Source: an uncultured virus (IMG/VR IMGVR_UViG_3300025390_000008) (Duplodnaviria > Heunggongvirae > Uroviricota > Caudoviricetes). Taken from it: a stretch of DNA of 64,000 nt. The DNA is taken from the IMG/VR virus record IMGVR_UViG_3300025390_000008; one strand, written 5' to 3'. The notes under the pieces are model-generated. The model was not told where the DNA came from and searched no databases. It saw only the letters and a program-made list of their open reading frames with translations. Both the position numbers and the translations under genes were made by a program. This document shows positions 1 through 64,000 of this stretch, one piece after another (the first letter of the stretch is position 1; each line of letters opens with the position of its first letter).

Positions 1-373
1 TGGTGTTCATAACAGACCATGCACCAGTAACTTTGTAGTCGCTGATGATGATGCCGTCTTCCTCGACTTCTTGCAGGTCAATTGCGCCAGAGATATGCCA
101 ACCATTGAACTCTGTGTGTAGGCGCTCTTCAACGATGTGGTGGTTATCCTTGCCGTGCTCCAAGATGCCGTGGACGGCGGAGCCAAAGATAGACCAGACC
201 ATTTCAGAGGCGTCTTGTGTCAACTCATCCCAATGCTTGTTCTTTAGCTGAACGATGCGGGGCGAATTCAGAATCTCTGTGGCAGATATTTGGGACGCGC
301 CCTTGGAATACTGAGGCCGCTTAATTACATTGACCCATGTGGTCGGCAAGTTGTGATTGTTCGTGATTTTCAT
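1..373 (-). CDS. PD-(D/E)XK (RecB/Cas4-like) exonuclease, 5' part, allele A (runs off window start)
   Basis: ATG at 373 reads MKITNNHNLPTTWVNVIKRPQYSKG...GAIDLQE..IISDYK; aligns to 60116-60488 with about 33 substitutions. Confidence 0.85.
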   Translation of the reverse strand, partial: MKITNNHNLPTTWVNVIKRPQYSKGASQISATEILNSPRIVQLKNKHWDELTQDASEMVWSIFGSAVHGILEHGKDNHHIVEERLHTEFNGWHISGAIDLQEVEEDGIIISDYKVTGAWSVMNT

Positions 374-376
374 GTC

Positions 377-883
377 TTATCCATTCTTTGCAAATTCGCC
401 GTGGTGCTTAATTCGCGCTTCGGAAACGGCACGTTCGGCGTCTTCAATTTTTTCAAAGTGTCCAAGTTCATAAGTCTTTCCATTCGCATAGATGCGGGCT
501 CGATATTTCTTCAAGCTTTCTCGCCACGAAACACCTTTCACCCCGCTTTGGTTGTGTTTCGATTTCATGGAGTTGTATGAGTTTTGGCTTCTGGTGGCCT
601 CGCGTAAGTTCTCAATGCGGTTGTTCAATCTATTCCCATCAATGTGATCAATCAAAGCGGGCAAGTAGCCGTGGTGCATAAGAAAAATCAACCGATGATT
701 TTTGAAATACTTTCCTTGGATGCCCGTTTGGTAGTAACCGCTGCCGTCAATTGTTCCGGCTTTGGATGGCTTCCAATACAAGGTTCCGTCTTTGTATTCA
801 AAGATTTCTTTTAACGCATCCTGAGTCAGTTCAGACTCTGAACCAATCTTGGATTTGATAGCTGACACAATTTTTCCACTCAT
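377..883 (-). CDS. HNH homing endonuclease with C-terminal AP2-like DNA-binding domain
   Basis: HRLIF..IDHIDGNRLNNRIENLREAT (HNH) followed by NQSGVKGVSW..YRARI..LGHF (AP2-like); SD AGGAGG at 893-888. Confidence 0.9.
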   Translation of the reverse strand: MSGKIVSAIKSKIGSESELTQDALKEIFEYKDGTLYWKPSKAGTIDGSGYYQTGIQGKYFKNHRLIFLMHHGYLPALIDHIDGNRLNNRIENLREATRSQNSYNSMKSKHNQSGVKGVSWRESLKKYRARIYANGKTYELGHFEKIEDAERAVSEARIKHHGEFAKNG

Positions 884-905
884 AAAACCTCCTGTTGAAA
901 GCTTT

Positions 906-934
906 ATTATGGCCTAAACATTCGTGAATGTCAA
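906..934 (-). promoter_or_regulatory. sigma70-type promoter of the HNH-AP2 cassette
   Basis: TTGACA (934-929), 17-bp spacer, CATAAT (911-906) on minus strand. Confidence 0.8.
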
Positions 935-982
935 TAGGTTAACGAAGGTCTCAGGCAGGTTGTGAATGTTGGTAATCTTCAT
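914..982 (-). pseudogene. stranded original 5' end of the exonuclease gene (22 codons)
   Basis: MKITNIHNLPETFVN then diverges to a stop; matches MRITNVHNLPDTFVN of 59619-60488. Confidence 0.85.
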
Positions 983-1194
983 TCTTTCCTCCAATTCATC
1001 ATGGCATCAGCCACCAAAAACGACATCTTGGCTAGAGCCTCCTCTTCAGGGATGCCTGCCCGATCAGCAATCGTCATAGTTCCTGCGTGCAAAGTTTGAT
1101 TGGTCAGCATGGCTTGCATAGCCTTGGCCGCGAAGTAATCACGTAGATCCATCCCATCGTGGGACGTGTTGTTTGGGTTCGGAAAAGCTTTCAT
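979..1194 (-). CDS. small phage protein (MDLRDYFAAKAMQA family)
   Basis: 71-aa ORF, SD AGGAG upstream, ATGA overlap with next start; absent from the second genome copy. Confidence 0.75.
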   Translation of the reverse strand: MKAFPNPNNTSHDGMDLRDYFAAKAMQAMLTNQTLHAGTMTIADRAGIPEEEALAKMSFLVADAMMNWRKE

Positions 1195-1247
1195 TCATAC
1201 TCCTATAATTGGTGTTACGAACATCCTTACTGGTTGTTCTGGTAGAT

Positions 1248-1276
1248 ATGCTATCAGGTATATTTTGGAAATGCAA
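1248..1276 (-). promoter_or_regulatory. putative leftward sigma70 promoter
   Basis: TTGCAT-17bp-TAGCAT on minus strand upstream of the leftward operon. Confidence 0.5.
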
Positions 1277-1295
1277 CACATGAGGAAAAATATTT

Positions 1296-1589
1296 ATGGC
1301 ACGTAGGGCGATGAGGCAGGACGACAATCATGGGGCGGTGGTGACTGCTCTGCGGGCGATGGGTGCTACGGTGCATACGATCAGCCAAGGCGGTGGGATA
1401 CCGGACTTGCTGGTGGGTTATAAGGGGAAGACGGCGCTGCTGGAAGTGAAGGACGGGGACAAGCCGCCGAGTGCGAGAAAGCTGACGGAGCCGGAGGAGA
1501 AGTTCTTTGCGAGCTGGTCAGGTGGTCCGCTGTTTATAGTGAACAGTCCTGAGGAGGCTTGTGCCATGCTGGAGCATCTTGGAGCGTAG
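1296..1589 (+). CDS. VRR-NUC / Holliday-junction-resolvase-like nuclease
   Basis: GIPDLLVG...LLEVKDG PD-(D/E)XK motif and KLTEPE. Confidence 0.75.
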   Translation: MARRAMRQDDNHGAVVTALRAMGATVHTISQGGGIPDLLVGYKGKTALLEVKDGDKPPSARKLTEPEEKFFASWSGGPLFIVNSPEEACAMLEHLGA

Positions 1590-1608
1590 TGGAGCATTGT
1601 GGTATACT

Positions 1609-1674
1609 GAACCCGCTATTGCATTCATACATCCCTTGGTGGGTTCCACGGCTTCTTCGGAGGCCGTTTTTTTT
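1609..1674 (+). ncRNA. candidate small RNA (hairpin plus intrinsic terminator)
   Basis: extended -10 TGgTATACT at 1600-1608; stem 1609-1618/1637-1646; terminator 1648-1674. Confidence 0.5.
1648..1674 (+). terminator. Rho-independent terminator
   Basis: ACGGCTTC-TTCG-GAGGCCGT followed by T tract. Confidence 0.85.
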
Positions 1675-1721
1675 GCTGGTAATATTACCACTTGGCAGGT
1701 ACAATTGTTCCTGCGTACCAA

Positions 1722-1896
1722 GACGCATGGGGATTGGCATAAATGGCTTACCCGCTGGAATAAACCGACAAATACCGGGTTAATGCCAAGTCGGGCTAAC
1801 AGTCCCCAGTCGTGTTGGTAATGGGTTGGGGGCGAGTAGGCGAAAGCTGAAAGGGTCGCCGTGTGCAGATACACCCTGCGATGCACACACCAACAA
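1722..1896 (+). ncRNA. candidate structured RNA, unknown family
   Basis: nested stems 1728-35/1801-08, 1736-40/1783-87, 1750-54/1776-80, 1813-19/1889-95, 1831-35/1856-60, 1861-67/1882-88; GAAA tetraloop. Confidence 0.5.
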
Positions 1897-1902
1897 TATT
1901 TT

Positions 1903-2051
1903 CGGGTTGAAGCGTGATGTGGTGGCACGATTGCACATTGGGTGCAAAACTTCTTCTGTGGCTACTTGCTTGAACGGCAACTTCTAGAGTGCGTAATAAA
2001 CAGCAGGGTGTGTTAGAAGTCTATCTGGTTCGACTCCAGACGACCCGACCA
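1903..2051 (+). tRNA. tRNA-like RNA (Pro-like acceptor) with 76-nt variable-region insertion; atypical
   Basis: acceptor CGGGTTG/CGACCCG + A + CCA; D-stem CGTG/CACG; anticodon stem TTGCA/TGCAA with loop CATTGGG; T-arm TCTGG-TTCGACT-CCAGA. Confidence 0.65.
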
Positions 2052-2052
2052 A

Positions 2053-2135
2053 TTTAGGGGGAAAGCGGATGCTGGTTACTTGTTCTAGACAGGGCACATA
2101 AAGAGACACTAGACGCAGCGAGTACCCCACCTAAA
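2053..2135 (+). ncRNA. candidate structured RNA element
   Basis: TTTAGG/CCTAAA, GGGG/CCCC, GCTG/CAGC and TCTAG/CTAGA nested pairings. Confidence 0.35.
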
Positions 2136-2143
2136 AAAAGTTG

Positions 2144-2170
2144 TTGACAACAGTTCTATCTGTGTATAAT
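2144..2170 (+). promoter_or_regulatory. putative sigma70 promoter
   Basis: TTGACA and TATAAT consensus boxes, but only a 15-bp spacer. Confidence 0.5.
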
Positions 2171-2223
2171 CCAAAACATCAACGGATTGGTAACCCGTTG
2201 TAGTTCGTAGAAACGCAACCGCA

Positions 2224-2330
2224 AACCCATTGGTGAGCGGGCTTCGTCAAAGCTGGGATGTCCTGTCTACGCAGGCTCTTATGCGGCAACCAAGCCTAAA
2301 GCTCGTTCACCAATGGGTTTTTTGCTTTTT
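2224..2330 (+). terminator. long inverted repeat with T tail (terminator/attenuator)
   Basis: AAACCCATTGGTGAGCGGGCTT ... AAGCTCGTTCACCAATGGGTTT then TTTGCTTTTT. Confidence 0.6.
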
Positions 2331-2760
2331 AGCCGTATACCTTGATCTGGTAATTTAACGGGCACATGAACGGTTTGGCCCAGATCGAGAGCCATAAAAA
2401 GTATCGACGTGGCAAGCGCGGGTGGAGATAGCGCCAGATGTTGAGTAAACCGCCAGAACGGATCTAGGTCGAGAGATTGAGGTAATCCGGGGCAACGGCA
2501 ACATTTGGGACAAGCTCGGTCAGTGCGCTAAGAAGGGGTCTCACAATGGGCCTAAATGTCTGACAGCTACGGCGGAACATTGAGAGATGACCGTAGCCAA
2601 TGTAACGAAGGAAACGACCGACGTGATATTGTTCTTCAGCCAACCCCGCGTCCTGTGGGCTAGGGGTGGGTTGTGTCCAGAGCTTCAGTCTTCTCCCTCC
2701 GTGATGTGGGTGTAATACCTTGTATTTAGTGGCTCAGACCGATACTTACCGGAGATGTAG

Positions 2761-3354
2761 ATGGCTAATCAGGTTGATAAGAGAGTTAAGGGTAGTGCCT
2801 TACCTTGGTTTATCACGTCGCGGGTCCGAGCTGATCGTCGGCTGGGGCTGAGTGAGATGGAGCAGGCGTGTCTAGCCCTGGAGGCTGAAGGTATGCCCTG
2901 CCCTGCCGATGTAAGCTTTGAGGCGTGGGTCAGGACCAACTTTGCCTATATCTGTGCTAGGTATATGGAGAAGTATCCAAAGCCTATTGGCAGTAAGGTA
3001 AAGCCCCGTCCGTCCAGGGCTCAGCGCAAGGCAGCTAGTCAACTTCGTCGTAACGCCAAGTCAGAAAAAGCGCCCGTTAAGCGGGTCGTCAAGGTGTGTG
3101 GTGTTGATGTGACCACCGACGCCTTTTTATCGACGTATGAATGGCGCAGGGTGCGTATGGAGGCGCTGAAGAAGTTTGGGCCTAAGTGTCAGTGCTGTGG
3201 AGCTACTCCCGCCCAAGGAGCTGTTATGAACGTTGACCACATCAAGCCACGTAAGCTGTATCCAAACTTAGCCCTCAATGTAAACAATCTTCAGATCCTA
3301 TGCCATGAGTGCAACCACGGTAAGGGCAATTGGGATCAAACCGACTGGCGGTAA
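2761..3354 (+). CDS. HNH endonuclease
   Basis: C-terminal CQCCG..NVDHIKP..NLQILCHECNHGK; SD GGAG. Confidence 0.85.
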   Translation: MANQVDKRVKGSALPWFITSRVRADRRLGLSEMEQACLALEAEGMPCPADVSFEAWVRTNFAYICARYMEKYPKPIGSKVKPRPSRAQRKAASQLRRNAKSEKAPVKRVVKVCGVDVTTDAFLSTYEWRRVRMEALKKFGPKCQCCGATPAQGAVMNVDHIKPRKLYPNLALNVNNLQILCHECNHGKGNWDQTDWR

Positions 3355-3466
3355 AAATAATTTGACGGAGATGAAAAAAAGTATTGCATGATAATTTTCC
3401 TATGATATGCTACCACCTACAAAGACACCAGAACAACCAGTTGACAATTACAGGGAGCACGGCAAA

Positions 3467-3922
3467 ATGAGAAAACGGACAAAGCGCAAGGTGTATGCAC
3501 TGGTGAACGTTATTCAGCACGCTATGGAGGGAGCGGCGCTGGTAGACGGTAAGCCGCTGGAGGATTTAAGGACGAGGGAGTTGCTGGCTTTGGAGGCGTT
3601 CCGATCGGGCACAGCGACACCGAATGATTGGCGGTCTATTTCGGCGATGGTGAACATTGCTGAGGTGATGGCTAAGAAGGGCGTGGGGCCAGAGGCGATT
3701 GAGGTTTGCCGAGAGGCGGAGCTTCAGTTGCTGGATGACCATGTCAGGTTTGAGAAGACCGGAAAGATGGGCACGACAGCGGGGGGCTTAACGGCTTACC
3801 GCGAGGTGTATGAATACCATGACTTGCAGAGGACATCTATCAGCAGGTCAGAGTATGAGAGGTGGATAAAGAAGACCGCTGACATTTTGAAGAGCGGCCA
3901 GGATGTAGTTCATTTAACCTAA
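3467..3922 (+). CDS. hypothetical phage protein
   Basis: MRKRTKRKVYAL start with GGAG upstream; 151 aa. Confidence 0.7.
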   Translation: MRKRTKRKVYALVNVIQHAMEGAALVDGKPLEDLRTRELLALEAFRSGTATPNDWRSISAMVNIAEVMAKKGVGPEAIEVCREAELQLLDDHVRFEKTGKMGTTAGGLTAYREVYEYHDLQRTSISRSEYERWIKKTADILKSGQDVVHLT

Positions 3923-3934
3923 AAAGGAGTTTGT

Positions 3935-4282
3935 ATGAAACGAGAGATTAACGATAACGTGGCGGCTTGTAAACAGATCGATCACGACCAGCGGCTGGTA
4001 ACGTTACCAGTTTACGTTCACCACTACCGCCAATACGATGGCAAGTTTGCTTTTTCGATCTCATCGTTTGACCAAAGCAAATACAGCTCGGAGTATGTGT
4101 TGGTGGGTAAGACTGAGTTGGTGTATTTAGTTCCAGAGGAATTCGATCCGATCGCCCAAGAGGTGGCTGCCCTGCGCCGCAAGAAGATGGACGTGATCAA
4201 TGAGTTCAATAAGCGGGTCAAAGAGATCGAGGAGCAGATCGGTAAGCTGACTGCTATTGAACACACGCCTGCGGAGTTCTGA
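3935..4282 (+). CDS. hypothetical protein, C-terminal coiled coil
   Basis: SD AAGGAG; 115 aa. Confidence 0.7.
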   Translation: MKREINDNVAACKQIDHDQRLVTLPVYVHHYRQYDGKFAFSISSFDQSKYSSEYVLVGKTELVYLVPEEFDPIAQEVAALRRKKMDVINEFNKRVKEIEEQIGKLTAIEHTPAEF

Positions 4283-4283
4283 C

Positions 4284-4673
4284 ATGGGAGTAGCAACAGC
4301 AGTCGCCATCTCGGCGGCAACATCAGCAAATATTGCGGCTCAGCACGCAGCAGAATCAGCAGCTCGGGCAGAGTGCATAGCCTACGTGCCAACCTATAAA
4401 CACGCAGGGGCTACGCTGGAACAGATCCACTACTACGCCTATTGCGCGGAGAAGCTATACCCTCAGCCGCATGACGTAGACCGTAATGACGTCATCATAT
4501 TCAAGGTTGCTTTGATCTTGATCTTTATCGGTGCTGGCGTAGGCGCTTATTTGAATCGTGACGATTATGATGGACCGTTTATTGGCGCGTTGTATGGCTC
4601 GGTGGGAATGCTTTTAGCCGAGTTCATTTTGGCCATTGTTGTGATGGCTTTGTACTTTATATTTTTGGGGTGA
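4284..4673 (+). CDS. membrane protein (two C-terminal TM helices)
   Basis: hydrophobic segments IIFKVALILIFIGAGVG and LLAEFILAIVVMALYFIFLG. Confidence 0.65.
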   Translation: MGVATAVAISAATSANIAAQHAAESAARAECIAYVPTYKHAGATLEQIHYYAYCAEKLYPQPHDVDRNDVIIFKVALILIFIGAGVGAYLNRDDYDGPFIGALYGSVGMLLAEFILAIVVMALYFIFLG

Positions 4674-4676
4674 ATC

Positions 4677-4877
4677 ATGACCGGAAGCTATTACATCGGC
4701 CAGACCAAGGCACCGCTTGCGAAGGAGTGGCGCTTGGTCGCCAAGGGGGACGACCCTATGGAAGTCGCCAAGAAGACCACTGCCCTAGCCAACAAGGGCG
4801 AGACGATGGCTCGCGTGATGTGGGTATCGGATGAGCGGTGGGACAACACCAAAGTAATTCAGGAGATGAAGGTATGA
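4677..4877 (+). CDS. hypothetical protein
   Basis: 66-aa ORF in tightly packed operon. Confidence 0.6.
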   Translation: MTGSYYIGQTKAPLAKEWRLVAKGDDPMEVAKKTTALANKGETMARVMWVSDERWDNTKVIQEMKV

Positions 4878-5125
4878 CTGACGAACAAATTGCAAAACTA
4901 TATGACCAAGCCTTGGTTATTAAAAGCAATGGTGACTATGTTGCTGGCGAATTAGACCCCGTAAAGTTTGCCAGATTGGTAGCACAACATGAGCGTGAGG
5001 CGTGTGCAGAGTTGCGCAAAACTTTGTCAGCCATTCCAAATAGCCATGTTCCACAATTACAACCAGCAGTTGATTCTGCGCTTGATTTTTATGCCGAAAG
5101 AATCCGAGCAAGAGGTGAAGCATGA
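4874..5125 (+). CDS. hypothetical protein (FARLVAQHEREACA family)
   Basis: ATGA overlaps at both ends. Confidence 0.65.
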   Translation: MTDEQIAKLYDQALVIKSNGDYVAGELDPVKFARLVAQHEREACAELRKTLSAIPNSHVPQLQPAVDSALDFYAERIRARGEA

Positions 5126-5295
5126 CTGACACATCAAAAGAATACACATTTACTGCGCCACCTAAACCCGTGGGATATTGGGTTTTGTATGAAGGCGCAC
5201 CGCAGCTAATGATGTTTGCGATGCACCATAAACCGACTGAACAGCAGATCAAGAACACAGAAGAACTGCTGGGATGGAAATGGAGAGACGCATGA
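5122..5295 (+). CDS. hypothetical protein
   Basis: MTDTSKEYTFTAPPKPVGYW..LLGWKWRDA; GAGG SD, ATGA coupling. Confidence 0.6.
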   Translation: MTDTSKEYTFTAPPKPVGYWVLYEGAPQLMMFAMHHKPTEQQIKNTEELLGWKWRDA

Positions 5296-5429
5296 CTGAC
5301 GACTATGACTTTGACATTGAAGAACTGCGCCAAGAAGTAGCCGCTGAAAAGCGTTACTACAACCAGCTTATTCGCCACCCCAACCCGCAAGACCCTGACT
5401 ATCCAGAGCTGGAGGACGATGATGAATAA
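5292..5429 (+). CDS. small acidic protein
   Basis: MTDDYDFDIEE..HPNPQDPDYP; GGAG SD, ATGA coupling. Confidence 0.55.
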   Translation: MTDDYDFDIEELRQEVAAEKRYYNQLIRHPNPQDPDYPELEDDDE

Positions 5430-5514
5430 CTGGCCTTTTCCGACTCAGCTGCCGCCCGACAAGGCAGGACTACCGCCATTCAATCCTGACAACCATGAGG
5501 AAGCGCCTTGGTAA
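5422..5514 (+). CDS. small Pro-rich protein
   Basis: MNNWPFP..EEAPW; GGAGG SD. Confidence 0.45.
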   Translation: MNNWPFPTQLPPDKAGLPPFNPDNHEEAPW

Positions 5515-5624
5515 AAGTAACAGTAGCCGTCTTCTGGGCGGCACTGTTTTTCACTGGTCTGTATTTCATGGCCGGTGAATTGTTTGGAAACTAATGCAAA
5601 ATTGACGACCCCAAAGGAACAATA

Positions 5625-6425
5625 ATGAAAATTGAAAACATCAAGCTAGAACACATTCGTATCGATCGCGGCACTCAATCACGCGAGAAGGAAAGTCAAG
5701 AGCAGATAGACAACATCGCTGAGGCGATTAACAACGGCGAAGAGATCGACCCAGCAGTTATCTTTGACGACGGCCAATACTTTTTTCTGGCAGACGGTTT
5801 CCACCGCTATCACGCCCACAAGAAGCAAGGCCAAGCCACCATGCCCTGCATTCGCAAGCTGGGAACCCTGCGTGACGCCCAGATCTACGCCTTCCAAGAG
5901 GCAAACAAATTCCAAAAGAGCCTGCCCCGTAGCCATGCTGACAAGCGCCGCTGTGTGAACTGGTGCTTGGATGACTTGGAATACCAAGACCTTGCCGACC
6001 GCGAGATCGCCCGAATGGTAGACGTTAGCCATGTGTTGGTGAGCCGTATGCGTAAGGAGCGCATGACGCCCAAGGAGGCCAAACCTGCCAAGCTAAAGAA
6101 CGTGGTCGAACCCAAGCTGGAATTATTACCACCTGAGAAAGTGGAATTATTACCAGCAGCCAACGACATGGACGCCGAAGCCATGAATTATTTGCAGGAA
6201 GAGAACCAGCGTCTTGAGAAGCAGTTGGCCGTGGTAGCGATGGAGGCCACGCCCGAAGAGAAAGAATTGGCCAAGACCATGATCGAAGAGCTGCAAGAGG
6301 AGGTCAAGATGCTCCGCATTGAGAACCAGTCCCTCAAGATCAGTCGTGATACTTACCAAGCAGAGAATGCCCAGCTCATCAAGCAGGTGGGTATGCTTCA
6401 GCGACAACTAAAAAAAGCAGCGTAA
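5625..6425 (+). CDS. ParB-like protein (ParB N-terminal domain, HTH, coiled coil)
   Basis: QSR..LADGFHRYHA (ParB box II-like), EAN..LP, HTH LADREIARMVDVSHVLVSRMR, C-terminal coiled coil. Confidence 0.8.
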   Translation: MKIENIKLEHIRIDRGTQSREKESQEQIDNIAEAINNGEEIDPAVIFDDGQYFFLADGFHRYHAHKKQGQATMPCIRKLGTLRDAQIYAFQEANKFQKSLPRSHADKRRCVNWCLDDLEYQDLADREIARMVDVSHVLVSRMRKERMTPKEAKPAKLKNVVEPKLELLPPEKVELLPAANDMDAEAMNYLQEENQRLEKQLAVVAMEATPEEKELAKTMIEELQEEVKMLRIENQSLKISRDTYQAENAQLIKQVGMLQRQLKKAA

Positions 6426-6469
6426 GGTAGCCCAAGCTGGCGGGCTAGTGCCAGCAGTTGAGGGATTGT

Positions 6470-8851
6470 ATGAGTAGCTTAAATTTGCGCGACTACCAAG
6501 CGCAGGCGATAGAGTCTCTGCGAAGGGGCTTTGCGGCGGGATACAGGACACAGATCCTGGTTGCGCCCACAGGGGCAGGCAAGACCGAGATGGCCATTGC
6601 CCTGCTAGAGGCGGCCATGAACAAGGGCAGTAACAGCTCGATGATCTTGGACCGCATTGTCTTGTGTGACCAGACCAGTAAGCGGCTGGAGAAATACAAG
6701 ATTGATCACGGCGTTCTACAGGCTGGGCATTGGCGATACCGACCGTATGAAAAGATACAGGTCTGCTCGGCCCAGACGCTGGAGAGTCGCGGGGATTTCC
6801 CTGACCTCAAGCTCATGATCGTAGATGAGTGCCACCAAACCAGAGCGGCCACGGTGGAGTTCATTAAGAACAACCCGAGCATCAAGGTGATCGGCCTAAC
6901 AGCCACGCCCTTTACCAAGGGTCTTGGAAATATTTACGAGCATGTGGTCTCGCCCATCACGACCAAGCAGCTGGTGGAGCAGGGCAGTCTGGTTCCGCTT
7001 CGTGTATTCATTGCCAAAGAGATCGACATGACGGGGGCCAAGAAGGTCGCTGGCGAGTGGTCTCAGAAAGAATCCACAGAGCGCGGGCTCAAGATCACGG
7101 GTGACGTGGTGGCTGAGTGGATCAAAAAGACCCATGAGATATTCAAGCGTCCGGTCAAGACCGTGGTGTTTGCCTCGGGGGTAAAGCACGCAGAGGACTT
7201 GTCACGCAAGTTTGCGGAGCAGGGATACAACTTCATCAGCATTAGTTACAAGGATGCCGATGACTTCAAGCGTGACGTGGTCGAAGACTTTTCCAAGCCC
7301 GATACAGAGATTCATGGGCTCATAGCCACAGACATATTGACCAAGGGATTTGATTGTGTTCTGGAGGGATCTCGCGTCCTGACTGAAAGAGGACTTGTTG
7401 CCATTGACCAAATTTTGTTAAATGATAAGATATGGGATGGTGTGGAGTTTGTTTCCCATCATGGTGTTATTTACAAAGGAGTGAGAGATGTCATCACATA
7501 CGCCGGACTTACAGCCACCCCAGATCACAAAGTCAAAACAGCACAAGGATGGATTGAATTTGGTGAATGTGCGAGACGTGGAATTCCAATCATTAAAACC
7601 GGAAATGGTGGGCAAGCGATTCAAGAACATGAAGGTCAGTTCTCCTTTGGTCTATCTTGCCAACAGACAGACCAACAAAGAGCAACTGATGTGCGAGTGT
7701 CTGGATTGTGGCCGCTTGGAATTGGTGCTTATTTCCATGTTGTATGCGCCTCAATGGGCTGGTTGTTCGGATTGCGCTGCTCCACAGTGGCTTGTTCGTC
7801 GATGCAAGGCGCAGAAAGCCAGATGCACGGATCCATTGCATCCGTCTTATCGGGATTATGGCGGACGAGGAATTCGCTTCATGTTCAGCAGTCCAAGACT
7901 GGCGGCGCAATGGATAAAGAAGAATATTGGAATACCAGAAAAAATATCAATCAACATACATCTGGACAGGATCAACAACAATGGTCATTACGAACCTGGA
8001 AATCTACGTTGGTCAACTCGGCAAGAGAACAACTCTCATACGCGTCGAAGCAAGTATGTAGAGCGATTTCATTTGTTTCGTCTAAATTATCCAGAGATCA
8101 AATACGCAGACAAGACCCTCAGAAATTTGATGGGCTACGGCCTCAGCGACCAGCAGATCATCGAGAGATTCCATCTTCCATCAGACAAGCCAAAGGGCGT
8201 GTATGGGACATACTCAACTGCGGTCCCAGAAATTGCTTTACTTGCGAAGACCTCCTGATTCATAACTGCGCCGATGTTTTTATAGGTATATCTGCTAGGC
8301 CCTTCAGTAAATCATTGTCGTCGCACATTCAACAGATGGGTCGGGTCATGCGTCCGTCTCCTGGAAAATCCTTCGGTGTCTGGCTTGACCATTCGGGCAA
8401 CTACATTCGTTTCCGAGAGGATTGGGATGATGTGTTTGCGAACGGTGTATCTGAGCTGGATGATGGCAAGGAGAAGGCCAAGAAGGAGAAGACAGACAAG
8501 GAGAAGGAGGCGGCCAAGTGTCCGAAGTGTGGCGCGTTGTGGCGGAGCAGTAGTGACACCTGCGCCCATTGTGGCTACATCAAGGAGACCAAGAAGAAGT
8601 TGGCAAGTGTTCCAGGTGAGATGGAAGAATTAACAGCCAATGCAAACCGAGACGAGAAGCAGGAGTTTTGGTCTGAGCTGCAATACAAAGTGAAGGTTGA
8701 GGGTTGGAACCCAGGTCGAGCGGCGCATACCTACAGGGACAAGTTCGGGGTTTGGCCTAGGGGTTTACACGATAACGTTCGAGTGCCAAGTTTGGCCACA
8801 GAGCGGTTCATTAAGTCTAGAATTATTGCCTACATGAAAGGGAAGAAGTGA
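6470..8851 (+). CDS. SF2 DEAD/DEAH helicase with C-terminal Zn finger, containing an intein
   Basis: LRDYQ, APTGAGKT, IVDECH, GLTATP, TKGFD, QQMGRVMR, CPKC..CAHC. Confidence 0.92.
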   Translation: MSSLNLRDYQAQAIESLRRGFAAGYRTQILVAPTGAGKTEMAIALLEAAMNKGSNSSMILDRIVLCDQTSKRLEKYKIDHGVLQAGHWRYRPYEKIQVCSAQTLESRGDFPDLKLMIVDECHQTRAATVEFIKNNPSIKVIGLTATPFTKGLGNIYEHVVSPITTKQLVEQGSLVPLRVFIAKEIDMTGAKKVAGEWSQKESTERGLKITGDVVAEWIKKTHEIFKRPVKTVVFASGVKHAEDLSRKFAEQGYNFISISYKDADDFKRDVVEDFSKPDTEIHGLIATDILTKGFDCVLEGSRVLTERGLVAIDQILLNDKIWDGVEFVSHHGVIYKGVRDVITYAGLTATPDHKVKTAQGWIEFGECARRGIPIIKTGNGGQAIQEHEGQFSFGLSCQQTDQQRATDVRVSGLWPLGIGAYFHVVCASMGWLFGLRCSTVACSSMQGAESQMHGSIASVLSGLWRTRNSLHVQQSKTGGAMDKEEYWNTRKNINQHTSGQDQQQWSLRTWKSTLVNSAREQLSYASKQVCRAISFVSSKLSRDQIRRQDPQKFDGLRPQRPADHREIPSSIRQAKGRVWDILNCGPRNCFTCEDLLIHNCADVFIGISARPFSKSLSSHIQQMGRVMRPSPGKSFGVWLDHSGNYIRFREDWDDVFANGVSELDDGKEKAKKEKTDKEKEAAKCPKCGALWRSSSDTCAHCGYIKETKKKLASVPGEMEELTANANRDEKQEFWSELQYKVKVEGWNPGRAAHTYRDKFGVWPRGLHDNVRVPSLATERFIKSRIIAYMKGKK
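7355..8266 (+). mobile_element. intein (304 aa) in helicase motif V
   Basis: begins C (CVLEGSRVLT), block B TATPDH, block F VWDILN, ends LIHN followed by Cys+1; removal restores TKGFD|CADV. Confidence 0.92.
7488..8258 (+). CDS. HNH homing endonuclease encoded in the +1 frame inside the intein
   Basis: AAGGAG-6nt-ATG; CECLDCG, CSDC, RCTDP..YRDYGGRGI, LDRINNNGHYEPGNLRWST..ENN. Confidence 0.88.
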   Translation: MSSHTPDLQPPQITKSKQHKDGLNLVNVRDVEFQSLKPEMVGKRFKNMKVSSPLVYLANRQTNKEQLMCECLDCGRLELVLISMLYAPQWAGCSDCAAPQWLVRRCKAQKARCTDPLHPSYRDYGGRGIRFMFSSPRLAAQWIKKNIGIPEKISINIHLDRINNNGHYEPGNLRWSTRQENNSHTRRSKYVERFHLFRLNYPEIKYADKTLRNLMGYGLSDQQIIERFHLPSDKPKGVYGTYSTAVPEIALLAKTS

Positions 8852-9717
8852 TGGATTTCCTGCAGTTCGCAAGGGCCAAAGGGCTCTTGATGGAAACGTT
8901 ACCACCGATCGGGGTATGGAAAAGATACGCAACAGAAGACCATCCATCTAAGCGCAACGGCTCTGCCAAATACATGGGCACACATGGATTCGTAGTCAAC
9001 CATGCAATGGACACAAGCGCGGACACCTGGAGGCCAGACAGTTCTTATGTAATGGACGCTGCAAAGCAAGCCGAGCTGGCCAGACAGGCGCGTGAAGCTG
9101 AGTTACGAACACAGGAATTGAACCGAGAGGCGGCGCAGAAGGCGGCATGGATACTGAAGCAGTCCCGCTTCGGCCGCCATAAGTATCTGATCAACAAAGG
9201 ATTTCCAGACGAGGAGGGTAATGTCTGGAACCAGGATGGTCGGTCATTGTTAATAATTCCAATGCGGCTCGGTGCGCGGCTGGTCGGATGCCAAATGATT
9301 GACGAGCAGGGGCAGAAGAAATTTCTGTTCGGCCAACGGACAAGTAATGCGTCCTTCGTGTTCGACAACAAAGGCCCCAACATATTGTGCGAGGGGTATG
9401 CCACAGCGTTGAGCGTTCGGGCTGCCTTACGCGCCATGAAGCGGCGGTATACGATTCATGTTTGCTTTAGTGCGTCCAACATGATCAAGGTCGCTGCTGG
9501 TCTGCCATCGGGGCTGGTGATTGCGGACAATGATTCGTCGGCCACAGGGGAGAGGGCGGCCAAGCAGATTGGTTGGCCATACTGGATGTCGTCGGTCATA
9601 GGCAATGACGCAAACGACGATATGCAGGCCCAGGGAATCTATAAATTCTCTCAGGGCCTGGTCAGGTCATTGCACCTTCTGGTTGGCCACAATGAACGGT
9701 TGAACGGCCAGAATTAG
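8851..9717 (+). CDS. Toprim-domain DNA primase
   Basis: LLIIPM..LVGCQMI..KKFL, ILCEGYATALS, IADND, NDAND. Confidence 0.85.
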   Translation: MDFLQFARAKGLLMETLPPIGVWKRYATEDHPSKRNGSAKYMGTHGFVVNHAMDTSADTWRPDSSYVMDAAKQAELARQAREAELRTQELNREAAQKAAWILKQSRFGRHKYLINKGFPDEEGNVWNQDGRSLLIIPMRLGARLVGCQMIDEQGQKKFLFGQRTSNASFVFDNKGPNILCEGYATALSVRAALRAMKRRYTIHVCFSASNMIKVAAGLPSGLVIADNDSSATGERAAKQIGWPYWMSSVIGNDANDDMQAQGIYKFSQGLVRSLHLLVGHNERLNGQN

Positions 9718-9909
9718 GGGGTTTTCCTTTTCGGCCATAGCGAGGTGGTGCATTATTTCCATGCCTACTTCAAGGGCCATTTGGCCTTCGCCCGCATGGT
9801 CGGCCATAGCGTATACAAAGCCGGTGTCGTCTTCGGCCAGGGTGATACTAAATATTGAGCGGGGCTTCATAAATTCGGATGATAACGGTTTGCGCGCCTG
9901 GTCGGTCAT
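9667..9909 (-). CDS. hypothetical protein
   Basis: last gene of leftward cluster, converging on the primase; start uncertain. Confidence 0.5.
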   Translation of the reverse strand: MTDQARKPLSSEFMKPRSIFSITLAEDDTGFVYAMADHAGEGQMALEVGMEIMHHLAMAEKENPLILAVQPFIVANQKVQ

Positions 9910-10111
9910 AGAGCATCGCGGTTTTGTGGATAGCGCGCACAATGAAAGCCCGCGACGGGGCTTCCATTTCGAGGGTGAATCTGTGCGGGCCTTGCTGCAG
10001 GTCGGCGCGCCAGATCACGGGCGCCAAACCATCAGGTCGCAGGCGGCCACAATGAGCGCGGCCAAGTAAACGAGCGCGAGAATTATTTTAAATTTGGTCC
10101 AAGGCATGGGT

Positions 10112-10294
10112 TTAGCTCCTTTGCCATTGGGTGGCCTTGCGTGCTTCATGGCGGCCAATATCGATCAGGCGTCGGGCTTCGGTCCGGTCGTTGATTTTTT
10201 CGGCTTGGATCATTAGTCGCAGGATCTCGGCCGGGGTTTTCCCCCTTTCGTATCTGTATCCGGCGTCAATGTAGGCGTGTTCGGTGTGTTTCAT
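10112..10294 (-). CDS. hypothetical protein
   Basis: MKHTEHAYIDAGYRYERG; coupled to upstream ORF. Confidence 0.6.
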   Translation of the reverse strand: MKHTEHAYIDAGYRYERGKTPAEILRLMIQAEKINDRTEARRLIDIGRHEARKATQWQRS

Positions 10295-10434
10295 GTTGTC
10301 ACTTCCTCATTTTTGCCAAAATAAAAAAACTGCGTCTTATTTGCTACCCATGCGGTTCGACTAGATTTTTTAATCCAAATCCCCCCAGCGAAATAAAACT
10401 TATCGCCTATTGTTATCTCTTTAAAAGTTTTCAT
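10291..10434 (-). CDS. small hypothetical protein
   Basis: MKTFKEITIGDKFYF..WIKKSSRTA; ATGA overlaps. Confidence 0.55.
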   Translation of the reverse strand: MKTFKEITIGDKFYFAGGIWIKKSSRTAWVANKTQFFYFGKNEEVTT

Positions 10435-10607
10435 GCTGTCACCTTGTCGAGTTGGTTAAGTTTTTCCTGTAAGCGTTCAATGGCTCTCATGCACCGTTCT
10501 TTCTGCATTTTGTCGGGCGTATAGGCGATGATGTGTTTCTGCCAATCAATGTCGCGCTGTAATCCTTGGCGGATGATTTCGGCTCTGGTCAATTGAAAAG
10601 TGTTCAT
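10431..10607 (-). CDS. small hypothetical protein
   Basis: MNTFQLTRAEIIRQG; ATGA overlaps. Confidence 0.55.
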   Translation of the reverse strand: MNTFQLTRAEIIRQGLQRDIDWQKHIIAYTPDKMQKERCMRAIERLQEKLNQLDKVTA

Positions 10608-10780
10608 TCTTTCACCTGTAAAAGTTCGGTTCTAATTGTTTCTTGGTCGTAGTTTTCATCTGGTTCCGGCTCAACCGTGAATTGATCGTGTGCGGTCATT
10701 TCGGCCTCGGCTTCGCTGTTGGCCATGATTTCGACTGTTTTGGTGATCGTGGCCTGTATGGTTACGGCGTAAAGTTTCAT
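10604..10780 (-). CDS. small hypothetical protein
   Basis: MKLYAVTIQATITKTVEIMANSEAEA; SD GGAGG. Confidence 0.6.
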   Translation of the reverse strand: MKLYAVTIQATITKTVEIMANSEAEAEMTAHDQFTVEPEPDENYDQETIRTELLQVKE

Positions 10781-10788
10781 GCTTCCTC

Positions 10789-11055
10789 CTAGGCGTAACG
10801 TTTCTCAATGATTTCAACGGCGTAATTAACAGCGTGGAAAAAGTCCTGCGGGTAGAATTTCCGGCTGACGTAGGCCAGAGCCTCGCGGATTTGTTGGTCG
10901 GTCGGTTTTAAATCACTTTCAATATCTGCAAGATGATTTGTAATGTCATCGGGCGTGACAGTTAGCATTTCATAGTGTCCGAGCTTCTCGTTTATTTGCT
11001 TTTTCAGCTTGTAGAGTTCGGCGTTTGTCATTTGGTCAAGGTTAAATTGTGTCAT
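10789..11055 (-). CDS. hypothetical protein
   Basis: MTQFNLDQMTNAEL; GGAG upstream. Confidence 0.6.
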   Translation of the reverse strand: MTQFNLDQMTNAELYKLKKQINEKLGHYEMLTVTPDDITNHLADIESDLKPTDQQIREALAYVSRKFYPQDFFHAVNYAVEIIEKRYA

Positions 11056-11056
11056 T

Positions 11057-11242
11057 TCATGCTCCATTCTTTGCGATTAAATTAAAAGTTTTCCAGTATG
11101 CGAGGGCGTTTTTGTAGTCGTCCGTTCGCACTTTGTCGGTTAGGTTTCCGGCGGCGTTGTAAAGTTTCACAACCCAAAGCCCATCGTGATAAACCTTGTC
11201 TAAAACAGTCCAGCAGCCATTTTTTTGGGTTTTTATTTTCAT
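11057..11242 (-). CDS. hypothetical protein
   Basis: MKIKTQKNG..DKVRTDDY; SD GGGAG. Confidence 0.55.
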   Translation of the reverse strand: MKIKTQKNGCWTVLDKVYHDGLWVVKLYNAAGNLTDKVRTDDYKNALAYWKTFNLIAKNGA

Positions 11243-11252
11243 GTCTCTCCCC

Positions 11253-11426
11253 TTAATAACGTGATGCGGGCACGCCATTGGCGCGGGCTTTGGTGATTGC
11301 GATCTGTGCGGCGCGATAGCTTTTTAACGTCCGGCCTATAAAATGTCCCGTGTCGTCCGTGATATAGCAGGCGGCACGGTCGCAGCGCCCCTGTATAAAC
11401 ATTCCGTTGTAATAGTGCGTAAACAT
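11253..11426 (-). CDS. hypothetical protein
   Basis: MFTHYYNGMFIQG..KSYRAAQIAITK; SD AAGGAG. Confidence 0.55.
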   Translation of the reverse strand: MFTHYYNGMFIQGRCDRAACYITDDTGHFIGRTLKSYRAAQIAITKARANGVPASRY

Positions 11427-11435
11427 GGCGTCTCC

Positions 11436-11762
11436 TTAGTGCTGGCGATAAACAAACCCGCCGGACACTTCACCAACTAAAACGCCCTCATCCTCTAAAT
11501 ACTGGCGCACTTGCTCGGCTTGTTCGTCCTCGTTTTCGTTTTCGTCAATTTCTATTGAGTAATCAGCGGCGATTGATTGCCAAGAGCCCTCGGCAAAGTC
11601 GCAACAAATAGCGATCACATCTAGTTCCAAATCCTCTCCGGCATCAGCTTCCCAATTCTCCAAATACTCAAAAAGAACGCTTAACCCCTCATAAGAAAAG
11701 TTTTCAGGGCGCAGGGATTTAAAAGCGTTTTCAAAATCAGAACGATAAACGGTTTGCTTCAT
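11436..11762 (-). CDS. acidic hypothetical phage protein
   Basis: NFSYEGLSVLFEYLE..ELDVIAICCDF. Confidence 0.7.
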   Translation of the reverse strand: MKQTVYRSDFENAFKSLRPENFSYEGLSVLFEYLENWEADAGEDLELDVIAICCDFAEGSWQSIAADYSIEIDENENEDEQAEQVRQYLEDEGVLVGEVSGGFVYRQH

Positions 11763-11842
11763 TTCTCTCATCCTTTCGGTTTGTTACTGTTCGGGCGGTT
11801 GCCCCGTAAACCCTGACCAGCAGGGCTTACAGTGCAGGGCGC

Positions 11843-12010
11843 TTAGAATTCCTCAGCGTAATCCTCAAGTGACGTTACAAGCCCGTCAAAATCCTCAGAA
11901 GGGCCAAGCATGGCGGCGAGGGCGTAAACAGTTTCTCGGGGGTATTCTTCACACAGGCTGTCGAGGTAGGCGCGGCGATTGGCGAAGCCGTTGGCGGTGT
12001 AATCGTTCAT
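11843..12010 (-). CDS. small acidic protein
   Basis: MNDYTANGFANRRAYL..LGPSEDFDGLVT; SD AGGAG. Confidence 0.6.
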   Translation of the reverse strand: MNDYTANGFANRRAYLDSLCEEYPRETVYALAAMLGPSEDFDGLVTSLEDYAEEF

Positions 12011-12022
12011 TTTCATTTCTCC

Positions 12023-12241
12023 TTAGTTGCTGAGTAATTGACCTGAGCGGCCTTTGGTCATGGAGTGGTTAAAAATCATGGTCGGTGAATAGTCGGGCGG
12101 GAATAGGATCGATTCCGTCCATGTGAAGTGTTCCAAAGTGTCGGGCTTTGCCTCAGGCTCGAAAATCCAGCCTCCTGTGCCGTGTTCATGGCGATAGTCG
12201 CGGGCTGCTTGTGCTGTGGGGAATGTGCGGAATGTGTGCAT
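12023..12241 (-). CDS. hypothetical protein
   Basis: MHTFRTFPTAQAARDYRHEHGTGGWIF; SD AAGGA. Confidence 0.55.
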   Translation of the reverse strand: MHTFRTFPTAQAARDYRHEHGTGGWIFEPEAKPDTLEHFTWTESILFPPDYSPTMIFNHSMTKGRSGQLLSN

Positions 12242-12252
12242 TGGGTGTCCTT

Positions 12253-12462
12253 TCATTGGTTGCGGCCAGCTATCAAGCGGCCGGTGAATCGGTTGTGAAT
12301 GCGTGCGGTTGGGCTGCAGGCTGCAAGCCAGGCCAGGGCTTCGGACCAGGTCCAAGCGGTGCGGTCGGTCCCGTAGGTGTCGGTTATGCGATACATGTCA
12401 AACCCCGGCGCAAACATAAAGCCAATGAGTCGCGTCGCGTTTGGTTGAATATTCGCGGTCAA
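12253..12462 (-). CDS. hypothetical protein
   Basis: ORF in leftward cluster; start uncertain. Confidence 0.45.
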   Translation of the reverse strand: MTANIQPNATRLIGFMFAPGFDMYRITDTYGTDRTAWTWSEALAWLAACSPTARIHNRFTGRLIAGRNQ

Positions 12463-12598
12463 GTTTCCACCGTTCGGCCGTTTTTTCCCAAACCTGCCAG
12501 GCGATGTTAGGCGTCGCGTTTCCGTTGTAGTTTTCCTGGCGGACCAGGTAAAAATTCTTTTCGCGGTTTTTGATTGTTTCGGGTGTTGGTGTTTGCAT
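12398..12598 (-). CDS. hypothetical protein
   Basis: 66-aa ORF in leftward cluster. Confidence 0.45.
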   Translation of the reverse strand: MQTPTPETIKNREKNFYLVRQENYNGNATPNIAWQVWEKTAERWKLDREYSTKRDATHWLYVCAGV

Positions 12599-12636
12599 GG
12601 TGTTTTCTCTAGGTAAGGGGCCTTGGCCCCGTTGGT

Positions 12637-12825
12637 TTAAACAATGAATTCCGGGTTGTTGGTGATGTTGTGCTCAGTGGCCAGGACCAGAATTTCAAGC
12701 TTGGTGGCCTTGCTACGGGTGGCGCGATAAAGGGCTGACAATGCGCGGGCCAGGTAATCGGCGCCGAGTCCGGCTGCAGCGAATTGCAGGGCTTTGTTAA
12801 TCTCGCGGGTTTCTGATTTGGTCAT
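12637..12825 (-). CDS. hypothetical protein, first gene of leftward cluster
   Basis: MTKSETREI..ARALSALYRA; AAGG SD. Confidence 0.65.
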   Translation of the reverse strand: MTKSETREINKALQFAAAGLGADYLARALSALYRATRSKATKLEILVLATEHNITNNPEFIV

Positions 12826-12878
12826 GGTTTGCCTTTCGGTTGGTTGCTTAAGGTGTGTTATCAGTTAGCACAGGTGTT

Positions 12879-12906
12879 AATGTAGCAGTTATATTGCATG
12901 TGTCAA
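12879..12906 (-). promoter_or_regulatory. putative early leftward promoter
   Basis: TTGACA-16bp-TACATT on minus strand. Confidence 0.55.
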
Positions 12907-13167
12907 CGGATGATATAGGTTCTTTACAATTCTTTACATGGCATACAGTAAAACCACTGTATAGACAAGGCCCGAAGGATCGCGGCGCGATTCGAGCGGC
13001 TCAGGCGAAGCCGTGCGGCCTGTGTGTGGCCAAGGTGGAATTATTACCAGGGAGAGAGATCCGACAGGGTGGAAACGTTACCAGGGGACCGGCTGCAGGG
13101 ACCAGAGATAAACCCGGCCAGGCGTGCTAGGTTTTTTTTCTGTTTTTGTTCTGGTAGTCTCGCGGGC

Positions 13168-13854
13168 ATGAAAGCAACACCGACACCGAAAGAGCCGCGC
13201 CCCCTGAGCCGAAGGCAGGCAGCTGAAGCGATGGAACAGCTCCCCTTGTCTGAAGTATTAGGGAACGCAGTAACAAGGGAGCTAACACACAAACAAAGAC
13301 AATTCGCCCACCACTTGGCAAGGGGTGAAACAGGCGCTCAGGCCTACCGCCTCGTTTACTCCAAGACAGCGAAACCCACTACAGCCGGAAACCATGCGAG
13401 CCGATTTAAGAAGGACGCCCGAATAATGACCGAAGCCGAAGCCTACAGACAAGCATTAGAGGGGGAAAAACAGCGCACACCTGCCGCCCTGCGTGCTTTG
13501 GTAATAAAAACGCTCGTTGACGTGATGATAAACCCAGAGACGCCGCCCGCCGTGAAGATCAACGCAGCGAAGGTGGCCGGACAGATAACCGAAGTGAGCG
13601 CCTTCACCGAGCGCACCGAAGTGAGAACGATCTCCAGCTCAGAGGATGCGAAGGCAAAGATATTCGAAGAGCTTAGACGCCTCAGTAATGCCCAAGCCGT
13701 TGACGTTGACGTGATCCGCTCGGCTGATTCGCTCCTGGATGAGCTCAACGCCGCCGCCATGCCAGAGCCGCAGGTCGTGGAATCCGCCGATGAGCCGACC
13801 CCACCCACCCCCCACCCCCCTCTTTCGACCGGTGGCACCGGCGCTCGGCCATGA
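13168..13854 (+). CDS. terS: terminase small subunit
   Basis: LTHKQRQFA..GETGAQAYRLVYS HTH motif; upstream of terL. Confidence 0.75.
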   Translation: MKATPTPKEPRPLSRRQAAEAMEQLPLSEVLGNAVTRELTHKQRQFAHHLARGETGAQAYRLVYSKTAKPTTAGNHASRFKKDARIMTEAEAYRQALEGEKQRTPAALRALVIKTLVDVMINPETPPAVKINAAKVAGQITEVSAFTERTEVRTISSSEDAKAKIFEELRRLSNAQAVDVDVIRSADSLLDELNAAAMPEPQVVESADEPTPPTPHPPLSTGGTGARP

Positions 13855-14002
13855 ACATTATTCCCCACCCTCTGTCACCTAGTTTGTGGAAAACCACCCC
13901 CATGCTCGCCAAACAGCGGACCCACGGGGGGGTATCCCAAGTGGAATTATTAACAGCTTGCTTAGACAATAGTTGCTTAGTCAAGGTGTTAATATTACCA
14001 GC

Positions 14003-14311
14003 ATGAAGAAAGTTTTGATTAACAGGGCGATGGTTAGGAGACGTCGGGAGAAGACGTTTGAGGAATGTATGGAGGCTGGTATGACGCCTATGCAGACGGA
14101 AGTGTTTATTGTTATAGATGAGTTTTGGAAGCGGTATGGGTATGGGCCGTCTCTACGAAACATTGCTGTTGCCCGTGGGAAGATGGGTTTGGGGAACACG
14201 AAGGAGATCGTGGATAGGTTAGTGCGCCTTGGTGTGGTTAAGAGGGTAGAGGGGGCTGCTCGGTCGGTGAGGCCGGTGTATATCAATTTTAGGGAGTTGG
14301 ATGTTGAGTGA
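14003..14311 (+). CDS. LexA-N-like winged-helix DNA-binding protein (no peptidase domain)
   Basis: MTPMQTEVF..I..F..YGYGPSLRNIA..G..L.RLG.VKR resembles the LexA DNA-binding domain. Confidence 0.7.
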   Translation: MKKVLINRAMVRRRREKTFEECMEAGMTPMQTEVFIVIDEFWKRYGYGPSLRNIAVARGKMGLGNTKEIVDRLVRLGVVKRVEGAARSVRPVYINFRELDVE

Positions 14312-15800
14312 GATTGAGAAGCTGATTGCCGCCCTGCCTAAGGAGCAGCAAGAGCCGATATTCCAGTTGGTGGAGGATTACCGGCTGGCGAGTGAGCGGG
14401 AGGTGGCGCAGAGTAGTTTCATGTCGTACGTGAAGCTGATGTGGCCGTCTTTTGTTCATGGTAGACACCATGCCCTAATGGCTAAGAAGTTTGAAGAGAT
14501 TGCGGCTGGGAGATTGAAGAGGCTGATCATTAACATGCCGCCTCGGCATACGAAGTCGGAGTTTGCGTCCTTCCTACTGCCCTCTTGGTTTTTGGGGAAG
14601 TATCCGAATAAGAAAGTGATTCAGAGCTCTAATACAAGTGACCTGGCTGTTAACTTTGGGCGTAAGGTTCGGAACTTGGTGGGGAGTGAGCAATATAGCA
14701 GGGTGTTCCCGTCTGTATCTTTGAGGCAGGATAGCAAGAGTGCTGGGCGATGGGCGACGAGTCAGAACGGCGAGTACTTCGCTATTGGTGTAGGTGGTAC
14801 TGTTACCGGTAAGGGTGCGGACCTTTTGATTATTGATGACCCGCATTCAGAGCAGGAAGCGGCGATGGCGTCTGGGAATCCTGAGGTATTTGACAAGGTG
14901 TATGAGTGGTATACGTCGGGTCCTCGGCAGCGGTTGCAGCCTGGTGGGGCGATTGTGATTGTGATGACGCGCTGGGCTGAGCGGGATTTGACGGGTCGGG
15001 TTATTAAAGATGCCTCGATGCGGGACAAGGGTGAGGAGTGGGAGGTTATTGAGTTACCTGCGATCATGCCCAGTGGTAAGCCGTTGTGGCCGGAGTTTTG
15101 GTCGATTGAGGAATTGACTGCCCTGAAGGAGGAGTTGCCGCCTGCCAAGTGGAATGCACAGTACCAGCAGAGTCCGACGGGTGAAGAGGGGGCTTTAGTT
15201 AAGAGAGAGTGGTGGAGAAGGTGGGAAGCGGACAGAGCGCCACCGTGTGAGTTTATTATTCAGTCTTGGGATACGGCGTTTACGAAGAGTGAGCGGAGTG
15301 ACTTTTCTGCATGTACGACGTGGGGGGTTTTTTATTTGGATGAAGACCCGAGTGATGTGAATATTATTTTGCTAGATGCGTTTCAAAAGCGGATGGAGTT
15401 TCCGGAGTTGAAGCAGACGGCGTATGACCACTATAGGGAGTGGGAGCCTGATGCGTTCATTGTTGAGGCAAAGGCTGCTGGCGCGCCGTTGATTTATGAG
15501 CTCAGGAGCATGGGGATTTTTGTTGAGGAGTATTCGCCCAGTCGGGGGAATGATAAGTTTGTTCGTATAAACAGCGTGACGGACATGTTTAGATCGGGTA
15601 AAGTGTGGGCTCCCGAGACTAGGTGGGCGCAGGAGGTCATTGATCAGATGGCGTCATTTCCTAATGCTGAGCATGATGACTTGGTGGATAGTTCTACGCA
15701 GGCGTTGTTAAGATTTAGGCGGGGTGGGTTTATTAGACTGCAGTCGGATGAACCTGAGGAACAACAGTTTTTTAAGCGTAAGACTCACGCTTATTATTGA
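14301..15800 (+). CDS. terL: terminase large subunit
   Basis: RLIINMPPRHTKSE Walker A, LLIIDDP, QSWDTA, HDDLVD nuclease motifs. Confidence 0.95.
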   Translation: MLSEIEKLIAALPKEQQEPIFQLVEDYRLASEREVAQSSFMSYVKLMWPSFVHGRHHALMAKKFEEIAAGRLKRLIINMPPRHTKSEFASFLLPSWFLGKYPNKKVIQSSNTSDLAVNFGRKVRNLVGSEQYSRVFPSVSLRQDSKSAGRWATSQNGEYFAIGVGGTVTGKGADLLIIDDPHSEQEAAMASGNPEVFDKVYEWYTSGPRQRLQPGGAIVIVMTRWAERDLTGRVIKDASMRDKGEEWEVIELPAIMPSGKPLWPEFWSIEELTALKEELPPAKWNAQYQQSPTGEEGALVKREWWRRWEADRAPPCEFIIQSWDTAFTKSERSDFSACTTWGVFYLDEDPSDVNIILLDAFQKRMEFPELKQTAYDHYREWEPDAFIVEAKAAGAPLIYELRSMGIFVEEYSPSRGNDKFVRINSVTDMFRSGKVWAPETRWAQEVIDQMASFPNAEHDDLVDSSTQALLRFRRGGFIRLQSDEPEEQQFFKRKTHAYY

Positions 15801-15808
15801 GGATATAC

Positions 15809-18463
15809 ATGGCTACTAACATCGACAAATCGGTTTATCAAGCGCCCCAAGGTTTAGCTGGATTAGAGAGTGAGCCTGTTGAGGTTGAGGTCTTAGGTCC
15901 TGAAGAGGACATGGAAGAGGAGCCAGAAGAAGAGGGTGAAGGCTTTAACGGTAACTTGGCTGAAGAACTGGATGAGTCGATATTACAGCGAATTGGTTCT
16001 GAGCTGGCGGCGAGTGTAGATACAGACCGCCAATCCCGCAAAGAGTGGGAGAAGACTTATGTGATGGGCCTAAAGCTGATGGGCCTGCAGTATGAAGAAC
16101 GTACTGAGCCTTGGATGGGTGCTTCTGGTGTGTTCCACCCAATGATCACTGAGGCGGTGGTACGGTTCCAGTCGGAAACGATTACAGAGATGTTCCCTGC
16201 CCAAGGGCCTGTGCGTACGACGATCTGGGGTAAGGAAACGCCTGAGAAGATGCAGGCGGCTCGGAATGTTGAAGAGGACATGAACTATGAGCTGGTAGAG
16301 AAGATGCCAGAGTTCCGCCCTGAGCAAGAGCGGATGCTGTGGAGCTTGCCTGCTACAGGTTCTGCCTTTAAGAAAGTTTATAAAGACCCGACGTTGGGTC
16401 GTCAGAAGTCGGTATTTATTCCAGCAGAAGATGTGATTCTTCCTTATGGATGTACGGATATTCGCACCTGTGAGCGCGTGACGCATGAGATGCGGATGAC
16501 GAAGAATGAAATCCTGAAGCTGATGGCAACGGGGTTTTATCGTGATGTGGAGTTGGGTGACCCCTCACGCACGACGGATGATATTCAAAAAGCCAAAGAC
16601 CAAGAGACTGGCTTTACGGATAACAGCGATGACCGGTATACGTTGTTTGAATCGTTGGTGGACCTTGATTTGGATGGGTTCAACGATGTTGACGAGGATA
16701 ACGATGAGACTGGTATTGCCCTGCCTTATGTAATGACGATCGTCAAGGGAACGAATCAGGTTTTATCGATACGAAGAAATTGGAAAGAAAATGATCCGCT
16801 CAAGCTTAAGAGACAGCATTTTGTACACTACCAGTATGTACCTGGGTTTGGAGCCTACGGTTTCGGGCTATTCCACCTTATCGGCGGATTTGCAAAATCA
16901 GCGACATCGATTATGCGCCAGCTTGTTGATGCCGGCACCCTCTCCAACCTACCAGGCGGTCTCAAGTCACGCGGCCTCCGGATCAAAGGCGACGATACCC
17001 CGATTGCTCCAGGCGAGTTCCGCGACGTAGACATTGGATCTGGCGCACTGCGGGACAACATCCTGCCCTTGCCTTATAAAGAACCTAGCCAAGTTCTGTA
17101 TACGCTGCTGAATAATATTGTTGACGAAGGCCGTCGTTTTGCGGCTACTGCAGATATGCAGGTCAGCGATATGTCGAGTCAGGCCCCAGTGGGCACGACT
17201 CTGGCTTTGCTGGAACGCCAATTGAAGGTGATGACGGCGGTGCAGGCACGGGTTCACTATGCCTTTAAGCAAGAGCTGCAATTGTTGGCTGAGATTATTC
17301 GAGAGGATAGTCCTGACGAATACGAGTTTGATCCTGAAAAGGGTAGCCGTAAGTCGAAGAAAGCAGACTTCTCGCACGTGGATATTATTCCAGTCAGCGA
17401 TCCTAATGCCGCGACGATGTCTCAACGCGTGGTGCAGTACCAAGCAGTTATTCAGATGGCGCAGATGTCGCCTGATATCTATAACCTGCCTGAGTTGCAC
17501 CGTCGGATGTTGGAAGTGTTGGGCATTAAGAATCCTGACAAACTGGTTCCCCTGCCTGATGACCAGACGCCTAAGGATCCAATCTCTGAGAACGTGAATG
17601 CACTTAACGGTGTACCGCTCAAGGCGTTCCAGTTCCAAGACCACCAAGCGCACATTCAGGTTCACATGGCGGCTATGCAGGATCCTCAAATTCAGCAGCT
17701 GATGGGACAAAATCCCAAAGCGCCAATGATCATGGCAGCTATGCAAGCTCACTTGGCTGAGCACGCTGGTTTTGAGTATCGCAAGCAAGTGGAGGCCCAG
17801 TTGGGTATGGCTCTGCCTCAGCAAGATGAGAAGCTGCCGCCAGAGGCTGAAGTGGCTATGTCTGGTTTGATGGCTCAAGCGGCTCAGCGCGTGTTGCAAC
17901 AACACCAGCAGCAAGCTCAACAGCAGCAGAACCAGCAGAACCAGCAAGATCCGATTATTCAGTTGCAGCAACAAGAGATGCAGATCAAACAAGCTGAGTT
18001 GCAGTTGCGTCAACAGGAAGTTCAGATCAAAGCTCAGCAGGCTCAGGCTCAAGCGGCTATTGAGCAAGCGCGTCTGCAGGCCAATACGCAAATGCACGCC
18101 CAGAAGCTGGCGCTTGAACAGCAAAAAGTGGGTGGCACATTGCAGGCGCAGACTGCTATTGAGTCGCAGAAGATCAAAGTTAACGCTATGGCCGCAGCGC
18201 AGAAAGCGGCATTGGAGAAGCAAAAACTGGATGGCAATTTACAGTTGGGTGCCATGAAAGTCGGGGCGGAGGTTAAACGTAACAAACTCCAACACGACGC
18301 AGAAAACCAACGCGAAGGGCTGCGTATTGGTGCGGATATCGCCAAACACAAAGCCGAACAACGGAGTGCAGAGCGAGAGCTTATGCTCAAGACGGCCAAT
18401 GAGATGATCAAAAATCACATGGCCAATGTGATAGTGGAGAAAGGACCTAAGGAGTCTGAATGA
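15809..18463 (+). CDS. portal protein (P22-like, long Q-rich C-terminal barrel)
   Basis: position after terL; FKKVY, GFGL..LIGG; Q-rich coiled-coil tail. Confidence 0.85.
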   Translation: MATNIDKSVYQAPQGLAGLESEPVEVEVLGPEEDMEEEPEEEGEGFNGNLAEELDESILQRIGSELAASVDTDRQSRKEWEKTYVMGLKLMGLQYEERTEPWMGASGVFHPMITEAVVRFQSETITEMFPAQGPVRTTIWGKETPEKMQAARNVEEDMNYELVEKMPEFRPEQERMLWSLPATGSAFKKVYKDPTLGRQKSVFIPAEDVILPYGCTDIRTCERVTHEMRMTKNEILKLMATGFYRDVELGDPSRTTDDIQKAKDQETGFTDNSDDRYTLFESLVDLDLDGFNDVDEDNDETGIALPYVMTIVKGTNQVLSIRRNWKENDPLKLKRQHFVHYQYVPGFGAYGFGLFHLIGGFAKSATSIMRQLVDAGTLSNLPGGLKSRGLRIKGDDTPIAPGEFRDVDIGSGALRDNILPLPYKEPSQVLYTLLNNIVDEGRRFAATADMQVSDMSSQAPVGTTLALLERQLKVMTAVQARVHYAFKQELQLLAEIIREDSPDEYEFDPEKGSRKSKKADFSHVDIIPVSDPNAATMSQRVVQYQAVIQMAQMSPDIYNLPELHRRMLEVLGIKNPDKLVPLPDDQTPKDPISENVNALNGVPLKAFQFQDHQAHIQVHMAAMQDPQIQQLMGQNPKAPMIMAAMQAHLAEHAGFEYRKQVEAQLGMALPQQDEKLPPEAEVAMSGLMAQAAQRVLQQHQQQAQQQQNQQNQQDPIIQLQQQEMQIKQAELQLRQQEVQIKAQQAQAQAAIEQARLQANTQMHAQKLALEQQKVGGTLQAQTAIESQKIKVNAMAAAQKAALEKQKLDGNLQLGAMKVGAEVKRNKLQHDAENQREGLRIGADIAKHKAEQRSAERELMLKTANEMIKNHMANVIVEKGPKESE

Positions 18464-18654
18464 TTCAGAAATTCGCAAGCGTATTGCGCGAACAAATACG
18501 CAAAGACATGAACAACTACGCCGATGATTTGGCTAGTGGTCATTGCCGTACTTTTGAAGAGTACCAAAAACTCTGTGGGGTGATTCAAGGCCTAGCCCAG
18601 GCAGAGCGTTATGTTATCGACCTTGTAGAGAAAGTTGAAAAATCAGATGAGTGA
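18460..18654 (+). CDS. small head-module protein
   Basis: EEYQKLCGVIQGL; SD AAGGAG. Confidence 0.7.
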   Translation: MIQKFASVLREQIRKDMNNYADDLASGHCRTFEEYQKLCGVIQGLAQAERYVIDLVEKVEKSDE

Positions 18655-19081
18655 TCTTATTCTGCCACCAGGGTTAACCCTGCCTAAGCAAATTCAACCA
18701 GTGGATGCTCCGGCTGATACTGATACGAATGAGCAAAAAGCAACGATGCTGCCAGAACCTTCTGGTTGGAAATTGTTGTGTGTCGTGCCTGATGTCTCTG
18801 ACAAGATTGCAGGTACTGACCTTGACCTTGTAAAACCGTCTGACCTGGTCCGCCAAGAAGAACATGCCACTACGGTATTGTTTGTCTTGAAGGTAGGTGT
18901 GGATGCGTACAAGGACACCGCCAAGTTCCCTAGTGGTGCTTGGGCCAAGCCTGGTGATTTTGTCGTGACCCGTGCTTATGCCGGTACACGCCTGAAGATC
19001 TACGGTAAAGAATTCCGCCTGATCAACGACGACCAAGTCGAAGCAGTGGTGGACGATCCACGTGGCGTAACACGCGCATAA
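18647..19081 (+). CDS. GroES/Cpn10-like co-chaperonin
   Basis: P.GWKLL..VLKVG..KPGDFV..YAGT..GKEFRLINDDQVEAVV. Confidence 0.75.
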   Translation: MSDLILPPGLTLPKQIQPVDAPADTDTNEQKATMLPEPSGWKLLCVVPDVSDKIAGTDLDLVKPSDLVRQEEHATTVLFVLKVGVDAYKDTAKFPSGAWAKPGDFVVTRAYAGTRLKIYGKEFRLINDDQVEAVVDDPRGVTRA

Positions 19082-19088
19082 AGGAGTA

Positions 19089-20012
19089 ATGATGGAAGAC
19101 GTATTCAAGTTCCCCGACGAGATCGAGGAAACGAAAAAAGAGGTGAAAGATCAAGACGGCTTTGATATTGAAGTCGTTGACGATACACCTGAGCGCGACC
19201 GAGGCCGTAAGCCTTTGGACCGCGAAGTGGCCGATCCTACAGAAGACGAGATCGAAAACTATTCTGAGGGTGTGAAGAAGCGTATTAAAGAGCTGACCCA
19301 TGCCCGCCACGACGAGCGCCGCAAGGCAGAGCAATTGGCACGTGAGCGCCAAGAGCTTGAACGCCTGGCCCAGCAGCTGGTCAATGAGAACAAAACGCTC
19401 AAGCAGTATGTGAACAACGGCAGCCAGCAGTATGCGACTACGTTGAAGTCTGCTGCGGAGCAAGAGCTTGAAATGGCTCGACTGAACTTCAAGAAGGCGC
19501 AGGAATCTTTTGACACGGATGCCATCATTCGCGCCCAAGAGGCCATGACTGATGCCAAGATGAAGGTTGCTGCGGCAAATAATTTTAGGCCACAGCCTTT
19601 ACAAGTGGATGAAAATCCTGTACAACTGCGCCAACAAGCACCTCAGCCTGTACAACCTGACGAAAAATCCCTGCGCTGGCAGGCAAGAAACCAGTGGTTT
19701 GGTTCGCGTGGGTTTGAGGAAGTTACCAGCTATGCACTAGGGCTGCACCAAAAGCTAGTCAACAACGGGGTAAACCCGCAATCTGACGAGTACTTCAATA
19801 CTATTGACGCTCGCGTAAGGAAAACCTTTCCAGAGATGTTTGGAGAGGAGAAGGCCGCCCAAACTCAAACTAGGACCGCGAATGTAGTAGCTCCGGCTGC
19901 AAGATCATCGGGTAGTAAGAAGGTTCAATTAACGCAGACGCAAGTAGCGTTGGCGAAGAAATTGGGTTTAACTAACCAGCAGTATGCTGAACAAGTATTG
20001 AAATTGGGGTAA
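19089..20012 (+). CDS. probable capsid scaffolding protein
   Basis: acidic N-terminus, coiled coil, C-terminal AKKLGLT..YA; position before capsid genes. Confidence 0.65.
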   Translation: MMEDVFKFPDEIEETKKEVKDQDGFDIEVVDDTPERDRGRKPLDREVADPTEDEIENYSEGVKKRIKELTHARHDERRKAEQLARERQELERLAQQLVNENKTLKQYVNNGSQQYATTLKSAAEQELEMARLNFKKAQESFDTDAIIRAQEAMTDAKMKVAAANNFRPQPLQVDENPVQLRQQAPQPVQPDEKSLRWQARNQWFGSRGFEEVTSYALGLHQKLVNNGVNPQSDEYFNTIDARVRKTFPEMFGEEKAAQTQTRTANVVAPAARSSGSKKVQLTQTQVALAKKLGLTNQQYAEQVLKLG

Positions 20013-20018
20013 TTAAAA

Positions 20019-20456
20019 ATGGCTATCAATCGTAATCCTCGTGAGATTGAATCACGCGAACAAACAGCTCGTTATGTTTACAAACCATCGAGCACTCTGC
20101 CAGATCCGAATCCTATTCCGGGTTGGTCCTTCCGCTACATCGCAACTGCGATCATGAGCATTAGTGATCCAACTAACGTGTCCAAAAAGATGCGTGACGG
20201 CTGGGAGCCAGTGAAGGCGGAAGACCATCCTGAGTTGATGCTTGGTCCTGATGCCAAAGGTAATGTGGAGATTGGTGGGTTAATGCTTTGCAAGATGCCT
20301 ACTGAACGACTCAAAGCTATGGAAGAGTATTTTCAGAACCATGCAAAATCGCAGATGGAATCAGTTGACAACAACTTTATGCGTCAGCAGGATCCTCGGA
20401 TGCCGTTGTTCTCGGAAAAGAGATCATCGACAACACGTGGGTCATCTTTATCTTAA
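20019..20456 (+). CDS. conserved head-module protein
   Basis: RDGWEPV..GGLMLCK. Confidence 0.7.
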   Translation: MAINRNPREIESREQTARYVYKPSSTLPDPNPIPGWSFRYIATAIMSISDPTNVSKKMRDGWEPVKAEDHPELMLGPDAKGNVEIGGLMLCKMPTERLKAMEEYFQNHAKSQMESVDNNFMRQQDPRMPLFSEKRSSTTRGSSLS

Positions 20457-20472
20457 TTTTATGGAGTTATAA

Positions 20473-21363
20473 ATGGCTTATCCTATTGTCCCTGCGGCAT
20501 ACGGTTTAAAACCCGTAAGCCTGACCGGCGGTAGAATGTATTCGGGTTCTACCCGTTTCATTCCTATCTCTTCTAGCTATGGCTACAACTTGTTTAATGG
20601 CGACGTTGTTGCTATTAGCGGTGGTACTTTGGCTGTTACAGCCCTCGGTGCAGCTTCGTCGGTTTCTTCCGGCGCTGGTGCTATCGGCGTGTTTGTTGGC
20701 GCTCAATACGTCAACAGCTCTAGCCAAACCGTGCGTGCTCAGTTCTACCCTGCCAATACTGTTTCTAACAATATCCAGGGTTATGTTGTGGATGATCCAC
20801 AAGTTGTGTTCCAAGCAGCTGTTTTGACTCAAGGCACTTCGTCTGTGTCCAACACTCCCGGTGCTACTGTTGGCTACGTGAACCCCTCGTTCATCGGCTC
20901 CAATATGTACTTGGTTACCAACGGTTCTAACGGTGGCTCTGCTTCCGGTAACACCACTACTGGTGACTCTGCTATGGGCGTGACCGGCGGTGTTATCACC
21001 TCTGGTACTCAAGGTAATACACGTATTACATCGAGCGCTCCGTTCCGTGTTGTGGCTGTGGTTCCTGACACTGCTGTTACTGTTACCGCTACCAGCGGCA
21101 ACGCAACTTCCAGCAGCGCCACTTTGACCATTACTGCTGCTAACACTGCTATTAGCCCCGGTATGCAAGTTATTGCTCCTAGCGTGACCGGCATGGCCCA
21201 AGGTAACTATTTGACCGTGACTAACATCAGCGGTACAACTTTGACCTTGTCCACCACCGTGTCGGTGCCTGCCGGCACTGCTTTGTCTTTTGTTGGCTAC
21301 CCAGAAGTGCAAGTACAGTGGAACTTCGGTTACCACAACTACTTCAACGCTACTGGCGCCTAA
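20473..21363 (+). CDS. probable capsid decoration/cement protein
   Basis: AYGLKPV..GDVV..GVFVG..VVDDP; S/T/G rich; immediately before the capsid gene. Confidence 0.6.
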   Translation: MAYPIVPAAYGLKPVSLTGGRMYSGSTRFIPISSSYGYNLFNGDVVAISGGTLAVTALGAASSVSSGAGAIGVFVGAQYVNSSSQTVRAQFYPANTVSNNIQGYVVDDPQVVFQAAVLTQGTSSVSNTPGATVGYVNPSFIGSNMYLVTNGSNGGSASGNTTTGDSAMGVTGGVITSGTQGNTRITSSAPFRVVAVVPDTAVTVTATSGNATSSSATLTITAANTAISPGMQVIAPSVTGMAQGNYLTVTNISGTTLTLSTTVSVPAGTALSFVGYPEVQVQWNFGYHNYFNATGA

Positions 21364-21376
21364 GGAGTAATATAAA

Positions 21377-22279
21377 ATGGCTATTTCACGCGCACAACTA
21401 CTTAAAGAACTGCTCCCCGGCTTGAACGCTTTGTTCGGTTTGGAGTATGCCCGTTACGGTGAAGAACATAAAGAAATTTATGAAACCGAAACTTCTGAAC
21501 GTTCGTTTGAAGAAGAAACCAAACTGTCTGGCTTCAACGCCGCTCCGGTGAAGAATGAAGGCAGCGCAATTTCTTATGACAATGCTCAAGAAGCTTGGAC
21601 TGCTCGCTATAACCACGAAACCATCGCCTTGGGTTTCTCGATCACTGAAGAAGCGATCGAAGATAACTTGTACGACAGCTTGTCTGCTCGTTACACCAAA
21701 GGCTTGGCTCGTGCTATGGCTTACACCAAGCAAGTTAAGGCTGCTGCAGTTTTGAACAACGGTTACAACAACGCCTACGTTGGCGGCGATGGCGTGTCCT
21801 TGTTCTCTACCGCTCACCCCTTGGTGAACGGCGGTACTAACAGCAACACTTTCACCACTCCTTCTGATTTGAACGAAACTTCTTTGGAAGCTGCCGTTAT
21901 TCAAATCGCTGCTTGGACTGATGAACGTGGTCTGTTGATCGCTGCTAAACCCCGCAAGTTGGTGGTTCCCCCAGCACTGATGTTCGTTGCTACCCGTCTG
22001 CTCGAAACCGAGTTGCGCGTTGGTACTAACAACAACGACATCAACGCCATCAAGAACAATGGTTCGATTCCTGAAGGTTACGCTGTTAACCACTTCTTGA
22101 CTTCGACCAACACCTGGTTCTTGACCACTGATGTGCCTAACGGCCTGAAGCACTTCGAGCGGATTCCGTTGCAGAATTCAATGGATGGTGATTTTGATAC
22201 GGGCAATGTACGTTACAAGAGCCGTGAACGTTACAGCTTTGGCTGGTCTGACCCACTGGGCATCTTCAGCTCATACTAA
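21377..22279 (+). CDS. major capsid protein
   Basis: MAISRAQLLKELLPGLNALFG..DFDTGNVRYKSRERYSFGWSDP; strong SD, highly biased codons, terminator after. Confidence 0.9.
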   Translation: MAISRAQLLKELLPGLNALFGLEYARYGEEHKEIYETETSERSFEEETKLSGFNAAPVKNEGSAISYDNAQEAWTARYNHETIALGFSITEEAIEDNLYDSLSARYTKGLARAMAYTKQVKAAAVLNNGYNNAYVGGDGVSLFSTAHPLVNGGTNSNTFTTPSDLNETSLEAAVIQIAAWTDERGLLIAAKPRKLVVPPALMFVATRLLETELRVGTNNNDINAIKNNGSIPEGYAVNHFLTSTNTWFLTTDVPNGLKHFERIPLQNSMDGDFDTGNVRYKSRERYSFGWSDPLGIFSSY

Positions 22280-22298
22280 GCACTCGTTGCTTACAGGG

Positions 22299-22324
22299 AA
22301 AGGGGCTTCGGCCCCTTTTTCTTT
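22299..22324 (+). terminator. Rho-independent terminator
   Basis: AAAGGGGC-TTCG-GCCCCTTT-TTCTTT. Confidence 0.9.
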
Positions 22325-22380
22325 GGGTGGTAATAATTCCAGCAAAAATATCTTGACTACTGCTTTGGATCGGTTACTAT

Positions 22381-22469
22381 CTACGCATCTGGGAATTCGA
22401 CCTTGTTGCCACTGGCCCAGCAGACGATGCAACGATTAACAAGGTAACTTTTGCATAAGGACATTTGTC
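22381..22469 (+). promoter_or_regulatory. structured (pseudoknotted) 5' leader
   Basis: three crossing stems ending at the SD; putative promoter TTGACT-16bp-TACTAT at 22353-22380. Confidence 0.45.
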
Positions 22470-23186
22470 ATGGCACGTAGTACATTTGAAGGCCCAATCC
22501 TTTCGGGCGACAACCGTTTTGGCGCTTTGCGCGACGTCGGTTACACAGTCTTGGAACAAGACTGCTACATTGATCTTTCCAACAGCACTGCTGGCACTGC
22601 TGGTTACTCTGGTGGCTCTGGTCAATTTGCTTGGGGCAACAACATCCCCAACCTGCCCGGTACAGTTTATACCCCCTCTAGCGTTTACAGCGCTAACGGC
22701 CCTACCGTGCAAACCATCCCCGCCGATACCACCACTCAGGTGTATCGCGGCGTTGTGATGTATATTCCCAATGGCAGCGAAATCATTGACGCGACTGTGG
22801 ACTACATCTCTGCCATCACTGGTGAGTCTGGTGCTACGTTGAGCAACGTGAGTGTGTTTGTTTCCAACAACTACACTGCCGCTGCCGGTACTCCCGCTTA
22901 TGCTACTGCCGCTCTGGGCACTACGACTGTTGGCACTGCTGGCCGTCAAAGCATCACCTATACCGGCACGAATTTGGCTAACTTGTTGGCTACCACTGCT
23001 GATATTCAGAACCCCACCTTGGGCGCTAACCCTTCGTTCTTGTCGCAAGTTGTGTTTACTCTGAGCATTACAGGCACTAGCGTTGCGGCTCCCACTGGCG
23101 GCAAACTGAACTTCATCTTGCGTTACTCACAGCCCGACAACAACATCGGTACGCTGACTCAGTACCCCTACGGTAACCTTGACTAA
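22470..23186 (+). CDS. virion structural protein
   Basis: MARSTFEGPI; T/S/G rich, capsid-like codon usage. Confidence 0.75.
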   Translation: MARSTFEGPILSGDNRFGALRDVGYTVLEQDCYIDLSNSTAGTAGYSGGSGQFAWGNNIPNLPGTVYTPSSVYSANGPTVQTIPADTTTQVYRGVVMYIPNGSEIIDATVDYISAITGESGATLSNVSVFVSNNYTAAAGTPAYATAALGTTTVGTAGRQSITYTGTNLANLLATTADIQNPTLGANPSFLSQVVFTLSITGTSVAAPTGGKLNFILRYSQPDNNIGTLTQYPYGNLD

Positions 23187-23193
23187 TTGATCC

Positions 23194-23214
23194 GGGGGCT
23201 TCGGCCCCCTCTTT
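23194..23214 (+). terminator. Rho-independent terminator
   Basis: GGGGGC-TTCG-GCCCCC-TCTTT. Confidence 0.75.
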
Positions 23215-23232
23215 GTAACTAAGGAGATCAAT

Positions 23233-24009
23233 ATGGCTCAAAGTCCGAACGGCATTCCAAGTACCAACAATTCAATCCAGTCGATTACTCGTCAGGCTCG
23301 CTATGAGCCGTTTGAGTTGCAGGTTGCACGTGGCCAAATTTACGGCCATAGTGTCCTGAACATTTATGGCTACCAGACAGCGGTAGGCACATCGTTTGTG
23401 CCTGTGTGGGAAGGTAATAGCTCCTACACATTCCCGTCGTCTGCAATCCAAATGCACATTGTTAGCTCTGTTAACACTGGCGATGATAAAACAGGCACGC
23501 TTGTTACCATCAATGGGTTGGACGCCAACTACAACCAAATTTCTGAAACTGTAAAGTTGAACGGTACGACTGCTGTGACTACAGTGAAATCGTACTTCCG
23601 AATCAACAGTATGGTAGTAGCCAGCGGTGCACCCACTGGTAACATCACGCTGAAAGATACATCGGATACAACGCTGTACGCAGAAATTTTGGCGGGCAAT
23701 GGCCGCACTTTGATGGGCATCTATACGGTCCCCGCAGGTTATACGTTCTATCTAAGCCGTATTGATATCAATACCAGCTTGAACGCCAACCCTGCTGGTT
23801 TTGCCACATACCAGAACTACCAAACAAGCAGCGCTGGTGTATCCACTGTTACTGTTGTTGCGCCGTTTACAAACAACTACCATACGCAACGGGTTATGCC
23901 CCGTGCCGTGGCGGAAAAAACGGACATCCAATTGCAAGCAAAAGTTAGCACCGGCACTGCGGCCTTAACGGTTTCGCAAGAGGGCTACTTAATCGCAAAC
24001 GGTACTTAA
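23233..24009 (+). CDS. virion structural protein
   Basis: 258 aa beta-rich; YTVPAGYT motif; SD AAGGAG. Confidence 0.75.
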   Translation: MAQSPNGIPSTNNSIQSITRQARYEPFELQVARGQIYGHSVLNIYGYQTAVGTSFVPVWEGNSSYTFPSSAIQMHIVSSVNTGDDKTGTLVTINGLDANYNQISETVKLNGTTAVTTVKSYFRINSMVVASGAPTGNITLKDTSDTTLYAEILAGNGRTLMGIYTVPAGYTFYLSRIDINTSLNANPAGFATYQNYQTSSAGVSTVTVVAPFTNNYHTQRVMPRAVAEKTDIQLQAKVSTGTAALTVSQEGYLIANGT

Positions 24010-24011
24010 TC

Positions 24012-24257
24012 ATGGCTAAGACAGCAGCATGGACTCGCAAAGAAGGCAAGAATTCCAACGGCGGCTTGAACGCCAAGGGGCGAGCCAGCGCCAAAAAGCA
24101 AGGGATGAATCTGAAGCCCCCGCAACCCGAGGGCGGAAAAAGGCGCGACAGCTTCTGTGCCCGAATGGAAGGCATGAAGAAAAAGCTGACTAGCGAGAAG
24201 ACTGCTAAGGACCCTGACAGCCGGATCAACAAAAGCCTGCGGGCATGGAAGTGCTGA
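24012..24257 (+). CDS. small basic protein
   Basis: GGLNAKGRAS..RRDSFCARM..SRINKSLRAWKC. Confidence 0.75.
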   Translation: MAKTAAWTRKEGKNSNGGLNAKGRASAKKQGMNLKPPQPEGGKRRDSFCARMEGMKKKLTSEKTAKDPDSRINKSLRAWKC

Positions 24258-24258
24258 G

Positions 24259-24501
24259 ATGGATGGAAACATGATTTGGTCTGGCGGGCTATCCCTGATT
24301 CTTGGGATGGTTGCCTTTTTCTTGAAAGAGAAGTCTAATGACCTTAAACGGATTGAGATTCTGCTCAACCGTACACGCGAGGAAATCGCAAAAGGATACG
24401 TGACCAATGACGAGCTTAACAAAATTACTGAGCACATTGACTCTCGCTTTAACAAGTTGGAAAACAAAATTGACCAGCTACTTCAGCAAGGGGCAAAGTG
24501 A
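24259..24501 (+). CDS. membrane protein with coiled coil
   Basis: N-terminal TM, LLNRTREEIA..RFNKLENKIDQL. Confidence 0.7.
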   Translation: MDGNMIWSGGLSLILGMVAFFLKEKSNDLKRIEILLNRTREEIAKGYVTNDELNKITEHIDSRFNKLENKIDQLLQQGAK

Positions 24502-24911
24502 TGCCAAGCAAGAGCAAAGCTCAACGTAATCTGATGGCGGCGGTTGCTCATTCAGCAGCCTTCGCCAAAAAGGTGGGTATCCCACAGTCTGTGGGAAAAG
24601 ACTTTAACGAGGCCGACAAAGGCCGTAAATTCTCAAGAGGTGGCGATATGGCTAAATTAACTAAGGCGCATCACATGGCGATGGCCCATCATCATTTGCA
24701 AATGGCTATGGGTGGAGATACCATTGGTATGGAAACCAAGGACCAAAGCAAAGGCATGACTACTGCAAAAATGGGTAAAGTTACCGAAGGCGGTAAACGT
24801 GCTCACGGCGAGCATAGCATCCAAGAGCGTGGTCACACACGCGCTATGGAACCCAAGATGGCTGGTTCTACTACCGGCATGAAGCGCGGTGGCGCAGCTA
24901 AACGCAAGTAA
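24501..24911 (+). CDS. small basic protein
   Basis: MPSKSKAQRNLMAAVAH..KVGIPQSVGKDF. Confidence 0.7.
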   Translation: MPSKSKAQRNLMAAVAHSAAFAKKVGIPQSVGKDFNEADKGRKFSRGGDMAKLTKAHHMAMAHHHLQMAMGGDTIGMETKDQSKGMTTAKMGKVTEGGKRAHGEHSIQERGHTRAMEPKMAGSTTGMKRGGAAKRK

Positions 24912-24920
24912 GGATCTGAC

Positions 24921-25115
24921 ATGAAACACGAAGACATGAAAACCAAGAAGGAAGAAACTCCTAAGCACCATCACAACGTGCATCATGTTGAGAAACATTA
25001 TGGCGGCGACGGCCACAAGCCCCACCACCACCATTTCAAAGAACACGCTGCTGGCCACAAGCTGCACCACGAGCATGTGGAAGCTATGTGCGGTGGCGGA
25101 ATGACCCGTAAATAA
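24921..25115 (+). CDS. His-rich small protein
   Basis: 17 His in 64 aa; SD AAGGA. Confidence 0.7.
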   Translation: MKHEDMKTKKEETPKHHHNVHHVEKHYGGDGHKPHHHHFKEHAAGHKLHHEHVEAMCGGGMTRK

Positions 25116-25124
25116 GGAGCTATC

Positions 25125-25397
25125 ATGGCTACTATGCGTAAACAAATGAATCCCCAAGTCTTGGCCGCTTTGGCTGCACGTGCTCGTATGGGTGGTGCTC
25201 CTGTTGCTGGCGTTCCTGGTGGCCCTGCTTCTCCTGCTATGCCCGGCCCTATGGGTGCTATGGGTGGCGCTCCTGCTCCTGCTCCTACTTCGATGAAGAA
25301 GGGTGGCAAGACCAAGAAGATGGCCAAGGGTGGTACTGCTTCCGCTCGCGCAGACGGTATTGCTACTCGCGGCTTGACCAAAGGCACTTTCTGCTAA
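25125..25397 (+). CDS. small basic protein
   Basis: MKKGG..MAKGG..ADGIATRGLTKG. Confidence 0.7.
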   Translation: MATMRKQMNPQVLAALAARARMGGAPVAGVPGGPASPAMPGPMGAMGGAPAPAPTSMKKGGKTKKMAKGGTASARADGIATRGLTKGTFC

Positions 25398-25405
25398 GGT
25401 GATCT

Positions 25406-25666
25406 ATGATGGCTTCACGCGGTATGGGGGCTATTGCTCCGTCTAAAATGCCCGGTAAGAAGACGATCATTCGCAAAGATGATCCGAACCGTGTTGAGGT
25501 TTATGCCAAGGGTGGCGAGATTTGGGACAAGGCTAGACCCAAGGGTTTAGGCAAACCAAAGGCGCTGTCTTCTGCTAAGAAGTCAAAGGCCAAGGCTGCG
25601 GCTAAAGCGGCTGGTCGTCCTTACCCTAACTTGATTGACAATATCCGCGCCGCTAGGAGCAAGTGA
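25406..25666 (+). CDS. small basic protein
   Basis: AKAAGRPYPNLIDN. Confidence 0.7.
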   Translation: MMASRGMGAIAPSKMPGKKTIIRKDDPNRVEVYAKGGEIWDKARPKGLGKPKALSSAKKSKAKAAAKAAGRPYPNLIDNIRAARSK

Positions 25667-25842
25667 TGGCTGAGAAATGGATTCAAAAAGCAATTAAGAA
25701 CCCAGGTGCTTTGCGTAAAGAACTTGGTGTTAAAGCAGGTAAGACCATCCCCGCCAAGAAGCTTGCTAAGGCTGCTAAAGCGCCCGGTAAGTTGGGTCAG
25801 CGTGCTCGATTGGCCGAGACCTTGAAAGGTCTTCGTAAATGA
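25666..25842 (+). CDS. small basic protein
   Basis: MAEKWIQKAIKNPGALRKELG..GQRARLAETL (below ORF-track cutoff); SD AGGAG. Confidence 0.7.
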   Translation: MAEKWIQKAIKNPGALRKELGVKAGKTIPAKKLAKAAKAPGKLGQRARLAETLKGLRK

Positions 25843-27821
25843 ATAACAACCCGCTCGCCGCGCTACAGCAGGACTTTCAGCAAGTAGCAGGTCATATTGG
25901 CTCCATCAATGGTGGAGGTGGTAATAATAACGCCTCTGCCGCTGGTAGTCAGGGCTATGGCGGCGGGTTCGGTGGTGGGTTTGGTTTTGGCAATCAGCAG
26001 CCTCAGAATCCCTATGCTCAGGGTTCTGGATACGGTGGTGGTGTAGGCGGCCCTCAAATGATGCCAGGGCAGCAGCCGCAGTTTGGCCCTCAGGGCGGTG
26101 GCGGTTTTGGTCAGTTTAGTGGCTTTGGTGGCTTTGGCAGCATGTCTGGTAATAATACCAACAACGTCAATCAAGGAACAAACGGTAACGGCTCCAATGA
26201 TTCAATGCTTGGCGCCCCCGAAATTGCAATGCCACCTCCTATTACTCAAGAGGATCAAGCTGCACAATTAGCCCGTCAACAACAGCAACAACAAGCTCAG
26301 CAGCAAAAACTTCAAGAGCAACAGAACCAATATAAACAATGGTCAGATAGCTATTTACAAGCGGCTAAAACTGATCCGCAAAATTTTAATAATGGCGTGT
26401 TGCCTTGGAATTTTCAGCAGTGGCAACAAGCTCAAGATGAGTTATCGAATGTACAGGTTATGCCTGGTGCTATTACAGCCACTCCGCAAAACTCGAACTT
26501 TGTAGATAATACTAGCGGCTCTTTAGCCCACGGCGGCGTTGTTGCTCTTGCCAATGGCGGGGCAGTACAGCGTTTTGACGACGGCGGAATAGCATCACTT
26601 GCCCAAAACATTGCTGGTAATATTACCAACAACTGGGGTATTGGTAACGCTGGAAACCAAGACTGGACTTATACCGCTCAGGGCACCAATAATGGTATGC
26701 AGGCCAATCCAACGTTTAACTGGACCCCGGCTACGGCCCCTGCGGCGGCAGGCGGTGGTGGTGGCAATAATAGCCAGGACGTAGTAGTGCCAGATACTTC
26801 TACGCAAGATACAACTACGCAGCCCATTCAGCCGACGCCAGTAATTGAGCCTACTGAACCTCAGCCTTATACGCCTGAGCCGATGCCTATTTTGACTCCA
26901 AGTACTGACGAGACGCCACCTGAAGAGCCGCCGTTAAAAGAAGGTGATGTAACTATCAGCGTGCCCGTCAATACGTATACGCAACCAGAACCCATTCAGC
27001 CTACTGCTCCTGCGCCGTATCAGCCTGAACCGATGCCAAATTTGGACGTTCCGCCTGTGGATACGCCGCCTGAGAAGACAGGTACGGTAGAGATTTCTGT
27101 GCCTTCGCAAGATAGCACATCTACGTATACGCCTCCTCCGATTGCGACGCCAGAGCCTATTCAACCAACAGAGCCTCAGAGTTACACGCCTGAACCGATG
27201 CCCGACTTGACTTCTGGTATTGCATCGTTGACTCCAGCTTTGGATGCTACTAATGCACCAGTAACACGGTCAATTGATACGCCTGTTAACCCAGCACCTG
27301 CTCCAACACCGACACCTGATTCAACTAATACTGGGATCGCATCTTTGACGCCTCCATTGGATGCGGTCAATAATCCAGCACCAGCCCCTGTAGCACCAGA
27401 TGCTCAAGCGCAGGCTGCAGCCCAGGCTCAAGCTGATGCACAGGCACAGGCGCAAGCTCAGGCCGCTGCTGCAGCACAAGCTCAAGCTGCCGCTCAGGCG
27501 CAAGCACAGGCAGATGCACAAGCTCAGGCACAAGCCGCAGCGGCTGCCCAGGCTCAGGCCGACGCATTAAATGCTGCAGCACCCCAAGTGGATAATACTG
27601 TTGTAAATCCATACGTTCAGCCAATTGATTCATCTTTAACGGGTTACAACTACAGCTCTGGCCCGTTTGAAAATGGCGGCTTTGGTCCTGGCGATGCTAA
27701 TGGCGGCGGTGATTTTGGTGGAGATTACGTTGGTGGTGGCGGTTTTGGCGGTAAATACGCTATTGAAGCTTACGCACATGGTGGGATAATTAACCTACTA
27801 AGGAACTACTACTATGGCTAA
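25839..27821 (+). CDS. 660-aa low-complexity protein (G/Q/N, P/T/E and AQ repeats)
   Basis: open frame coupled to neighbours at both ends. Confidence 0.75.
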   Translation: MNNNPLAALQQDFQQVAGHIGSINGGGGNNNASAAGSQGYGGGFGGGFGFGNQQPQNPYAQGSGYGGGVGGPQMMPGQQPQFGPQGGGGFGQFSGFGGFGSMSGNNTNNVNQGTNGNGSNDSMLGAPEIAMPPPITQEDQAAQLARQQQQQQAQQQKLQEQQNQYKQWSDSYLQAAKTDPQNFNNGVLPWNFQQWQQAQDELSNVQVMPGAITATPQNSNFVDNTSGSLAHGGVVALANGGAVQRFDDGGIASLAQNIAGNITNNWGIGNAGNQDWTYTAQGTNNGMQANPTFNWTPATAPAAAGGGGGNNSQDVVVPDTSTQDTTTQPIQPTPVIEPTEPQPYTPEPMPILTPSTDETPPEEPPLKEGDVTISVPVNTYTQPEPIQPTAPAPYQPEPMPNLDVPPVDTPPEKTGTVEISVPSQDSTSTYTPPPIATPEPIQPTEPQSYTPEPMPDLTSGIASLTPALDATNAPVTRSIDTPVNPAPAPTPTPDSTNTGIASLTPPLDAVNNPAPAPVAPDAQAQAAAQAQADAQAQAQAQAAAAAQAQAAAQAQAQADAQAQAQAAAAAQAQADALNAAAPQVDNTVVNPYVQPIDSSLTGYNYSSGPFENGGFGPGDANGGGDFGGDYVGGGGFGGKYAIEAYAHGGIINLLRNYYYG

Positions 27822-28761
27822 CCTTGTCACTTCAGGCGGTGCAGTCTACAACCCTCAATTGACCGAGATCATTGAGGAAGCCTTTGAGCGTGCTGGCTCT
27901 GAGCTGCGGTCTGGTTACGATTTGCGTACTGCTCGACGTTCGTTGAACCTGATGTTCGCCGACTGGGCTAACCGTGGTATCAACATGTGGACAATGGACC
28001 AAGGCGTGATTACCCTAGTCCAAGGGCAGTCTACCTATGCCTTGCCTTCCGATACCGTTGACCTGCTTGAGCACGTTATCCGCACGCAGGCTAACAGCAC
28101 CAGCAATCAGGCTGACTTGACCATTACGCGCATCAGCGTCTCAACCTATGCAACGCTGCCTAACAAACTGCAACAGGCCCGTCCTATTCAGGTATTGGTC
28201 AACCGTCAAGACGCCCAGCAGAGCCCCACAACGATCACTGTTGCCAGTGCAGCATCGGCTACTGACACAACCATTACGCTGACTTCTACTGTTGGCTTGC
28301 CCGCCTACGGATTTGTGCTGATTGACAGTGAAGTTATTTTTTATCAGTACATCTCGGGCAACACGATTAACACCTGCGCCCGTGGTCAGAACAACACTAC
28401 TGCCGCCTCACACGCCGTAGCTGCGCCGGTCAGCATTCAGTACTTGCCTTCGGTCACCGTGTGGCCGATTCCAGATGGGGCTCAGCAGTATCAGTTTGCT
28501 TACTGGCGCTTGCGTCGCACTCAGGATGCCGGTAACGGTGTTAACGTGATGGACATCCCATTCCGGTTTTTGCCTGCTATGGTGGCTGGATTGGCCTATT
28601 ATTTGATTCTGAAGCTTCCACCTGCGCCGGACACCCAGGCTCGCCTGCAGGTCCTTAAAGCGCAATATGATGAGGCTTGGCAGTTGGCATCGGATGAAGA
28701 CCGTGAGAAAGCTGCTGTGCGGTTTGTGCCCCGTCAGATGTATATCGGGAATAGCTACTAA
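27814..28761 (+). CDS. head-tail adaptor-like protein
   Basis: IIEEAFERAG..ARRSLNLMFADWANRG..FLPAMVAGLAYYL. Confidence 0.65.
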   Translation: MANLVTSGGAVYNPQLTEIIEEAFERAGSELRSGYDLRTARRSLNLMFADWANRGINMWTMDQGVITLVQGQSTYALPSDTVDLLEHVIRTQANSTSNQADLTITRISVSTYATLPNKLQQARPIQVLVNRQDAQQSPTTITVASAASATDTTITLTSTVGLPAYGFVLIDSEVIFYQYISGNTINTCARGQNNTTAASHAVAAPVSIQYLPSVTVWPIPDGAQQYQFAYWRLRRTQDAGNGVNVMDIPFRFLPAMVAGLAYYLILKLPPAPDTQARLQVLKAQYDEAWQLASDEDREKAAVRFVPRQMYIGNSY

Positions 28762-29150
28762 TGGGTAATAGGTTCGCATCCGGTAAGAACGCGATTGCCG
28801 AATGCGATCGGTGTGATTTCCGCTACCCGTTAAAAGTTCTTCGCCGTGAGGTTATCAAGGGCAAGAACTATGAGCTGTTGGTGTGCCCTACCTGCTGGGA
28901 TCCTGATCAGCCGCAGTTACACTTGGGTGAGTTTCCTGTTGACGATCCGCAGGGCTTGCGTAATCCTCGGCCTGACCGGAGCTACTATGCTTCTGGCCTG
29001 GATGCACAGGGATATACATCAGGCGGCTCTCGGGATATCCAGTGGGGATGGAATCCGATTGGTGGATCAAGATTATTTGATAACGCATTGACGCCAAATT
29101 ACTTGGCAACAGTGACAAGTGTTGGTACAGTTACGATTGCAACTACTTAG
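28761..29150 (+). CDS. Zn-finger-like virion-module protein
   Basis: CDRC..VCPTCWDPDQPQL. Confidence 0.7.
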   Translation: MGNRFASGKNAIAECDRCDFRYPLKVLRREVIKGKNYELLVCPTCWDPDQPQLHLGEFPVDDPQGLRNPRPDRSYYASGLDAQGYTSGGSRDIQWGWNPIGGSRLFDNALTPNYLATVTSVGTVTIATT

Positions 29151-29159
29151 GAGTAGAAC

Positions 29160-29486
29160 ATGGCTAAGAAAATGATGGAAGAATCTAAAGCCGAGTCTCG
29201 CAAAGAGATGGCTGAAGACAAAAAGCAGGACGTTGCTTTGATTAAGAAGGCGTTCAAGCAACACGACAAGCAAGAGCACAAAGGTGGTAAAGGCACCACT
29301 TTGAAGCTTGCTAAGGGCGGTGATGCTAAAAATGCAAGTATGACTTACATGACGTATGGCAAGACGGGCAAGCCAGAAGGATTGAAAACAATCAAACTTG
29401 CCAAGGGTGGTGTGACCGGTCAAGCCATGCGTGCTGTTGGTCGTAACCTGGCTCGCGCTCACAACCAAAAAGCCGGGAGCAAATAA
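29160..29486 (+). CDS. small basic protein
   Basis: KQHDKQEH..LAKGG..GRNLAR. Confidence 0.7.
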   Translation: MAKKMMEESKAESRKEMAEDKKQDVALIKKAFKQHDKQEHKGGKGTTLKLAKGGDAKNASMTYMTYGKTGKPEGLKTIKLAKGGVTGQAMRAVGRNLARAHNQKAGSK

Positions 29487-29755
29487 TGGCCAAGTTTTCT
29501 CACAAGAAAATGGGTAAAGAAGTGGGCTCTGCAGAAGAGTACGCTCAGCCCCACGGTAAGGCTAACAAACAGCCTAACCTGAAAGACCCCAACAAGCTGT
29601 TGGCCGGTCAGTTCAAACCTGGTGCAGAGAAGCAAGGCACTCCTCGCGTGAGCTTGGGCGATCCTGCTGATCCTGATTTGGAAACCCAAGGCGTTAAGAT
29701 TCGCGGCACTGGTGCGGCTACTAAGGGTCTGTACGCCCGAGGCCCGATGGCATGA
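29486..29755 (+). CDS. small basic protein
   Basis: GVKIRGTGAATKG..RGPMA. Confidence 0.7.
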   Translation: MAKFSHKKMGKEVGSAEEYAQPHGKANKQPNLKDPNKLLAGQFKPGAEKQGTPRVSLGDPADPDLETQGVKIRGTGAATKGLYARGPMA

Positions 29756-30849
29756 ATTACTATCAGCTCGTAACTGCTGTTCAAGACTACACGGAGAATA
29801 CCTTTTCGACGGTAGACATAAACACGTTTATCGAGCAGGCAGAGCAGCGGATCTACAACGACATTCAGTTTCCTTCGCTGCGTAAAAATGTTACCGGTAC
29901 AGTAAGTTCGTCCAACCCCTACCTATCCGCCCCGGCGGACTATTTGTCTACCTATTCGCTGGCTGCATATTCCACGTTCAGTACAACAGCTACGGGTACA
30001 TCGGGCACGAATGTCATTAGTGTCTCAAGCGCCAGCGGAATCGCCATCGGGCAAAACGTCACGGGTACAGGTATTGGTTCAGGTGCAATCGTCTACGGCG
30101 TCAACGGCACAAGCATTACGCTGAGCGTGGTCAACACTGGTACAGTATCCGGTACAGTTAGCTTCCAAGGCGCGTATCAGTACCTGCTGAACAAGGACGT
30201 TAACTTCATCCGCGAAGCGTTCCCCTACCCGTCTGTGTCCGGATTCCCCACACACTACGCCATCTTTGGCCCTCAGTCTGCAGCACCTAACGAGTTGTCG
30301 TTCATGGTTGGCCCAACGCCCGATCAAAACTACGGTGTTGAGCTGCACTACTTCTTCTACCCACCGTCGATCATTCCGGGCATTATCATCAGTTTGAACA
30401 GTTCTTTCACTGCTGGTTCAGGGTATACCAATGGAACGTATTACAACCAAGCTTTGACTGGTGGTACAGGTTCTGGCGCTACTGCAAATATTGTGGTGTC
30501 TGGTGGTGCGGTGACTTCTGTCAGTTTAGAAACGGGAGGGTCTGGTTATGCCGTGGGAGATTCTTTATCTATTAGCCTTGGCAGTGGCGGTGGGTTTGCC
30601 GTTACTGTTCCCAACGCAGCCAGCTTGAACCAAACTAACGGCATGACTTGGCTTGGTGACAACTACGATGCAGCCCTGCTGTACGGCGCTTTGGTTGAAG
30701 CCATCACCTTCATGAAAGGCGAACAAGATTTGGTTCAGTTGTACAACGGCAAGTATGTTGAAGCACTTGCACAAGCCAAACGTCTGGGCGATGGTCTGGA
30801 ACGTCAGGATGCTTTCCGCAGCGGTCAATACCGTCAGAAGGTCGAGTAA
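29752..30849 (+). CDS. tail tubular A / adaptor-like protein with inserted beta domains
   Basis: FIEQAEQRI, LLNKDVNFIREA, GPTPD..ELHY, LLYGALVEA. Confidence 0.65.
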   Translation: MNYYQLVTAVQDYTENTFSTVDINTFIEQAEQRIYNDIQFPSLRKNVTGTVSSSNPYLSAPADYLSTYSLAAYSTFSTTATGTSGTNVISVSSASGIAIGQNVTGTGIGSGAIVYGVNGTSITLSVVNTGTVSGTVSFQGAYQYLLNKDVNFIREAFPYPSVSGFPTHYAIFGPQSAAPNELSFMVGPTPDQNYGVELHYFFYPPSIIPGIIISLNSSFTAGSGYTNGTYYNQALTGGTGSGATANIVVSGGAVTSVSLETGGSGYAVGDSLSISLGSGGGFAVTVPNAASLNQTNGMTWLGDNYDAALLYGALVEAITFMKGEQDLVQLYNGKYVEALAQAKRLGDGLERQDAFRSGQYRQKVE

Positions 30850-30852
30850 TAG

Positions 30853-31275
30853 ATGTCAATCCTTCAAGGCCAGACGACGAGTTTCAAGGTTGGGCTGTAC
30901 AACGGTCAGTTCAATCTTGCGTCCGATACCATCAAAATGGCGCTGTATACAGGCAACGCCAATTTAAACCCCAGCACTACTGCGTACTCAAGCACCAACG
31001 AAGTATCAGGCACAGGCTACACCGCTGGCGGTCAAACCATGACGGGCGTGACAATTAGCTACGACGCAACAAACAGCGTGGCGTACGTTAACTTTAACAA
31101 CGTGGTTTGGAACCCTGCCAACTTTACGGCACGGTGTGCTTTGATTTATGATGCTACGGCCTCCAATGCTTCGATTGCTGTGATTGATTTTGGTTCAGAC
31201 AAGACCTGCACCAATACGTTTACGGTAACCATGCCAGCCAATACTTACTCAACTGCGCTGATTCGGAGCGCATAA
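30853..31275 (+). CDS. tail structural protein
   Basis: KMALYT..NEVSGTGYTAGG..DFGSDK. Confidence 0.75.
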   Translation: MSILQGQTTSFKVGLYNGQFNLASDTIKMALYTGNANLNPSTTAYSSTNEVSGTGYTAGGQTMTGVTISYDATNSVAYVNFNNVVWNPANFTARCALIYDATASNASIAVIDFGSDKTCTNTFTVTMPANTYSTALIRSA

Positions 31276-31284
31276 GGAAATACC

Positions 31285-31866
31285 ATGAACCATGTTGAAA
31301 CACTGAATGTCCAAGATGCTCCTAGCGCATCGGTCACTGTTGGCACAAAAGCCAAGGAACAAATGACCATCGTCGGTCGTTTTACCGCTACCTGTTACGA
31401 CTCTAAAGGCAACGTCAAATGGGTTGAGAACTTCCCCAACTTGGTTGTGAACGTCGGTAAAGCCGATATGTTGAACAAGTATTTTGCTGGTTCTTCGTAC
31501 ACTTCCGCTTGGTACTTGGGTCTGGTTAACACCGGCCCTACATACAACGCTGCCGACACGATGGCCTCTCACGCTGGCTGGACTGAAGTTACCGCTTATT
31601 CCAACTCTACTCGTCCTGCTGCTGGCTTTACCGCCAACGCGACTGGCACTGGTGGCGGCGCTGGTACTGCTGGTACTGGTTCTATTTCTACCCCTGCTAC
31701 TGCGTTCAACATCAACGGTACTGCTACCGTGGCCGGTGCGTTTTTGACCACCAACAGCACTATCTCTGGCACGACTGGTACGCTGTTCTCGGCGGGTAGT
31801 TTTGGTACTGCCCGTTCTGTTTTGTCTGGTGACGTGCTGAACGTTACTTGGACTGGCAACAACTAA
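31285..31866 (+). CDS. tail structural protein
   Basis: NLVVNVG..GTTGTLFSA..SGDVLNVT. Confidence 0.75.
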   Translation: MNHVETLNVQDAPSASVTVGTKAKEQMTIVGRFTATCYDSKGNVKWVENFPNLVVNVGKADMLNKYFAGSSYTSAWYLGLVNTGPTYNAADTMASHAGWTEVTAYSNSTRPAAGFTANATGTGGGAGTAGTGSISTPATAFNINGTATVAGAFLTTNSTISGTTGTLFSAGSFGTARSVLSGDVLNVTWTGNN

Positions 31867-31875
31867 GGACTCAAT

Positions 31876-32055
31876 ATGGCTGCAAATTTTAAAGTTGGCG
31901 AAGTCGTCAAACTGGTGGCTACGATTCCTACTGGCCCCGTGGAAGAGCTGCGCTTGGACTCAGCTGGAAATATTTCCTACCTTGTGCAGTGGACTGATGC
32001 AGAAGGTAACCCACAGCAAACTTGGTTCCCAGAGGCAGACCTAGCGGCTGCTTAA
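31876..32055 (+). CDS. small protein
   Basis: MAANFKVGEVVKL..WFPEADL; SD AAGGA. Confidence 0.65.
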   Translation: MAANFKVGEVVKLVATIPTGPVEELRLDSAGNISYLVQWTDAEGNPQQTWFPEADLAAA

Positions 32056-32058
32056 CCC

Positions 32059-33147
32059 ATGTCGGCAACGGGCGGCTGGGGATCAGGATGGTGGGGTCAG
32101 GCCGGTTGGAGTAGATCGGTCTTTGATAACTCGACTTCTGAAACAGCCACTGTTACCGACTCTGAATCCTCGGCTCAGTCTTTTGCCAGCTCGGTCAGCG
32201 AAACAGCCACAGTAACCACTTCTCAATCGGGGCAGACTGTCTACGCCAGCGCGGTATCAGAAACCGCCACAGTAACTGATTCTGAATCAAATACGCTTGT
32301 GATGAACATGAGCGTGAGCGAAACCGCCACAGTAACGGATACAGAAACCCCATCCAACGTCATTAGCGCAACGGTCACTGAGGTGGCTACGGTAACGGAT
32401 ACCGAGACCAATACGATGGTCATGAATGCGTCGGTCTCTGAGACTGCGACGGTAACGGACTCCGAAACTGGGGGCGTGGTCTACGCCAGTAGCGTATCTG
32501 AAACGGCAACGGTAACTGACTCCAACTCTGCTACCCTGACAATGAACATGTCGGTCAGTGAGACCTCTGTGGTCACAGATACGGTTACGCCTTCCAACGT
32601 GATGGGCGCTTCTGTAACTGAGGTGGCGACGGTAACGGATTCTGAATCGGTGCAAGCGATCTTTAACCCTACGCTGACCGAAACGGCCACTGTAACTGAC
32701 TCCCAGTTCGGTGGTAATATTTACAACAATACGCTGACTGAGACTGCGACAATTACGGATGCCGTCAATGGGGTCAATAGCCTACCTGCCTCTGTGGTGG
32801 AGACGGCGACTGTAACGGATAGCGTTACACCCTCGAATGTGATTCAGGCTGCAGTGACTGAGACAGCGACGGTAACGGACGTTTGGGCTTCTTACCTTGT
32901 TATGATGGCGAACGTGATTGAGACGGCTACGATGGCTGACTCGTTCTTGGGTGCGCTGCTGTGGAATCCGATCCCTGACAACCAAACGCCGAACTGGTCA
33001 CAAATAAATGATTCTCAAACGGTAACATGGGCAAATATTAGTGACAACCAAACTCCGAACTGGCAAAATGTTAACGATGCTCAGTCGGTAACGTGGTCGC
33101 AGGTTGATACCGCGCAAACCAGAACTTGGACTCAGACGAAGAATTGA
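32059..33147 (+). CDS. tail fibre-associated repeat protein
   Basis: about 13 copies of a ~20-aa ETATVTD repeat; C-terminal QTPNW repeats. Confidence 0.75.
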   Translation: MSATGGWGSGWWGQAGWSRSVFDNSTSETATVTDSESSAQSFASSVSETATVTTSQSGQTVYASAVSETATVTDSESNTLVMNMSVSETATVTDTETPSNVISATVTEVATVTDTETNTMVMNASVSETATVTDSETGGVVYASSVSETATVTDSNSATLTMNMSVSETSVVTDTVTPSNVMGASVTEVATVTDSESVQAIFNPTLTETATVTDSQFGGNIYNNTLTETATITDAVNGVNSLPASVVETATVTDSVTPSNVIQAAVTETATVTDVWASYLVMMANVIETATMADSFLGALLWNPIPDNQTPNWSQINDSQTVTWANISDNQTPNWQNVNDAQSVTWSQVDTAQTRTWTQTKN

Positions 33148-33148
33148 A

Positions 33149-33817
33149 ATGCAGGTGTACAAGATTACCAACACTGTTAATGGGCATGCTTACGTAGGCA
33201 TTACCCAGTGCGACCTGCACAAACGGTGGCGGGAACATCAGTGCGCTGCCCGAACTAATAAGATGCAACGTCTATACAGGGCTATGCGCAAATACGGTGT
33301 AGAGAATTTCACCATTGAAGCCTTATGCCAAGCTGCTGATGAACAAGAACTCAAAGCGCTAGAACGCAAATACATTGCTGAGCTAAATACCTATGCTGGT
33401 AACGGCAACGGTTACAACTTAACAGACGGTGGCGACGGCCCTCTGAGGTTTAGCCTGAAGACGGGCGAAAAAGTCTATAACGCCAAGTTGACCGAAGAGG
33501 TTGTGGCTTTTATCCGGCTGGACGAAAACCGTACATTGAACAACCGAGAATTGCTTGAGTTGGTCAAAGAAAAGTTTGGAATTTTGTGCGCACGGGATAC
33601 ACTACGGGATGCGCGTCGTGGTGATGCTTGGGCACATTTAAATGAAAAGTATCCCCCGGTACGTGTTGGTCAAGGTGGAAACAAGAAACCTACGGAAGAA
33701 GCAATTCAAAGGTCAATTACAGCTTTGCACAAATACCGCCCGATGGCAAACGCAAAGCTCAGAGAAAATACTGCAAAGCGACAAAGATTAGCAAAGGAAA
33801 TTAGTCATGGCAATTAA
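33149..33817 (+). CDS. GIY-YIG homing endonuclease
   Basis: VYKITN..HAYVGIT..RWREH..E..YI..GYNLTDGG. Confidence 0.88.
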   Translation: MQVYKITNTVNGHAYVGITQCDLHKRWREHQCAARTNKMQRLYRAMRKYGVENFTIEALCQAADEQELKALERKYIAELNTYAGNGNGYNLTDGGDGPLRFSLKTGEKVYNAKLTEEVVAFIRLDENRTLNNRELLELVKEKFGILCARDTLRDARRGDAWAHLNEKYPPVRVGQGGNKKPTEEAIQRSITALHKYRPMANAKLRENTAKRQRLAKEISHGN

Positions 33818-35933
33818 CTACACTTCTCTACTGGCCTTAATTCAGCCGGTAGATGGAACAGAAGTTTCGGTTTGGGGCGATGATGTAAACAACGGCGTTT
33901 CGTCTATTCTGGATGTTGCTGTTGCCGGTACACAGAACATTACGACCGATGCCAACGTCACGCTGACCATCACACAGGCGACCAGCTCGGGCACTAACCT
34001 TTCCGGCACTTCAGCCCAATACGCCATTCTCCTGCTGTCCGGCGCACGCACTGCAACACGCACGATTACTCTGCCCGCTTCGAGCAAGACCTATACGGTC
34101 ATGAACAGCACCACTGGCGGCTACGCCCAGACGGTTGGTGGCTTGACTATTGCAGTCGGTGAAGTGGCTAAGATCGTTTACAACATCTCGACCTCGGCTT
34201 GGGTTAAGGCGTCTACGTTCAGCGGTGCGGGTACGTTCTCGACTGTTACGGCTACTGCAGCTACCACTGCTTCGTCCAACCTCGGTGCGTACAACTACGG
34301 CACGTTGAATTTCAGCGACACGGGCATCGTTCAATCTGCTCAGACTAGCGTTAACAGCTACTTCCAGAACGTCATCCAAAATACCAGCAACGGTACTGCG
34401 GCATCTGCTGAGTTTATTGCATATAACGACCAAGGCACGGCCACAACCAACTACGCTACGGTTGGTATCAACTCAAGCGGTTATAGCGGCACAGGCTCAA
34501 TCAATGCGCCCGGTTATGGTTACTTCTTAACTGCCTCTACGGACTTGGTGCTGGGTACGATTGGCGCTAACGGTATTCACTTTACGACAAACAGTTCTGC
34601 TACGGATGCGCTGGCTATCAGTTCTGCTGGTGCGGTGTCTTTACCGGGCGGCACAGCCAACGGTGTAGCCTATTTGAACGGCTCTAAGGTGCTGACTACG
34701 GGTTCTGCGCTGACGTTTGATGGGACAAACTTAGGTTTAAGTTCGGGGAATATTTTTGTCCCCACGACTTCGGGCGTTTTCTTTTCTTCGCCCGGAACCT
34801 TTGTGAATGGCGTATACGGTGTAGGAACCAATAACGTAGCATTTAATGCCAACGGCTCCGAACAAATGCGCCTGACCAGCACAGGTCTGGGTATTGGGAC
34901 AAGTTCGCCTTCTTATAAGCTGGATGTAAATGGTTCTGGCAACATTATTCGAGCCATAAATTCATCAACAAGCTCTGCTTTTATACTCTCTACCAACTCA
35001 GGGGCAAGTAGTATTCTTGTCATGGGTAATGAGTCAACGACTGCGGGGTCGTCTGCAACAGGCTCTGCCTCTTACGCAGGTCTTTTGTTTACTACTGGAT
35101 CAAAGCCGTTACAGTTTGGAACGAATAGCACTATTCAGGCAACCCTCGATACATCCGGCAACCTAGGACTAGGGGTTACGCCTAGTGCTTGGAGTGCGTA
35201 CAAAGCGATTCAAGTTAACACAGGCTTAACGGCATATAGCAGCGGTACTGGGGGCGATAGCGGCTTAACACACAACGCATATTATAACGGTGCAAATTGG
35301 ATATACATTGGAACTGGTTATGCCACACAGTACGATATGTACCTAGGCGCACATCGTTGGTATTCTGCTGGCTCTGGTTCTGCTGGCGGAACCATCTCCT
35401 TTACCCAAGCAATGACGCTGGATAACAGCGGGAATTTGTTGGTGGGAGCTACGAGTGCTTTTAATACATCTCGTGCAACTTTTACATCTCAAGCTAATAA
35501 TACTATTGCGGCAGTTCAAGGAACCGCTGGTGGATACTGTTTTGTTTCAAGCGCTTTATCAAATGGCGGTACGTATTATCATTGCTCTTTTACTGAGAAC
35601 GGAACTCAACGTGGTTCTATTACTTCAAACGGGTCAGTAACTGCTTACAACATTACTTCTGACCAACGCCTAAAAGAAAACATCGTTGACGCTGATACAG
35701 CCTCAAATTTGATAGATGCTTTACAAGTACGCCAGTTTGATTGGAAATCAGACGGTTCACATCAGCGTTATGGTTTTGTGGCTCAAGAACTTGTGGCCGT
35801 GGCTCCAGAGGCCGTACACCAACCAGCAGACCCAGAAGAAATGATGGCTGTGGACTACTCCAAACTTGTCCCCATGCTGGTTAAAGAAATCCAATCCCTC
35901 CGTGCCCGCCTCAAAGCGGCAAACATTGCTTAA
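33807..35933 (+). CDS. tail fibre/spike with C-terminal intramolecular chaperone (peptidase S74)
   Basis: GLGIGTSSP, GNLLVG repeats; TSDQRLKENI..GFVAQEL..VDYSKLVPML. Confidence 0.85.
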   Translation: MAINYTSLLALIQPVDGTEVSVWGDDVNNGVSSILDVAVAGTQNITTDANVTLTITQATSSGTNLSGTSAQYAILLLSGARTATRTITLPASSKTYTVMNSTTGGYAQTVGGLTIAVGEVAKIVYNISTSAWVKASTFSGAGTFSTVTATAATTASSNLGAYNYGTLNFSDTGIVQSAQTSVNSYFQNVIQNTSNGTAASAEFIAYNDQGTATTNYATVGINSSGYSGTGSINAPGYGYFLTASTDLVLGTIGANGIHFTTNSSATDALAISSAGAVSLPGGTANGVAYLNGSKVLTTGSALTFDGTNLGLSSGNIFVPTTSGVFFSSPGTFVNGVYGVGTNNVAFNANGSEQMRLTSTGLGIGTSSPSYKLDVNGSGNIIRAINSSTSSAFILSTNSGASSILVMGNESTTAGSSATGSASYAGLLFTTGSKPLQFGTNSTIQATLDTSGNLGLGVTPSAWSAYKAIQVNTGLTAYSSGTGGDSGLTHNAYYNGANWIYIGTGYATQYDMYLGAHRWYSAGSGSAGGTISFTQAMTLDNSGNLLVGATSAFNTSRATFTSQANNTIAAVQGTAGGYCFVSSALSNGGTYYHCSFTENGTQRGSITSNGSVTAYNITSDQRLKENIVDADTASNLIDALQVRQFDWKSDGSHQRYGFVAQELVAVAPEAVHQPADPEEMMAVDYSKLVPMLVKEIQSLRARLKAANIA

Positions 35934-35952
35934 TCAACTGAAAGGCTAAACC

Positions 35953-36594
35953 ATGTCAGCGGCAGACCCCCAAGGAAAACGTGCAATCGCCAAGCAAAAC
36001 GGCGATAAGACGTACTTTACGGGTGTGCCCTGCAAACGTGGTCACTTGGCTCCTCGCTATACGTCTATGGGGATTTGCGTAACTTGTAAACAAGAAACTT
36101 TTGCAAGAAGGTATGTCAAAGACAGAGAGAAAGTGTTAGCAGAAGGTCGAGCATGGAAAGATGCCAACGCAGAACGTATGATGGAATACGCTAAAAAGTA
36201 CCGTCAAGACAACATTGAAAGAATTAGAGCAAGAGACCGAAAAGATGGTCAAGAAAATCGAGCGTACTACACCAGCATGGAACGCAAGCGGCAAGCAAAC
36301 AAACTGCAAGCAACGCCCAAATGGTTGACGCAAGATGATTGGCAATACATTCATTCTGTTTACTTAACCGCCAAAAAAATACAAGAACAGTCCGGTATGA
36401 AAATGGCGGTTGACCACATAGTCCCATTGCAGGGGAAAACGGTTTCCGGCTTGCACGTTCCTTGGAATTTGCGGGTCATTAGTTGTAGTGAAAATTCTCG
36501 CAAACACGCCGCATTAAACGATGATGCGTATTTGCCTAAACAAATAGGTGTAATGGTCGGGCAGTCCGGCCTGCCTTGGAACTGGAGTATTTAA
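35953..36594 (+). CDS. HNH endonuclease
   Basis: YFTGVPCKRGH..CVTC; ATPKWL..VDHIVPLQG..GLHVPWNL..N..K. Confidence 0.88.
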   Translation: MSAADPQGKRAIAKQNGDKTYFTGVPCKRGHLAPRYTSMGICVTCKQETFARRYVKDREKVLAEGRAWKDANAERMMEYAKKYRQDNIERIRARDRKDGQENRAYYTSMERKRQANKLQATPKWLTQDDWQYIHSVYLTAKKIQEQSGMKMAVDHIVPLQGKTVSGLHVPWNLRVISCSENSRKHAALNDDAYLPKQIGVMVGQSGLPWNWSI

Positions 36595-36595
36595 C

Positions 36596-36943
36596 ATGAG
36601 CGCACAAATAACTTGGGTTACTGATTGGTTGAAAACCTCTACTACCGAAATTAACGGCTTCACCTCTGTGGTGGTCACTTGCGGCTGGCGTGCTACCGGC
36701 ACAGAAACCGCTAACGGCAAGGAATACAGCAACTCTATATACGGCACTTGCACATTTACAGAACCCCCTGCTGGCGACCCTAACTTTGTGCCTTTTGCCA
36801 ACCTGACGCAAGATATTGTGAACGGCTGGGTGTGGGGTTCTGGCGTGAACCAAGAAGCTACTGAGGCTGCTATTAACGCAAACTTGGCTGCTCAGATTAC
36901 ACCCGCCACTACGCAACCACCCTTGCCTTGGGTTCAGTCGTAA
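36596..36943 (+). CDS. probable tail fibre assembly protein
   Basis: FVPFANLTQDIVNGWV..PLPW; follows the tail fibre. Confidence 0.6.
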   Translation: MSAQITWVTDWLKTSTTEINGFTSVVVTCGWRATGTETANGKEYSNSIYGTCTFTEPPAGDPNFVPFANLTQDIVNGWVWGSGVNQEATEAAINANLAAQITPATTQPPLPWVQS

Positions 36944-37020
36944 TTCTGTAGCCTACTCGGGCTACAATAAATATGGGGTTACACGGCTGCCCCCTCTCAG
37001 CCGCTGCGATTAGGAAAATT

Positions 37021-37242
37021 ATGTTTGACTTTACTCACACTGAACAAGAGTTGCGTTTGATTTTGGCTGGCTTGGAAGAGCTGCCCCATAAAATCTCCCG
37101 TGCTCTGATTGATAAGTTGGTTAATGGCGCTGTTGCTCAACAACCTGCTGCTCCTACAGGAGATGTGGCCGCTAATATGGACGCTGCTCCCAGTGCTGAT
37201 ACCAGCGCTGGCGATGTTGCTTCTACTGCGACTTCATCTTAA
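37021..37242 (+). CDS. hypothetical protein
   Basis: LILAGLEELPHKISRALIDKL. Confidence 0.6.
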   Translation: MFDFTHTEQELRLILAGLEELPHKISRALIDKLVNGAVAQQPAAPTGDVAANMDAAPSADTSAGDVASTATSS

Positions 37243-37307
37243 CCCGGTGGTTAGGCTCTTACTGAGCCTGCCATTGTTGTACATGATGACTCACCAATGG
37301 TATTAGT

Positions 37308-37826
37308 ATGATCGACCCAGTAAGCATAGGCCTAGCCCTGACGGGCATACAAAAAGCAGTTAAGCTGGTCAAACAAGCCAGCCAGACTGTAGATGATGTC
37401 GCGTCTCTAGGCCCGGTACTGGGTCGATATTTCACTGCCAAAGACGTTGCAGTCAAGGCCGTTACCGAGGCCAAAAAATCCGGTAATGCTTCCAACATGG
37501 GTGCGGCCATTGAGATCGAGATGGCGCTGGAACAAACCCGCCAATTTGAAGCCGAGCTGCAGATGCTATTCATGCAGGCCGGTAAGATCGACGTTTGGAA
37601 CAAGATCAAGCAACGCGCAGGTGAGATGGACAAGGCCGACAAGTTCGCAGCCCAAGCTGCCGAAGACCGCGCCAAGGCCCAAAAGAAAGAGCAAGAAGAG
37701 TTTTTCCTAGCCGCCCTCATCGTCGTGCTGGTGGTTGTATTGGGTGTTGTTGGGTATTATTTTGTTCAGGAAGCTGTGGACTATGCAAAAACTAATAGCC
37801 GCCCTGCTCATCATCGCAAGTCTTAA
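37308..37826 (+). CDS. membrane-anchored protein
   Basis: MIDPVSI..; C-terminal TM helix. Confidence 0.7.
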   Translation: MIDPVSIGLALTGIQKAVKLVKQASQTVDDVASLGPVLGRYFTAKDVAVKAVTEAKKSGNASNMGAAIEIEMALEQTRQFEAELQMLFMQAGKIDVWNKIKQRAGEMDKADKFAAQAAEDRAKAQKKEQEEFFLAALIVVLVVVLGVVGYYFVQEAVDYAKTNSRPAHHRKS

Positions 37827-38001
37827 TTTGGGTGGATGCTATGAGCGAACCAGATACGCCTGTCAAGAACCCAGAAACTTTGCAGCCGCGCAATGCCAAC
37901 GGCCAGTTTGCGCCTTCAGCCAGACGTGCCCGGAATACCTCGTTGCACCTGTCAACGAAAAATATGTTCAACCGCCCCCGCCTGACGCCGGAAGAAATTA
38001 A
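37783..38001 (+). CDS. Cys-rich predicted lipoprotein
   Basis: MQKLIAALLIIASLNLGGC lipobox-like; RYACQEP..CQRPVC..TCP. Confidence 0.6.
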   Translation: MQKLIAALLIIASLNLGGCYERTRYACQEPRNFAAAQCQRPVCAFSQTCPEYLVAPVNEKYVQPPPPDAGRN

Positions 38002-38257
38002 AATCCGCATTTGGGCCGTTGTGGTCTTAATGATCGTCTTTGTGTTTGTCGGCATTACCAGCATGATGCTGTATTCGCTAACCTTTGTTGAGCAGCCCAT
38101 GAAGGCAATGGCTCCGATCGACCAAGCCTATACCAAGATGCTAAACGACATTGTGCTGCTGATCGTAGGCGCTATTGGCGGTATAGCTTCTGAAAAAGGC
38201 TTGGGCATGGTCACTACTGCTATTAACCAGAACCATGATGCACAGGAGCCCAAATGA
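37964..38257 (+). CDS. two-TM membrane protein (holin candidate)
   Basis: two hydrophobic helices; in lysis cluster. Confidence 0.55.
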   Translation: MFNRPRLTPEEIKIRIWAVVVLMIVFVFVGITSMMLYSLTFVEQPMKAMAPIDQAYTKMLNDIVLLIVGAIGGIASEKGLGMVTTAINQNHDAQEPK

Positions 38258-38718
38258 TACTTAACCCCTACTTCTGGGTCGCCATTGTCATGAGCTGGGT
38301 GGTTGTGGCCGTGTCGGTCTACGAGCATGAGCAAACTGAATTTGATAAAGAACGTGCAGTAGCCCAAGCTGCACTGGACGCCGCCAACAAACATTCGCAG
38401 GAGATCACCGATGAACGAAACAAAACAGTTGCCTACATTTCTCGCAGTCTGGCCGACACGCAAACAAAAGCTGCTGCGGCTTCTAAAGCTCTCGACGATA
38501 AGCTGGCCTCTGGTTCTATGCAGCTGCACATCGCTGGTTCCTGTGGTAGCCCAGTGCCCGGTAATTCCTCCACTCCCAGCAGCGATAACGCCGGAACCTG
38601 CAACATTGACCCAAGAGCTGCTCAAACTCTTGTCTCCCTTACAGAACGAGGCGATGCCGCCATCGAAAAACTGAACGCCTGCATAGCAGCCTATAACTCA
38701 CTTTTGGAGAAGCAATGA
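38254..38718 (+). CDS. Rz-like spanin
   Basis: N-terminal TM, coiled coil, GDAAIEKLNACIAAY. Confidence 0.65.
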   Translation: MILNPYFWVAIVMSWVVVAVSVYEHEQTEFDKERAVAQAALDAANKHSQEITDERNKTVAYISRSLADTQTKAAAASKALDDKLASGSMQLHIAGSCGSPVPGNSSTPSSDNAGTCNIDPRAAQTLVSLTERGDAAIEKLNACIAAYNSLLEKQ

Positions 38719-39311
38719 ACGTAGAACAACTTCACGAACTTGGTATTGACGCCAAATGGTTTGACCCCCTGCTGGAGACCTTTGCTCGGTTTGATATCAA
38801 CACGCCGTTGCGCCAAGCTGCGTTCATGGGTCAGTGCCAACATGAGTCGGGCAACTTTAAGACGCTGCAAGAGAACCTGAACTACAAGCCCGAAGCGCTG
38901 ATGCGTGTGTGGCCCAGCCGGTTCCCCGACATGGAAACTGCACTTGAGTACGCTCATAACCCTGAGAAGATCGCCAACAAGGTTTACGCCGGTCGCATGG
39001 GCAACGGCGACGAAGAGTCTGGTGATGGATGGTTGTACCACGGACGCGGTCTCATCCAGTTGACTGGCAAGGACAACTATGCTTTGTGCGGCGACTCTCT
39101 GATGTTGGATTTGCTGCGCGATCCTGACATTCTCTTGACTCCCCAAGGCGCGGCCTTATCCGCAGGCTGGTTCTGGCGCAAACACGGCTTAAATGAAGTT
39201 GCCGATGCAAAAGAATACGTACTGATGACAAAACGCATCAATGGTGGTAACCTTGGGTATGACGACCGCGTTGCTAAAATGGACACTGCGCTCGGTGTAC
39301 TGACAGCCTAA
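38715..39311 (+). CDS. GH19 (chitinase-like) endolysin
   Basis: AAFMGQCQHESG..ENLNY..GRGLIQLTGKDNY..TKRINGG. Confidence 0.92.
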   Translation: MNVEQLHELGIDAKWFDPLLETFARFDINTPLRQAAFMGQCQHESGNFKTLQENLNYKPEALMRVWPSRFPDMETALEYAHNPEKIANKVYAGRMGNGDEESGDGWLYHGRGLIQLTGKDNYALCGDSLMLDLLRDPDILLTPQGAALSAGWFWRKHGLNEVADAKEYVLMTKRINGGNLGYDDRVAKMDTALGVLTA

Positions 39312-39320
39312 AAAAGCACT

Positions 39321-41318
39321 ATGGCCCTAATTAAGCTCCAATTCTCACCGGGTATCAATAAAGAAATCACGACGCTCGGTGGTAAGGGGGGCTGGTTTGC
39401 GTGCAACAACGTGCGCTTTCGCTTTGGCGTTGCTGAAAAACTAGGTGGCTGGACAGCGGACAATGGGGTAACTTCCTCTACGCTAAAACCCACAACGGGC
39501 AGCTACTGGGGTATTGCTAAGTCTCTTTTCAGCTGGGCCAGCCTTTCTGGGTTTAACCTGATGGGCATTGGTACTAACGTCAAGTACTACATCCAGAACG
39601 GCAACGGCGGCATGTTTTATGACGTAACGCCTATTACTACGACCACCTCGGCGGGGGCAATTACTTTTTCTGCTTCTAACGGCTCGACAACCCTTACTGT
39701 TAATAGTTCCACTGCGCTGACGATTACAGCGAACACATTTGTGACTTTCAGTGGTGCAGCCAGTCTGGGTGGTAATATTACCAGCACGATCCTGAACGCT
39801 GAGTTCCAGATCACCAAAGTCGTTAGTAATACGCAGTTCCAGGTAGTCATGTCTGTTGCTGCGAATTCCAGCGATACAGGCACGGGCGGCAGTTCAACGG
39901 TTGGTGCTTTCCAATTAAACGCTGGGCCGACTCAGTATTCGGTCGGTGTGGGTTGGGGCGCTGGTGGTTGGGGCGGCAGTACTCCGGGCTTTGCGTCTAC
40001 CGGCTGGGGTCAGTCTACGGGCGGCTATCAACTGCGCTTGTGGAGCCAGTCTAACTACGGTGAAAACTTGGTCATGAACCCCCGTGGCGGGGCTCTGTAC
40101 TACTGGGTGACCTCCTCGTCGCCCTCAAGCTTCTACCGTGCACAAGTTCTTTCAAACAGCAATACCAACTATTTCAATGGCGATGCAGGGAACGCGCAGT
40201 ATTGGAAAACAGATACTGCCTGCCCGACCATTGCTAACTTTGTGCTTGTTTCTGACCAGTCTCGGTTTGTGATTGCGTTTGGCACAGATAACAACGGCAA
40301 CGGCACTCAAGACCCCATGCTGGTCTCTTGGTCAGACCAGTCAGATATCTTGACGTGGACACCTCAATCAGGCAACCAAGCCGGTAACTACCGCCTCTCT
40401 CAAGGCTCTTCAATCATTACAGCCGTTCAAGCCCGCCAAGAAATTTTGGTGTGGTCGGATACCTCGCTGTATTCCATGCAGTACCTTGGGCCACCGTATG
40501 TGTGGGGCTTCCAGATCATGGGCTCCAACGTGTCCATCGTCTCGCCTAACGCTCGGGTGGTGGCAAACAACAACGTCTACTGGATGGGTGTTGACAAGTT
40601 CTACATGTATAACGGTACGGTTCAAACGCTGCCGAGTACCTTGCGTAAATACGTGTTTGAAAATATCAACATGCAGCAAGCGTTCCAGATTTTTGCGGGC
40701 TCCAATGAGGGCTTCAGTGAAGTTTGGTGGTACTACTGCTCGGCAAACTCAAACACCATCGACAGCTATGTGATCTACAACTACGTGGATAACACTTGGG
40801 CCTACGGCTCGATGGCTCGTACGGCATGGACTTACAGCCCCCTGCGCGGCCTGCCAGTGGCAACGGGATATAGCAACGGCGGCAGCACCAGTGGTAACCT
40901 GATTTATCACGAATCTGGAGTGGATGATGGCACAACTAACCCCGCTTCTCCTATCAATGCTTACATCCAATCATCCGACTTCGATATTGGTGATGGTGAC
41001 AAGTATGGGTTTGCTTGGCGCATGATTCCTGACGTATCGTTTGATGGCTCAAACGTGAATGATCCGTCCATGTATATGACGCTGCTGCCTCGTCAAAACC
41101 CCGGCGCTGCTTACAGCACCACTATTTACCCAACGGTTGCCAGCACCCAAGACTACACAGCCGCGCCTTTTTACGGCACACAGCAGTTCACCCAACAGAT
41201 CAACATTCGGGTGCGCGGTCGTCAGATTGCGGCGGTGTTCGGTTCCAACACGCTGGGCACGCAGTGGCAATTAGGAGTTGCCAGAATGGATGTGCGTCTT
41301 GATGGCCGCCGAAGCTAG
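39321..41318 (+). CDS. tail nozzle / tubular protein B-like
   Basis: 665 aa beta-propeller-like; WSDQ, EVWWYY, SSDFDIGDG, RVRGRQ. Confidence 0.7.
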   Translation: MALIKLQFSPGINKEITTLGGKGGWFACNNVRFRFGVAEKLGGWTADNGVTSSTLKPTTGSYWGIAKSLFSWASLSGFNLMGIGTNVKYYIQNGNGGMFYDVTPITTTTSAGAITFSASNGSTTLTVNSSTALTITANTFVTFSGAASLGGNITSTILNAEFQITKVVSNTQFQVVMSVAANSSDTGTGGSSTVGAFQLNAGPTQYSVGVGWGAGGWGGSTPGFASTGWGQSTGGYQLRLWSQSNYGENLVMNPRGGALYYWVTSSSPSSFYRAQVLSNSNTNYFNGDAGNAQYWKTDTACPTIANFVLVSDQSRFVIAFGTDNNGNGTQDPMLVSWSDQSDILTWTPQSGNQAGNYRLSQGSSIITAVQARQEILVWSDTSLYSMQYLGPPYVWGFQIMGSNVSIVSPNARVVANNNVYWMGVDKFYMYNGTVQTLPSTLRKYVFENINMQQAFQIFAGSNEGFSEVWWYYCSANSNTIDSYVIYNYVDNTWAYGSMARTAWTYSPLRGLPVATGYSNGGSTSGNLIYHESGVDDGTTNPASPINAYIQSSDFDIGDGDKYGFAWRMIPDVSFDGSNVNDPSMYMTLLPRQNPGAAYSTTIYPTVASTQDYTAAPFYGTQQFTQQINIRVRGRQIAAVFGSNTLGTQWQLGVARMDVRLDGRRS

Positions 41319-41326
41319 GAGTAAAA

Positions 41327-41641
41327 ATGGCAAATGCAAACGTAACGCAGCCCCGACTGCAAAGTGCTCCCGCAGAATACGACCAAGCGTGGATGAACAA
41401 CTTGGTTAGCCAGTTGCGCTTGTACTTCACTCAGCTCGATAATGCTGGGCCGATGGTGGCGGCGTCGTCAAATATTGGCACAACCAGTGTAAAGTCTGGT
41501 TTAACCTTTTCCCATCCTGATCCGAGTAACCCAAATAAATTCGTTTCCAGCTTGCCAACGCAGGCGGATTTGTCTAACCTACGCAGTGGGGACGTTTACT
41601 ACGACACTTCTGCCAGCAACGTACTGAAGATCAAACCATGA
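41327..41641 (+). CDS. tail-associated small protein
   Basis: APAEYD..LRLYF..GDVYYD..LKIK. Confidence 0.7.
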   Translation: MANANVTQPRLQSAPAEYDQAWMNNLVSQLRLYFTQLDNAGPMVAASSNIGTTSVKSGLTFSHPDPSNPNKFVSSLPTQADLSNLRSGDVYYDTSASNVLKIKP

Positions 41642-43134
41642 GCTTACAAAACTTAGCCCGTCAAGTCGCCGCCCAGGGTCGCGGTAACGATACACAGCTT
41701 GTCCACATGTCCACCCAAGAGGTGGCTGGTCTTCAGGCTCTTGCAGCCCAACATGGTATGCGTCTGCCCCGCAATCCTCAGACTGGTCTGATTGAGGCTA
41801 ACTTCCTTGACTCAATTCTGCCTACTATTGCCGGTATTGGACTGATGGCATTTGCTCCAGAGGCAATGGGTGCTCTGGGCGGATTCTTTGGTGGCGGTGC
41901 TTCATTGGGCGCTGGTTTGGCTGTTGGCGCTGCTGATACCTTGGCCACCGGTAGCTTGAAGAAAGGTCTTGTAGCTGGTTTGGGCGCTTACGGTGGTAGT
42001 GAGATTGGTAACGCATTGTCTGCCGCTGCGCCGACAACGACTGCCATTTCTGCCGCTCCTACGGTGGGTGAATCTGCTGGTATGCAAAATGCCGGTGATG
42101 TGCTACGTGCGGCTCAGAATTCTGCTCTGGCATCTCCCGTGCCGACCACTATGGGTCCTATTCCCACTGGTATGCAAAGTGCTGACGAAGTATATAGAGC
42201 GGCTCAGGGCATTCCTAGCGTTACAGCAACTTCGTCAACAGGTTTGCAAAATGCCGGTGATGTGTTGCGTGCTGCACAGGGTTATCCAAACGTAGTGGCT
42301 CAAGCTGTTCCGAACGTGGCGGAAGTTTCTCAGATTCCAATTACAGCAACCAGCTCTCAGCTTGAAACTGCCGCTCAGGCGCGTGATGCTTTGAGTCCGG
42401 CAACTTCGACTATTAGCAAAATGGGTCAAGGCCTTGGTAGCTTGGGAACCACAGAAGGTCGCTCGGCATTCATGGGTGCGCTTGGCAGCTCCGGTCCTTT
42501 TAGCACTCCTGGCTATAACCAGATGTTTGCCGCAGGGTCGGCATTGGCTCCATCTATCATGAACACGCCAACATACGCACCAAGCTCTGCTCAAACGAAT
42601 CTGCAGAATACTGTGCGCCCTTGGTCGTTTAGCCAGACGGCCAATCCTGCTGGCATGGGCACGACCTACATGCAGCCTTTGACTCAAACTTGGACTGCTG
42701 GCCAGCCTTACAACGCGATTACAGGTCAGCCTATGGCAGGTGGCGGTTTAACAGCCGGATCTACGCCTGGAGAAGGATTGCACCGTACTGTCAGCCAGAT
42801 GCGCGGCGTCGAGCGTCTGATGAAATATGCTGATGGTGGCATCTCTAACTTGGGCAGCTACTCTGATGGCGGCCAACTGTTGCGCGGTCCTGGCGACGGC
42901 GTGTCGGACAGTATCCCTGCCCAGATTGGTCAGCACCAGCCTGCACGTTTGGCTGAAGGCGAGTTTGTGGTTCCTGCCCGAATTGTTTCTGAACTTGGTA
43001 ATGGTTCCACCAACGCTGGCGCTAAGCAGCTCTACGCCATGATTGATCGAATCCAGAATGACCGTAGGCACACCTTGGGTAGCAAGCACGCTTACGCTAA
43101 TGATACTAAGGCTGCGAGAGCATTGCCCGCATGA
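41638..43134 (+). CDS. internal virion/ejection protein
   Basis: GRGNDTQLVHM..NPQTGL.EA; GPGDGVSDSIPA..LAEGEFVVPA. Confidence 0.7.
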   Translation: MSLQNLARQVAAQGRGNDTQLVHMSTQEVAGLQALAAQHGMRLPRNPQTGLIEANFLDSILPTIAGIGLMAFAPEAMGALGGFFGGGASLGAGLAVGAADTLATGSLKKGLVAGLGAYGGSEIGNALSAAAPTTTAISAAPTVGESAGMQNAGDVLRAAQNSALASPVPTTMGPIPTGMQSADEVYRAAQGIPSVTATSSTGLQNAGDVLRAAQGYPNVVAQAVPNVAEVSQIPITATSSQLETAAQARDALSPATSTISKMGQGLGSLGTTEGRSAFMGALGSSGPFSTPGYNQMFAAGSALAPSIMNTPTYAPSSAQTNLQNTVRPWSFSQTANPAGMGTTYMQPLTQTWTAGQPYNAITGQPMAGGGLTAGSTPGEGLHRTVSQMRGVERLMKYADGGISNLGSYSDGGQLLRGPGDGVSDSIPAQIGQHQPARLAEGEFVVPARIVSELGNGSTNAGAKQLYAMIDRIQNDRRHTLGSKHAYANDTKAARALPA

Positions 43135-43538
43135 AACTGCAGCATGTAGCGACTGATCTGGTCCATCAAGTATGGCCGTCAATTGTAGGGATGGTGGATA
43201 GGGCCAACGAGTTTGGCGGTGATGATTACACGACAGATCAGATTAAGGTCTATCTGGCGACGGGACAGTGGACTTTAGGCGTCTTTGTGGACGATGAAAA
43301 TGTGATTCGCGGTGCGGTCAGTTTATCGTTTATCAACTACCCCAATGACCGTGTTGCGTTCATTACGTTTATTGGTGGGAAGAATATTTTTACAGAAGAT
43401 CTGTCTGAGCAGCTGAAAGTATTTGCCAAGAATTTTGGTGCGACTAAACTACAGGGTGCGGTCAGAGATTCGGTGGCTAAGCTTGCAAAGCGGCTAGGCT
43501 ATTACAAACGGTATACGACCATTGAAATTAGGATTTGA
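43131..43538 (+). CDS. GNAT-like small protein
   Basis: 135 aa, AFITFIGG..GATKLQG..RLGY; position typical of podoviral acetyltransferase-like genes. Confidence 0.5.
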   Translation: MKLQHVATDLVHQVWPSIVGMVDRANEFGGDDYTTDQIKVYLATGQWTLGVFVDDENVIRGAVSLSFINYPNDRVAFITFIGGKNIFTEDLSEQLKVFAKNFGATKLQGAVRDSVAKLAKRLGYYKRYTTIEIRI

Positions 43539-43546
43539 GGTGAGTT

Positions 43547-45856
43547 ATGTTTAAAGAAATGCTGAAACTTTTGATGCCCGACTTCAAATTCTATTTGGGT
43601 GGCGGCGGTGGCGGCAGTTCTTCTACGCCTTCTTCGATGCAGTCTACCTCCGGTGTGCTTGCTCCCTATGCGGCAACGACGGGTCAGAACCTATTGGGAA
43701 TGGCTGCTGGCCTGGTTGGTGTTCCATCCACCACCGGCGGCACCAGCAATGGTTTGACACCTTATCAGCCTTACACCGGCGGGCAAGCTGGTCCCAGCGG
43801 TCAGGTGGCAGGCTTTAGTAATCTGCAGAATCAATCCTTCAATGCTGCCGGTAACATGCAGGTAGCCCCTCAAATCGGCAATGCCAGCACGATGGCAGCC
43901 ACGGCAGGCATGAATGCGCTGAATGCCCAGTACGGCGGTCAGCAATACGGCAGTACATATCAGAACCAACCCGGATATAACCCTGGCCAGTACAGCATGA
44001 TGGTTGCTCAGGGGCCAAGCCTGCAGAACTATCAGATGCAGAACCCTGGTAATATTACCGGCGTTCAGGCTCAGTCTGCCCAAATGGGTAATGCGCCCCA
44101 AGCGTATGCTCAGAATGCCAATGCTACCAGCGTAAACGCCGCCCAAGGCCAAGCTGCTCAGGCTGGTGCTGCGCCTACCATTAACGCCGCAGGATTTAAT
44201 CAGCCTGGTAACGTTACCGCCCAGCAGATCAGCGCACTGAATCCCAACTACTTCCAGATGCAAGCTGCCCAAGGCGTGTCTGGGCCTAGCCTTCAGAACT
44301 ATCAAATGGGTCCCGCCTCGCAAGTGCAGGCTCAAGACTTTACGTCGCCCGGAACTGTTCAGCAGTTCATGAACCCCTATCTTCAGGCATCGTTGGCTCC
44401 GCAAGAGCAACTGCTTGCACAGCAACAGGGCCAACAACAGGCTGCAAACCAAGCGCGTCAGACCCAAGCCGGTGCCTTTGGTGGTAGCCGTGCCGCCGTG
44501 GAAGATGCCCTGCAGAACCAATCAAACCAGCTGGCCATGTCCAACCTGATTGGTCAAGGTTACAACACTGCCTACGGTCAGGCAGCTCAGCAGTTCAACG
44601 CCCAGCAACAGGCTAACCTGCAAGCACAGCAAGCCAACCAACAAGCTGGTCTTACCGTGGGTCAGCAGAACCTTGGAGCTAACTTACAGACTCAGAATCT
44701 GGGCGCTACGTTGGGCCAGCAAGCCGCTCTGGCAAACCAGTCAAACCAACAGCAAGCCAATTTGCAGAATCTGTCGGCTAACTTACAAACTCAAGGCTTA
44801 CAGGCTCAGACTGGTTTACAGGCTCAGCAGTCAAATCAATCGGCCAACATGCAAGCTGGTCTGGCAAATCAACAGATGGGCTACAACACTGGTCTGCAGA
44901 ATGCCCAGTTGGCTCAGCAAGCTGCTTTGGCTAACCAGTCTTTGGCTGGTCAGTACGGTTTGCAAAATGCGTCTATGGCTCAGCAAACTGGCATCGCTAA
45001 TCTGTCGAACCAACAGGCTGCCAACTTGGCTAACCAGCAATACGCCAACCAATTTGGCTTGGCTAATCAGGCTGCACAAAATCAGTTCTCTCTGGCCAAC
45101 CAAGCTCTGGCTGGTCAGTATGGTTTACAGCAAGGTCAGTTCAATCAAGCGGCCAACATGAACACCGCTGCCAACCAGCAGGCGGCTAACCTTGCCAATC
45201 AGCAAATGGGCTACAACGTTGGCAATACCAACTTGCAGGCTTTGCTCGGCGTTCAGAGCTTGGGATCCGGTCAGAACATGCAATCGCAGTTGGCCAACCA
45301 AAGCACCAATTTGGCAACGCAACAAGCACAGCAGGCGGCTAACCAGTTTGGCTATTCGCAACAAATGCAAAACGCTTTGAATGCTGCCAACTACGGTCAG
45401 CAAGCTAATGCGCTTAATGCCAACCAGCAGCAGTTTGGTGCCAACTATTACATGCAGGGTCAGCAAGCGGCCAATACGGCGGCAGCTAACTTGGGTAACT
45501 TGGGTAACACTCAGTATCAACAGCAGACTGGTATTGCTAACTTGCAGAACCAGTTGGGCGCTCAACAGCAACAGTACCAACAAAACTTGGATACTGCTGC
45601 TTACCAAAACTACCTCAACCAACAACAGTTGCCATATCAGCAGCTCAGCTTCTTGAACAGCATCATGAATGCTATGCCAACCAGTGGAAGCACTACCAGC
45701 ATCTACTCCAATCCTTCGCCCATTTCTATTGCGGCTGGTTTGGGTACAGCGGCTATTGGTGCTAGTAAACTTGGCGGCAAGAAGGGCGGCGGCGTAGTAG
45801 AGGGCGGTATGCGTAAGGGCGGCTTGGCTGCACTGGCTGTTTCCAAATTGCACTAA
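43547..45856 (+). CDS. Q/N-rich internal virion/ejection protein
   Basis: FMNPY, GAFGGSR, many ANQQA repeats. Confidence 0.7.
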   Translation: MFKEMLKLLMPDFKFYLGGGGGGSSSTPSSMQSTSGVLAPYAATTGQNLLGMAAGLVGVPSTTGGTSNGLTPYQPYTGGQAGPSGQVAGFSNLQNQSFNAAGNMQVAPQIGNASTMAATAGMNALNAQYGGQQYGSTYQNQPGYNPGQYSMMVAQGPSLQNYQMQNPGNITGVQAQSAQMGNAPQAYAQNANATSVNAAQGQAAQAGAAPTINAAGFNQPGNVTAQQISALNPNYFQMQAAQGVSGPSLQNYQMGPASQVQAQDFTSPGTVQQFMNPYLQASLAPQEQLLAQQQGQQQAANQARQTQAGAFGGSRAAVEDALQNQSNQLAMSNLIGQGYNTAYGQAAQQFNAQQQANLQAQQANQQAGLTVGQQNLGANLQTQNLGATLGQQAALANQSNQQQANLQNLSANLQTQGLQAQTGLQAQQSNQSANMQAGLANQQMGYNTGLQNAQLAQQAALANQSLAGQYGLQNASMAQQTGIANLSNQQAANLANQQYANQFGLANQAAQNQFSLANQALAGQYGLQQGQFNQAANMNTAANQQAANLANQQMGYNVGNTNLQALLGVQSLGSGQNMQSQLANQSTNLATQQAQQAANQFGYSQQMQNALNAANYGQQANALNANQQQFGANYYMQGQQAANTAAANLGNLGNTQYQQQTGIANLQNQLGAQQQQYQQNLDTAAYQNYLNQQQLPYQQLSFLNSIMNAMPTSGSTTSIYSNPSPISIAAGLGTAAIGASKLGGKKGGGVVEGGMRKGGLAALAVSKLH

Positions 45857-45865
45857 GGATTAAAC

Positions 45866-47704
45866 ATGGCGACTTCACCTAACGCGATGATGGGACAGGT
45901 GGCACCTGGTGCTCCGTCAAATTTATCTCCTTCTGTCATTGCTCAGCTGCAGCAGGAAATGATGGTTATGCCGCTGGACCAGCTTCAGCAGTATGCCCAA
46001 CAACACATGGACGACCCCGTCTACGGTCCTACGGTTGTATCGATGGCGTCGTATGTCGCCAACATGAAGAAGTCTGCCCAGGCTCCTCAAGTTAACGCTA
46101 CCCAGCCTACCGTGGCCCAACAGGCCGTGCAAAACATTGCTCCTCAACAAGCGCCTCAAGGTATGCCCATGCAGGCTCCTCAGGCGCGCCCTACCCAAGG
46201 ACCGGTAACGCCTGCCCTGCCGGAAGATCAGGGTATTGGTCAGCTGATGGCCAAGAACATTGAGAACATGGCTGGCGGCGGTATTGTTGGTTATGCGGGC
46301 GGTGGTCATGTTCCAAGCTATGCCGGAAGCACTGACGGTAGTTTGGTAACAGGGACGAGTACTGGAGATATCAACTCTCGGTTCTCCAACTTGGCCTCGC
46401 AGGTAAATCAAGCTCAGAATCAATTGGCGGGCGCTTATGCCTCTGGCGATCCTCAGTCCATATCCCTGTATCAATCTCGTCTAGCAGATCTGAAATCTCA
46501 ACTGAATAATCAGGCTGGTAATCAGGCGGACCTATTGCTTAGGCAGAATCCTCAACCAATGGGTGCAGCCATTCCTACTACGGCTCCTGCAACGGCGGCG
46601 GCTATGGCGGCTCCTCCTGGTGAAGCTAGTAATGCGTCGCCTACTACGCCTGCGCCAGCCCCTGCTGCTGCACCGGCAACACCCGGAGCAACTGGTAATA
46701 TTACCAGCGGCAACTCAGCAATGAGTCAAGGTTTGGGATCGTTTGTATCGCCCACCGGTAAGATGATTGCAGATGCCAAGAAAGCCTTGGGTGATGATGC
46801 TAATATGACTTTGAAAGATCACGTTGCTCAGGCCCAAGGTATGCTGCCTCAGGTATATAGCTCTGATGATGCTGATCTTGAGATCCAAGCACAGAAGTTT
46901 AGAGATGCTGTGGGCGGTGATCCTGCATTCAAGAAAGACCTTGACCGACTGGATAAGTTGGATAGCAAGTTGGAAAAGAACAAGCAAGATTCTGTTGGAA
47001 TCAATACCTTGTTGGCTGGCTTGAGCATGATCAGGTCTGGTAATCCTTGGGAGGCTATTGCACAAGGTGCGGGCACTGGTCTCAAGAGTTACAAAGATGA
47101 TATGGACAAGATTGACAAAGCCCAAGAAGAGCATGAAAAGATGCGTCAGAACTTGGATGTTGCGGCTATGGCTAACAACATGGGCTTTACCCGTATGGCT
47201 GCTGACAGCGTTAAGGAAGCCAAGTCGGCTCAGGTTCGCTCGGCTGAAGCTGCTTTGAGTGCGGGCTCTCATGCTTTTGATGCTGAGCAGCAACGCATGA
47301 CTACTTTGGCAGGCGAAAATATTCGCGGTCAGTATGGTCTGCAGCAAGCGGCAATTGGTGCTAATGCTCCGTCTCAAGAAATCAAAACCTTGTCGGCATT
47401 CGCAAGCAATCCGCAGTTGGCTGAGCAATACAAAAACTCGCCTCAGTATCAGGCCCAGTTGCGGAATGATATTGTGAGCGCCATGAATACTGCACAAAAG
47501 ACGCTTGGTGATTTGACTGCCAGCGAAGATGACCGCGCAGAGGCTCGCAAGAAGATTGTTGGCTACCAGAACCAGCTTCAAGCAATGTTCAATCAAAATG
47601 CACCATTACCGGCTGGCCTGCCGACTGGCGCAAAGTTTGTGGGCACCAGCGGTGGCAAGCGCGTATATGAATTGCCAAACGGTAAGCAAGTGGTTGAACA
47701 ATAA
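45866..47704 (+). CDS. internal virion/ejection protein
   Basis: 612 aa helical; MAGGGIVGY. Confidence 0.7.
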   Translation: MATSPNAMMGQVAPGAPSNLSPSVIAQLQQEMMVMPLDQLQQYAQQHMDDPVYGPTVVSMASYVANMKKSAQAPQVNATQPTVAQQAVQNIAPQQAPQGMPMQAPQARPTQGPVTPALPEDQGIGQLMAKNIENMAGGGIVGYAGGGHVPSYAGSTDGSLVTGTSTGDINSRFSNLASQVNQAQNQLAGAYASGDPQSISLYQSRLADLKSQLNNQAGNQADLLLRQNPQPMGAAIPTTAPATAAAMAAPPGEASNASPTTPAPAPAAAPATPGATGNITSGNSAMSQGLGSFVSPTGKMIADAKKALGDDANMTLKDHVAQAQGMLPQVYSSDDADLEIQAQKFRDAVGGDPAFKKDLDRLDKLDSKLEKNKQDSVGINTLLAGLSMIRSGNPWEAIAQGAGTGLKSYKDDMDKIDKAQEEHEKMRQNLDVAAMANNMGFTRMAADSVKEAKSAQVRSAEAALSAGSHAFDAEQQRMTTLAGENIRGQYGLQQAAIGANAPSQEIKTLSAFASNPQLAEQYKNSPQYQAQLRNDIVSAMNTAQKTLGDLTASEDDRAEARKKIVGYQNQLQAMFNQNAPLPAGLPTGAKFVGTSGGKRVYELPNGKQVVEQ

Positions 47705-47715
47705 AAGGATCGGTC

Positions 47716-50700
47716 ATGCCGTTTCAAGAATTTACGGGGCAGTTGGATGCGCCTTCGATGGCCCCCAAGTGGCAAGAGTTCAATGGAACCCTTGACGATT
47801 TAACTCCCAAGGCCGTCCCCAAACCGGAGGCTCCTAAGCCACAGGCTGGTTTGATGAGCGAGCTGGAGCGCGGCGGTCATGAGATCTACTCTAATCTCCG
47901 CACGGCGCTCACTGCCCCGTTCGTTGGCTCTGATGTAGCCGCTCGGGCCGGTGCAGAGCGTGCAGAGGAATACAACAAGACTGCCGCTCCCTCGGTGGAT
48001 GTGCTGGGCGATATCCAGAAAGCGTACCAAGAGAAGGGCATCCTAAGCTCTATTGGCGCTGGCTTAAAAGACCTGCCTGCTTTGGTGGGCCAGGTTGCTC
48101 CTACGGTGGCTGAGTATGGTGCTGCTGAAGCGCTGCTGCCCGTGGTTGGTCCTGCTGCTTTGTTCTTGGCTCAGCACTACGGTCAAAACGTCGCCCAGAC
48201 TGCGGCCACTCAGATGGCTCAAGGTCGTGATGTGGATGTGGATTCCCTGAAGGCGCTGGGTTATGCCGTGCCTCAGGCCGCTCTGGACGTGGCACATATT
48301 TCCATTCCTCTTGGTAAGCAAGTCATCGGCAAGATCTTTGGCAGAGGCGTAGAGGAAGCTGTTGAGAAGGGTGCGATGAGCGAGGCTGAGAAGCTGGCTC
48401 AAGAGCAGCTGGCCAAGAAGAGCTTTGGCGAATCCATTCAAGACGGCCTCAAGACTGGTTTGGTCAGCGGCGTGCCCATCATGGTAGCGCAGACAGCCTT
48501 GGAACGCGCATACAACGGCGATAAGCTGTTCGACGATGATGCCCTACACCAATACGGTAGCGCTGCTTTAAGTGGCGCTCTGATGGCTCCTATGGGCGTG
48601 CTCGGTGCTTTGTCCGAGAAGAGCCAAGCTGCCAAGGCTGTAGGCGAGCGTGATTCCGCTGCCGCCAAAGCTGCTGCTGAGGCCGCTGAAGCTGAGGCAA
48701 ACAAGCCTGAGAATCTGCTCAAACTGCACGAAGATTTCCAGAATGCCAAGGCGGAGCAGGCTGATCTGCGTAACCAGATTCCAAGCAAGCCTAAGAAGGA
48801 TGCGCCCGAGGAAGAGGTCCAGGCTTACAACGATGCCAAGACTGCTGCCGATCAGCATTTGAACGACGTTCTCAAGCCGTTGAAGTTGGAATTTGACCAG
48901 CGCAAAGATGCCATCATGCCGGTGGTATTGGCCGACCAAACGGCCAAGATCAATGCTGCGGCTCAAGCCCAGTCGGCTATGGAGACGGCTATCCCTCAAG
49001 AGACGGCTGCTGCTCCTATTAACAATGCCCCTCCGATTACACGCGCTACCTTGCCCGGTCGGGACATGGCCGCTCAGCTCACTGGTAACGTTGGCTTCAA
49101 TCAGAACCTGTTGCAGGCTGGCCGTGAAGGCGCAGAACAGCGTGATGTTGCCACCCAGAATGCCATGCGCGTTGCTGCTGATAAACGTGCCAACCAGATC
49201 CTGAGCACGACGTTCAGCAACGACCCTGCCATGAATATCATGAAGCAGACCTCGGCCCTGAAACAGATGGGCTATGAGGCCGTGCCGGACAAGAAGGGTA
49301 ACCTGGTAGCCAAGCCTATCGCTGAGCCCGCACCAGTTGAGGCGCCAGCACCAACTGCTCCGCTGCAAGCCAACCCTGAGACCATGCGTGCAAACTTGGA
49401 AGCACCTGCTGGCCAAGCCAATGCCGCCTTCATGCAAGCTGCCAGAGAGGCGCGTGAGGCTACTGCCAAACGTGATGCTGCCGCTCAGAAGGCGCAGGAG
49501 CAGGCTAAGCAAGCTCAGGCTAACCAAGTCCTGTCCACCACGTTTAGTCCCGATCCATCTATCAATGCGCTGCGTCAGAACGCCGCCTTGAAACAGTTGG
49601 GTTATGAGTCTGTGCTGGATAAAAACGGCAAGCAAGTTGCTCGTCCAGTGGTAACGTTACCACCTGAGCTCGCTCCTGAGCCCGCACCAGCCCCTGCTCC
49701 GTCGCCCGTTGGTAATGCTGACGCCTTGCGCGCACGTCTGGCCACTGCTGGTAACGAAGCCAACCAGAATATGCTGCAGGCTGCCCGCGATCGACTGGCC
49801 GCCCTTGAGAAACAGAAGGCTGCCGACACTACCGCCCAAGCTCAGAACATTGTCAAGAGCACGATGAGCGCTGATCCGGCGATCGATATTGCCCGTAAGA
49901 AGAGCGCCCTGGCTGAGATTGGCCATGAGTTGGTTCAAGATCCGAAGACCGGCGAGATTACAGCGCAACCCATCAAGGAAGCTGCTCCCGAGATGTCAGA
50001 CGTTCGTAAGAATGTTTTGAGCCGTCAGTACGACGAAGAGTTCAAGAGCCTTTTCCCTGATCATGAGCCTGAGCATTTGGAACAGTTCCGCTCCATGCCT
50101 GCTGAGTCCAAGGATGCCTTCTTGCAGTTATTCTCTGATGCCAAAGAGCGTCAGACCATAGAGAATCCTTCGTTTGACGAGTTGGCATCTAAGCAGACTA
50201 AACCTGTCGCTGGGCCAAAGAACGTTCCCGAGAATCCTGATGTTGTTGAATCATCCAAAGAAAGCAAACAGCTGACTGCCGATATCAACAAGCTGAAGAA
50301 CAGCAAAGACAACTTAAAGAACGCGCTGAAGGGTTCGTTGAATGCCAATGACGCTACCGATGTAAGCCCTGAGAAAGATTTCCTGCGTTACTTTGCCAGC
50401 AAAGACGGTCGAGGCCGGTCTATTTCCGAATTGGTTTCAGACAAAACGTTGGATCGTTTCTTGCCAGAAAATATGCGCCCAGGCTCTGATGACTTTGACG
50501 CTCAGGTCTCGGAGGAGTACATCAAGCAAAAGCTGCGTGATGAGGACTACGCAACCCCTGAGGATGCACAAGAGATCAGCAGGTTGAGCGATCAGAAGTG
50601 GGAGCTGGAAAGCTATCTCGAAGAGCAAGAGCGTGCCAAGAAGGCCAACGAATCTGTAGCTGGAATTTCTACCGAAGTAACGCCTGAGGGTTTACCCGTA

Positions 50701-53700
50701 CGTACAGATAATCTGTACCGTGTGCAGGGCGAGGCCAAGGGCGTGCCGGTTAACTTGGTACAAAGACTGGTTAACCAGATCAGAGAAGGCTGGGCGAATG
50801 CCCCTGAGATACAAGTTCACGCCGATGAATCTACTTTGCCTGATCACATTCGTGCCCAAGCTGAGCGCGATAAGGTGACTGGCCAGATCCCTGGTGTCTA
50901 CGATCCCAACTCCAAGATTGTTCACATCGTCAGCAGTAACTTGGCAGATGTTAAAGATCTGTTTGCCACTGTGGCCCACGAAGCAGCAGGCCACTTTGGT
51001 TTGCGCGAGATGCTGGGTGACCAGTATGGCCGCACGATGGACAAGATCTACGAAGGCAACAAGGCCGTTCGTGAAGCTGCTGATGAGAAGCTGAAGGGCT
51101 CTAACCTGTCGCGTCAGGTGGCCACAGAAGAAGTCTTGGCGGAAATGGCTGAGAGCGAGAAGACCTCGACACCGGCTGAGCGCAGTGCCCTGAAGCAGAT
51201 CTATGACACCATTCGTCGCTGGGTCTACGACAAGTTTGGTATTGGCGGGATGACCGACAATGACGTTAAGCAGATCGTTGCTAATGCCCGCAAGTTTGTG
51301 GTCGAGGGCGGTGAGAAGGGCGCTGGTAATATTACCAGTGAAGCCGTTTACCGTACCAAGTACAACCCTGGCTTCGAGAAGGCTGCTGACCTGACCAAGA
51401 AAGTCTTGTCGTCTGAGCGCCCATTCATGGAGCAGTTTAATAAGACTGCCTTTGGCCGTGCGTCGCTTGGCTGGATCCAGAAAGTCCAAGATCAATACCG
51501 TCCTTTCCTGAAGCTTACGCAACTCAAGGATGCCAATGGCCAACGGTTGATCGGCGACTCGGCTGGTAACCAGATGATGTCTGACCTGCGGTTCTATCAG
51601 CAGCGTCTGAACTTCTTGGGTGCCGTCATCCAGAACGGTGCCTTGACATTCAAGAAAGGCGTCGTGGATGGCGCTAAGCGTTCGCTCTACGAGACCGATG
51701 GCAAGGAAAGCCTGAAGCAGGTCTTTACTGAATTGCGCCCTGCAGACAAGATTACCGGCAGCCGTGAAGCTACCAATGCCTTGTATTCGCTGTGGGCTAT
51801 TGCCGAGCGGGTGCGTAAGGGCGGCGCTACGCTGGAGCAGTTGAACTTTGACCCGAACATCGTCAATGCCAAGTCGCTCAAGGCGGCGATGGATGAGATT
51901 AAACAGCATCCTGAGCTGATCAAGACGTTCGAGAGGGCCAACGAAACCTATCAGAATTTCAACTCCAACATGATGAAGTTCGCGGTGGATGCTGGTGCTA
52001 TTCCCAAGGCTACTGCCGACAAGCTGTTGTCGCGTCGGGACTACGTTCCTTACTACCGCGAAGAGCCTGATGGAACTATTTCCATGATGTCCAATGGTGA
52101 GTCGATCTTTAAGGTTGGCAACATCAAGACCCAGCCTGAGTTGAAAGCTCTGATTGGCGGCGACCAGCGGATCTTGGACTTTGCTGAGAGCTCTGTGCGT
52201 AATGCCAACATGCTGCTAAGCATGGGTATGCGTAACCAGGCGGTTAAGAATTCTATGTTTGAGCTGCAGAAGATCGGCTTAGTCGATATCCGCGACAAGG
52301 CTCCGAAGAACATGGAAAAGGCCGTGGAGTTCAAAGTCCAAGGCAAGAGCAAGTATGCCGTCTTTGACGACGCCGCTACTGAGAAGCTGAACATTCCTAC
52401 CCAGTTATTCATCAAGGGCTTGGAAGGTGTTCCAACACAGATGAGCACATGGCTCAAGGTGATGAGCATTCCCAGTACCGTCCTGAAAGAAATGTTCGTT
52501 GCCAACCCCATCTCGGCAGCGCGTATCGTTTTCAAGGATACGATGTCTTCTGCCCTGGTGGCGGGCTCTGACTTTGGCAAGATCGTTGATTCCTTGCAGA
52601 GCGTTAAAGACGGTTTGATGGTCAAGCGTGGCCTGTCGGGCGGTCAGTTGTTCACTGGCCAACCAGAAGAGATTGCCCGTGTGCTGCGTCAGGCTCAAGC
52701 CGGTGGTGTTAACGCTTCCAGCGCCTTGGCTATGGCCCATGCCTTGCACGCTCAAGCCGATGCTGCGACCCGCCAGATTCGCTATGACAGCTACCTGCAT
52801 CAAGGTCTGAATGAGTTTGACGCCAACCTGATGGCGCTGGAGTCGATGAACTTTACCAAGCGTGGTTTGTCTCCCAGCATCCATATCTTGAATGCGCTGA
52901 ACCCGTTCATTAACTCTCAGATCCAAGGCGTCAATACGTTGATCGCAGCCATTCGTGGCGAGATGCCTATGCAAGAGCAGCTGCGTATTAAGCAGAAGAT
53001 CCTTGCTCGCGGTGCGATGATTGCTGGCGCGACAATGCTTTACTCTGCGCTTATGCAGGACAACAAGCACTACCGTGACGCCATGCCGGACCAGAAGTAT
53101 TCCAACTGGTACATGCCCTTCCCAGGCTTGGAAGAGCCGGTAAAGATTCCAATTCCGTTTGAAGCCGGTATGCTGTTCAAGTCGGTGCCTGAGGCGATGG
53201 TCGAGCTGTTCATGAAGCACGACAAGTCGGCGATCGACGGCCTGAAGATGACGGCCATGCGGATGATCCCCGGCCTTGAGACTTCTGCTGTGGCTCAAGC
53301 TGTTCGCCCTGGCTTGGAGGCTTACACCAATACATCCTTGCAGACTGGTGAGACGATCCAGAGCGAACGTGAGTTGAAGATGCTTCCCGGCGAACGTATC
53401 CGTCCTGGCACTTCTGGCATTGCTCAGGAGATTGGTGGCGCTTTGAATCTGTCACCCGTCATGATCGATCACGTCATTGGTGGATACACCAGCTCGATGG
53501 GCATGGCTCTGATGCACATTACTGATGGCATCGTTGGCTCCAAGATGCAGGGCGCTCCGGTGGCCAGCGACTTGTCTCAGACGCCTGTGATTGGTTCGCT
53601 GTTCGCTCGGGACGGCGGGGCTATTTTGCAGGAAGCTATGGGCAAGTTCCATGACTTGGAAGAAGTGAAGAACACTTTCACGTCTTTGAAGAATGCTGGC

Positions 53701-53922
53701 CAGACTGATCGGGCGATGGCTTTCTTGCGTCAACACCAAGAAGAGTATGCCAAGGCTGCGATGGCCACGTCTGCCCAGAAGCAGATTGGTCAGTTCACCA
53801 AGCAGATTGAAATGGTTGTGGCCAACAAAGACATGACCGGAGAAGAGAAGAAGCGACGCATAGACCAGATTAAGGAACAGCGCCGCGACTTTGCTGAAAA
53901 GATGTTGGCTCGGGTGAGCTAA
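47716..53922 (+). CDS. large polyvalent (ejected) protein with zincin-like motif and LPD38-like C-terminus
   Basis: 2068 aa; GVYDP..TVAHEAAGHFGLR..ATEEVLA; DYVPYYR; VKIPIPFEAG. Confidence 0.75.
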   Translation: MPFQEFTGQLDAPSMAPKWQEFNGTLDDLTPKAVPKPEAPKPQAGLMSELERGGHEIYSNLRTALTAPFVGSDVAARAGAERAEEYNKTAAPSVDVLGDIQKAYQEKGILSSIGAGLKDLPALVGQVAPTVAEYGAAEALLPVVGPAALFLAQHYGQNVAQTAATQMAQGRDVDVDSLKALGYAVPQAALDVAHISIPLGKQVIGKIFGRGVEEAVEKGAMSEAEKLAQEQLAKKSFGESIQDGLKTGLVSGVPIMVAQTALERAYNGDKLFDDDALHQYGSAALSGALMAPMGVLGALSEKSQAAKAVGERDSAAAKAAAEAAEAEANKPENLLKLHEDFQNAKAEQADLRNQIPSKPKKDAPEEEVQAYNDAKTAADQHLNDVLKPLKLEFDQRKDAIMPVVLADQTAKINAAAQAQSAMETAIPQETAAAPINNAPPITRATLPGRDMAAQLTGNVGFNQNLLQAGREGAEQRDVATQNAMRVAADKRANQILSTTFSNDPAMNIMKQTSALKQMGYEAVPDKKGNLVAKPIAEPAPVEAPAPTAPLQANPETMRANLEAPAGQANAAFMQAAREAREATAKRDAAAQKAQEQAKQAQANQVLSTTFSPDPSINALRQNAALKQLGYESVLDKNGKQVARPVVTLPPELAPEPAPAPAPSPVGNADALRARLATAGNEANQNMLQAARDRLAALEKQKAADTTAQAQNIVKSTMSADPAIDIARKKSALAEIGHELVQDPKTGEITAQPIKEAAPEMSDVRKNVLSRQYDEEFKSLFPDHEPEHLEQFRSMPAESKDAFLQLFSDAKERQTIENPSFDELASKQTKPVAGPKNVPENPDVVESSKESKQLTADINKLKNSKDNLKNALKGSLNANDATDVSPEKDFLRYFASKDGRGRSISELVSDKTLDRFLPENMRPGSDDFDAQVSEEYIKQKLRDEDYATPEDAQEISRLSDQKWELESYLEEQERAKKANESVAGISTEVTPEGLPVRTDNLYRVQGEAKGVPVNLVQRLVNQIREGWANAPEIQVHADESTLPDHIRAQAERDKVTGQIPGVYDPNSKIVHIVSSNLADVKDLFATVAHEAAGHFGLREMLGDQYGRTMDKIYEGNKAVREAADEKLKGSNLSRQVATEEVLAEMAESEKTSTPAERSALKQIYDTIRRWVYDKFGIGGMTDNDVKQIVANARKFVVEGGEKGAGNITSEAVYRTKYNPGFEKAADLTKKVLSSERPFMEQFNKTAFGRASLGWIQKVQDQYRPFLKLTQLKDANGQRLIGDSAGNQMMSDLRFYQQRLNFLGAVIQNGALTFKKGVVDGAKRSLYETDGKESLKQVFTELRPADKITGSREATNALYSLWAIAERVRKGGATLEQLNFDPNIVNAKSLKAAMDEIKQHPELIKTFERANETYQNFNSNMMKFAVDAGAIPKATADKLLSRRDYVPYYREEPDGTISMMSNGESIFKVGNIKTQPELKALIGGDQRILDFAESSVRNANMLLSMGMRNQAVKNSMFELQKIGLVDIRDKAPKNMEKAVEFKVQGKSKYAVFDDAATEKLNIPTQLFIKGLEGVPTQMSTWLKVMSIPSTVLKEMFVANPISAARIVFKDTMSSALVAGSDFGKIVDSLQSVKDGLMVKRGLSGGQLFTGQPEEIARVLRQAQAGGVNASSALAMAHALHAQADAATRQIRYDSYLHQGLNEFDANLMALESMNFTKRGLSPSIHILNALNPFINSQIQGVNTLIAAIRGEMPMQEQLRIKQKILARGAMIAGATMLYSALMQDNKHYRDAMPDQKYSNWYMPFPGLEEPVKIPIPFEAGMLFKSVPEAMVELFMKHDKSAIDGLKMTAMRMIPGLETSAVAQAVRPGLEAYTNTSLQTGETIQSERELKMLPGERIRPGTSGIAQEIGGALNLSPVMIDHVIGGYTSSMGMALMHITDGIVGSKMQGAPVASDLSQTPVIGSLFARDGGAILQEAMGKFHDLEEVKNTFTSLKNAGQTDRAMAFLRQHQEEYAKAAMATSAQKQIGQFTKQIEMVVANKDMTGEEKKRRIDQIKEQRRDFAEKMLARVS

Positions 53923-53931
53923 CTGGAATTA

Positions 53932-54213
53932 TTACCACTCAGCGGATTCTGGATAGTTTTCCATGAGCCGCTGGATGGTAACGTTTAGGGCGTCGAGCTC
54001 ATCCATTTTGGCGATGATCCATGCCCGCTTCTCGCCGTGGATACCCATCTTAGGTCCTTGGTGGCAGTCGTAACAGAGGGCGATGCACGTGTACTGACTG
54101 CGCTGCCGGAAGTGGTGGGCGGCGCTGGGTCCAGGTGCATTGCATACTGAGCACGGGAGAAGCTTCACCCTTTTGAGATGACGCCTCTCCTTTGCGCTTA
54201 GCTTGTTATTCAC
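53932..54213 (-). CDS. Ref/DUF968-like HNH-fold Zn protein
   Basis: LPCSVC..AHH..IALCYDCHQG..GIHG. Confidence 0.7.
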   Translation of the reverse strand: MNNKLSAKERRHLKRVKLLPCSVCNAPGPSAAHHFRQRSQYTCIALCYDCHQGPKMGIHGEKRAWIIAKMDELDALNVTIQRLMENYPESAEW

Positions 54214-54404
54214 TTAATCCGTTCCTCAAGGCACGCTCTGGCCGTCTCATAGGCGCGGATAGCTTTCCCTTTTGAGGTGTAGCTATCGTCGTAGCCCATG
54301 AGGGCGAACGCTGCGAAGAAGTCCAGCAGTGTCATTTCCTCGATGCTGGGGACCGGCGGTGGTGCCGCCAGTGCCTCAAGGCCTTCAAGCTTTGGCTTGC
54401 TCAT
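54210..54404 (-). CDS. small protein (MTLLDFFAAFAL)
   Basis: related in pattern to 979-1194. Confidence 0.65.
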   Translation of the reverse strand: MSKPKLEGLEALAAPPPVPSIEEMTLLDFFAAFALMGYDDSYTSKGKAIRAYETARACLEERIK

Positions 54405-54687
54405 AGCCTGCCTCGTTGGTCAGTTGTGTTAACTGTTCCACGATCATGTCGGTGATGGGCACGCCCGAGATGGCGATGCTCGATACCAGCTTGTGGCGCT
54501 TGACCACTTCCTCGGCGTCGCGCATGGCCTTCTTGTAGCCTGCCATGTACTGACTGTCGCCTTCAACGATCATGGTGATGGCGTCGCGGACCAGTGAAGA
54601 AGCTTTGCGTTGTCCAGCTGCTTCTTTCAGCTTGTCGTAGATGTCTCGTCGCAAGTGGACTGAGTAAGGGATTAAGCGGTCATCCAT
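54385..54687 (-). CDS. ribbon-helix-helix-like DNA-binding protein
   Basis: YSVHLRRDIYDKLKEAA..ASSLVRDAI. Confidence 0.55.
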   Translation of the reverse strand: MDDRLIPYSVHLRRDIYDKLKEAAGQRKASSLVRDAITMIVEGDSQYMAGYKKAMRDAEEVVKRHKLVSSIAISGVPITDMIVEQLTQLTNEAGYEQAKA

Positions 54688-55100
54688 GCTTTGAACTCCT
54701 GGAGAATGTATTTAAATTGTTGTGCTGCTTCTGGGTTGGTTTTCAACTCAGTGCGGGATTGAATGTGCAGTTCTTCACGTAGCCATTCGATAGCTTCCTC
54801 CTCGGATGCCTCGAAGGTGTGGCCGATCTCATGTAACCACTCTTGGAACTTTCGGTCGGCGCAGAGCATTCCTGCCTGTTGGACGATGTCCTTGGGGCGG
54901 GGCAGCTCCTGTTCTCGGTTCATGGGTCGCTCGTTTTCATTGATGCGAACCATGACCACCTGATACCGTGCGCCAACATAGTCGCGCATGATGGCATCAG
55001 GCACTTCGTCAGGATGGATATTCAGGGTAAGGATATACCCAGTCTTATCCTGCTTGATGGCGACCTTTACGGCCTCGAAGTGTGGATGTGTCATGGTCAA
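54672..55100 (-). CDS. hypothetical phage protein
   Basis: AGMLCADRKFQEWL..IQSRTELKTN. Confidence 0.7.
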   Translation of the reverse strand: MTMTHPHFEAVKVAIKQDKTGYILTLNIHPDEVPDAIMRDYVGARYQVVMVRINENERPMNREQELPRPKDIVQQAGMLCADRKFQEWLHEIGHTFEASEEEAIEWLREELHIQSRTELKTNPEAAQQFKYILQEFKAWMTA

Positions 55101-55381
55101 AATGGCAAGTCTTCCTCGGGCATGTCATGGCGTGGAGCCTGACGTGGTGCCTGAGGTTTGTAGTCGTCGTACTTCAGGCTCAGGAAAGTGCCTTTGGTTC
55201 CTTGGCGTTTCCATCCGCTGATCTTTACCTTTACCGAGAAGCCGTCTTCGGATTCTTGGATCAGTTGCTGGAGCAGGCTGATGTCGAGGTCGATGCTGCC
55301 GTTGTAGTCGGGGGCTTTCTCGCTACGCTTTGGCAGTTTGGCTGCGAACAGTGCGCCGGAGTTTGGGTATTGGTTGCTCAT
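55097..55381 (-). CDS. SSB-like protein
   Basis: NSGALF..APDYNGSI..SGWK..FLSL..EEDLPF acidic tail; next to ERF. Confidence 0.65.
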   Translation of the reverse strand: MSNQYPNSGALFAAKLPKRSEKAPDYNGSIDLDISLLQQLIQESEDGFSVKVKISGWKRQGTKGTFLSLKYDDYKPQAPRQAPRHDMPEEDLPF

Positions 55382-56073
55382 GCTTTTGATTCCTTGTGTT
55401 GTTTGAAGATTGCCATCAGTTCGTCCCACTTGGTCTGGTTAACAGACTTGAGTGTGCTGAAGATGTTTTGGTTTACCTTGAAGATGGACATCACGTCCGA
55501 CTTGCTCTTGGCGATTTCCAGAGCGAGCTTGGTTGCTTCGAGTAATAGTTCCACCCAGTTGTCGATATCAGCGCCAGGATCGGTTGTTATCTTGAGCATC
55601 CAAGGGCCTTCTACGCCGGACATTTCTGCTGGGGCGGTCTTTGGTAATTCTGCCACTACTGTCTTGGCTTCTGGCTTGGGCTTGGCTGGTAGCGTGGAAC
55701 CGGCAACGGCATCTACTTCGTCATGCTCTGATAGCTCTAGGGCGATCAACCACATGTATCGGCGCATGTAGGTATGCGTGCTACCCAGAGACTGGATAGG
55801 CTGGCCTTTGGCGTTCTCTGCCATGACGGTGGGGCTGCTGAACTGAACTGATCCGCCGTTGGGCTCGTTGTCAAATATGTCCAGTGTGGTGACGGCGGTA
55901 TTGATGTTAAACACACCGCATAGGCCTACGGCGTCCATCAGCTTGTGGGCAGTTGGCATGAAGTCGCCAAGCTCGAAGTATTCAAAGCCAGCGAACTTGT
56001 TTTTGCCGGACTTCTTGAGGTTTAGCTTGGAGAGTTCGTATCGAACTGCTTGGAGTTTTCTATACACTGACAT
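55378..56073 (-). CDS. erf: ERF-family single-strand annealing protein
   Basis: KSGKNKFAGFEYFELGD..QSLGSTHTYMRRY..DEVDA. Confidence 0.85.
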   Translation of the reverse strand: MSVYRKLQAVRYELSKLNLKKSGKNKFAGFEYFELGDFMPTAHKLMDAVGLCGVFNINTAVTTLDIFDNEPNGGSVQFSSPTVMAENAKGQPIQSLGSTHTYMRRYMWLIALELSEHDEVDAVAGSTLPAKPKPEAKTVVAELPKTAPAEMSGVEGPWMLKITTDPGADIDNWVELLLEATKLALEIAKSKSDVMSIFKVNQNIFSTLKSVNQTKWDELMAIFKQHKESKA

Positions 56074-56266
56074 TGTTTTTCCTTTGTTGATTGGATGGGT
56101 GGAGCAGCCATTTCGGGCCGAGCAGTTTAATGGACTGCTGTCGCTTTGCTTCGTTGGTTTCGGCCAGTACACGCAGAAGCTCTGGCGTGACGGGGCCGTG
56201 GAATATGCTGTCGCTGATAGGCTGAGGGTTCATCAGCTCTGGAAAAAATATGTGTTTAATGTTCAT
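56060..56266 (-). CDS. hypothetical protein
   Basis: LGPKWLLHPSN; SD AAGGAG. Confidence 0.6.
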   Translation of the reverse strand: MNIKHIFFPELMNPQPISDSIFHGPVTPELLRVLAETNEAKRQQSIKLLGPKWLLHPSNQQRKNNVSV

Positions 56267-56481
56267 TTGTTTCTCTCCTTGTTAATCCCTGCCATGAATC
56301 CTTTGTCCCATGCCTTCGCCCAGCAGATGCACCACAGGTCGTAGTAGCCACGGTTAAGCGGGAAACCAAAGCCTTCTTCTGAAAACATGGCCTTCACGTC
56401 TTTGCGCTTTATGAACGACTCCCACGAATTGTCTCGTTCACGGTTCATTAGTGGCACATCATCAAACAGTCCTTCAGTCAT
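56263..56481 (-). CDS. hypothetical protein
   Basis: coupled ORF, SD GGAG. Confidence 0.6.
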   Translation of the reverse strand: MTEGLFDDVPLMNRERDNSWESFIKRKDVKAMFSEEGFGFPLNRGYYDLWCICWAKAWDKGFMAGINKERNK

Positions 56482-56726
56482 TCTGTTTCTCCTGAATTAA
56501 GCATTTTTAAACTTCCAACAGTTTCGTTGCCGCAGCCGTCGCCGTCGCCGAAGCCGTTGCCGTTTCCGTAGCCGTAGCCGTAGCCGTTGCCGTCGCCGTA
56601 GCTGTAGCCGAAGCCGTAGCCGTTGCCGCCGTAGCCATCGTCGCCGTCGCCGTCGCCGTTTCCGTAGCCGTAGCCGTCGCCGTCGCCGTAGCCGTAGCCG
56701 TTGCCGTTGCCTATTGGCCTAAACAT
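56478..56726 (-). CDS. Gly-X (GY/GD/GN) repeat protein
   Basis: hexanucleotide-type repeats 56526-56711. Confidence 0.65.
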   Translation of the reverse strand: MFRPIGNGNGYGYGDGDGYGYGNGDGDGDDGYGGNGYGFGYSYGDGNGYGYGYGNGNGFGDGDGCGNETVGSLKMLNSGETE

Positions 56727-57043
56727 TAAAGCCCCCAATCATCTGCAACGGGAACGCAAAACACTTCTGCATTTTGAGGCAGGTCAACACCTTGCGGTAA
56801 TGGTTTGATAATTGCTTTATCGCTCTTTGGATTAGCAATTACGCCATCAAATCCAATTGATTCCCATCGGAATAACCAAACGGCTCGGCTCAGTTTAATG
56901 CGTCCATTTTCTCGATTTACATCTCCTGCGAAAATCCAGCCTCGATCAACCACAATTACAGCGCGAATGCCGGTTGGTGCAGGTTGTACGGAATCGGCGC
57001 GAACATAATCGACGCCATTGATAGAGATGGTTTCATTTTTCAT
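56726..57043 (-). CDS. hypothetical protein
   Basis: RAVIVVDRGWIFAGDV..FRWESIGF. Confidence 0.7.
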   Translation of the reverse strand: MKNETISINGVDYVRADSVQPAPTGIRAVIVVDRGWIFAGDVNRENGRIKLSRAVWLFRWESIGFDGVIANPKSDKAIIKPLPQGVDLPQNAEVFCVPVADDWGL

Positions 57044-57122
57044 TTCAATTTCCTTTGTGGTTTGGTTAATCATTCTGTTATTCCTGTTGCATCCAGCGCC
57101 ATGCGTAAGGCTTCGTCTTTAG

Positions 57123-57569
57123 TCATGTGTTCTTCTCCTTGAGTTTGGCTTCGATGCGTCTTGCGTAAACATCAATGGTCTGTGTTGGCAAACCTTGTAA
57201 GCATTCTTGTATTTCCTCATCCGTCAGCCCAACCCATGTGCGCTGTGGTGACAACATTTTTTGAACATCCCCACACATTACTTTGATTGCGTTGTAGCCT
57301 TCAGGATCATTGCTGTCTGCAAGTTCATAAGCCTCTTGCATAATCCTGATTCTGATGGGTTCAAAGTCTTTGTTGCTCATCCACCCCACAGGCTCCTGCA
57401 CAGGTGCTGCAAGGGCTTGCTTAATGGCGGTGATGGCTTGTTGCGTCCGATATGAACCGCCCAGTCGCCACACAGCAACATCGCCACTATTTTCTCCAGT
57501 CAACATATCAGGAATACCAAACAGTTTTTCCAACGCCTCCAGCGCCAGCTTCAATGCTTCGTCTTTCAT
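57123..57569 (-). CDS. hypothetical cassette protein
   Basis: MKDEALKLALEAL..WVGLTDEE..IEAKLKEKNT. Confidence 0.7.
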   Translation of the reverse strand: MKDEALKLALEALEKLFGIPDMLTGENSGDVAVWRLGGSYRTQQAITAIKQALAAPVQEPVGWMSNKDFEPIRIRIMQEAYELADSNDPEGYNAIKVMCGDVQKMLSPQRTWVGLTDEEIQECLQGLPTQTIDVYARRIEAKLKEKNT

Positions 57570-57811
57570 GTGTTCTTCTCCTGCGCTGCTTTCAAAATTG
57601 ACCGAGCAAAATCAATGATGCGGATTTCGGTCGGGGCGTATTTAATGGTCTTATCCCAAATTTGCATGATCTCTTCATGCGATAGGTCAATCCATTCGTC
57701 CTTTGCATTTAAGGATTTGCCCGTTATCTCCAGCATGTTTTTCAGGCGATGGAGTTCCATCTCAACGTCTTTGAGTTTTGAAATTGCCTCAAATGTTTTT
57801 TCGTGCTTCAT
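57566..57811 (-). CDS. hypothetical cassette protein
   Basis: WIDLSHEE..AQEKNT. Confidence 0.65.
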   Translation of the reverse strand: MKHEKTFEAISKLKDVEMELHRLKNMLEITGKSLNAKDEWIDLSHEEIMQIWDKTIKYAPTEIRIIDFARSILKAAQEKNT

Positions 57812-57962
57812 CCCGCATCTCCTCAAGTACAGTTTTAAATTGGTTGTTGACAATATCCAGTTTCAACATTTCTAAAATACCAACTACATGTGATGCTGGC
57901 AAAGTACCGTTGTATTTCATAACAAGATCAAATAATTCAACCATCAATGTACTAGCGTTCAT
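57789..57962 (-). CDS. hypothetical protein
   Basis: MNASTLMVEL..VVGILEMLKL. Confidence 0.6.
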   Translation of the reverse strand: MNASTLMVELFDLVMKYNGTLPASHVVGILEMLKLDIVNNQFKTVLEEMRDEARKNI

Positions 57963-58180
57963 GTGTTCTTCTCCTTGAGTGGATCGGTTGTGAACTTGAT
58001 GTCGCCAATGGCAACCCAATAGCCCTCTCGGTATCCTTCGTAGTGAGCAAGCCACCTTCCGTTCAAATCTTCATCGCTCATGTGGGGAACGTCGCCTTTT
58101 TTCATTGCCTCGACGTAAGCGTTCTTTCGGTTGGTCGCATATCTTGCGGCATCAAGATGCAGTTGTTCTGATGGTGTCAT
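57959..58180 (-). CDS. hypothetical cassette protein
   Basis: ends LKEKNT. Confidence 0.65.
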   Translation of the reverse strand: MTPSEQLHLDAARYATNRKNAYVEAMKKGDVPHMSDEDLNGRWLAHYEGYREGYWVAIGDIKFTTDPLKEKNT

Positions 58181-58461
58181 GTGTTCTTCTCCTCGGCGTA
58201 GCCGTTCTTTTGCTTGAGTTTGGCTTCAATGGCTTGGGTCAGATTACGCAACCACGATTCATCTTTTGCACAAGTGGTTGTTTCTTCAAGTGTTAGCATT
58301 TCCTCATCAGTCAGCCCAACCCATTCACGCTTCTTTAGGCGCTCTCTTGCGGCGATTGCCCTAATAAACATTGACATGGGGTGCGTAACGGGATACGCAG
58401 ATTCAAGACCAGCCTCTTCTCTAAACCAAGCTAGGTTTTTAACCAAGTCCTCGTCTGTCAT
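58177..58461 (-). CDS. hypothetical cassette protein
   Basis: WVGLTDEE..IEAKLKQKNGYAEEKNT. Confidence 0.65.
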   Translation of the reverse strand: MTDEDLVKNLAWFREEAGLESAYPVTHPMSMFIRAIAARERLKKREWVGLTDEEMLTLEETTTCAKDESWLRNLTQAIEAKLKQKNGYAEEKNT

Positions 58462-58631
58462 GTGTTCTTCTCCTTTTCAACTGGCCCATTAAACAGCGCC
58501 ATGCCCAGCGATCCAAGCATGACCGCCTTCAACTCTTCGCGCTCCTCTTCTGGATATTCACTGGCGACCTCATCCATGATTTTCATAATGCTGGCGGCCA
58601 CTTCTTTTGCGGGAATCGGCTTTGCGCTCAT
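58458..58631 (-). CDS. hypothetical cassette protein
   Basis: MSAKPIPAKE..EKEKNT, 57 aa. Confidence 0.6.
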   Translation of the reverse strand: MSAKPIPAKEVAASIMKIMDEVASEYPEEEREELKAVMLGSLGMALFNGPVEKEKNT

Positions 58632-58825
58632 GTGTTCTTCTCCTTGTCGTATGGCCCTACCCCCAACTCTTTGGCGATTTTGTGTTGCAACTCCGTGATT
58701 CGGTGAGTGTTGCCAGCCACTTGTGCATTTAGCAAACGAACATAACCAAGCGTGTTTTCATTGTGGTCTACAAGCAAACGCAGCTCTTCTTGCAACCGTT
58801 TTAGATACGTTGTTGGTTTATCCAT
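58628..58825 (-). CDS. hypothetical cassette protein
   Basis: MDKPTTYL..DKEKNT. Confidence 0.6.
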   Translation of the reverse strand: MDKPTTYLKRLQEELRLLVDHNENTLGYVRLLNAQVAGNTHRITELQHKIAKELGVGPYDKEKNT

Positions 58826-59162
58826 TGTTCTTCTCCTTGAGTTTGGCTTCGATGGCTCGGGCGCGACCTTCTGCTGTGATGTAATTTCCCAAACATTCAT
58901 CGCGCTCCTCATCCGTCAACCCAACCCATTCACGCTTGCCCATTGCGTTGACTGCTTTGTCCACGCTTGATTGCATCTGTTTTTGCATTCCATCAATAAA
59001 GCCACGCTCGTATTCGCTGGCGTGCTTTCGCCAATCATCGTTGATATCCTGCAGTATCTGCTTGCCCAAGTTGGACTGTCTTTCCACCTCGTTAAAGGCT
59101 TCGTCTTCCTCCGGCGTCCAATCAACGCTGAGTCGGTCAAATACAAGTTCTACTTTTTTCAT
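58818..59162 (-). CDS. hypothetical cassette protein
   Basis: WTPEEDEAF..WVGLTDEE..IEAKLKEKNNG. Confidence 0.65.
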   Translation of the reverse strand: MKKVELVFDRLSVDWTPEEDEAFNEVERQSNLGKQILQDINDDWRKHASEYERGFIDGMQKQMQSSVDKAVNAMGKREWVGLTDEERDECLGNYITAEGRARAIEAKLKEKNNG

Positions 59163-59171
59163 TGCTACTCC

Positions 59172-59393
59172 TTAGATGATGGTTGTTCTGCGGGTGGCGG
59201 ACTTTGGAAAGAACACCAGCGAGAAGACGGGGAAGTCGATCTCTTCTTTCGGGTCAACCCGCTCGGTGTTAATAATTACAGCGCCTTGCTGCATGTGGCG
59301 ACGTAGTTCTCCGCCGCTCATGTCAGTGCATGGATGCTCTGCTGACATAGGAATGGCAGGGCGTAAGTTGCTCAGGTATTGCAGGGCGTTCAT
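59172..59393 (-). CDS. hypothetical protein
   Basis: ELRRHMQQGAVIIN..FSLVFFPKS. Confidence 0.65.
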   Translation of the reverse strand: MNALQYLSNLRPAIPMSAEHPCTDMSGGELRRHMQQGAVIINTERVDPKEEIDFPVFSLVFFPKSATRRTTII

Positions 59394-59626
59394 TGCTGCT
59401 CATTCAACTTCTTTTTCAGTGCACGGTTCTCATCCATGACTTCTTGAAGCATCTTTAGATGTTCTTTGTGGCGCTGCTCCATGACGGAAACCACTTTTTC
59501 AAAGTCAAGCATCCATTTCTTGATTGCTTGCTTGAGTAGCTCGGCGTTATACCAAATGTAGTGTTCGGTGACACCTTCAATCTTTACGCTGTCTTTCACA
59601 ATAAATTCTTTAGTATTCTCATCCAT
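59390..59626 (-). CDS. hypothetical coiled-coil protein
   Basis: MDENTKEF; SD GGAG. Confidence 0.55.
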   Translation of the reverse strand: MDENTKEFIVKDSVKIEGVTEHYIWYNAELLKQAIKKWMLDFEKVVSVMEQRHKEHLKMLQEVMDENRALKKKLNEQQ

Positions 59627-60488
59627 GTTGCTGCTCCTGGTAACGTTTCCACTGATCACAAAAAGGTGCTGCTTGGCAGTAGCCCTCGCAGCGCGTTCTA
59701 CCGCCAGGACGAACCTCAATGGCGTATCCCTTGGTCAATACCGCTTCAGCTTCTTCCAGCGTCTTGTGGACTGATTTGGCCCGCTTACCGCCCTCTTTCA
59801 TCACGGCGTACATCGTGGGTTTCTCCCACATCTCTTCAGGTGTGCATTCAGGCAGGTCGAAGTTGGCGGCGATCGCAAACACGGCATCGTTGTGTGCGCT
59901 CAGGCGTCTGGCTACATACTGCTCGGCGTATTGAAAATCCCAGATCGGGATATCAATGATGACCACTGGGGCTTGTGGGTAGTTCTCGCGGGTAGTTGCT
60001 TCGCGGGCAGACCAGTCGCGGATGATGGCGCAAATCTGCAGCTTCTTTACATTACTTTGCTTTACTTTACGAACCAGCCAAGCATAGATGTTCAGCTGGT
60101 TCTCCCAATCGGCCTTGGTGTTCATAACAGACCATGCACCAGTAACTTTGTAGTCGCTGATGATGATGCCGTCTTCCTCGACTTCTTGCAGGTCAATAGC
60201 GCCAGAGATATGCCAGCCGTTAAATTCGATGTGCAGCCGCTCTTCAACGATGTGGTGATTGTCTTTGCCGTGCTCCAAGATGCCGTGGACGGCGGAGCCA
60301 AAGATAGACCAGACCATTTCAGAGGCGTCTTGTGTCAGCTCATCCCAATGCTTGTTCTTTAGCTGAACAATGCGGGGCGAATTCAGAATTTCTGTAGCAG
60401 ATATCTGGGACGCGCCCTTGGAATACTGAGGCCGCTTGATCACATTTACAAATGTGTCCGGCAAGTTGTGGACATTGGTTATACGCAT
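59619..60488 (-). CDS. PD-(D/E)XK (RecB/Cas4-like) exonuclease, allele B (uninterrupted)
   Basis: FGSAVHGILE, ISGAIDL, DYK, QLNIY, RCEGYC..FCDQW. Confidence 0.85.
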   Translation of the reverse strand: MRITNVHNLPDTFVNVIKRPQYSKGASQISATEILNSPRIVQLKNKHWDELTQDASEMVWSIFGSAVHGILEHGKDNHHIVEERLHIEFNGWHISGAIDLQEVEEDGIIISDYKVTGAWSVMNTKADWENQLNIYAWLVRKVKQSNVKKLQICAIIRDWSAREATTRENYPQAPVVIIDIPIWDFQYAEQYVARRLSAHNDAVFAIAANFDLPECTPEEMWEKPTMYAVMKEGGKRAKSVHKTLEEAEAVLTKGYAIEVRPGGRTRCEGYCQAAPFCDQWKRYQEQQHG

Positions 60489-60589
60489 TCATACTCCTAT
60501 AATTGGGGTTACGAACATCCTTACTGGTTGTTCTGGTAGATATGCTATCAGGTATATTCTGGAAATGCAACACATGAGGAAAAATATTT

Positions 60590-60883
60590 ATGGCACGTAG
60601 GGCGATGAGGCAGGACGACAATCATGGGGCGGTGGTGACTGCTCTGCGGGCGATGGGTGCTACGGTGCATACGATCAGCCAAGGCGGTGGGATACCGGAC
60701 TTGCTGGTGGGTTATAAGGGGAAGACGGCGCTGCTGGAAGTGAAGGACGGGGACAAGCCGCCGAGTGCGAGAAAGCTGACGGAGCCGGAGGAGAAGTTCT
60801 TTGCGAGCTGGTCAGGTGGTCCGCTGTTTATAGTGAACAGTCCTGAGGAGGCTTGTGCCATGCTGGAGCATCTTGGAGCGTAG
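60590..60883 (+). CDS. VRR-NUC-like nuclease (copy 2)
   Basis: identical protein to 1296-1589. Confidence 0.75.
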   Translation: MARRAMRQDDNHGAVVTALRAMGATVHTISQGGGIPDLLVGYKGKTALLEVKDGDKPPSARKLTEPEEKFFASWSGGPLFIVNSPEEACAMLEHLGA

Positions 60884-61196
60884 TGGAGCATTGTGGTATA
60901 CTGAACCCGCTATTGCATTCATACATCCCTTGGTGGGTTCCACGGCTTCTTCGGAGGCCGTTTTTTTTGCTGGTAATATTACCACTTGGCAGGTACAATT
61001 GTTCCTGCGTACCAAGACGCATGGGGATTGGCATAAATGGCTTACCCGCTGGAATAAACCGACAAATACCGGGTTAATGCCAAGTCGGGCTAACAGTCCC
61101 CAGTCGTGTTGGTAATGGGTTGGGGGCGAGTAGGCGAAAGCTGAAAGGGTCGCCGTGTGCAGATACACCCTGCGATGCACACACCAACAATATTTT

Positions 61197-61345
61197 CGGG
61201 TTGAAGCGTGATGTGGTGGCACGATTGCACATTGGGTGCAAAACTTCTTCTGTGGCTACTTGCTTGAACGGCAACTTCTAGAGTGCGTAATAAACAGCAG
61301 GGTGTGTTAGAAGTCTATCTGGTTCGACTCCAGACGACCCGACCA
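61197..61345 (+). tRNA. tRNA-like RNA with insertion (copy 2)
   Basis: copy of 1903-2051. Confidence 0.65.
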
Positions 61346-62054
61346 ATTTAGGGGGAAAGCGGATGCTGGTTACTTGTTCTAGACAGGGCACATAAAGAGA
61401 CACTAGACGCAGCGAGTACCCCACCTAAAAAAAGTTGTTGACAACAGTTCTATCTGTGTATAATCCAAAACATCAACGGATTGGTAACCCGTTGTAGTTC
61501 GTAGAAACGCAACCGCAAACCCATTGGTGAGCGGGCTTCGTCAAAGCTGGGATGTCCTGTCTACGCAGGCTCTTATGCGGCAACCAAGCCTAAAGCTCGT
61601 TCACCAATGGGTTTTTTGCTTTTTAGCCGTATACCTTGATCTGGTAATTTAACGGGCACATGAACGGTTTGGCCCAGATCGAGAGCCATAAAAAGTATCG
61701 ACGTGGCAAGCGCGGGTGGAGATAGCGCCAGATGTTGAGTAAACCGCCAGAACGGATCTAGGTCGAGAGATTGAGGTAATCCGGGGCAACGGCAACATTT
61801 GGGACAAGCTCGGTCAGTGCGCTAAGAAGGGGTCTCACAATGGGCCTAAATGTCTGACAGCTACGGCGGAACATTGAGAGATGACCGTAGCCAATGTAAC
61901 GAAGGAAACGACCGACGTGATATTGTTCTTCAGCCAACCCCGCGTCCTGTGGGCTAGGGGTGGGTTGTGTCCAGAGCTTCAGTCTTCTCCCTCCGTGATG
62001 TGGGTGTAATACCTTGTATTTAGTGGCTCAGACCGATACTTACCGGAGATGTAG

Positions 62055-62648
62055 ATGGCTAATCAGGTTGATAAGAGAGTTAAGGGTAGTGCCTTACCTT
62101 GGTTTATCACGTCGCGGGTCCGAGCTGATCGTCGGCTGGGGCTGAGTGAGATGGAGCAGGCGTGTCTAGCCCTGGAGGCTGAAGGTATGCCCTGCCCTGC
62201 CGATGTAAGCTTTGAGGCGTGGGTCAGGACCAACTTTGCCTATATCTGTGCTAGGTATATGGAGAAGTATCCAAAGCCTATTGGCAGTAAGGTAAAGCCC
62301 CGTCCGTCCAGGGCTCAGCGCAAGGCAGCTAGTCAACTTCGTCGTAACGCCAAGTCAGAAAAAGCGCCCGTTAAGCGGGTCGTCAAGGTGTGTGGTGTTG
62401 ATGTGACCACCGACGCCTTTTTATCGACGTATGAATGGCGCAGGGTGCGTATGGAGGCGCTGAAGAAGTTTGGGCCTAAGTGTCAGTGCTGTGGAGCTAC
62501 TCCCGCCCAAGGAGCTGTTATGAACGTTGACCACATCAAGCCACGTAAGCTGTATCCAAACTTAGCCCTCAATGTAAACAATCTTCAGATCCTATGCCAT
62601 GAGTGCAACCACGGTAAGGGCAATTGGGATCAAACCGACTGGCGGTAA
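62055..62648 (+). CDS. HNH endonuclease (copy 2)
   Basis: identical to 2761-3354. Confidence 0.85.
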   Translation: MANQVDKRVKGSALPWFITSRVRADRRLGLSEMEQACLALEAEGMPCPADVSFEAWVRTNFAYICARYMEKYPKPIGSKVKPRPSRAQRKAASQLRRNAKSEKAPVKRVVKVCGVDVTTDAFLSTYEWRRVRMEALKKFGPKCQCCGATPAQGAVMNVDHIKPRKLYPNLALNVNNLQILCHECNHGKGNWDQTDWR

Positions 62649-62760
62649 AAATAATTTGACGGAGATGAAAAAAAGTATTGCATGATAATTTTCCTATGAT
62701 ATGCTACCACCTACAAAGACACCAGAACAACCAGTTGACAATTACAGGGAGCACGGCAAA

Positions 62761-63216
62761 ATGAGAAAACGGACAAAGCGCAAGGTGTATGCACTGGTGA
62801 ACGTTATTCAGCACGCTATGGAGGGAGCGGCGCTGGTAGACGGTAAGCCGCTGGAGGATTTAAGGACGAGGGAGTTGCTGGCTTTGGAGGCGTTCCGATC
62901 GGGCACAGCGACACCGAATGATTGGCGGTCTATTTCGGCGATGGTGAACATTGCTGAGGTGATGGCTAAGAAGGGCGTGGGGCCAGAGGCGATTGAGGTT
63001 TGCCGAGAGGCGGAGCTTCAGTTGCTGGATGACCATGTCAGGTTTGAGAAGACCGGAAAGATGGGCACGACAGCGGGGGGCTTAACGGCTTACCGCGAGG
63101 TGTATGAATACCATGACTTGCAGAGGACATCTATCAGCAGGTCAGAGTATGAGAGGTGGATAAAGAAGACCGCTGACATTTTGAAGAGCGGCCAGGATGT
63201 AGTTCATTTAACCTAA
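62761..63216 (+). CDS. hypothetical protein (copy 2)
   Basis: identical to 3467-3922. Confidence 0.7.
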   Translation: MRKRTKRKVYALVNVIQHAMEGAALVDGKPLEDLRTRELLALEAFRSGTATPNDWRSISAMVNIAEVMAKKGVGPEAIEVCREAELQLLDDHVRFEKTGKMGTTAGGLTAYREVYEYHDLQRTSISRSEYERWIKKTADILKSGQDVVHLT

Positions 63217-63228
63217 AAAGGAGTTTGT

Positions 63229-63576
63229 ATGAAACGAGAGATTAACGATAACGTGGCGGCTTGTAAACAGATCGATCACGACCAGCGGCTGGTAACGTTA
63301 CCAGTTTACGTTCACCACTACCGCCAATACGATGGCAAGTTTGCTTTTTCGATCTCATCGTTTGACCAAAGCAAATACAGCTCGGAGTATGTGTTGGTGG
63401 GTAAGACTGAGTTGGTGTATTTAGTTCCAGAGGAATTCGATCCGATCGCCCAAGAGGTGGCTGCCCTGCGCCGCAAGAAGATGGACGTGATCAATGAGTT
63501 CAATAAGCGGGTCAAAGAGATCGAGGAGCAGATCGGTAAGCTGACTGCTATTGAACACACGCCTGCGGAGTTCTGA
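63229..63576 (+). CDS. hypothetical protein (copy 2)
   Basis: identical to 3935-4282. Confidence 0.7.
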   Translation: MKREINDNVAACKQIDHDQRLVTLPVYVHHYRQYDGKFAFSISSFDQSKYSSEYVLVGKTELVYLVPEEFDPIAQEVAALRRKKMDVINEFNKRVKEIEEQIGKLTAIEHTPAEF

Positions 63577-63577
63577 C

Positions 63578-63967
63578 ATGGGAGTAGCAACAGCAGTCGC
63601 CATCTCGGCGGCAACATCAGCAAATATTGCGGCTCAGCACGCAGCAGAATCAGCAGCTCGGGCAGAGTGCATAGCCTACGTGCCAACCTATAAACACGCA
63701 GGGGCTACGCTGGAACAGATCCACTACTACGCCTATTGCGCGGAGAAGCTATACCCTCAGCCGCATGACGTAGACCGTAATGACGTCATCATATTCAAGG
63801 TTGCTTTGATCTTGATCTTTATCGGTGCTGGCGTAGGCGCTTATTTGAATCGTGACGATTATGATGGACCGTTTATTGGCGCGTTGTATGGCTCGGTGGG
63901 AATGCTTTTAGCCGAGTTCATTTTGGCCATTGTTGTGATGGCTTTGTACTTTATATTTTTGGGGTGA
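63578..63967 (+). CDS. membrane protein (copy 2)
   Basis: identical to 4284-4673. Confidence 0.65.
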   Translation: MGVATAVAISAATSANIAAQHAAESAARAECIAYVPTYKHAGATLEQIHYYAYCAEKLYPQPHDVDRNDVIIFKVALILIFIGAGVGAYLNRDDYDGPFIGALYGSVGMLLAEFILAIVVMALYFIFLG

Positions 63968-64000
63968 ATCATGACCGGAAGCTATTACATCGGCCAGACC

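Follow-up and report, generated by a model that had tools for sequence, protein, structure and literature searches.

A dispersed palindrome family in a podophage-like genome as probable cognate sites of an orphan ParB-fold protein, with a possible role in long-range control

Introduction

Phages commonly encode orphan ParB-fold proteins, most of which lack known targets (PMC12704722). The genome of an uncultured caudoviricete (IMG/VR IMGVR_UViG_3300025390_000008) raises the question of which protein reads a 16-bp palindrome that recurs along its whole length, and for what. The stretch analyzed here (64,000 nucleotides, hereafter the window) comprises a podophage-like genome of 59.3 kb and a terminal repeat (1192–4706 recurring at 60486–64000, 99.9%). 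An initial annotation proposed that a ParB-like protein without a ParA partner binds a network of 23 near-identical palindromes, possibly to condense, protect or package the genome, and named a LexA-like helix-turn-helix (HTH) protein as the alternative binder. No earlier description of this phage ParB/palindrome system was found in the literature searched, most subscription papers and supplements lying outside it.

Results

A dispersed palindrome family that codon usage does not explain

All 23 coordinates were found to carry the assigned 16-mers. Compared to the consensus, 16 are exact, six have one mismatch, and one has two. Across the whole window, 27 matches with at most one mismatch were counted, where 0.36 were expected and 100 dinucleotide shuffles gave three at most. 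Two of these (60970 and 63289) are the terminal-repeat copies of sites 1676 and 3995, and three one-mismatch sites were added to the original list.

1676–1691, exact site, directly 3′ of the terminator at 1648–1675
3995–4010, exact site within gene 3935–4282; absent in the close relative G026
6117–6132, exact site in the parB linker
6141–6156, exact site in the parB linker, in tandem with 6117
8890–8905, one-mismatch site at the primase 5′ end; relatives also have a primase-frame site
9247–9262, weak two-mismatch site within the primase gene
13035–13050, exact site upstream of the terminase small subunit gene (terS)
13069–13084, exact site upstream of terS, in tandem with 13035
13941–13956, exact site between terS and the LexA-like gene
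13986–14001, exact site ending one base 5′ of the LexA-like start codon; the most conserved position in relatives
22327–22342, exact site 3′ of a hairpin with a T run behind the capsid gene
25918–25933, extra weak one-mismatch site, added here
26146–26161, one-mismatch site within gene 25839–27821
26614–26629, one-mismatch site within gene 25839–27821
32711–32726, extra one-mismatch site, added here; absent in G026
39697–39712, extra weak one-mismatch site, added here
39769–39784, exact site within virion gene 39321–41318
44046–44061, one-mismatch site within gene 43547–45856
44205–44220, one-mismatch site within gene 43547–45856; absent in G026
46692–46707, exact site within gene 45866–47704
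49648–49663, exact site in the LPD38 gene
51323–51338, exact site in the LPD38 gene
52706–52721, one-mismatch site in the LPD38 gene
53923–53938, exact site where the late and leftward operons converge; relatives keep the position with other motifs
59266–59281, exact site within gene 59172–59393
59637–59652, exact site where the exonuclease gene overlaps gene 59390–59719

About 17 of the 23 listed sites lie inside genes, where they are read in different frames, as the initial annotation had pointed out. Synonymous-codon shuffling left a mean of 0.11 exact in-gene copies (maximum one in 300 shuffles) against the ten present, and a mean of 1.72 (maximum six) against 19 at one mismatch or fewer. 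A protein-repeat or codon-bias origin of the palindromes is ruled out by these codon-preserving shuffles. Because the consensus had itself been derived from the sites, a de novo palindrome search was added, and its largest dispersed 16-bp family had nine members, compared to one or two in 15 block-shuffled genomes. A Poisson arm scan, the p-values of which are poorly calibrated, was taken as a lead only.

The reported arrangement also held. Tandem pairs lie in parB, upstream of terS and upstream of the LexA-like gene; single sites follow a terminator (1676) and a hairpin with a T run (22327); and site 53923 starts one base past the stop of the last late gene and shares bases with the stop of the facing gene. 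Sites after terminators or at operon convergence are away from promoters, and sigma-70 promoter scans of the window gave no excess over shuffles. The likeness to chromosomal parS did not survive as an argument; the four-base centre that had been compared to parS is present in only six of the 23 sites.

The palindrome covaries with the HTH of the ParB-like protein

The genes on which the following comparisons bear are:

5625–6425, plus strand, orphan ParB-fold protein of 266 aa, the proposed binder (PHROG 1033, fold matches)
5982–6062, plus strand, HTH coding stretch with the putative specificity residues R126 (6000–6002) and H136 (6030–6032), the top mutual-information columns in the bacterial and phage sets
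6458–9717, plus strand, SF2 helicase and Toprim primase, found behind parB in 25 of 27 contigs
13168–13854, plus strand, terminase small subunit (terS), start read from the sequence
14003–14311, plus strand, LexA-type winged-helix protein without a peptidase domain (PF01726, E 2e-7), the first gene 3′ of the most conserved site
54385–54687, ribbon-helix-helix-like protein, a candidate binder that was rejected

Across related phage contigs, the palindrome varies between genomes and tracks ParB residues R126 and H136. Contigs whose ParB carries R126 together with H136 and a following P, V or T (55 contigs, 1.26 Mb) hold 224 matches to the window-type motif, compared to three in the other ParB contigs (52 contigs, 1.0 Mb). 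Other motifs likewise fall in their own HTH class in 28/29, 23/23, and 12/14 matches, the contigs of this count being overlapping and including the window and near-identical copies.

Bacterial homologues gave a second, independent data set. A perfect palindrome lies within 60 nt behind the HTH in 24 of 65 homologues and in 0 of 260 control windows (p 2e-19); it is usually single there, the genome-wide spread being seen in phages. Among 35 bacterial homologues below 60% identity, R126 was the top column for palindrome position 3 (z 5.5) and H136 for position 4 (z 9.1; 0/400 shuffles). The same two columns led again in 24 phage genomes (z 6.7 and 5.9), with motif labels that were assigned by hand per genome, a few from one to three sites, as they also were for the position mapping and the tree. 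Three genomes added later fit the code at positions 3–4 (G050, with a palindrome inside parB, and G041) or 4–5 (G037); at positions 5–6 the code is loose. On a ParB tree computed without the HTH, the window-type motif appears in six separate lineages, and in one starred sister pair both the HTH and the motif are different. The ParB of MW202545 (26% identical) has its own palindrome twice in the linker, outside this register.

The covariation in phages and, separately, in bacteria argues strongly that the ParB-like protein is the binder, as first proposed, and the palindromes are very probably its cognate sites. The KorB/OB system pairs a ParB-family protein with multiple cognate palindromes along its replicon, and this trait is found here as well, as judged by covariation only.

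Other candidate binders fare poorly

The initial annotation had suggested comparing the motif with both the ParB-like and the LexA-like gene in relatives, and only the ParB half of this covariation, at R126 and H136, was found. Though the tandem sites right before the LexA-like gene include the most conserved position, the recognition helix of its product is nearly invariant across at least ten motif classes, and its best columns (z 3.9) fall outside that helix. Likewise, the ribbon-helix-helix-like protein keeps the same N-terminal strand across motif classes, and the code is seen in bacterial ParB homologues without those genes being considered. That either protein is the binder is extremely improbable. 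No proteobacterial SOS box was found in the window (the consensus searched being proteobacterial), and, together with a helix that does not covary and the missing peptidase domain, this speaks against membership of a LexA/SOS regulon.

In contig L012, a LexA-like protein 88% identical to that of the window, with the same helix, has a different repeat upstream. This comparison carries little weight, as ParB is absent from the contig and the repeat proved to be a window-type variant.

LacI-type operators have an outline similar to these palindromes, and a host regulator of this kind could be the binder in principle, all the more as ParB-less relatives have palindrome sets without an assigned binder. 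However, the motif tracks the HTH of the phage protein across lineages and in bacterial homologues, which makes a host regulator very unlikely. Other palindrome sets occur in six ParB-less relatives and in Pag-Yong1, so such a set need not imply ParB, and the rule "no ParB, no palindromes" proved false; among ParB-less relatives, palindrome families above four copies are absent only in HTVC023P and DSL-LC04 (50 kb each).

A ParB fold with an altered nucleotide pocket

The ParB-like protein consists of a ParB/sulfiredoxin N-domain (~1–98), a three-helix HTH (~104–147), a disordered linker, and a C-terminal coiled coil. It matches PHROG 1033 (E 4e-12) but reaches only 21.5 bits against PF02195, below the 26.3 cut-off. 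TIGR00180, weak and far below cut-off in 7/70 family members, gave no match for the window protein. Its AF2 model (pLDDT 84) has ParB, Noc, and KorB as best Foldseek matches and VIA Z scores of 11–12 against sulfiredoxin, PadC, and KorB, so the modeled N-domain has the ParB-CTPase fold. The best sequence match is sulfiredoxin.

Residues Q18, R20, R61, and N94 are invariant. Alignment to Myxococcus xanthus ParB places F59 at the catalytic E93 and A93 at the second glutamate; with residue roles taken from PMC8367383, both glutamates and one arginine of the pocket are replaced. PadC has a Phe at the same catalytic position (PMC8367383). PadC and sulfiredoxin are the best VIA and sequence matches, yet neither has a comparable site-specific HTH. 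Because the two catalytic glutamates are missing, CTP-clamp action is only putative, and it may not hold at all given the sulfiredoxin match and the fact that the ParB fold also binds ATP or GTP, the nucleotide not being predictable from sequence (PMC12704722).

The absence of a ParA partner was confirmed: no ParA-type ATPase is annotated in the window, and PF13614 was found in 0/21 relatives (15 of them at least 90% complete; control rings 14/14). No integrase was found in the 15 near-complete relatives (at least 90% complete).

The protein shares its N-domain fold, HTH, dimer coil, and 16-bp palindrome with chromosomal ParB-parS and Noc-NBS, and the Bacillus spo0J linker likewise contains a parS. 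It differs from these systems by the lack of ParA, the TIGR00180 score, another site sequence, and unclustered sites. Two traits of ParABS systems, a cognate ParA and a match at the cut-offs of the canonical ParB models (TIGR00180, PF02195), are thus absent. In some bacteria ParB loads SMC even where ParA is lacking, and the fold would suit partition of a plasmid-like or carrier-state genome through host ParA or SMC. N15 SopB with IR1–4 and actinophage parABS also combine a phage-encoded ParB with several palindromic sites, the N15 prophage-plasmid using four IR centromere sites (PMC7205306). Those, however, are partition systems of plasmid prophages with a ParA partner, and the missing ParA-type ATPase, the missing integrase, and the canonical model score all point away from partition, which we consider highly unlikely.

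Plasmid homologues with 37–42% identity are annotated "streptomycin biosynthesis regulator", and in one Atlas cluster at 0.91, PF27534 (NovG_helical) is on 30% of the members. StrR/NovG-like activators of antibiotic clusters may share the ParB-like N-domain and three-helix HTH (PMC10886168), a possible kinship drawn from homologue annotation, the Atlas lead, and the published description of StrR. In StrR, the HTH (197–230) is much farther from the ParB domain (34–118) than in the phage protein, and the DNA-binding mode and ParB-domain role of such regulators are called open in PMC10886168.

Site positions persist while the motif changes

The following distribution rests on positions mapped in individual genomes. 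A site lies just upstream or at the 5′ end of the LexA-like gene in 16 of 19 mapped contigs that have this gene and just behind it in two; one lies in parB or within 25 bp of it in 14/21 contigs, in the primase gene in ten mapped contigs, and no more than 75 bp from the end of the LPD38 match in eight. The sites that keep their position are thus found ahead of the packaging operon, within parB and primase, and where the late operon ends.

Site number in ParB-bearing relatives ranges from ~0–3 to ~25, with 0–3 despite ParB in G014, G016, G017, G019, G021, G027, and G037. Compared to G026, three of 16 alignable sites are lost, and conservation is modest (4.2% mismatches versus 8.3% in flanks). 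The sites are spaced no more regularly than expected by chance (CV 0.80, P = 0.22).

These data bear on whether the protein coats, condenses or shields the genome or organizes it for packaging. Sites are genome-wide, virion genes included, and tandem sites flank terS; moreover, lost catalytic glutamates could give long-lived clamps, as with E102A in Caulobacter ParB (PMC8367383). Nevertheless, spacing is random, complete relatives make do with ~3 sites, and the nearest model, KorB, did not condense DNA (PMC11790492). The suggested condensation, protection or packaging found no positive support, and we regard such a structural role as unlikely.

A replication role has more in its favor. The protein could mark origins or restart points and recruit the helicase-primase via its coiled coil, like an initiator with sites in its own gene. 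Helicase and primase follow parB in most contigs and also in MW202545, sites lie within parB and primase, no DNA polymerase or other initiator is annotated in the window, and ParB-less relatives lack detectable homologues of the whole parB-helicase-primase module. Conversely, parB does not adjoin the helicase in G006 and G007, bacterial homologues have the in-gene site as well, many sites are located in virion genes, and the GC skew is uninformative, with no clear origin. Such a role is conceivable but rather doubtful.

Discussion

Long-range control from loading sites, as with KorB or VirB, is the best reading overall, and by analogy we give it about an even chance. It fits better than condensation, protection or packaging since operon borders and replication genes are where sites keep their positions. 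Weighing against it are the in-gene location of about 17 of the 23 sites, the sites after terminators or at operon convergence, the low site numbers in several ParB-bearing relatives, the losses in G026 with only modest conservation, the missing glutamates, and the palindrome sets of ParB-less relatives. On plasmid RK2, KorB with its OB operators likewise combines a ParB-fold dimer with palindromes near and far from promoters and a proposed long-range control, KorB being a CTP clamp that acts from distal operators (PMC11790492). By contrast, the system described here belongs to a phage without ParA or integrase, has a short three-helix HTH, lacks the catalytic glutamates, and has most sites in genes. 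Traits of KorB/OB-type regulators also include a clamp-locking KorA-like partner and NTP-dependent clamp sliding with an effect on promoters.

In the proposed mechanism, a dimer would read each half-site through its HTH, R126 corresponding to G at half-site position 3, H136 to G at position 4, and residues 135–138 to positions 5–6. The basic layout of the family would be one site written in its own gene just behind the HTH, which phages would have multiplied over the whole genome. Made from the parB-helicase-primase operon, the protein would load at the palindromes, probably close as a long-lived nucleotide-bound clamp, spread, and act at a distance on phage promoters. Its main targets may be the LexA-like/terminase/virion operon and its own operon, which would help time late genes against replication.

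More tentatively, these sequences could reflect a large ParB subfamily that writes its own loading site directly behind the HTH, so that reader and site would share one short DNA stretch and could change specificity jointly. Lytic-looking phages would have built on this a network of sites across the genome, serving a sliding clamp that is non-hydrolysing (or ATP-using) and couples replication to late transcription. If true, such a family would amount to a natural collection of orthogonal clamp/site pairs whose code can be read, and it would hint at the use that StrR-type antibiotic activators make of their ParB domain. Since the target is readable from sequence and the code is backed by two separate data sets, binding, nucleotide use, and clamp behavior can be tested directly on a small protein and short oligonucleotides. 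Should the clamp model hold, it would provide orthogonal DNA-labelling or loading pairs and would extend KorB/VirB-type long-range control to apparently lytic phages.

Genome organization

The window carries tailed-phage genes on its + strand (terminase, portal, GroES, capsid, tail, and a 2068-aa LPD38 protein) and ERF, SSB, and exonuclease genes on its − strand, and the parB-like, helicase, and primase genes occupy 5625–9717. Neither a polymerase nor an integrase was found among its annotations. Among cultured phages, the closest terminases (46–57%) come from HTVC023P-type pelagiphages, DSL-LC04, and Pag-Yong1. Because bases 1192–4706 recur at the end of the window, the genome unit is ~59.3 kb.

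1192–4706 and 60486–64000, terminal repeat
5625–6425 (+), parB-like gene, orphan ParB-fold protein of 266 aa
6458–8851, helicase gene
12945–12962, inverted repeat in a divergent intergenic region, beside a promoter-like site (12879–12906)
13168–13854 (+), terS, terminase small subunit gene
14003–14311 (+), LexA-like gene, winged-helix protein without peptidase domain
54385–54687 (−), conserved ribbon-helix-helix-like protein without Pfam or PHROG match, its N-terminal strand almost invariant in 25 genomes

The window ends are unequal. When 1–1191 was compared with 60116–60485, positions 1–355 and 60116–60470 were only 93% identical, and the first copy has ~0.8 kb additional with an HNH gene (377–883) and a gene at 979–1194, which suggests two strain variants in the assembly. 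The helicase is ~300 aa longer than that of the close relative G026 and is split between two profile matches, with an insert that resembles an intein.

Palindromic sites

All 23 sites of the 16-bp palindrome that the initial annotation listed are present, 16 exact, 6 with one mismatch, and 1 with two. Allowing at most one mismatch, the window holds 27 matches against 0.36 expected (2 of them terminal-repeat copies), and the enrichment persists against codon-preserving shuffles, with 10 exact in-gene sites compared to 0.11. In a de novo search, the largest dispersed palindrome family had 9 members vs 1–2 in shuffles. No regular spacing of the sites was found in the window. Sixteen sites could be aligned with G026, where 12 are identical, 1 has one change, and 3 are lost; in five close relatives, mismatches affected 23 of 544 site bases vs 340 of 4080 flank bases. 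At the level of sequence, the sites, their enrichment, and their covariation with ParB can be regarded as established.

Covariation of the motif with ParB

Many of the 27 related contigs (17–67 kb) retrieved for comparison have one dominant 16-bp palindrome per genome, whose sequence varies between genomes. Among 107 ParB-bearing contigs, which overlap and include the window and near-copies, the window-type motif had 224 matches in the 55 whose ParB carries R126, H136, and P, V, or T at 137, vs 3 in the other 52, and three other motifs sorted by their own HTH class (28/29, 23/23, and 12/14). In 24 genomes with both the ParB and LexA-like genes, whose motif labels we assigned, a few from 1–3 sites, R126 of ParB (z 6.7) was the best column for half-site position 3 and H136 (z 5.9) for position 4, terS columns peaked at z 4.5, and position 5 had no clear covarying column. 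The LexA-like HTH, proposed earlier as the alternative binder, is disfavored: its helix is almost without variation among relatives, and its columns peak at z 3.9, outside that helix. On a ParB tree made without residues 119–179, in which most deep forks are unresolved, the window-type motif occurs in six separate lineages and the His-Thr type in three; G038 and G050, a starred pair of sisters, share neither HTH nor motif.

The bacterial homologues, examined as an independent test, show the covariation as well. Of 80 loci from genomes of many phyla, 65 had a parsable HTH, and the best palindrome within 60 nt behind it was perfect in 24 and 7-of-8 in 19, compared to 0 and 18 of 260 control windows. 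The alignment had 79 rows, of which 54 had at least 7 pairs, 52 were in register, and 35 fell below 60% identity. In it, R126 was once more the top-ranked residue for position 3 and H136 for position 4, with residues 135–138 leading at positions 5–6. The code reads Arg with G at residue 126 and, at residue 136, His/Lys with G, Asn/Pro with T, Gln with A, and Glu/Asp with C; the Arg and His of the window ParB thus predict the G-G of its palindrome, and three genomes retrieved later (G050, G041, and G037) agree. In bacteria, the site is usually single and in-gene, further copies occurring in only 3 of 42 loci of at least 10 kb (5 copies in 738 kb). MW202545, whose ParB is 26% identical, carries a 17-mer of its own as 8 exact copies over 50 kb; two lie in the linker, in a different register. 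In the plasmid homologues H64, H65, and H73, the genes over the ParB-HTH module bear the annotation DNA methyltransferase or RuvC, and these are probable fusions.

The ParB-fold protein

The protein had 1871 homologues out of 2646 candidates. In its predicted model (pLDDT 84), a ParB/sulfiredoxin N-domain is followed by a three-helix HTH, which a disordered linker joins to a long coiled coil; the model matches ParB, Noc, KorB, and PadC. Among the top 120 homologues, changes in the linker peptide go with changes in the recognition helix, which suggests that the site is written into the parB gene. On comparative evidence, we predict with high confidence that this protein binds the palindromes; binding itself, dimer, clamp, and effect are proposed. 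Q18, R20, R61, and N94 are invariant, and F59 and A93 replace two glutamates that we infer, residue numbers included, to be the counterparts of those in Caulobacter ParB. PMC8367383 describes the latter as required for hydrolysis, E102A giving a locked clamp, and PadC as having Phe at the catalytic position; according to PMC12704722, the nucleotide bound by the fold can be CTP, ATP, or GTP.

Relatives without ParB

Only one of six at least 90%-complete relatives picked by capsid protein has a window-type ParB. The other five and G046 have no ParB_N domain and 0–2 window-type sites each. These six genomes (G042, G043, and G046–G049) each have a different palindrome family of 4–16 copies, nearly all in one 3–8.5-kb stretch. 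Pag-Yong1 (OL906435; loci L346 and L349), with no ParB match, repeats a 17-bp palindrome 33 times genome-wide, often just before small genes; a ribbon-helix-helix-like gene in its terS–terL interval (record 42384–42785) contains one copy, and its product is a candidate binder. Palindrome sets are thus common in this phage group, and the link between ParB and the set in the window comes from covariation, not mere presence.

Site positions and possible roles

Mapped with per-genome templates, sites number from 0–3 up to ~25 per genome. A site lies just upstream or at the 5′ end of the LexA-like gene in 16 of 19 contigs (just behind it in 2), in or beside parB in 14 of 21, in the primase in 10, and at most 75 bp from the LPD38 match end in 8. 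Upstream of the sites preceding the LexA-like gene, the 3′ end of terS has a short element (~13855–13865), followed by C-run/G-run inverted repeats, that is kept in distant relatives and is possibly a promoter or packaging signal. In the window, the two sites before the LexA-like gene enclose (13957–13985) a 12-bp imperfect palindrome that occurs twice and is conserved in close relatives; its copies are possible LexA-like protein sites. In L043–L070 (loci of relatives), each ParB site sits in a 70-bp tandem unit, 100–200 bp upstream of the LexA-like match, with a sequence that fits the IHF consensus. L022 and L025 have a perfect SOS-box-form palindrome ~0.8–1.1 kb upstream of parB; none was found in the window.

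The network is real, and the role of ParB and its sites is uncertain. In line with the initial annotation, no ParA partner for ParB was found (0 of 21 records); with no integrase found in the 15 near-complete records either, classical partition is unlikely, and we hold a partition role to be very improbable. With no ParA found and scores below family cut-offs, the protein is not a ParABS member. A replication role, to which the parB–helicase–primase order in 25 of 27 contigs lends support, seems unlikely, and coating or packaging somewhat more so. Homologue annotations and an Atlas lead suggest kinship with StrR/NovG, although the StrR HTH lies further out (PMC10886168). The phage ParB activators described in PMC13229309 have no DNA-binding domain and are a different case; N15 (PMC7205306) is another comparison system. 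A literature search, supplements excluded, returned no description of this ParB-palindrome network. The system working most like it is KorB-OB, the RK2 plasmid regulator and its operators (PMC11790492). Sites behind terminators, at the convergence, and inside genes fit loading points better than steric operators, and those conserved near the packaging genes and within ParB's own operon suit a control role. We consider it an even chance that ParB and its sites exert KorB/VirB-like long-range control.

Follow-up and report, generated by a model that had tools for sequence, protein, structure and literature searches.

An SF2 helicase gene in the window (the whole 64,000-nucleotide stretch of viral DNA that was analysed) very probably carries a mobile class-1 mini-intein combined with a separate, overlapping HNH-type nuclease gene in the +1 frame, which would be translated by internal initiation and would promote homing of the element. 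In this arrangement, the two splicing halves (N-terminal, ~92 aa; C-terminal, ~22-27 aa) are joined in frame 0 by a disordered linker of ~190 residues, for which the one requirement would be the absence of a stop codon. The +1 reading of the same nucleotides encodes a separate 256-aa HNH-type nuclease, in which a Cys4 beta domain comes first, followed by an HNH-like core and a helical C-terminal domain. Most likely, this protein would be translated alone, by internal initiation at ATG 7488, from a Shine-Dalgarno (SD) sequence spelled by the K-G-V codons of the intein. It would presumably act on the helicase allele that lacks the intein (TKGFD/VPDV), cutting or nicking it, and repair would then copy in the whole two-frame cassette (homing); protein splicing would restore the helicase. 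The features of the locus are collected in Table 1.

Table 1. Coordinates of the helicase, the intein and the overlapping nuclease gene (positions in the window).
Feature	Positions	Strand	Remarks
Helicase ORF	6458..8851	+	797 aa, open end to end
N-extein	6458..7354	+	N-terminal part of the SF2 helicase (ResIII/DEAD and the beginning of Helicase_C); last motif TKGFD
Intein, frame 0	7355..8266	+	304 aa; class-1 features (C1, TxxH, terminal HN, +1 Cys)
N-terminal splicing half	7355..7630	+	Blocks A and B; frame 0 under purifying selection
Frame-0 linker	7631..8200	+	Stop-free, S/Q/R-rich, predicted disordered, without amino-acid constraint
C-terminal splicing half	8201..8266	+	Blocks F and G (VWDILN...LLIHN)
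C-extein	8267..8851	+	Remaining helicase (motif VI QQMGRVMR, C-terminal zinc ribbon); first residue is the +1 Cys
SD-like AAGGAG	7476..7481	+	6 nt before the ATG; intein codons AAA GGA GTG (K-G-V)
+1-frame ORF, HNH-type putative homing endonuclease	7488..8258	+	256 aa; coordinates include the stop codon
Nuclease N-terminal leader	7488..7589	+	Residues 1-34, over block B; passenger sequence; pLDDT 57-62; +1-frame pN/pS 1.01
Nuclease N-terminal beta-rich domain	7590..7781	+	Four invariant Cys (C71, C74, C93, C96)
HNH-like core	7782..8054	+	Residues 99-189 (RCxNP, YGGRGI, LDRINNNGHYEPGNLRW...N)
Helical C-terminal domain, possibly DNA-binding	8055..8183	+	Residues 190-232; helices 191-200, 208-216, 221-228, pLDDT >90

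Judged by its sequence features, the segment 7355-8266 is a class-1 intein of 304 residues in an SF2 helicase gene, and it would be expected to splice. The N-extein matched the Pfam families ResIII (4e-21), DEAD (3e-9) and Helicase_C (8e-5) and could be aligned with an intein-free homologue as far as TKGFD. A sequence-only reading of this locus had described a helicase frame open throughout the intein, with C1, block B, block F and the HN/C junction. All of these were located: C1 at 7355-7357, TATPDH as block B, VWDILN as block F, HN at 8261-8266 and the +1 Cys at 8267-8269. C1, D285 and N304 were invariant in 64/64 aligned inteins, and so were T55 and H58 of block B among the aligned inteins. 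Some relatives carry SN instead of HN at the penultimate position, and the +1 residue was C or S in all 76 members with mapped bounds. The 304-aa segment had no match in Pfam or NCBIfam (E<=0.1 or 1); its sole profile match was PHROG 26005, of unknown function (1.6e-9). The intein profile aligned over block B with the Mtu RecA mini-intein (E = 0.008).

Structure prediction gives, for frame 0, a mini-intein (Hint) fold plus a disordered linker of ~190 residues. In the AF2 model, pLDDT was ~96 at residues 1-85 and ~95-97 at residues 278-304, and it was below 50 over residues ~90-270, where the model was devoid of secondary structure. When this model was compared by Foldseek, the top matches were all mini-inteins (DnaX, RecA, DnaB, gp41-1 and Npu DnaE; prob 1.00, best E 6.7e-4). 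The S/Q/R-rich filler that had been noticed between the splicing halves is indeed present: the linker contains 25 Ser, 21 Gln and 16 Arg among 188 residues.

The nuclease ORF lies in phase +1 relative to the intein frame, since (7488-7355) mod 3 = 1. Its coordinates agree with the earlier description of a gene that overlaps blocks B and F and stops 8 nt upstream of the intein end. That it encodes an HNH protein is supported by matches to PHROG 3377 (4.2e-19), 374 (3.8e-18) and 2081 (7.5e-11), which are all annotated HNH endonuclease and span residues 102-219 of the product. The match to an endonuclease VII PHROG reached only 1.3e-3, and no LAGLIDADG match was seen. Searches of Pfam and NCBIfam with the window ORF gave no match, and PDB sequence searches with the ORF and with its profile gave nothing meaningful. 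The ORF has 184 protein homologues, and its free-standing relatives in GenBank phages were annotated as HNH endonuclease by the depositors.

The +1 product was also predicted to adopt a confident fold (AF2, mean pLDDT 88). Against BFVD, this model obtained 75 matches at E<=1e-3, with phage HNH/HTH homing endonucleases on top. No PDB match was obtained with Foldseek at E<=0.001; the best relevant VIA match was the HNH enzyme PacI (3m7k_A; Z 4.7, rmsd 2.9, 76 aligned), a weak one. VIA matches to residues 33-89 were small beta-barrel domains, which have no bearing on function. The helical C-terminal domain may possibly contact DNA.

Four residues of the core, D160, R161, Y168 and N172, were invariant in 77/77 nuclease sequences, and N164 and N184 were conserved in at least 90% of them. 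The residue that follows D160 occupies what we take to be the position of the catalytic (general-base) His of HNH enzymes, an equivalence drawn from the HNH motif and not from an alignment to a solved enzyme, and it is Arg in all 77. Because of this invariant Arg, the nuclease chemistry may be atypical or absent. The +1 protein could then be a His-Me-finger derivative that has been domesticated, for DNA binding or another role, and that rides in an intein spreading by other means. The fact that Pfam HNH_3 was matched by only 1/77 family members, the other 76 having no Pfam HNH match, would also fit this possibility. We nevertheless consider it unlikely: the protein always accompanies the intein, whichever of the many insertion sites and at least three types of host protein is occupied, purifying selection on it is strong, and intein-plus and intein-minus alleles coexist. 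Moreover, the structural neighbours of the protein are HNH homing endonucleases, and its free-standing phage relatives are annotated as HNH endonucleases. A putative homing nuclease, perhaps with unusual chemistry, is the reading that we retain.

We then considered whether the open host frame could be fortuitous. Over the HNH match, 79/80 viral loci (the best 80 of 418 viral stretches) had no host-frame stop, and the third frame of these loci contained 4-29 stops. The host frame was also open in 37/79 loci from prokaryotic genomes, and the two-frame layout is retained down to ~35% identity. The corresponding frame of 41 free-standing relatives contained 1-52 stops. When the window +1 ORF was shuffled synonymously, 15.5 host-frame stops were expected and none of 300 shuffles was stop-free. 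For 64 non-redundant inteins, 12.1 host-frame stops were expected per ORF vs none observed, and only 0.07% of shuffles were stop-free. The openness of the host frame is thus beyond chance and is not an artefact.

A host-frame stop can arise only as T/AA, T/AG or T/GA across two HNH codons, hence avoiding T at one synonymous position is sufficient to keep the helicase frame open. Indeed, the first codon of such risky pairs in the +1 frame ended in T in 0/4322 cases, as compared with 3139/12433 (25%) elsewhere; in the free-standing controls, T-ending first codons were found in 303/1471 risky pairs. On this codon evidence, the choice among synonymous codons of the HNH gene is what maintains the open host frame. 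Compared with the synonymous-shuffle null, the frame-0 linker was also a little more hydrophilic (-0.83 vs -0.73; z < -2 in 20/64 sequences). We do not count this as separate selection because it is probably a by-product of Q/K/E/R codons that replace would-be stops.

These comparisons also bear on two trivial origins of the layout. First, the HNH gene might be the frameshifted, decaying relic of a once in-frame nuclease domain, as such shifts are proposed as a route between architectures in the available text of a preprint by Gosselin et al. This is very improbable, given that the +1 ORF was intact in 79/80 viral loci at 35-100% identity, with a dN/dS of 0.05-0.10. Moreover, an in-frame intein-HNH relative, which the sequence-only reading had named as evidence against a separate gene, was found in none of the 80 viral (best of 418) and 79 genome loci. 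A search for longer proteins, in-frame fused forms, returned a single match, in which HNH is fused to thymidylate synthase and which is unrelated and no intein; this is weak evidence. Second, the layout might be a sequencing or assembly artefact, in which compensating indels surround an in-frame nuclease. The chance of this is negligible. No evidence for an artefact was found, neither of the two frames is interrupted in the window, and the same phase occurs in independent assemblies: in 79/80 viral loci, in 37 loci from genomes and in the two phage records of GenBank that were checked. Contigs from four runs match the window across the intein and are free of indels within 7355-8266. The earlier contention that a sequencing frameshift could not explain the locus therefore stands.

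The constraint on amino acids was compared between the two frames. Frame-0 column identity was 0.37-0.64 in the N-terminal splicing half and 0.13-0.38 in the linker. In the N-terminal splicing half, pN/pS was 0.42-0.56 in frame 0 and ~1.0 in frame +1; in the C-terminal splicing half, the values were 0.37 and 0.98, respectively. For the middle region, nine close pairs were used: dN/dS was 0.05-0.10 in the +1 frame (computable for 8 of them), and the apparent frame-0 dN/dS was 1.9-4.0. As read from these alignments, selection changes frame along the intein: the splicing halves are constrained in frame 0, and the middle is constrained in the +1 frame, where purifying selection had been anticipated. 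True double constraint is small, because the stretches that the nuclease shares with blocks B and F are constrained at the amino-acid level in the intein frame alone. The proposal that the nuclease is uncoupled from the helicase while a stop-free host frame is preserved is thus supported by family conservation and by frame-specific selection; the translation, splicing and cleavage that it entails we infer.

How would the nuclease be expressed? The AAGGAG motif reported earlier ahead of the ATG is present, and a TGA in the +1 frame (7482-7484) lies 3 nt upstream of ATG 7488. This succession of a stop and an ATG is also found in many relatives. Two clade-specific SD+ATG designs are built from intein codons, the second being AGGAGGT-N8-ATG from Q-E-V-I-x-Y-A. 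An SD core preceded the first ATG/GTG in 31/64 sequences, vs a background of 13.4%. The start position varies across the family, with alignment columns -12, 0, +12 and +81 all in use. In each of the 64 sequences, the stretch from the last +1-frame stop to the conserved core contains an ATG or GTG; a candidate start stands behind an SD core in 50 of them, and the remaining 14 lack an SD core at any candidate. The expectation that homologues would keep both open frames together with the SD and the ATG was therefore borne out for the frames (79/80 viral, 37/79 genome loci) but only in part for the start signals.

The variable start position and SD strength, including the 14 sequences devoid of an SD core, together with a leader that is unconstrained in the +1 frame over block B, could also suggest that the HNH protein arises when ribosomes leave the intein frame in a programmed +1 frameshift. 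The product would then be an N-extein/intein-N/HNH fusion, perhaps later cleaved at the N-terminal splice junction, and in one locus (L047) a deletion of 1 nt does result in a fusion of this kind. We find frameshifting improbable, however: an ATG or GTG is available in every sequence, mostly behind an SD core, and the TGA that immediately precedes the window ATG, like the stop-then-ATG pattern of the relatives, argues for initiation. As for L047, its deletion looks like damage or an assembly error, because the helicase frame is broken as well. Internal initiation from within the intein codons thus remains the favoured mode of expression. Around the start, RNA folding revealed no special structure (z +1.30), a result that at best agrees slightly with an accessible ribosome-binding site (RBS). 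A promoter scan found 5 sites vs 2.5±1.7 expected, which is not significant; they include two overlapping weak sites on the + strand (7398-7431).

The intein+HNH cassette occurs at many sites in SF2 helicases and in family A DNA polymerases. The family was found in environmental phages, in GenBank records of Streptococcus and Gardnerella (pro)phages and in genome-assembly contigs named for many phyla. Intein-free alleles were also apparent. The helicase of MW202426.1 lacks the intein, reading TKGFD-VPDTMIGV without residues 300-603. In the lake metagenome run X20, the intein allele coexists with an allele exactly 912 nt shorter, represented by one shorter contig that carries the TKGFD/VPDV junction. 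In a tree of the HNH core, built on core columns only, the embedded vs free state required only 3 changes, as compared with ~36 changes when labels were shuffled.

An evolutionary scenario may be suggested, which we put forward tentatively and rate at slightly less than an even chance: a free-standing gene for an HNH homing endonuclease, with an I-HmuI-like arrangement of domains, would have entered a mini-intein very few times, as the three state changes suggest, and the two-frame cassette would have moved as one unit since. Its RBS and start would be housed inside intein codons, its stop 8 nt from the splice junction, and the host frame would stay open purely by synonymous choice. The cassette would now occupy roughly ten insertion sites, distributed over SF2 helicases, family A DNA polymerases and at least one further protein, across the environmental, (pro)phage and genome-assembly sources listed above. 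If true, no other family of inteins whose overlapping nuclease is translated separately would be as large or as widespread, and an unusual Arg-for-His active site may be used in this one.

Canonical inteins with an HNH or LAGLIDADG nuclease resemble the present element in their class-1 splicing residues and Hint fold, and they too interrupt conserved motifs of replication proteins. Their nuclease is an in-frame domain of the intein chain; the present one would be a separate polypeptide read from another frame. The premise of the sequence-only reading that intein nucleases are always in frame is, however, outdated. Overlapping out-of-frame homing endonucleases, EndoVII-like or LAGLIDADG, are described in inteins in the available text of 2025-2026 preprints that cite a 1998 proposal; one of these, by Phillips, DeSimone and Gogarten (bioRxiv 10.64898/2026.09.14.751524), cites Gorbalenya 1998. 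As described there, the EndoVII-like actinophage inteins are bona fide inteins with a same-strand nuclease in another frame between the splicing halves and a frame-0 stretch without recognisable fold, as is the case here, and their authors propose that a free-standing HEN invaded the intein. Their nuclease matches 1E7D over residues 1-67 and is in "reading frame 3", whereas ours is a 256-aa HNH-type protein in the +1 frame. That set appears restricted to actinophages (63 non-canonical of ~784 inteins), in contrast to the environmental phages, (pro)phages and many-phyla assemblies seen here.

The cyanobacterial dnaX intein of the Phillips et al. preprint likewise has an overlapping same-strand HE ORF, an AlphaFold-disordered frame-0 region, SD motifs upstream of the HE start and frame-dependent omega, and intein-free and intein-bearing alleles are reported together in lake metagenomes. 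As presented in that text, it differs in having a LAGLIDADG enzyme in a +2 ORF, in one cellular gene of one phylum, whereas the present family is HNH-type, +1, and found in phage genes at many sites. ShiLan-type insertions in phage DNA methylases (Arsenault et al., Genes 2025, PMC11855218) also hide an out-of-frame HNH gene within a stop-free host frame. The accessible part of that article treats its mode of translation as an open question and describes insertions without splicing domains, thought to be retained in the protein and with no detectable RBS; the window has complete intein blocks and an SD. Fractured genes, in which split inteins flank a free-standing HEG (Dassa et al. 2009, PMC2677866), resemble our case in the separate nuclease gene, the phage-like replication genes and the metagenomic origin. 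As outlined in that source, the host gene lies in physically separate pieces and its coding frame has no overlap with the HEG; here, the host frame is continuous and the HEG overlapping. Relative to these sources, as far as their available text goes, the novelty thus resides in the HNH type, the +1 frame and the multi-extein family, the overlapping-intein arrangement itself having been described for other nuclease types.

The overlapping-frame design is a stable one, which selection that can be measured maintains in hundreds of phage genes. The family supports the view of intein evolution in which splicing came first and the nuclease invaded later. It may also provide natural examples for engineering, with mini-inteins that tolerate a linker of ~190 residues, and a series of related nucleases apparently retargeted to different sites. 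An RBS lodged within a translated ORF would be a useful case for the study of low nuclease dosage. The signature of the family is simple, a nuclease frame without T-ending codons before AA, AG or GA, and annotation pipelines overlook such genes. As gene callers accept a single frame at any locus, the overlapping nuclease would be left out of public phage records; it is present, unannotated, in the DNA polymerase CDSs of Streptococcus and Gardnerella phages that we checked in GenBank.

Re-reading of the window confirmed the arrangement described in the sequence-only reading: an intein with TATPDH, VWDILN and HN|C lies in an open helicase frame and contains, behind an AAGGAG motif, an ORF in the +1 frame whose stop ends eight bases short of the intein end (see table). 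Pfam searches found ResIII/DEAD and Helicase_C domains in the helicase ORF, the latter breaking off at residue ~299. Two further ORF regions (window 5625-6425 and 8848-9717) flank the helicase gene. We read these surroundings as a phage replication module because the counterparts of the helicase neighbours in MW202426.1 are annotated as parB and primase-like; a primase-like neighbour is also present in L047, a viral locus from IMG/VR.

Features of the intein and its +1-frame ORF, with frame-specific measures (window positions; identity, mean pairwise amino-acid identity)
Feature	Position	Strand	Frame 0	Frame +1	Remarks
Helicase ORF	6458..8851	+			797 aa, no interruption of reading frame
Intein insert	7355-8266	+	304 aa		reads CVLEGSRVLTERG... 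TATPDH ... VWDILN...LLIHN|C
AAGGAG (SD)	7476-7481	+	codons AAA GGA GTG		six bases upstream of ATG
TGA	7482-7484	+		stop	between AAGGAG and ATG of HNH ORF
HNH ORF	7488..8258	+		256 aa	one base right of intein frame
D160-R161	7965-7970			invariant
+1 Cys of C-extein	8267-8269	+			directly after intein HN
Identity	7355-7630		0.37-0.64	0.19-0.39
Identity	7631-8206		0.13-0.38	0.21-0.60
Identity	8207-8251		0.67	0.57
pN/pS, before ORF	7355-7487		0.42	1.06
pN/pS, block B overlap	7488-7630		0.56	1.01
pN/pS, middle	7631-8200		1.27	0.51
pN/pS, block F overlap	8201-8258		0.37	0.98

Searching the protein collection with the +1 protein gave 184 homologues, mostly predicted as separate ORFs of 250-270 aa. 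Scanning IMG/VR with the homologue alignment returned 418 stretches, and the best 80 of these 418 were analysed. In 79 of the 80 viral loci the host frame, one base left of the HNH frame, was stop-free across the entire match and belonged to open frames of 349-1233 aa; the third frame carried 4-29 stops. The sole broken layout, at 2990-3010 of L047, results from the loss of one nucleotide within the zinc-ribbon codons of the HNH ORF; both frames are disrupted together, the helicase is broken, and its frame, with intein-N, runs on into that of the HNH protein. The locus is a dead copy unless the assembly is in error. A control scan of prokaryotic genomes, one for each species, yielded 79 loci. 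The embedded layout recurred in 37, stop-free and within host ORFs 570-1271 aa long; 41 were more distant free-standing relatives with 1-52 stops in the corresponding frame, and one was ambiguous.

Intein ends were mapped in 75 loci and the window (n=76; five loci were excluded for contig ends or the L047 indel), and 64 sequences of <97% identity were retained for the alignment and stop analyses. No host-frame stop occurred in these 64 non-redundant inteins, against a mean of 12.1 per ORF when synonymous codons were shuffled within each HNH ORF; only 0.07% of shuffles were stop-free. A host-frame stop requires a T-ending HNH codon followed by a codon beginning with AA, AG or GA, and the first codon ended in T in 0 of 4322 such risky pairs versus 3139 of 12433 other pairs. 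Free-standing relatives showed no T avoidance (303/1471 risky pairs versus 903/3803 others). The two-frame layout is neither an artefact nor chance: it recurs with both frames open in viral and prokaryotic-genome loci, which speaks against a sequencing frameshift, as had been argued from the window alone. Exactly 8 nt separate the HNH stop from the intein end in 66 of the 76 mapped sequences; in seven (L023, L026, L031, L032, L033, L050 and L068) the ORF overruns the intein end by 7-31 nt into C-extein codons. Most homologues (proteins P0001-P0080) come from contigs of ~0.9-1.2 kb, roughly the intein length, which would fit assembly-graph bubbles arising from intein presence/absence in populations.

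All region-wise selection measures were taken from a single codon-anchored nucleotide alignment. Variability peaked at frame-0 codon position 3 in the splicing halves and shifted in the middle to frame-0 position 1, which is +1-frame position 3. Among nine close pairs, the middle region gave +1-frame dN/dS values of 0.05-0.10 (eight computable, one saturated) and apparent frame-0 values of 1.9-4.0, matching the prediction of purifying selection on the +1 frame in this region. Because the +1 frame is constrained in the middle by both pN/pS and dN/dS, the nuclease ORF is a functional protein; the sole constraint on the frame-0 linker is to stay open. In the block B and F overlaps the sequence is dictated by the intein, and the nuclease leader and tail are passengers; the KPKGVYGT tail is thus a shadow of block F.

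Profile searches agreed with the proposed HNH identity: residues 102-219 of the +1 product matched the PHROG HNH endonuclease families phrog_3377 (4.2e-19) and phrog_374 (3.8e-18). A PHROG search of frame 0 of the intein stretch gave no match past the first 81 residues, and Pfam and NCBIfam recognised neither the window intein nor the +1 product. An AlphaFold2 model of the frame-0 intein, built from 64 frame-0 intein sequences, had pLDDT ~96 at residues 1-85 and 278-304; residues ~90-270 fell below 50 and lacked secondary structure, as expected of the non-domain filler suspected there. Against the PDB, the confident part matched mini-inteins only (DnaX, RecA, DnaB, gp41-1 and Npu DnaE, each with probability 1.00). 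The +1 product, modelled from 77 sequences, reached a mean pLDDT of 88, with residues 35-250 mostly >90 and low values limited to the first ~30 residues, the part read over block B. In BFVD, 75 entries matched this model (E<=1e-3), the top ones being phage HNH and 'HTH homing endonuclease' proteins; Foldseek gave no clear match in the PDB, and the best relevant VIA row, the HNH enzyme PacI (Z 4.7), was a weak match. The nuclease core reads RCxNP...YGGRGI...LDR[I/V][D/N]NxGHYEPGNLRW...N, and D160, R161, Y168 and N172 are invariant in all 77 sequences, the Arg being common to embedded and free-standing relatives. R161 follows the conserved Asp and thus occupies what we take to be the position of the general-base His in the HNH motif; an invariant Arg at this putative catalytic position is unexpected.

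In each of the 64 sequences, an ATG or GTG follows the last +1-frame stop ahead of the conserved core. An SD core lies 4-11 nt upstream of the first such start in 31 of 64, versus 13.4% at random in-frame positions, and before at least one candidate start in 50 of 64. Two start designs are spelled by intein codons: K-G-V-x-[D/N]-V gives AAGGAG-N6-ATG (the window type) and Q-E-V-I-x-Y-A gives AGGAGGT-N8-ATG. Where N, D, H or Y precedes the conserved Val, its codon ends in T, which makes the ATG, in 14 sequences and in C in two. Production of the nuclease by frameshifting from the intein frame is possible, at low odds. The start position is not fixed (alignment columns -12, 0, +12 and +81), and separate initiation inside the intein is therefore favoured only as the probable reading. 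The interpretation in the sequence-only reading is supported and likely to be right: our data establish the arrangement and the selection on it, and we infer separate translation, splicing and homing.

In the mapped loci the intein family was always accompanied by the +1 nuclease, at differing sites and in differing proteins. Insertions occur at TKGFD|C in the window helicase and five residues downstream in the same motif, at WLDH|S and WL|CH in helicases of this family, at GKxD|CLxLD in other SF2 helicases, at two or three positions near motif B in family A DNA polymerases, and at PDVV|CIDYAD in a protein without Pfam match. Fifteen representative hosts comprised ten SF2 helicases, four family A polymerases and one unassigned protein. 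The seven best tblastn matches in GenBank phages (Gardnerella phage vB_Gva_AB1 and six Streptococcus (pro)phages) all fell within annotated DNA polymerase genes; in the two records checked, the match was in frame +1 relative to the CDS, with the nuclease unannotated.

Overlapping out-of-frame intein nucleases are, as a concept, already in print in preprints. Gosselin et al. (bioRxiv 2025) describe actinophage inteins with endonucleases in another frame or strand, and Phillips et al. (bioRxiv 10.64898/2026.09.14.751524), who credit Gorbalenya 1998 with the idea, report a LAGLIDADG endonuclease in the +2 ORF of the cyanobacterial dnaX intein, together with SD motifs, an omega that depends on the frame, and alleles that coexist. 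Arsenault et al. (Genes 2025, PMC11855218) describe an HNH insertion that is out of frame and lacks splicing domains. In the texts of these accounts we found neither a complete intein with an HNH-type nuclease in its +1 frame nor a family of comparable breadth, though the supplementary tables of the preprints could contain such cases. The present family differs from the described cases in nuclease family and phase, in an overlap extending far into blocks B and F with an embedded RBS, and in its much wider distribution; its interest lies in its size, diversity and clean selective signature.

A related helicase in MW202426.1 reads TKGFD-VPDTMIGV and lacks the 304 residues. In X20, a lake-water metagenome run that carries no flag as a possible source of the window, one contig joins 7353 to 8291 via 25 other letters, exactly 912 nt shorter (GFD-VPDVLIGV-SARP), and a second bears the intein at the same site. 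Intein-free and intein-bearing alleles coexist in X20; only coexistence is claimed because contig depths are not shares of cells. Differences between the two alleles cluster in extein codons by the insertion site (window 7324-7348 and 8326-8439) and include the +1 Cys versus Val (CADVFIGI versus VPDVLIGV), as expected for either co-conversion tracts or cutting-immune alleles. A nuclease-core tree needed 3 changes between the embedded and the free-standing state, against ~36 with shuffled labels; with so few columns (91), this indicates clustering, not the number of origins.

Other insertions were seen in related helicases. The MW202426.1 helicase (L165:32-2587), which its depositor labelled a type I restriction-modification protein, contains another insertion, of ~337 aa, immediately after Walker A GxGK. 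This insertion includes the LAGLIDADG-like string ILGAWLGDGS and probably represents a canonical intein occupying a different position in the helicase. Three viral loci with long host helicases (1163-1233 aa; L017:284-3850, L051:840-4538 and L054:687-4175) contain, besides the two-frame intein that Pfam does not recognise, a canonical one that it does (Hom_end_hint, Intein_splicing, Hint_2).
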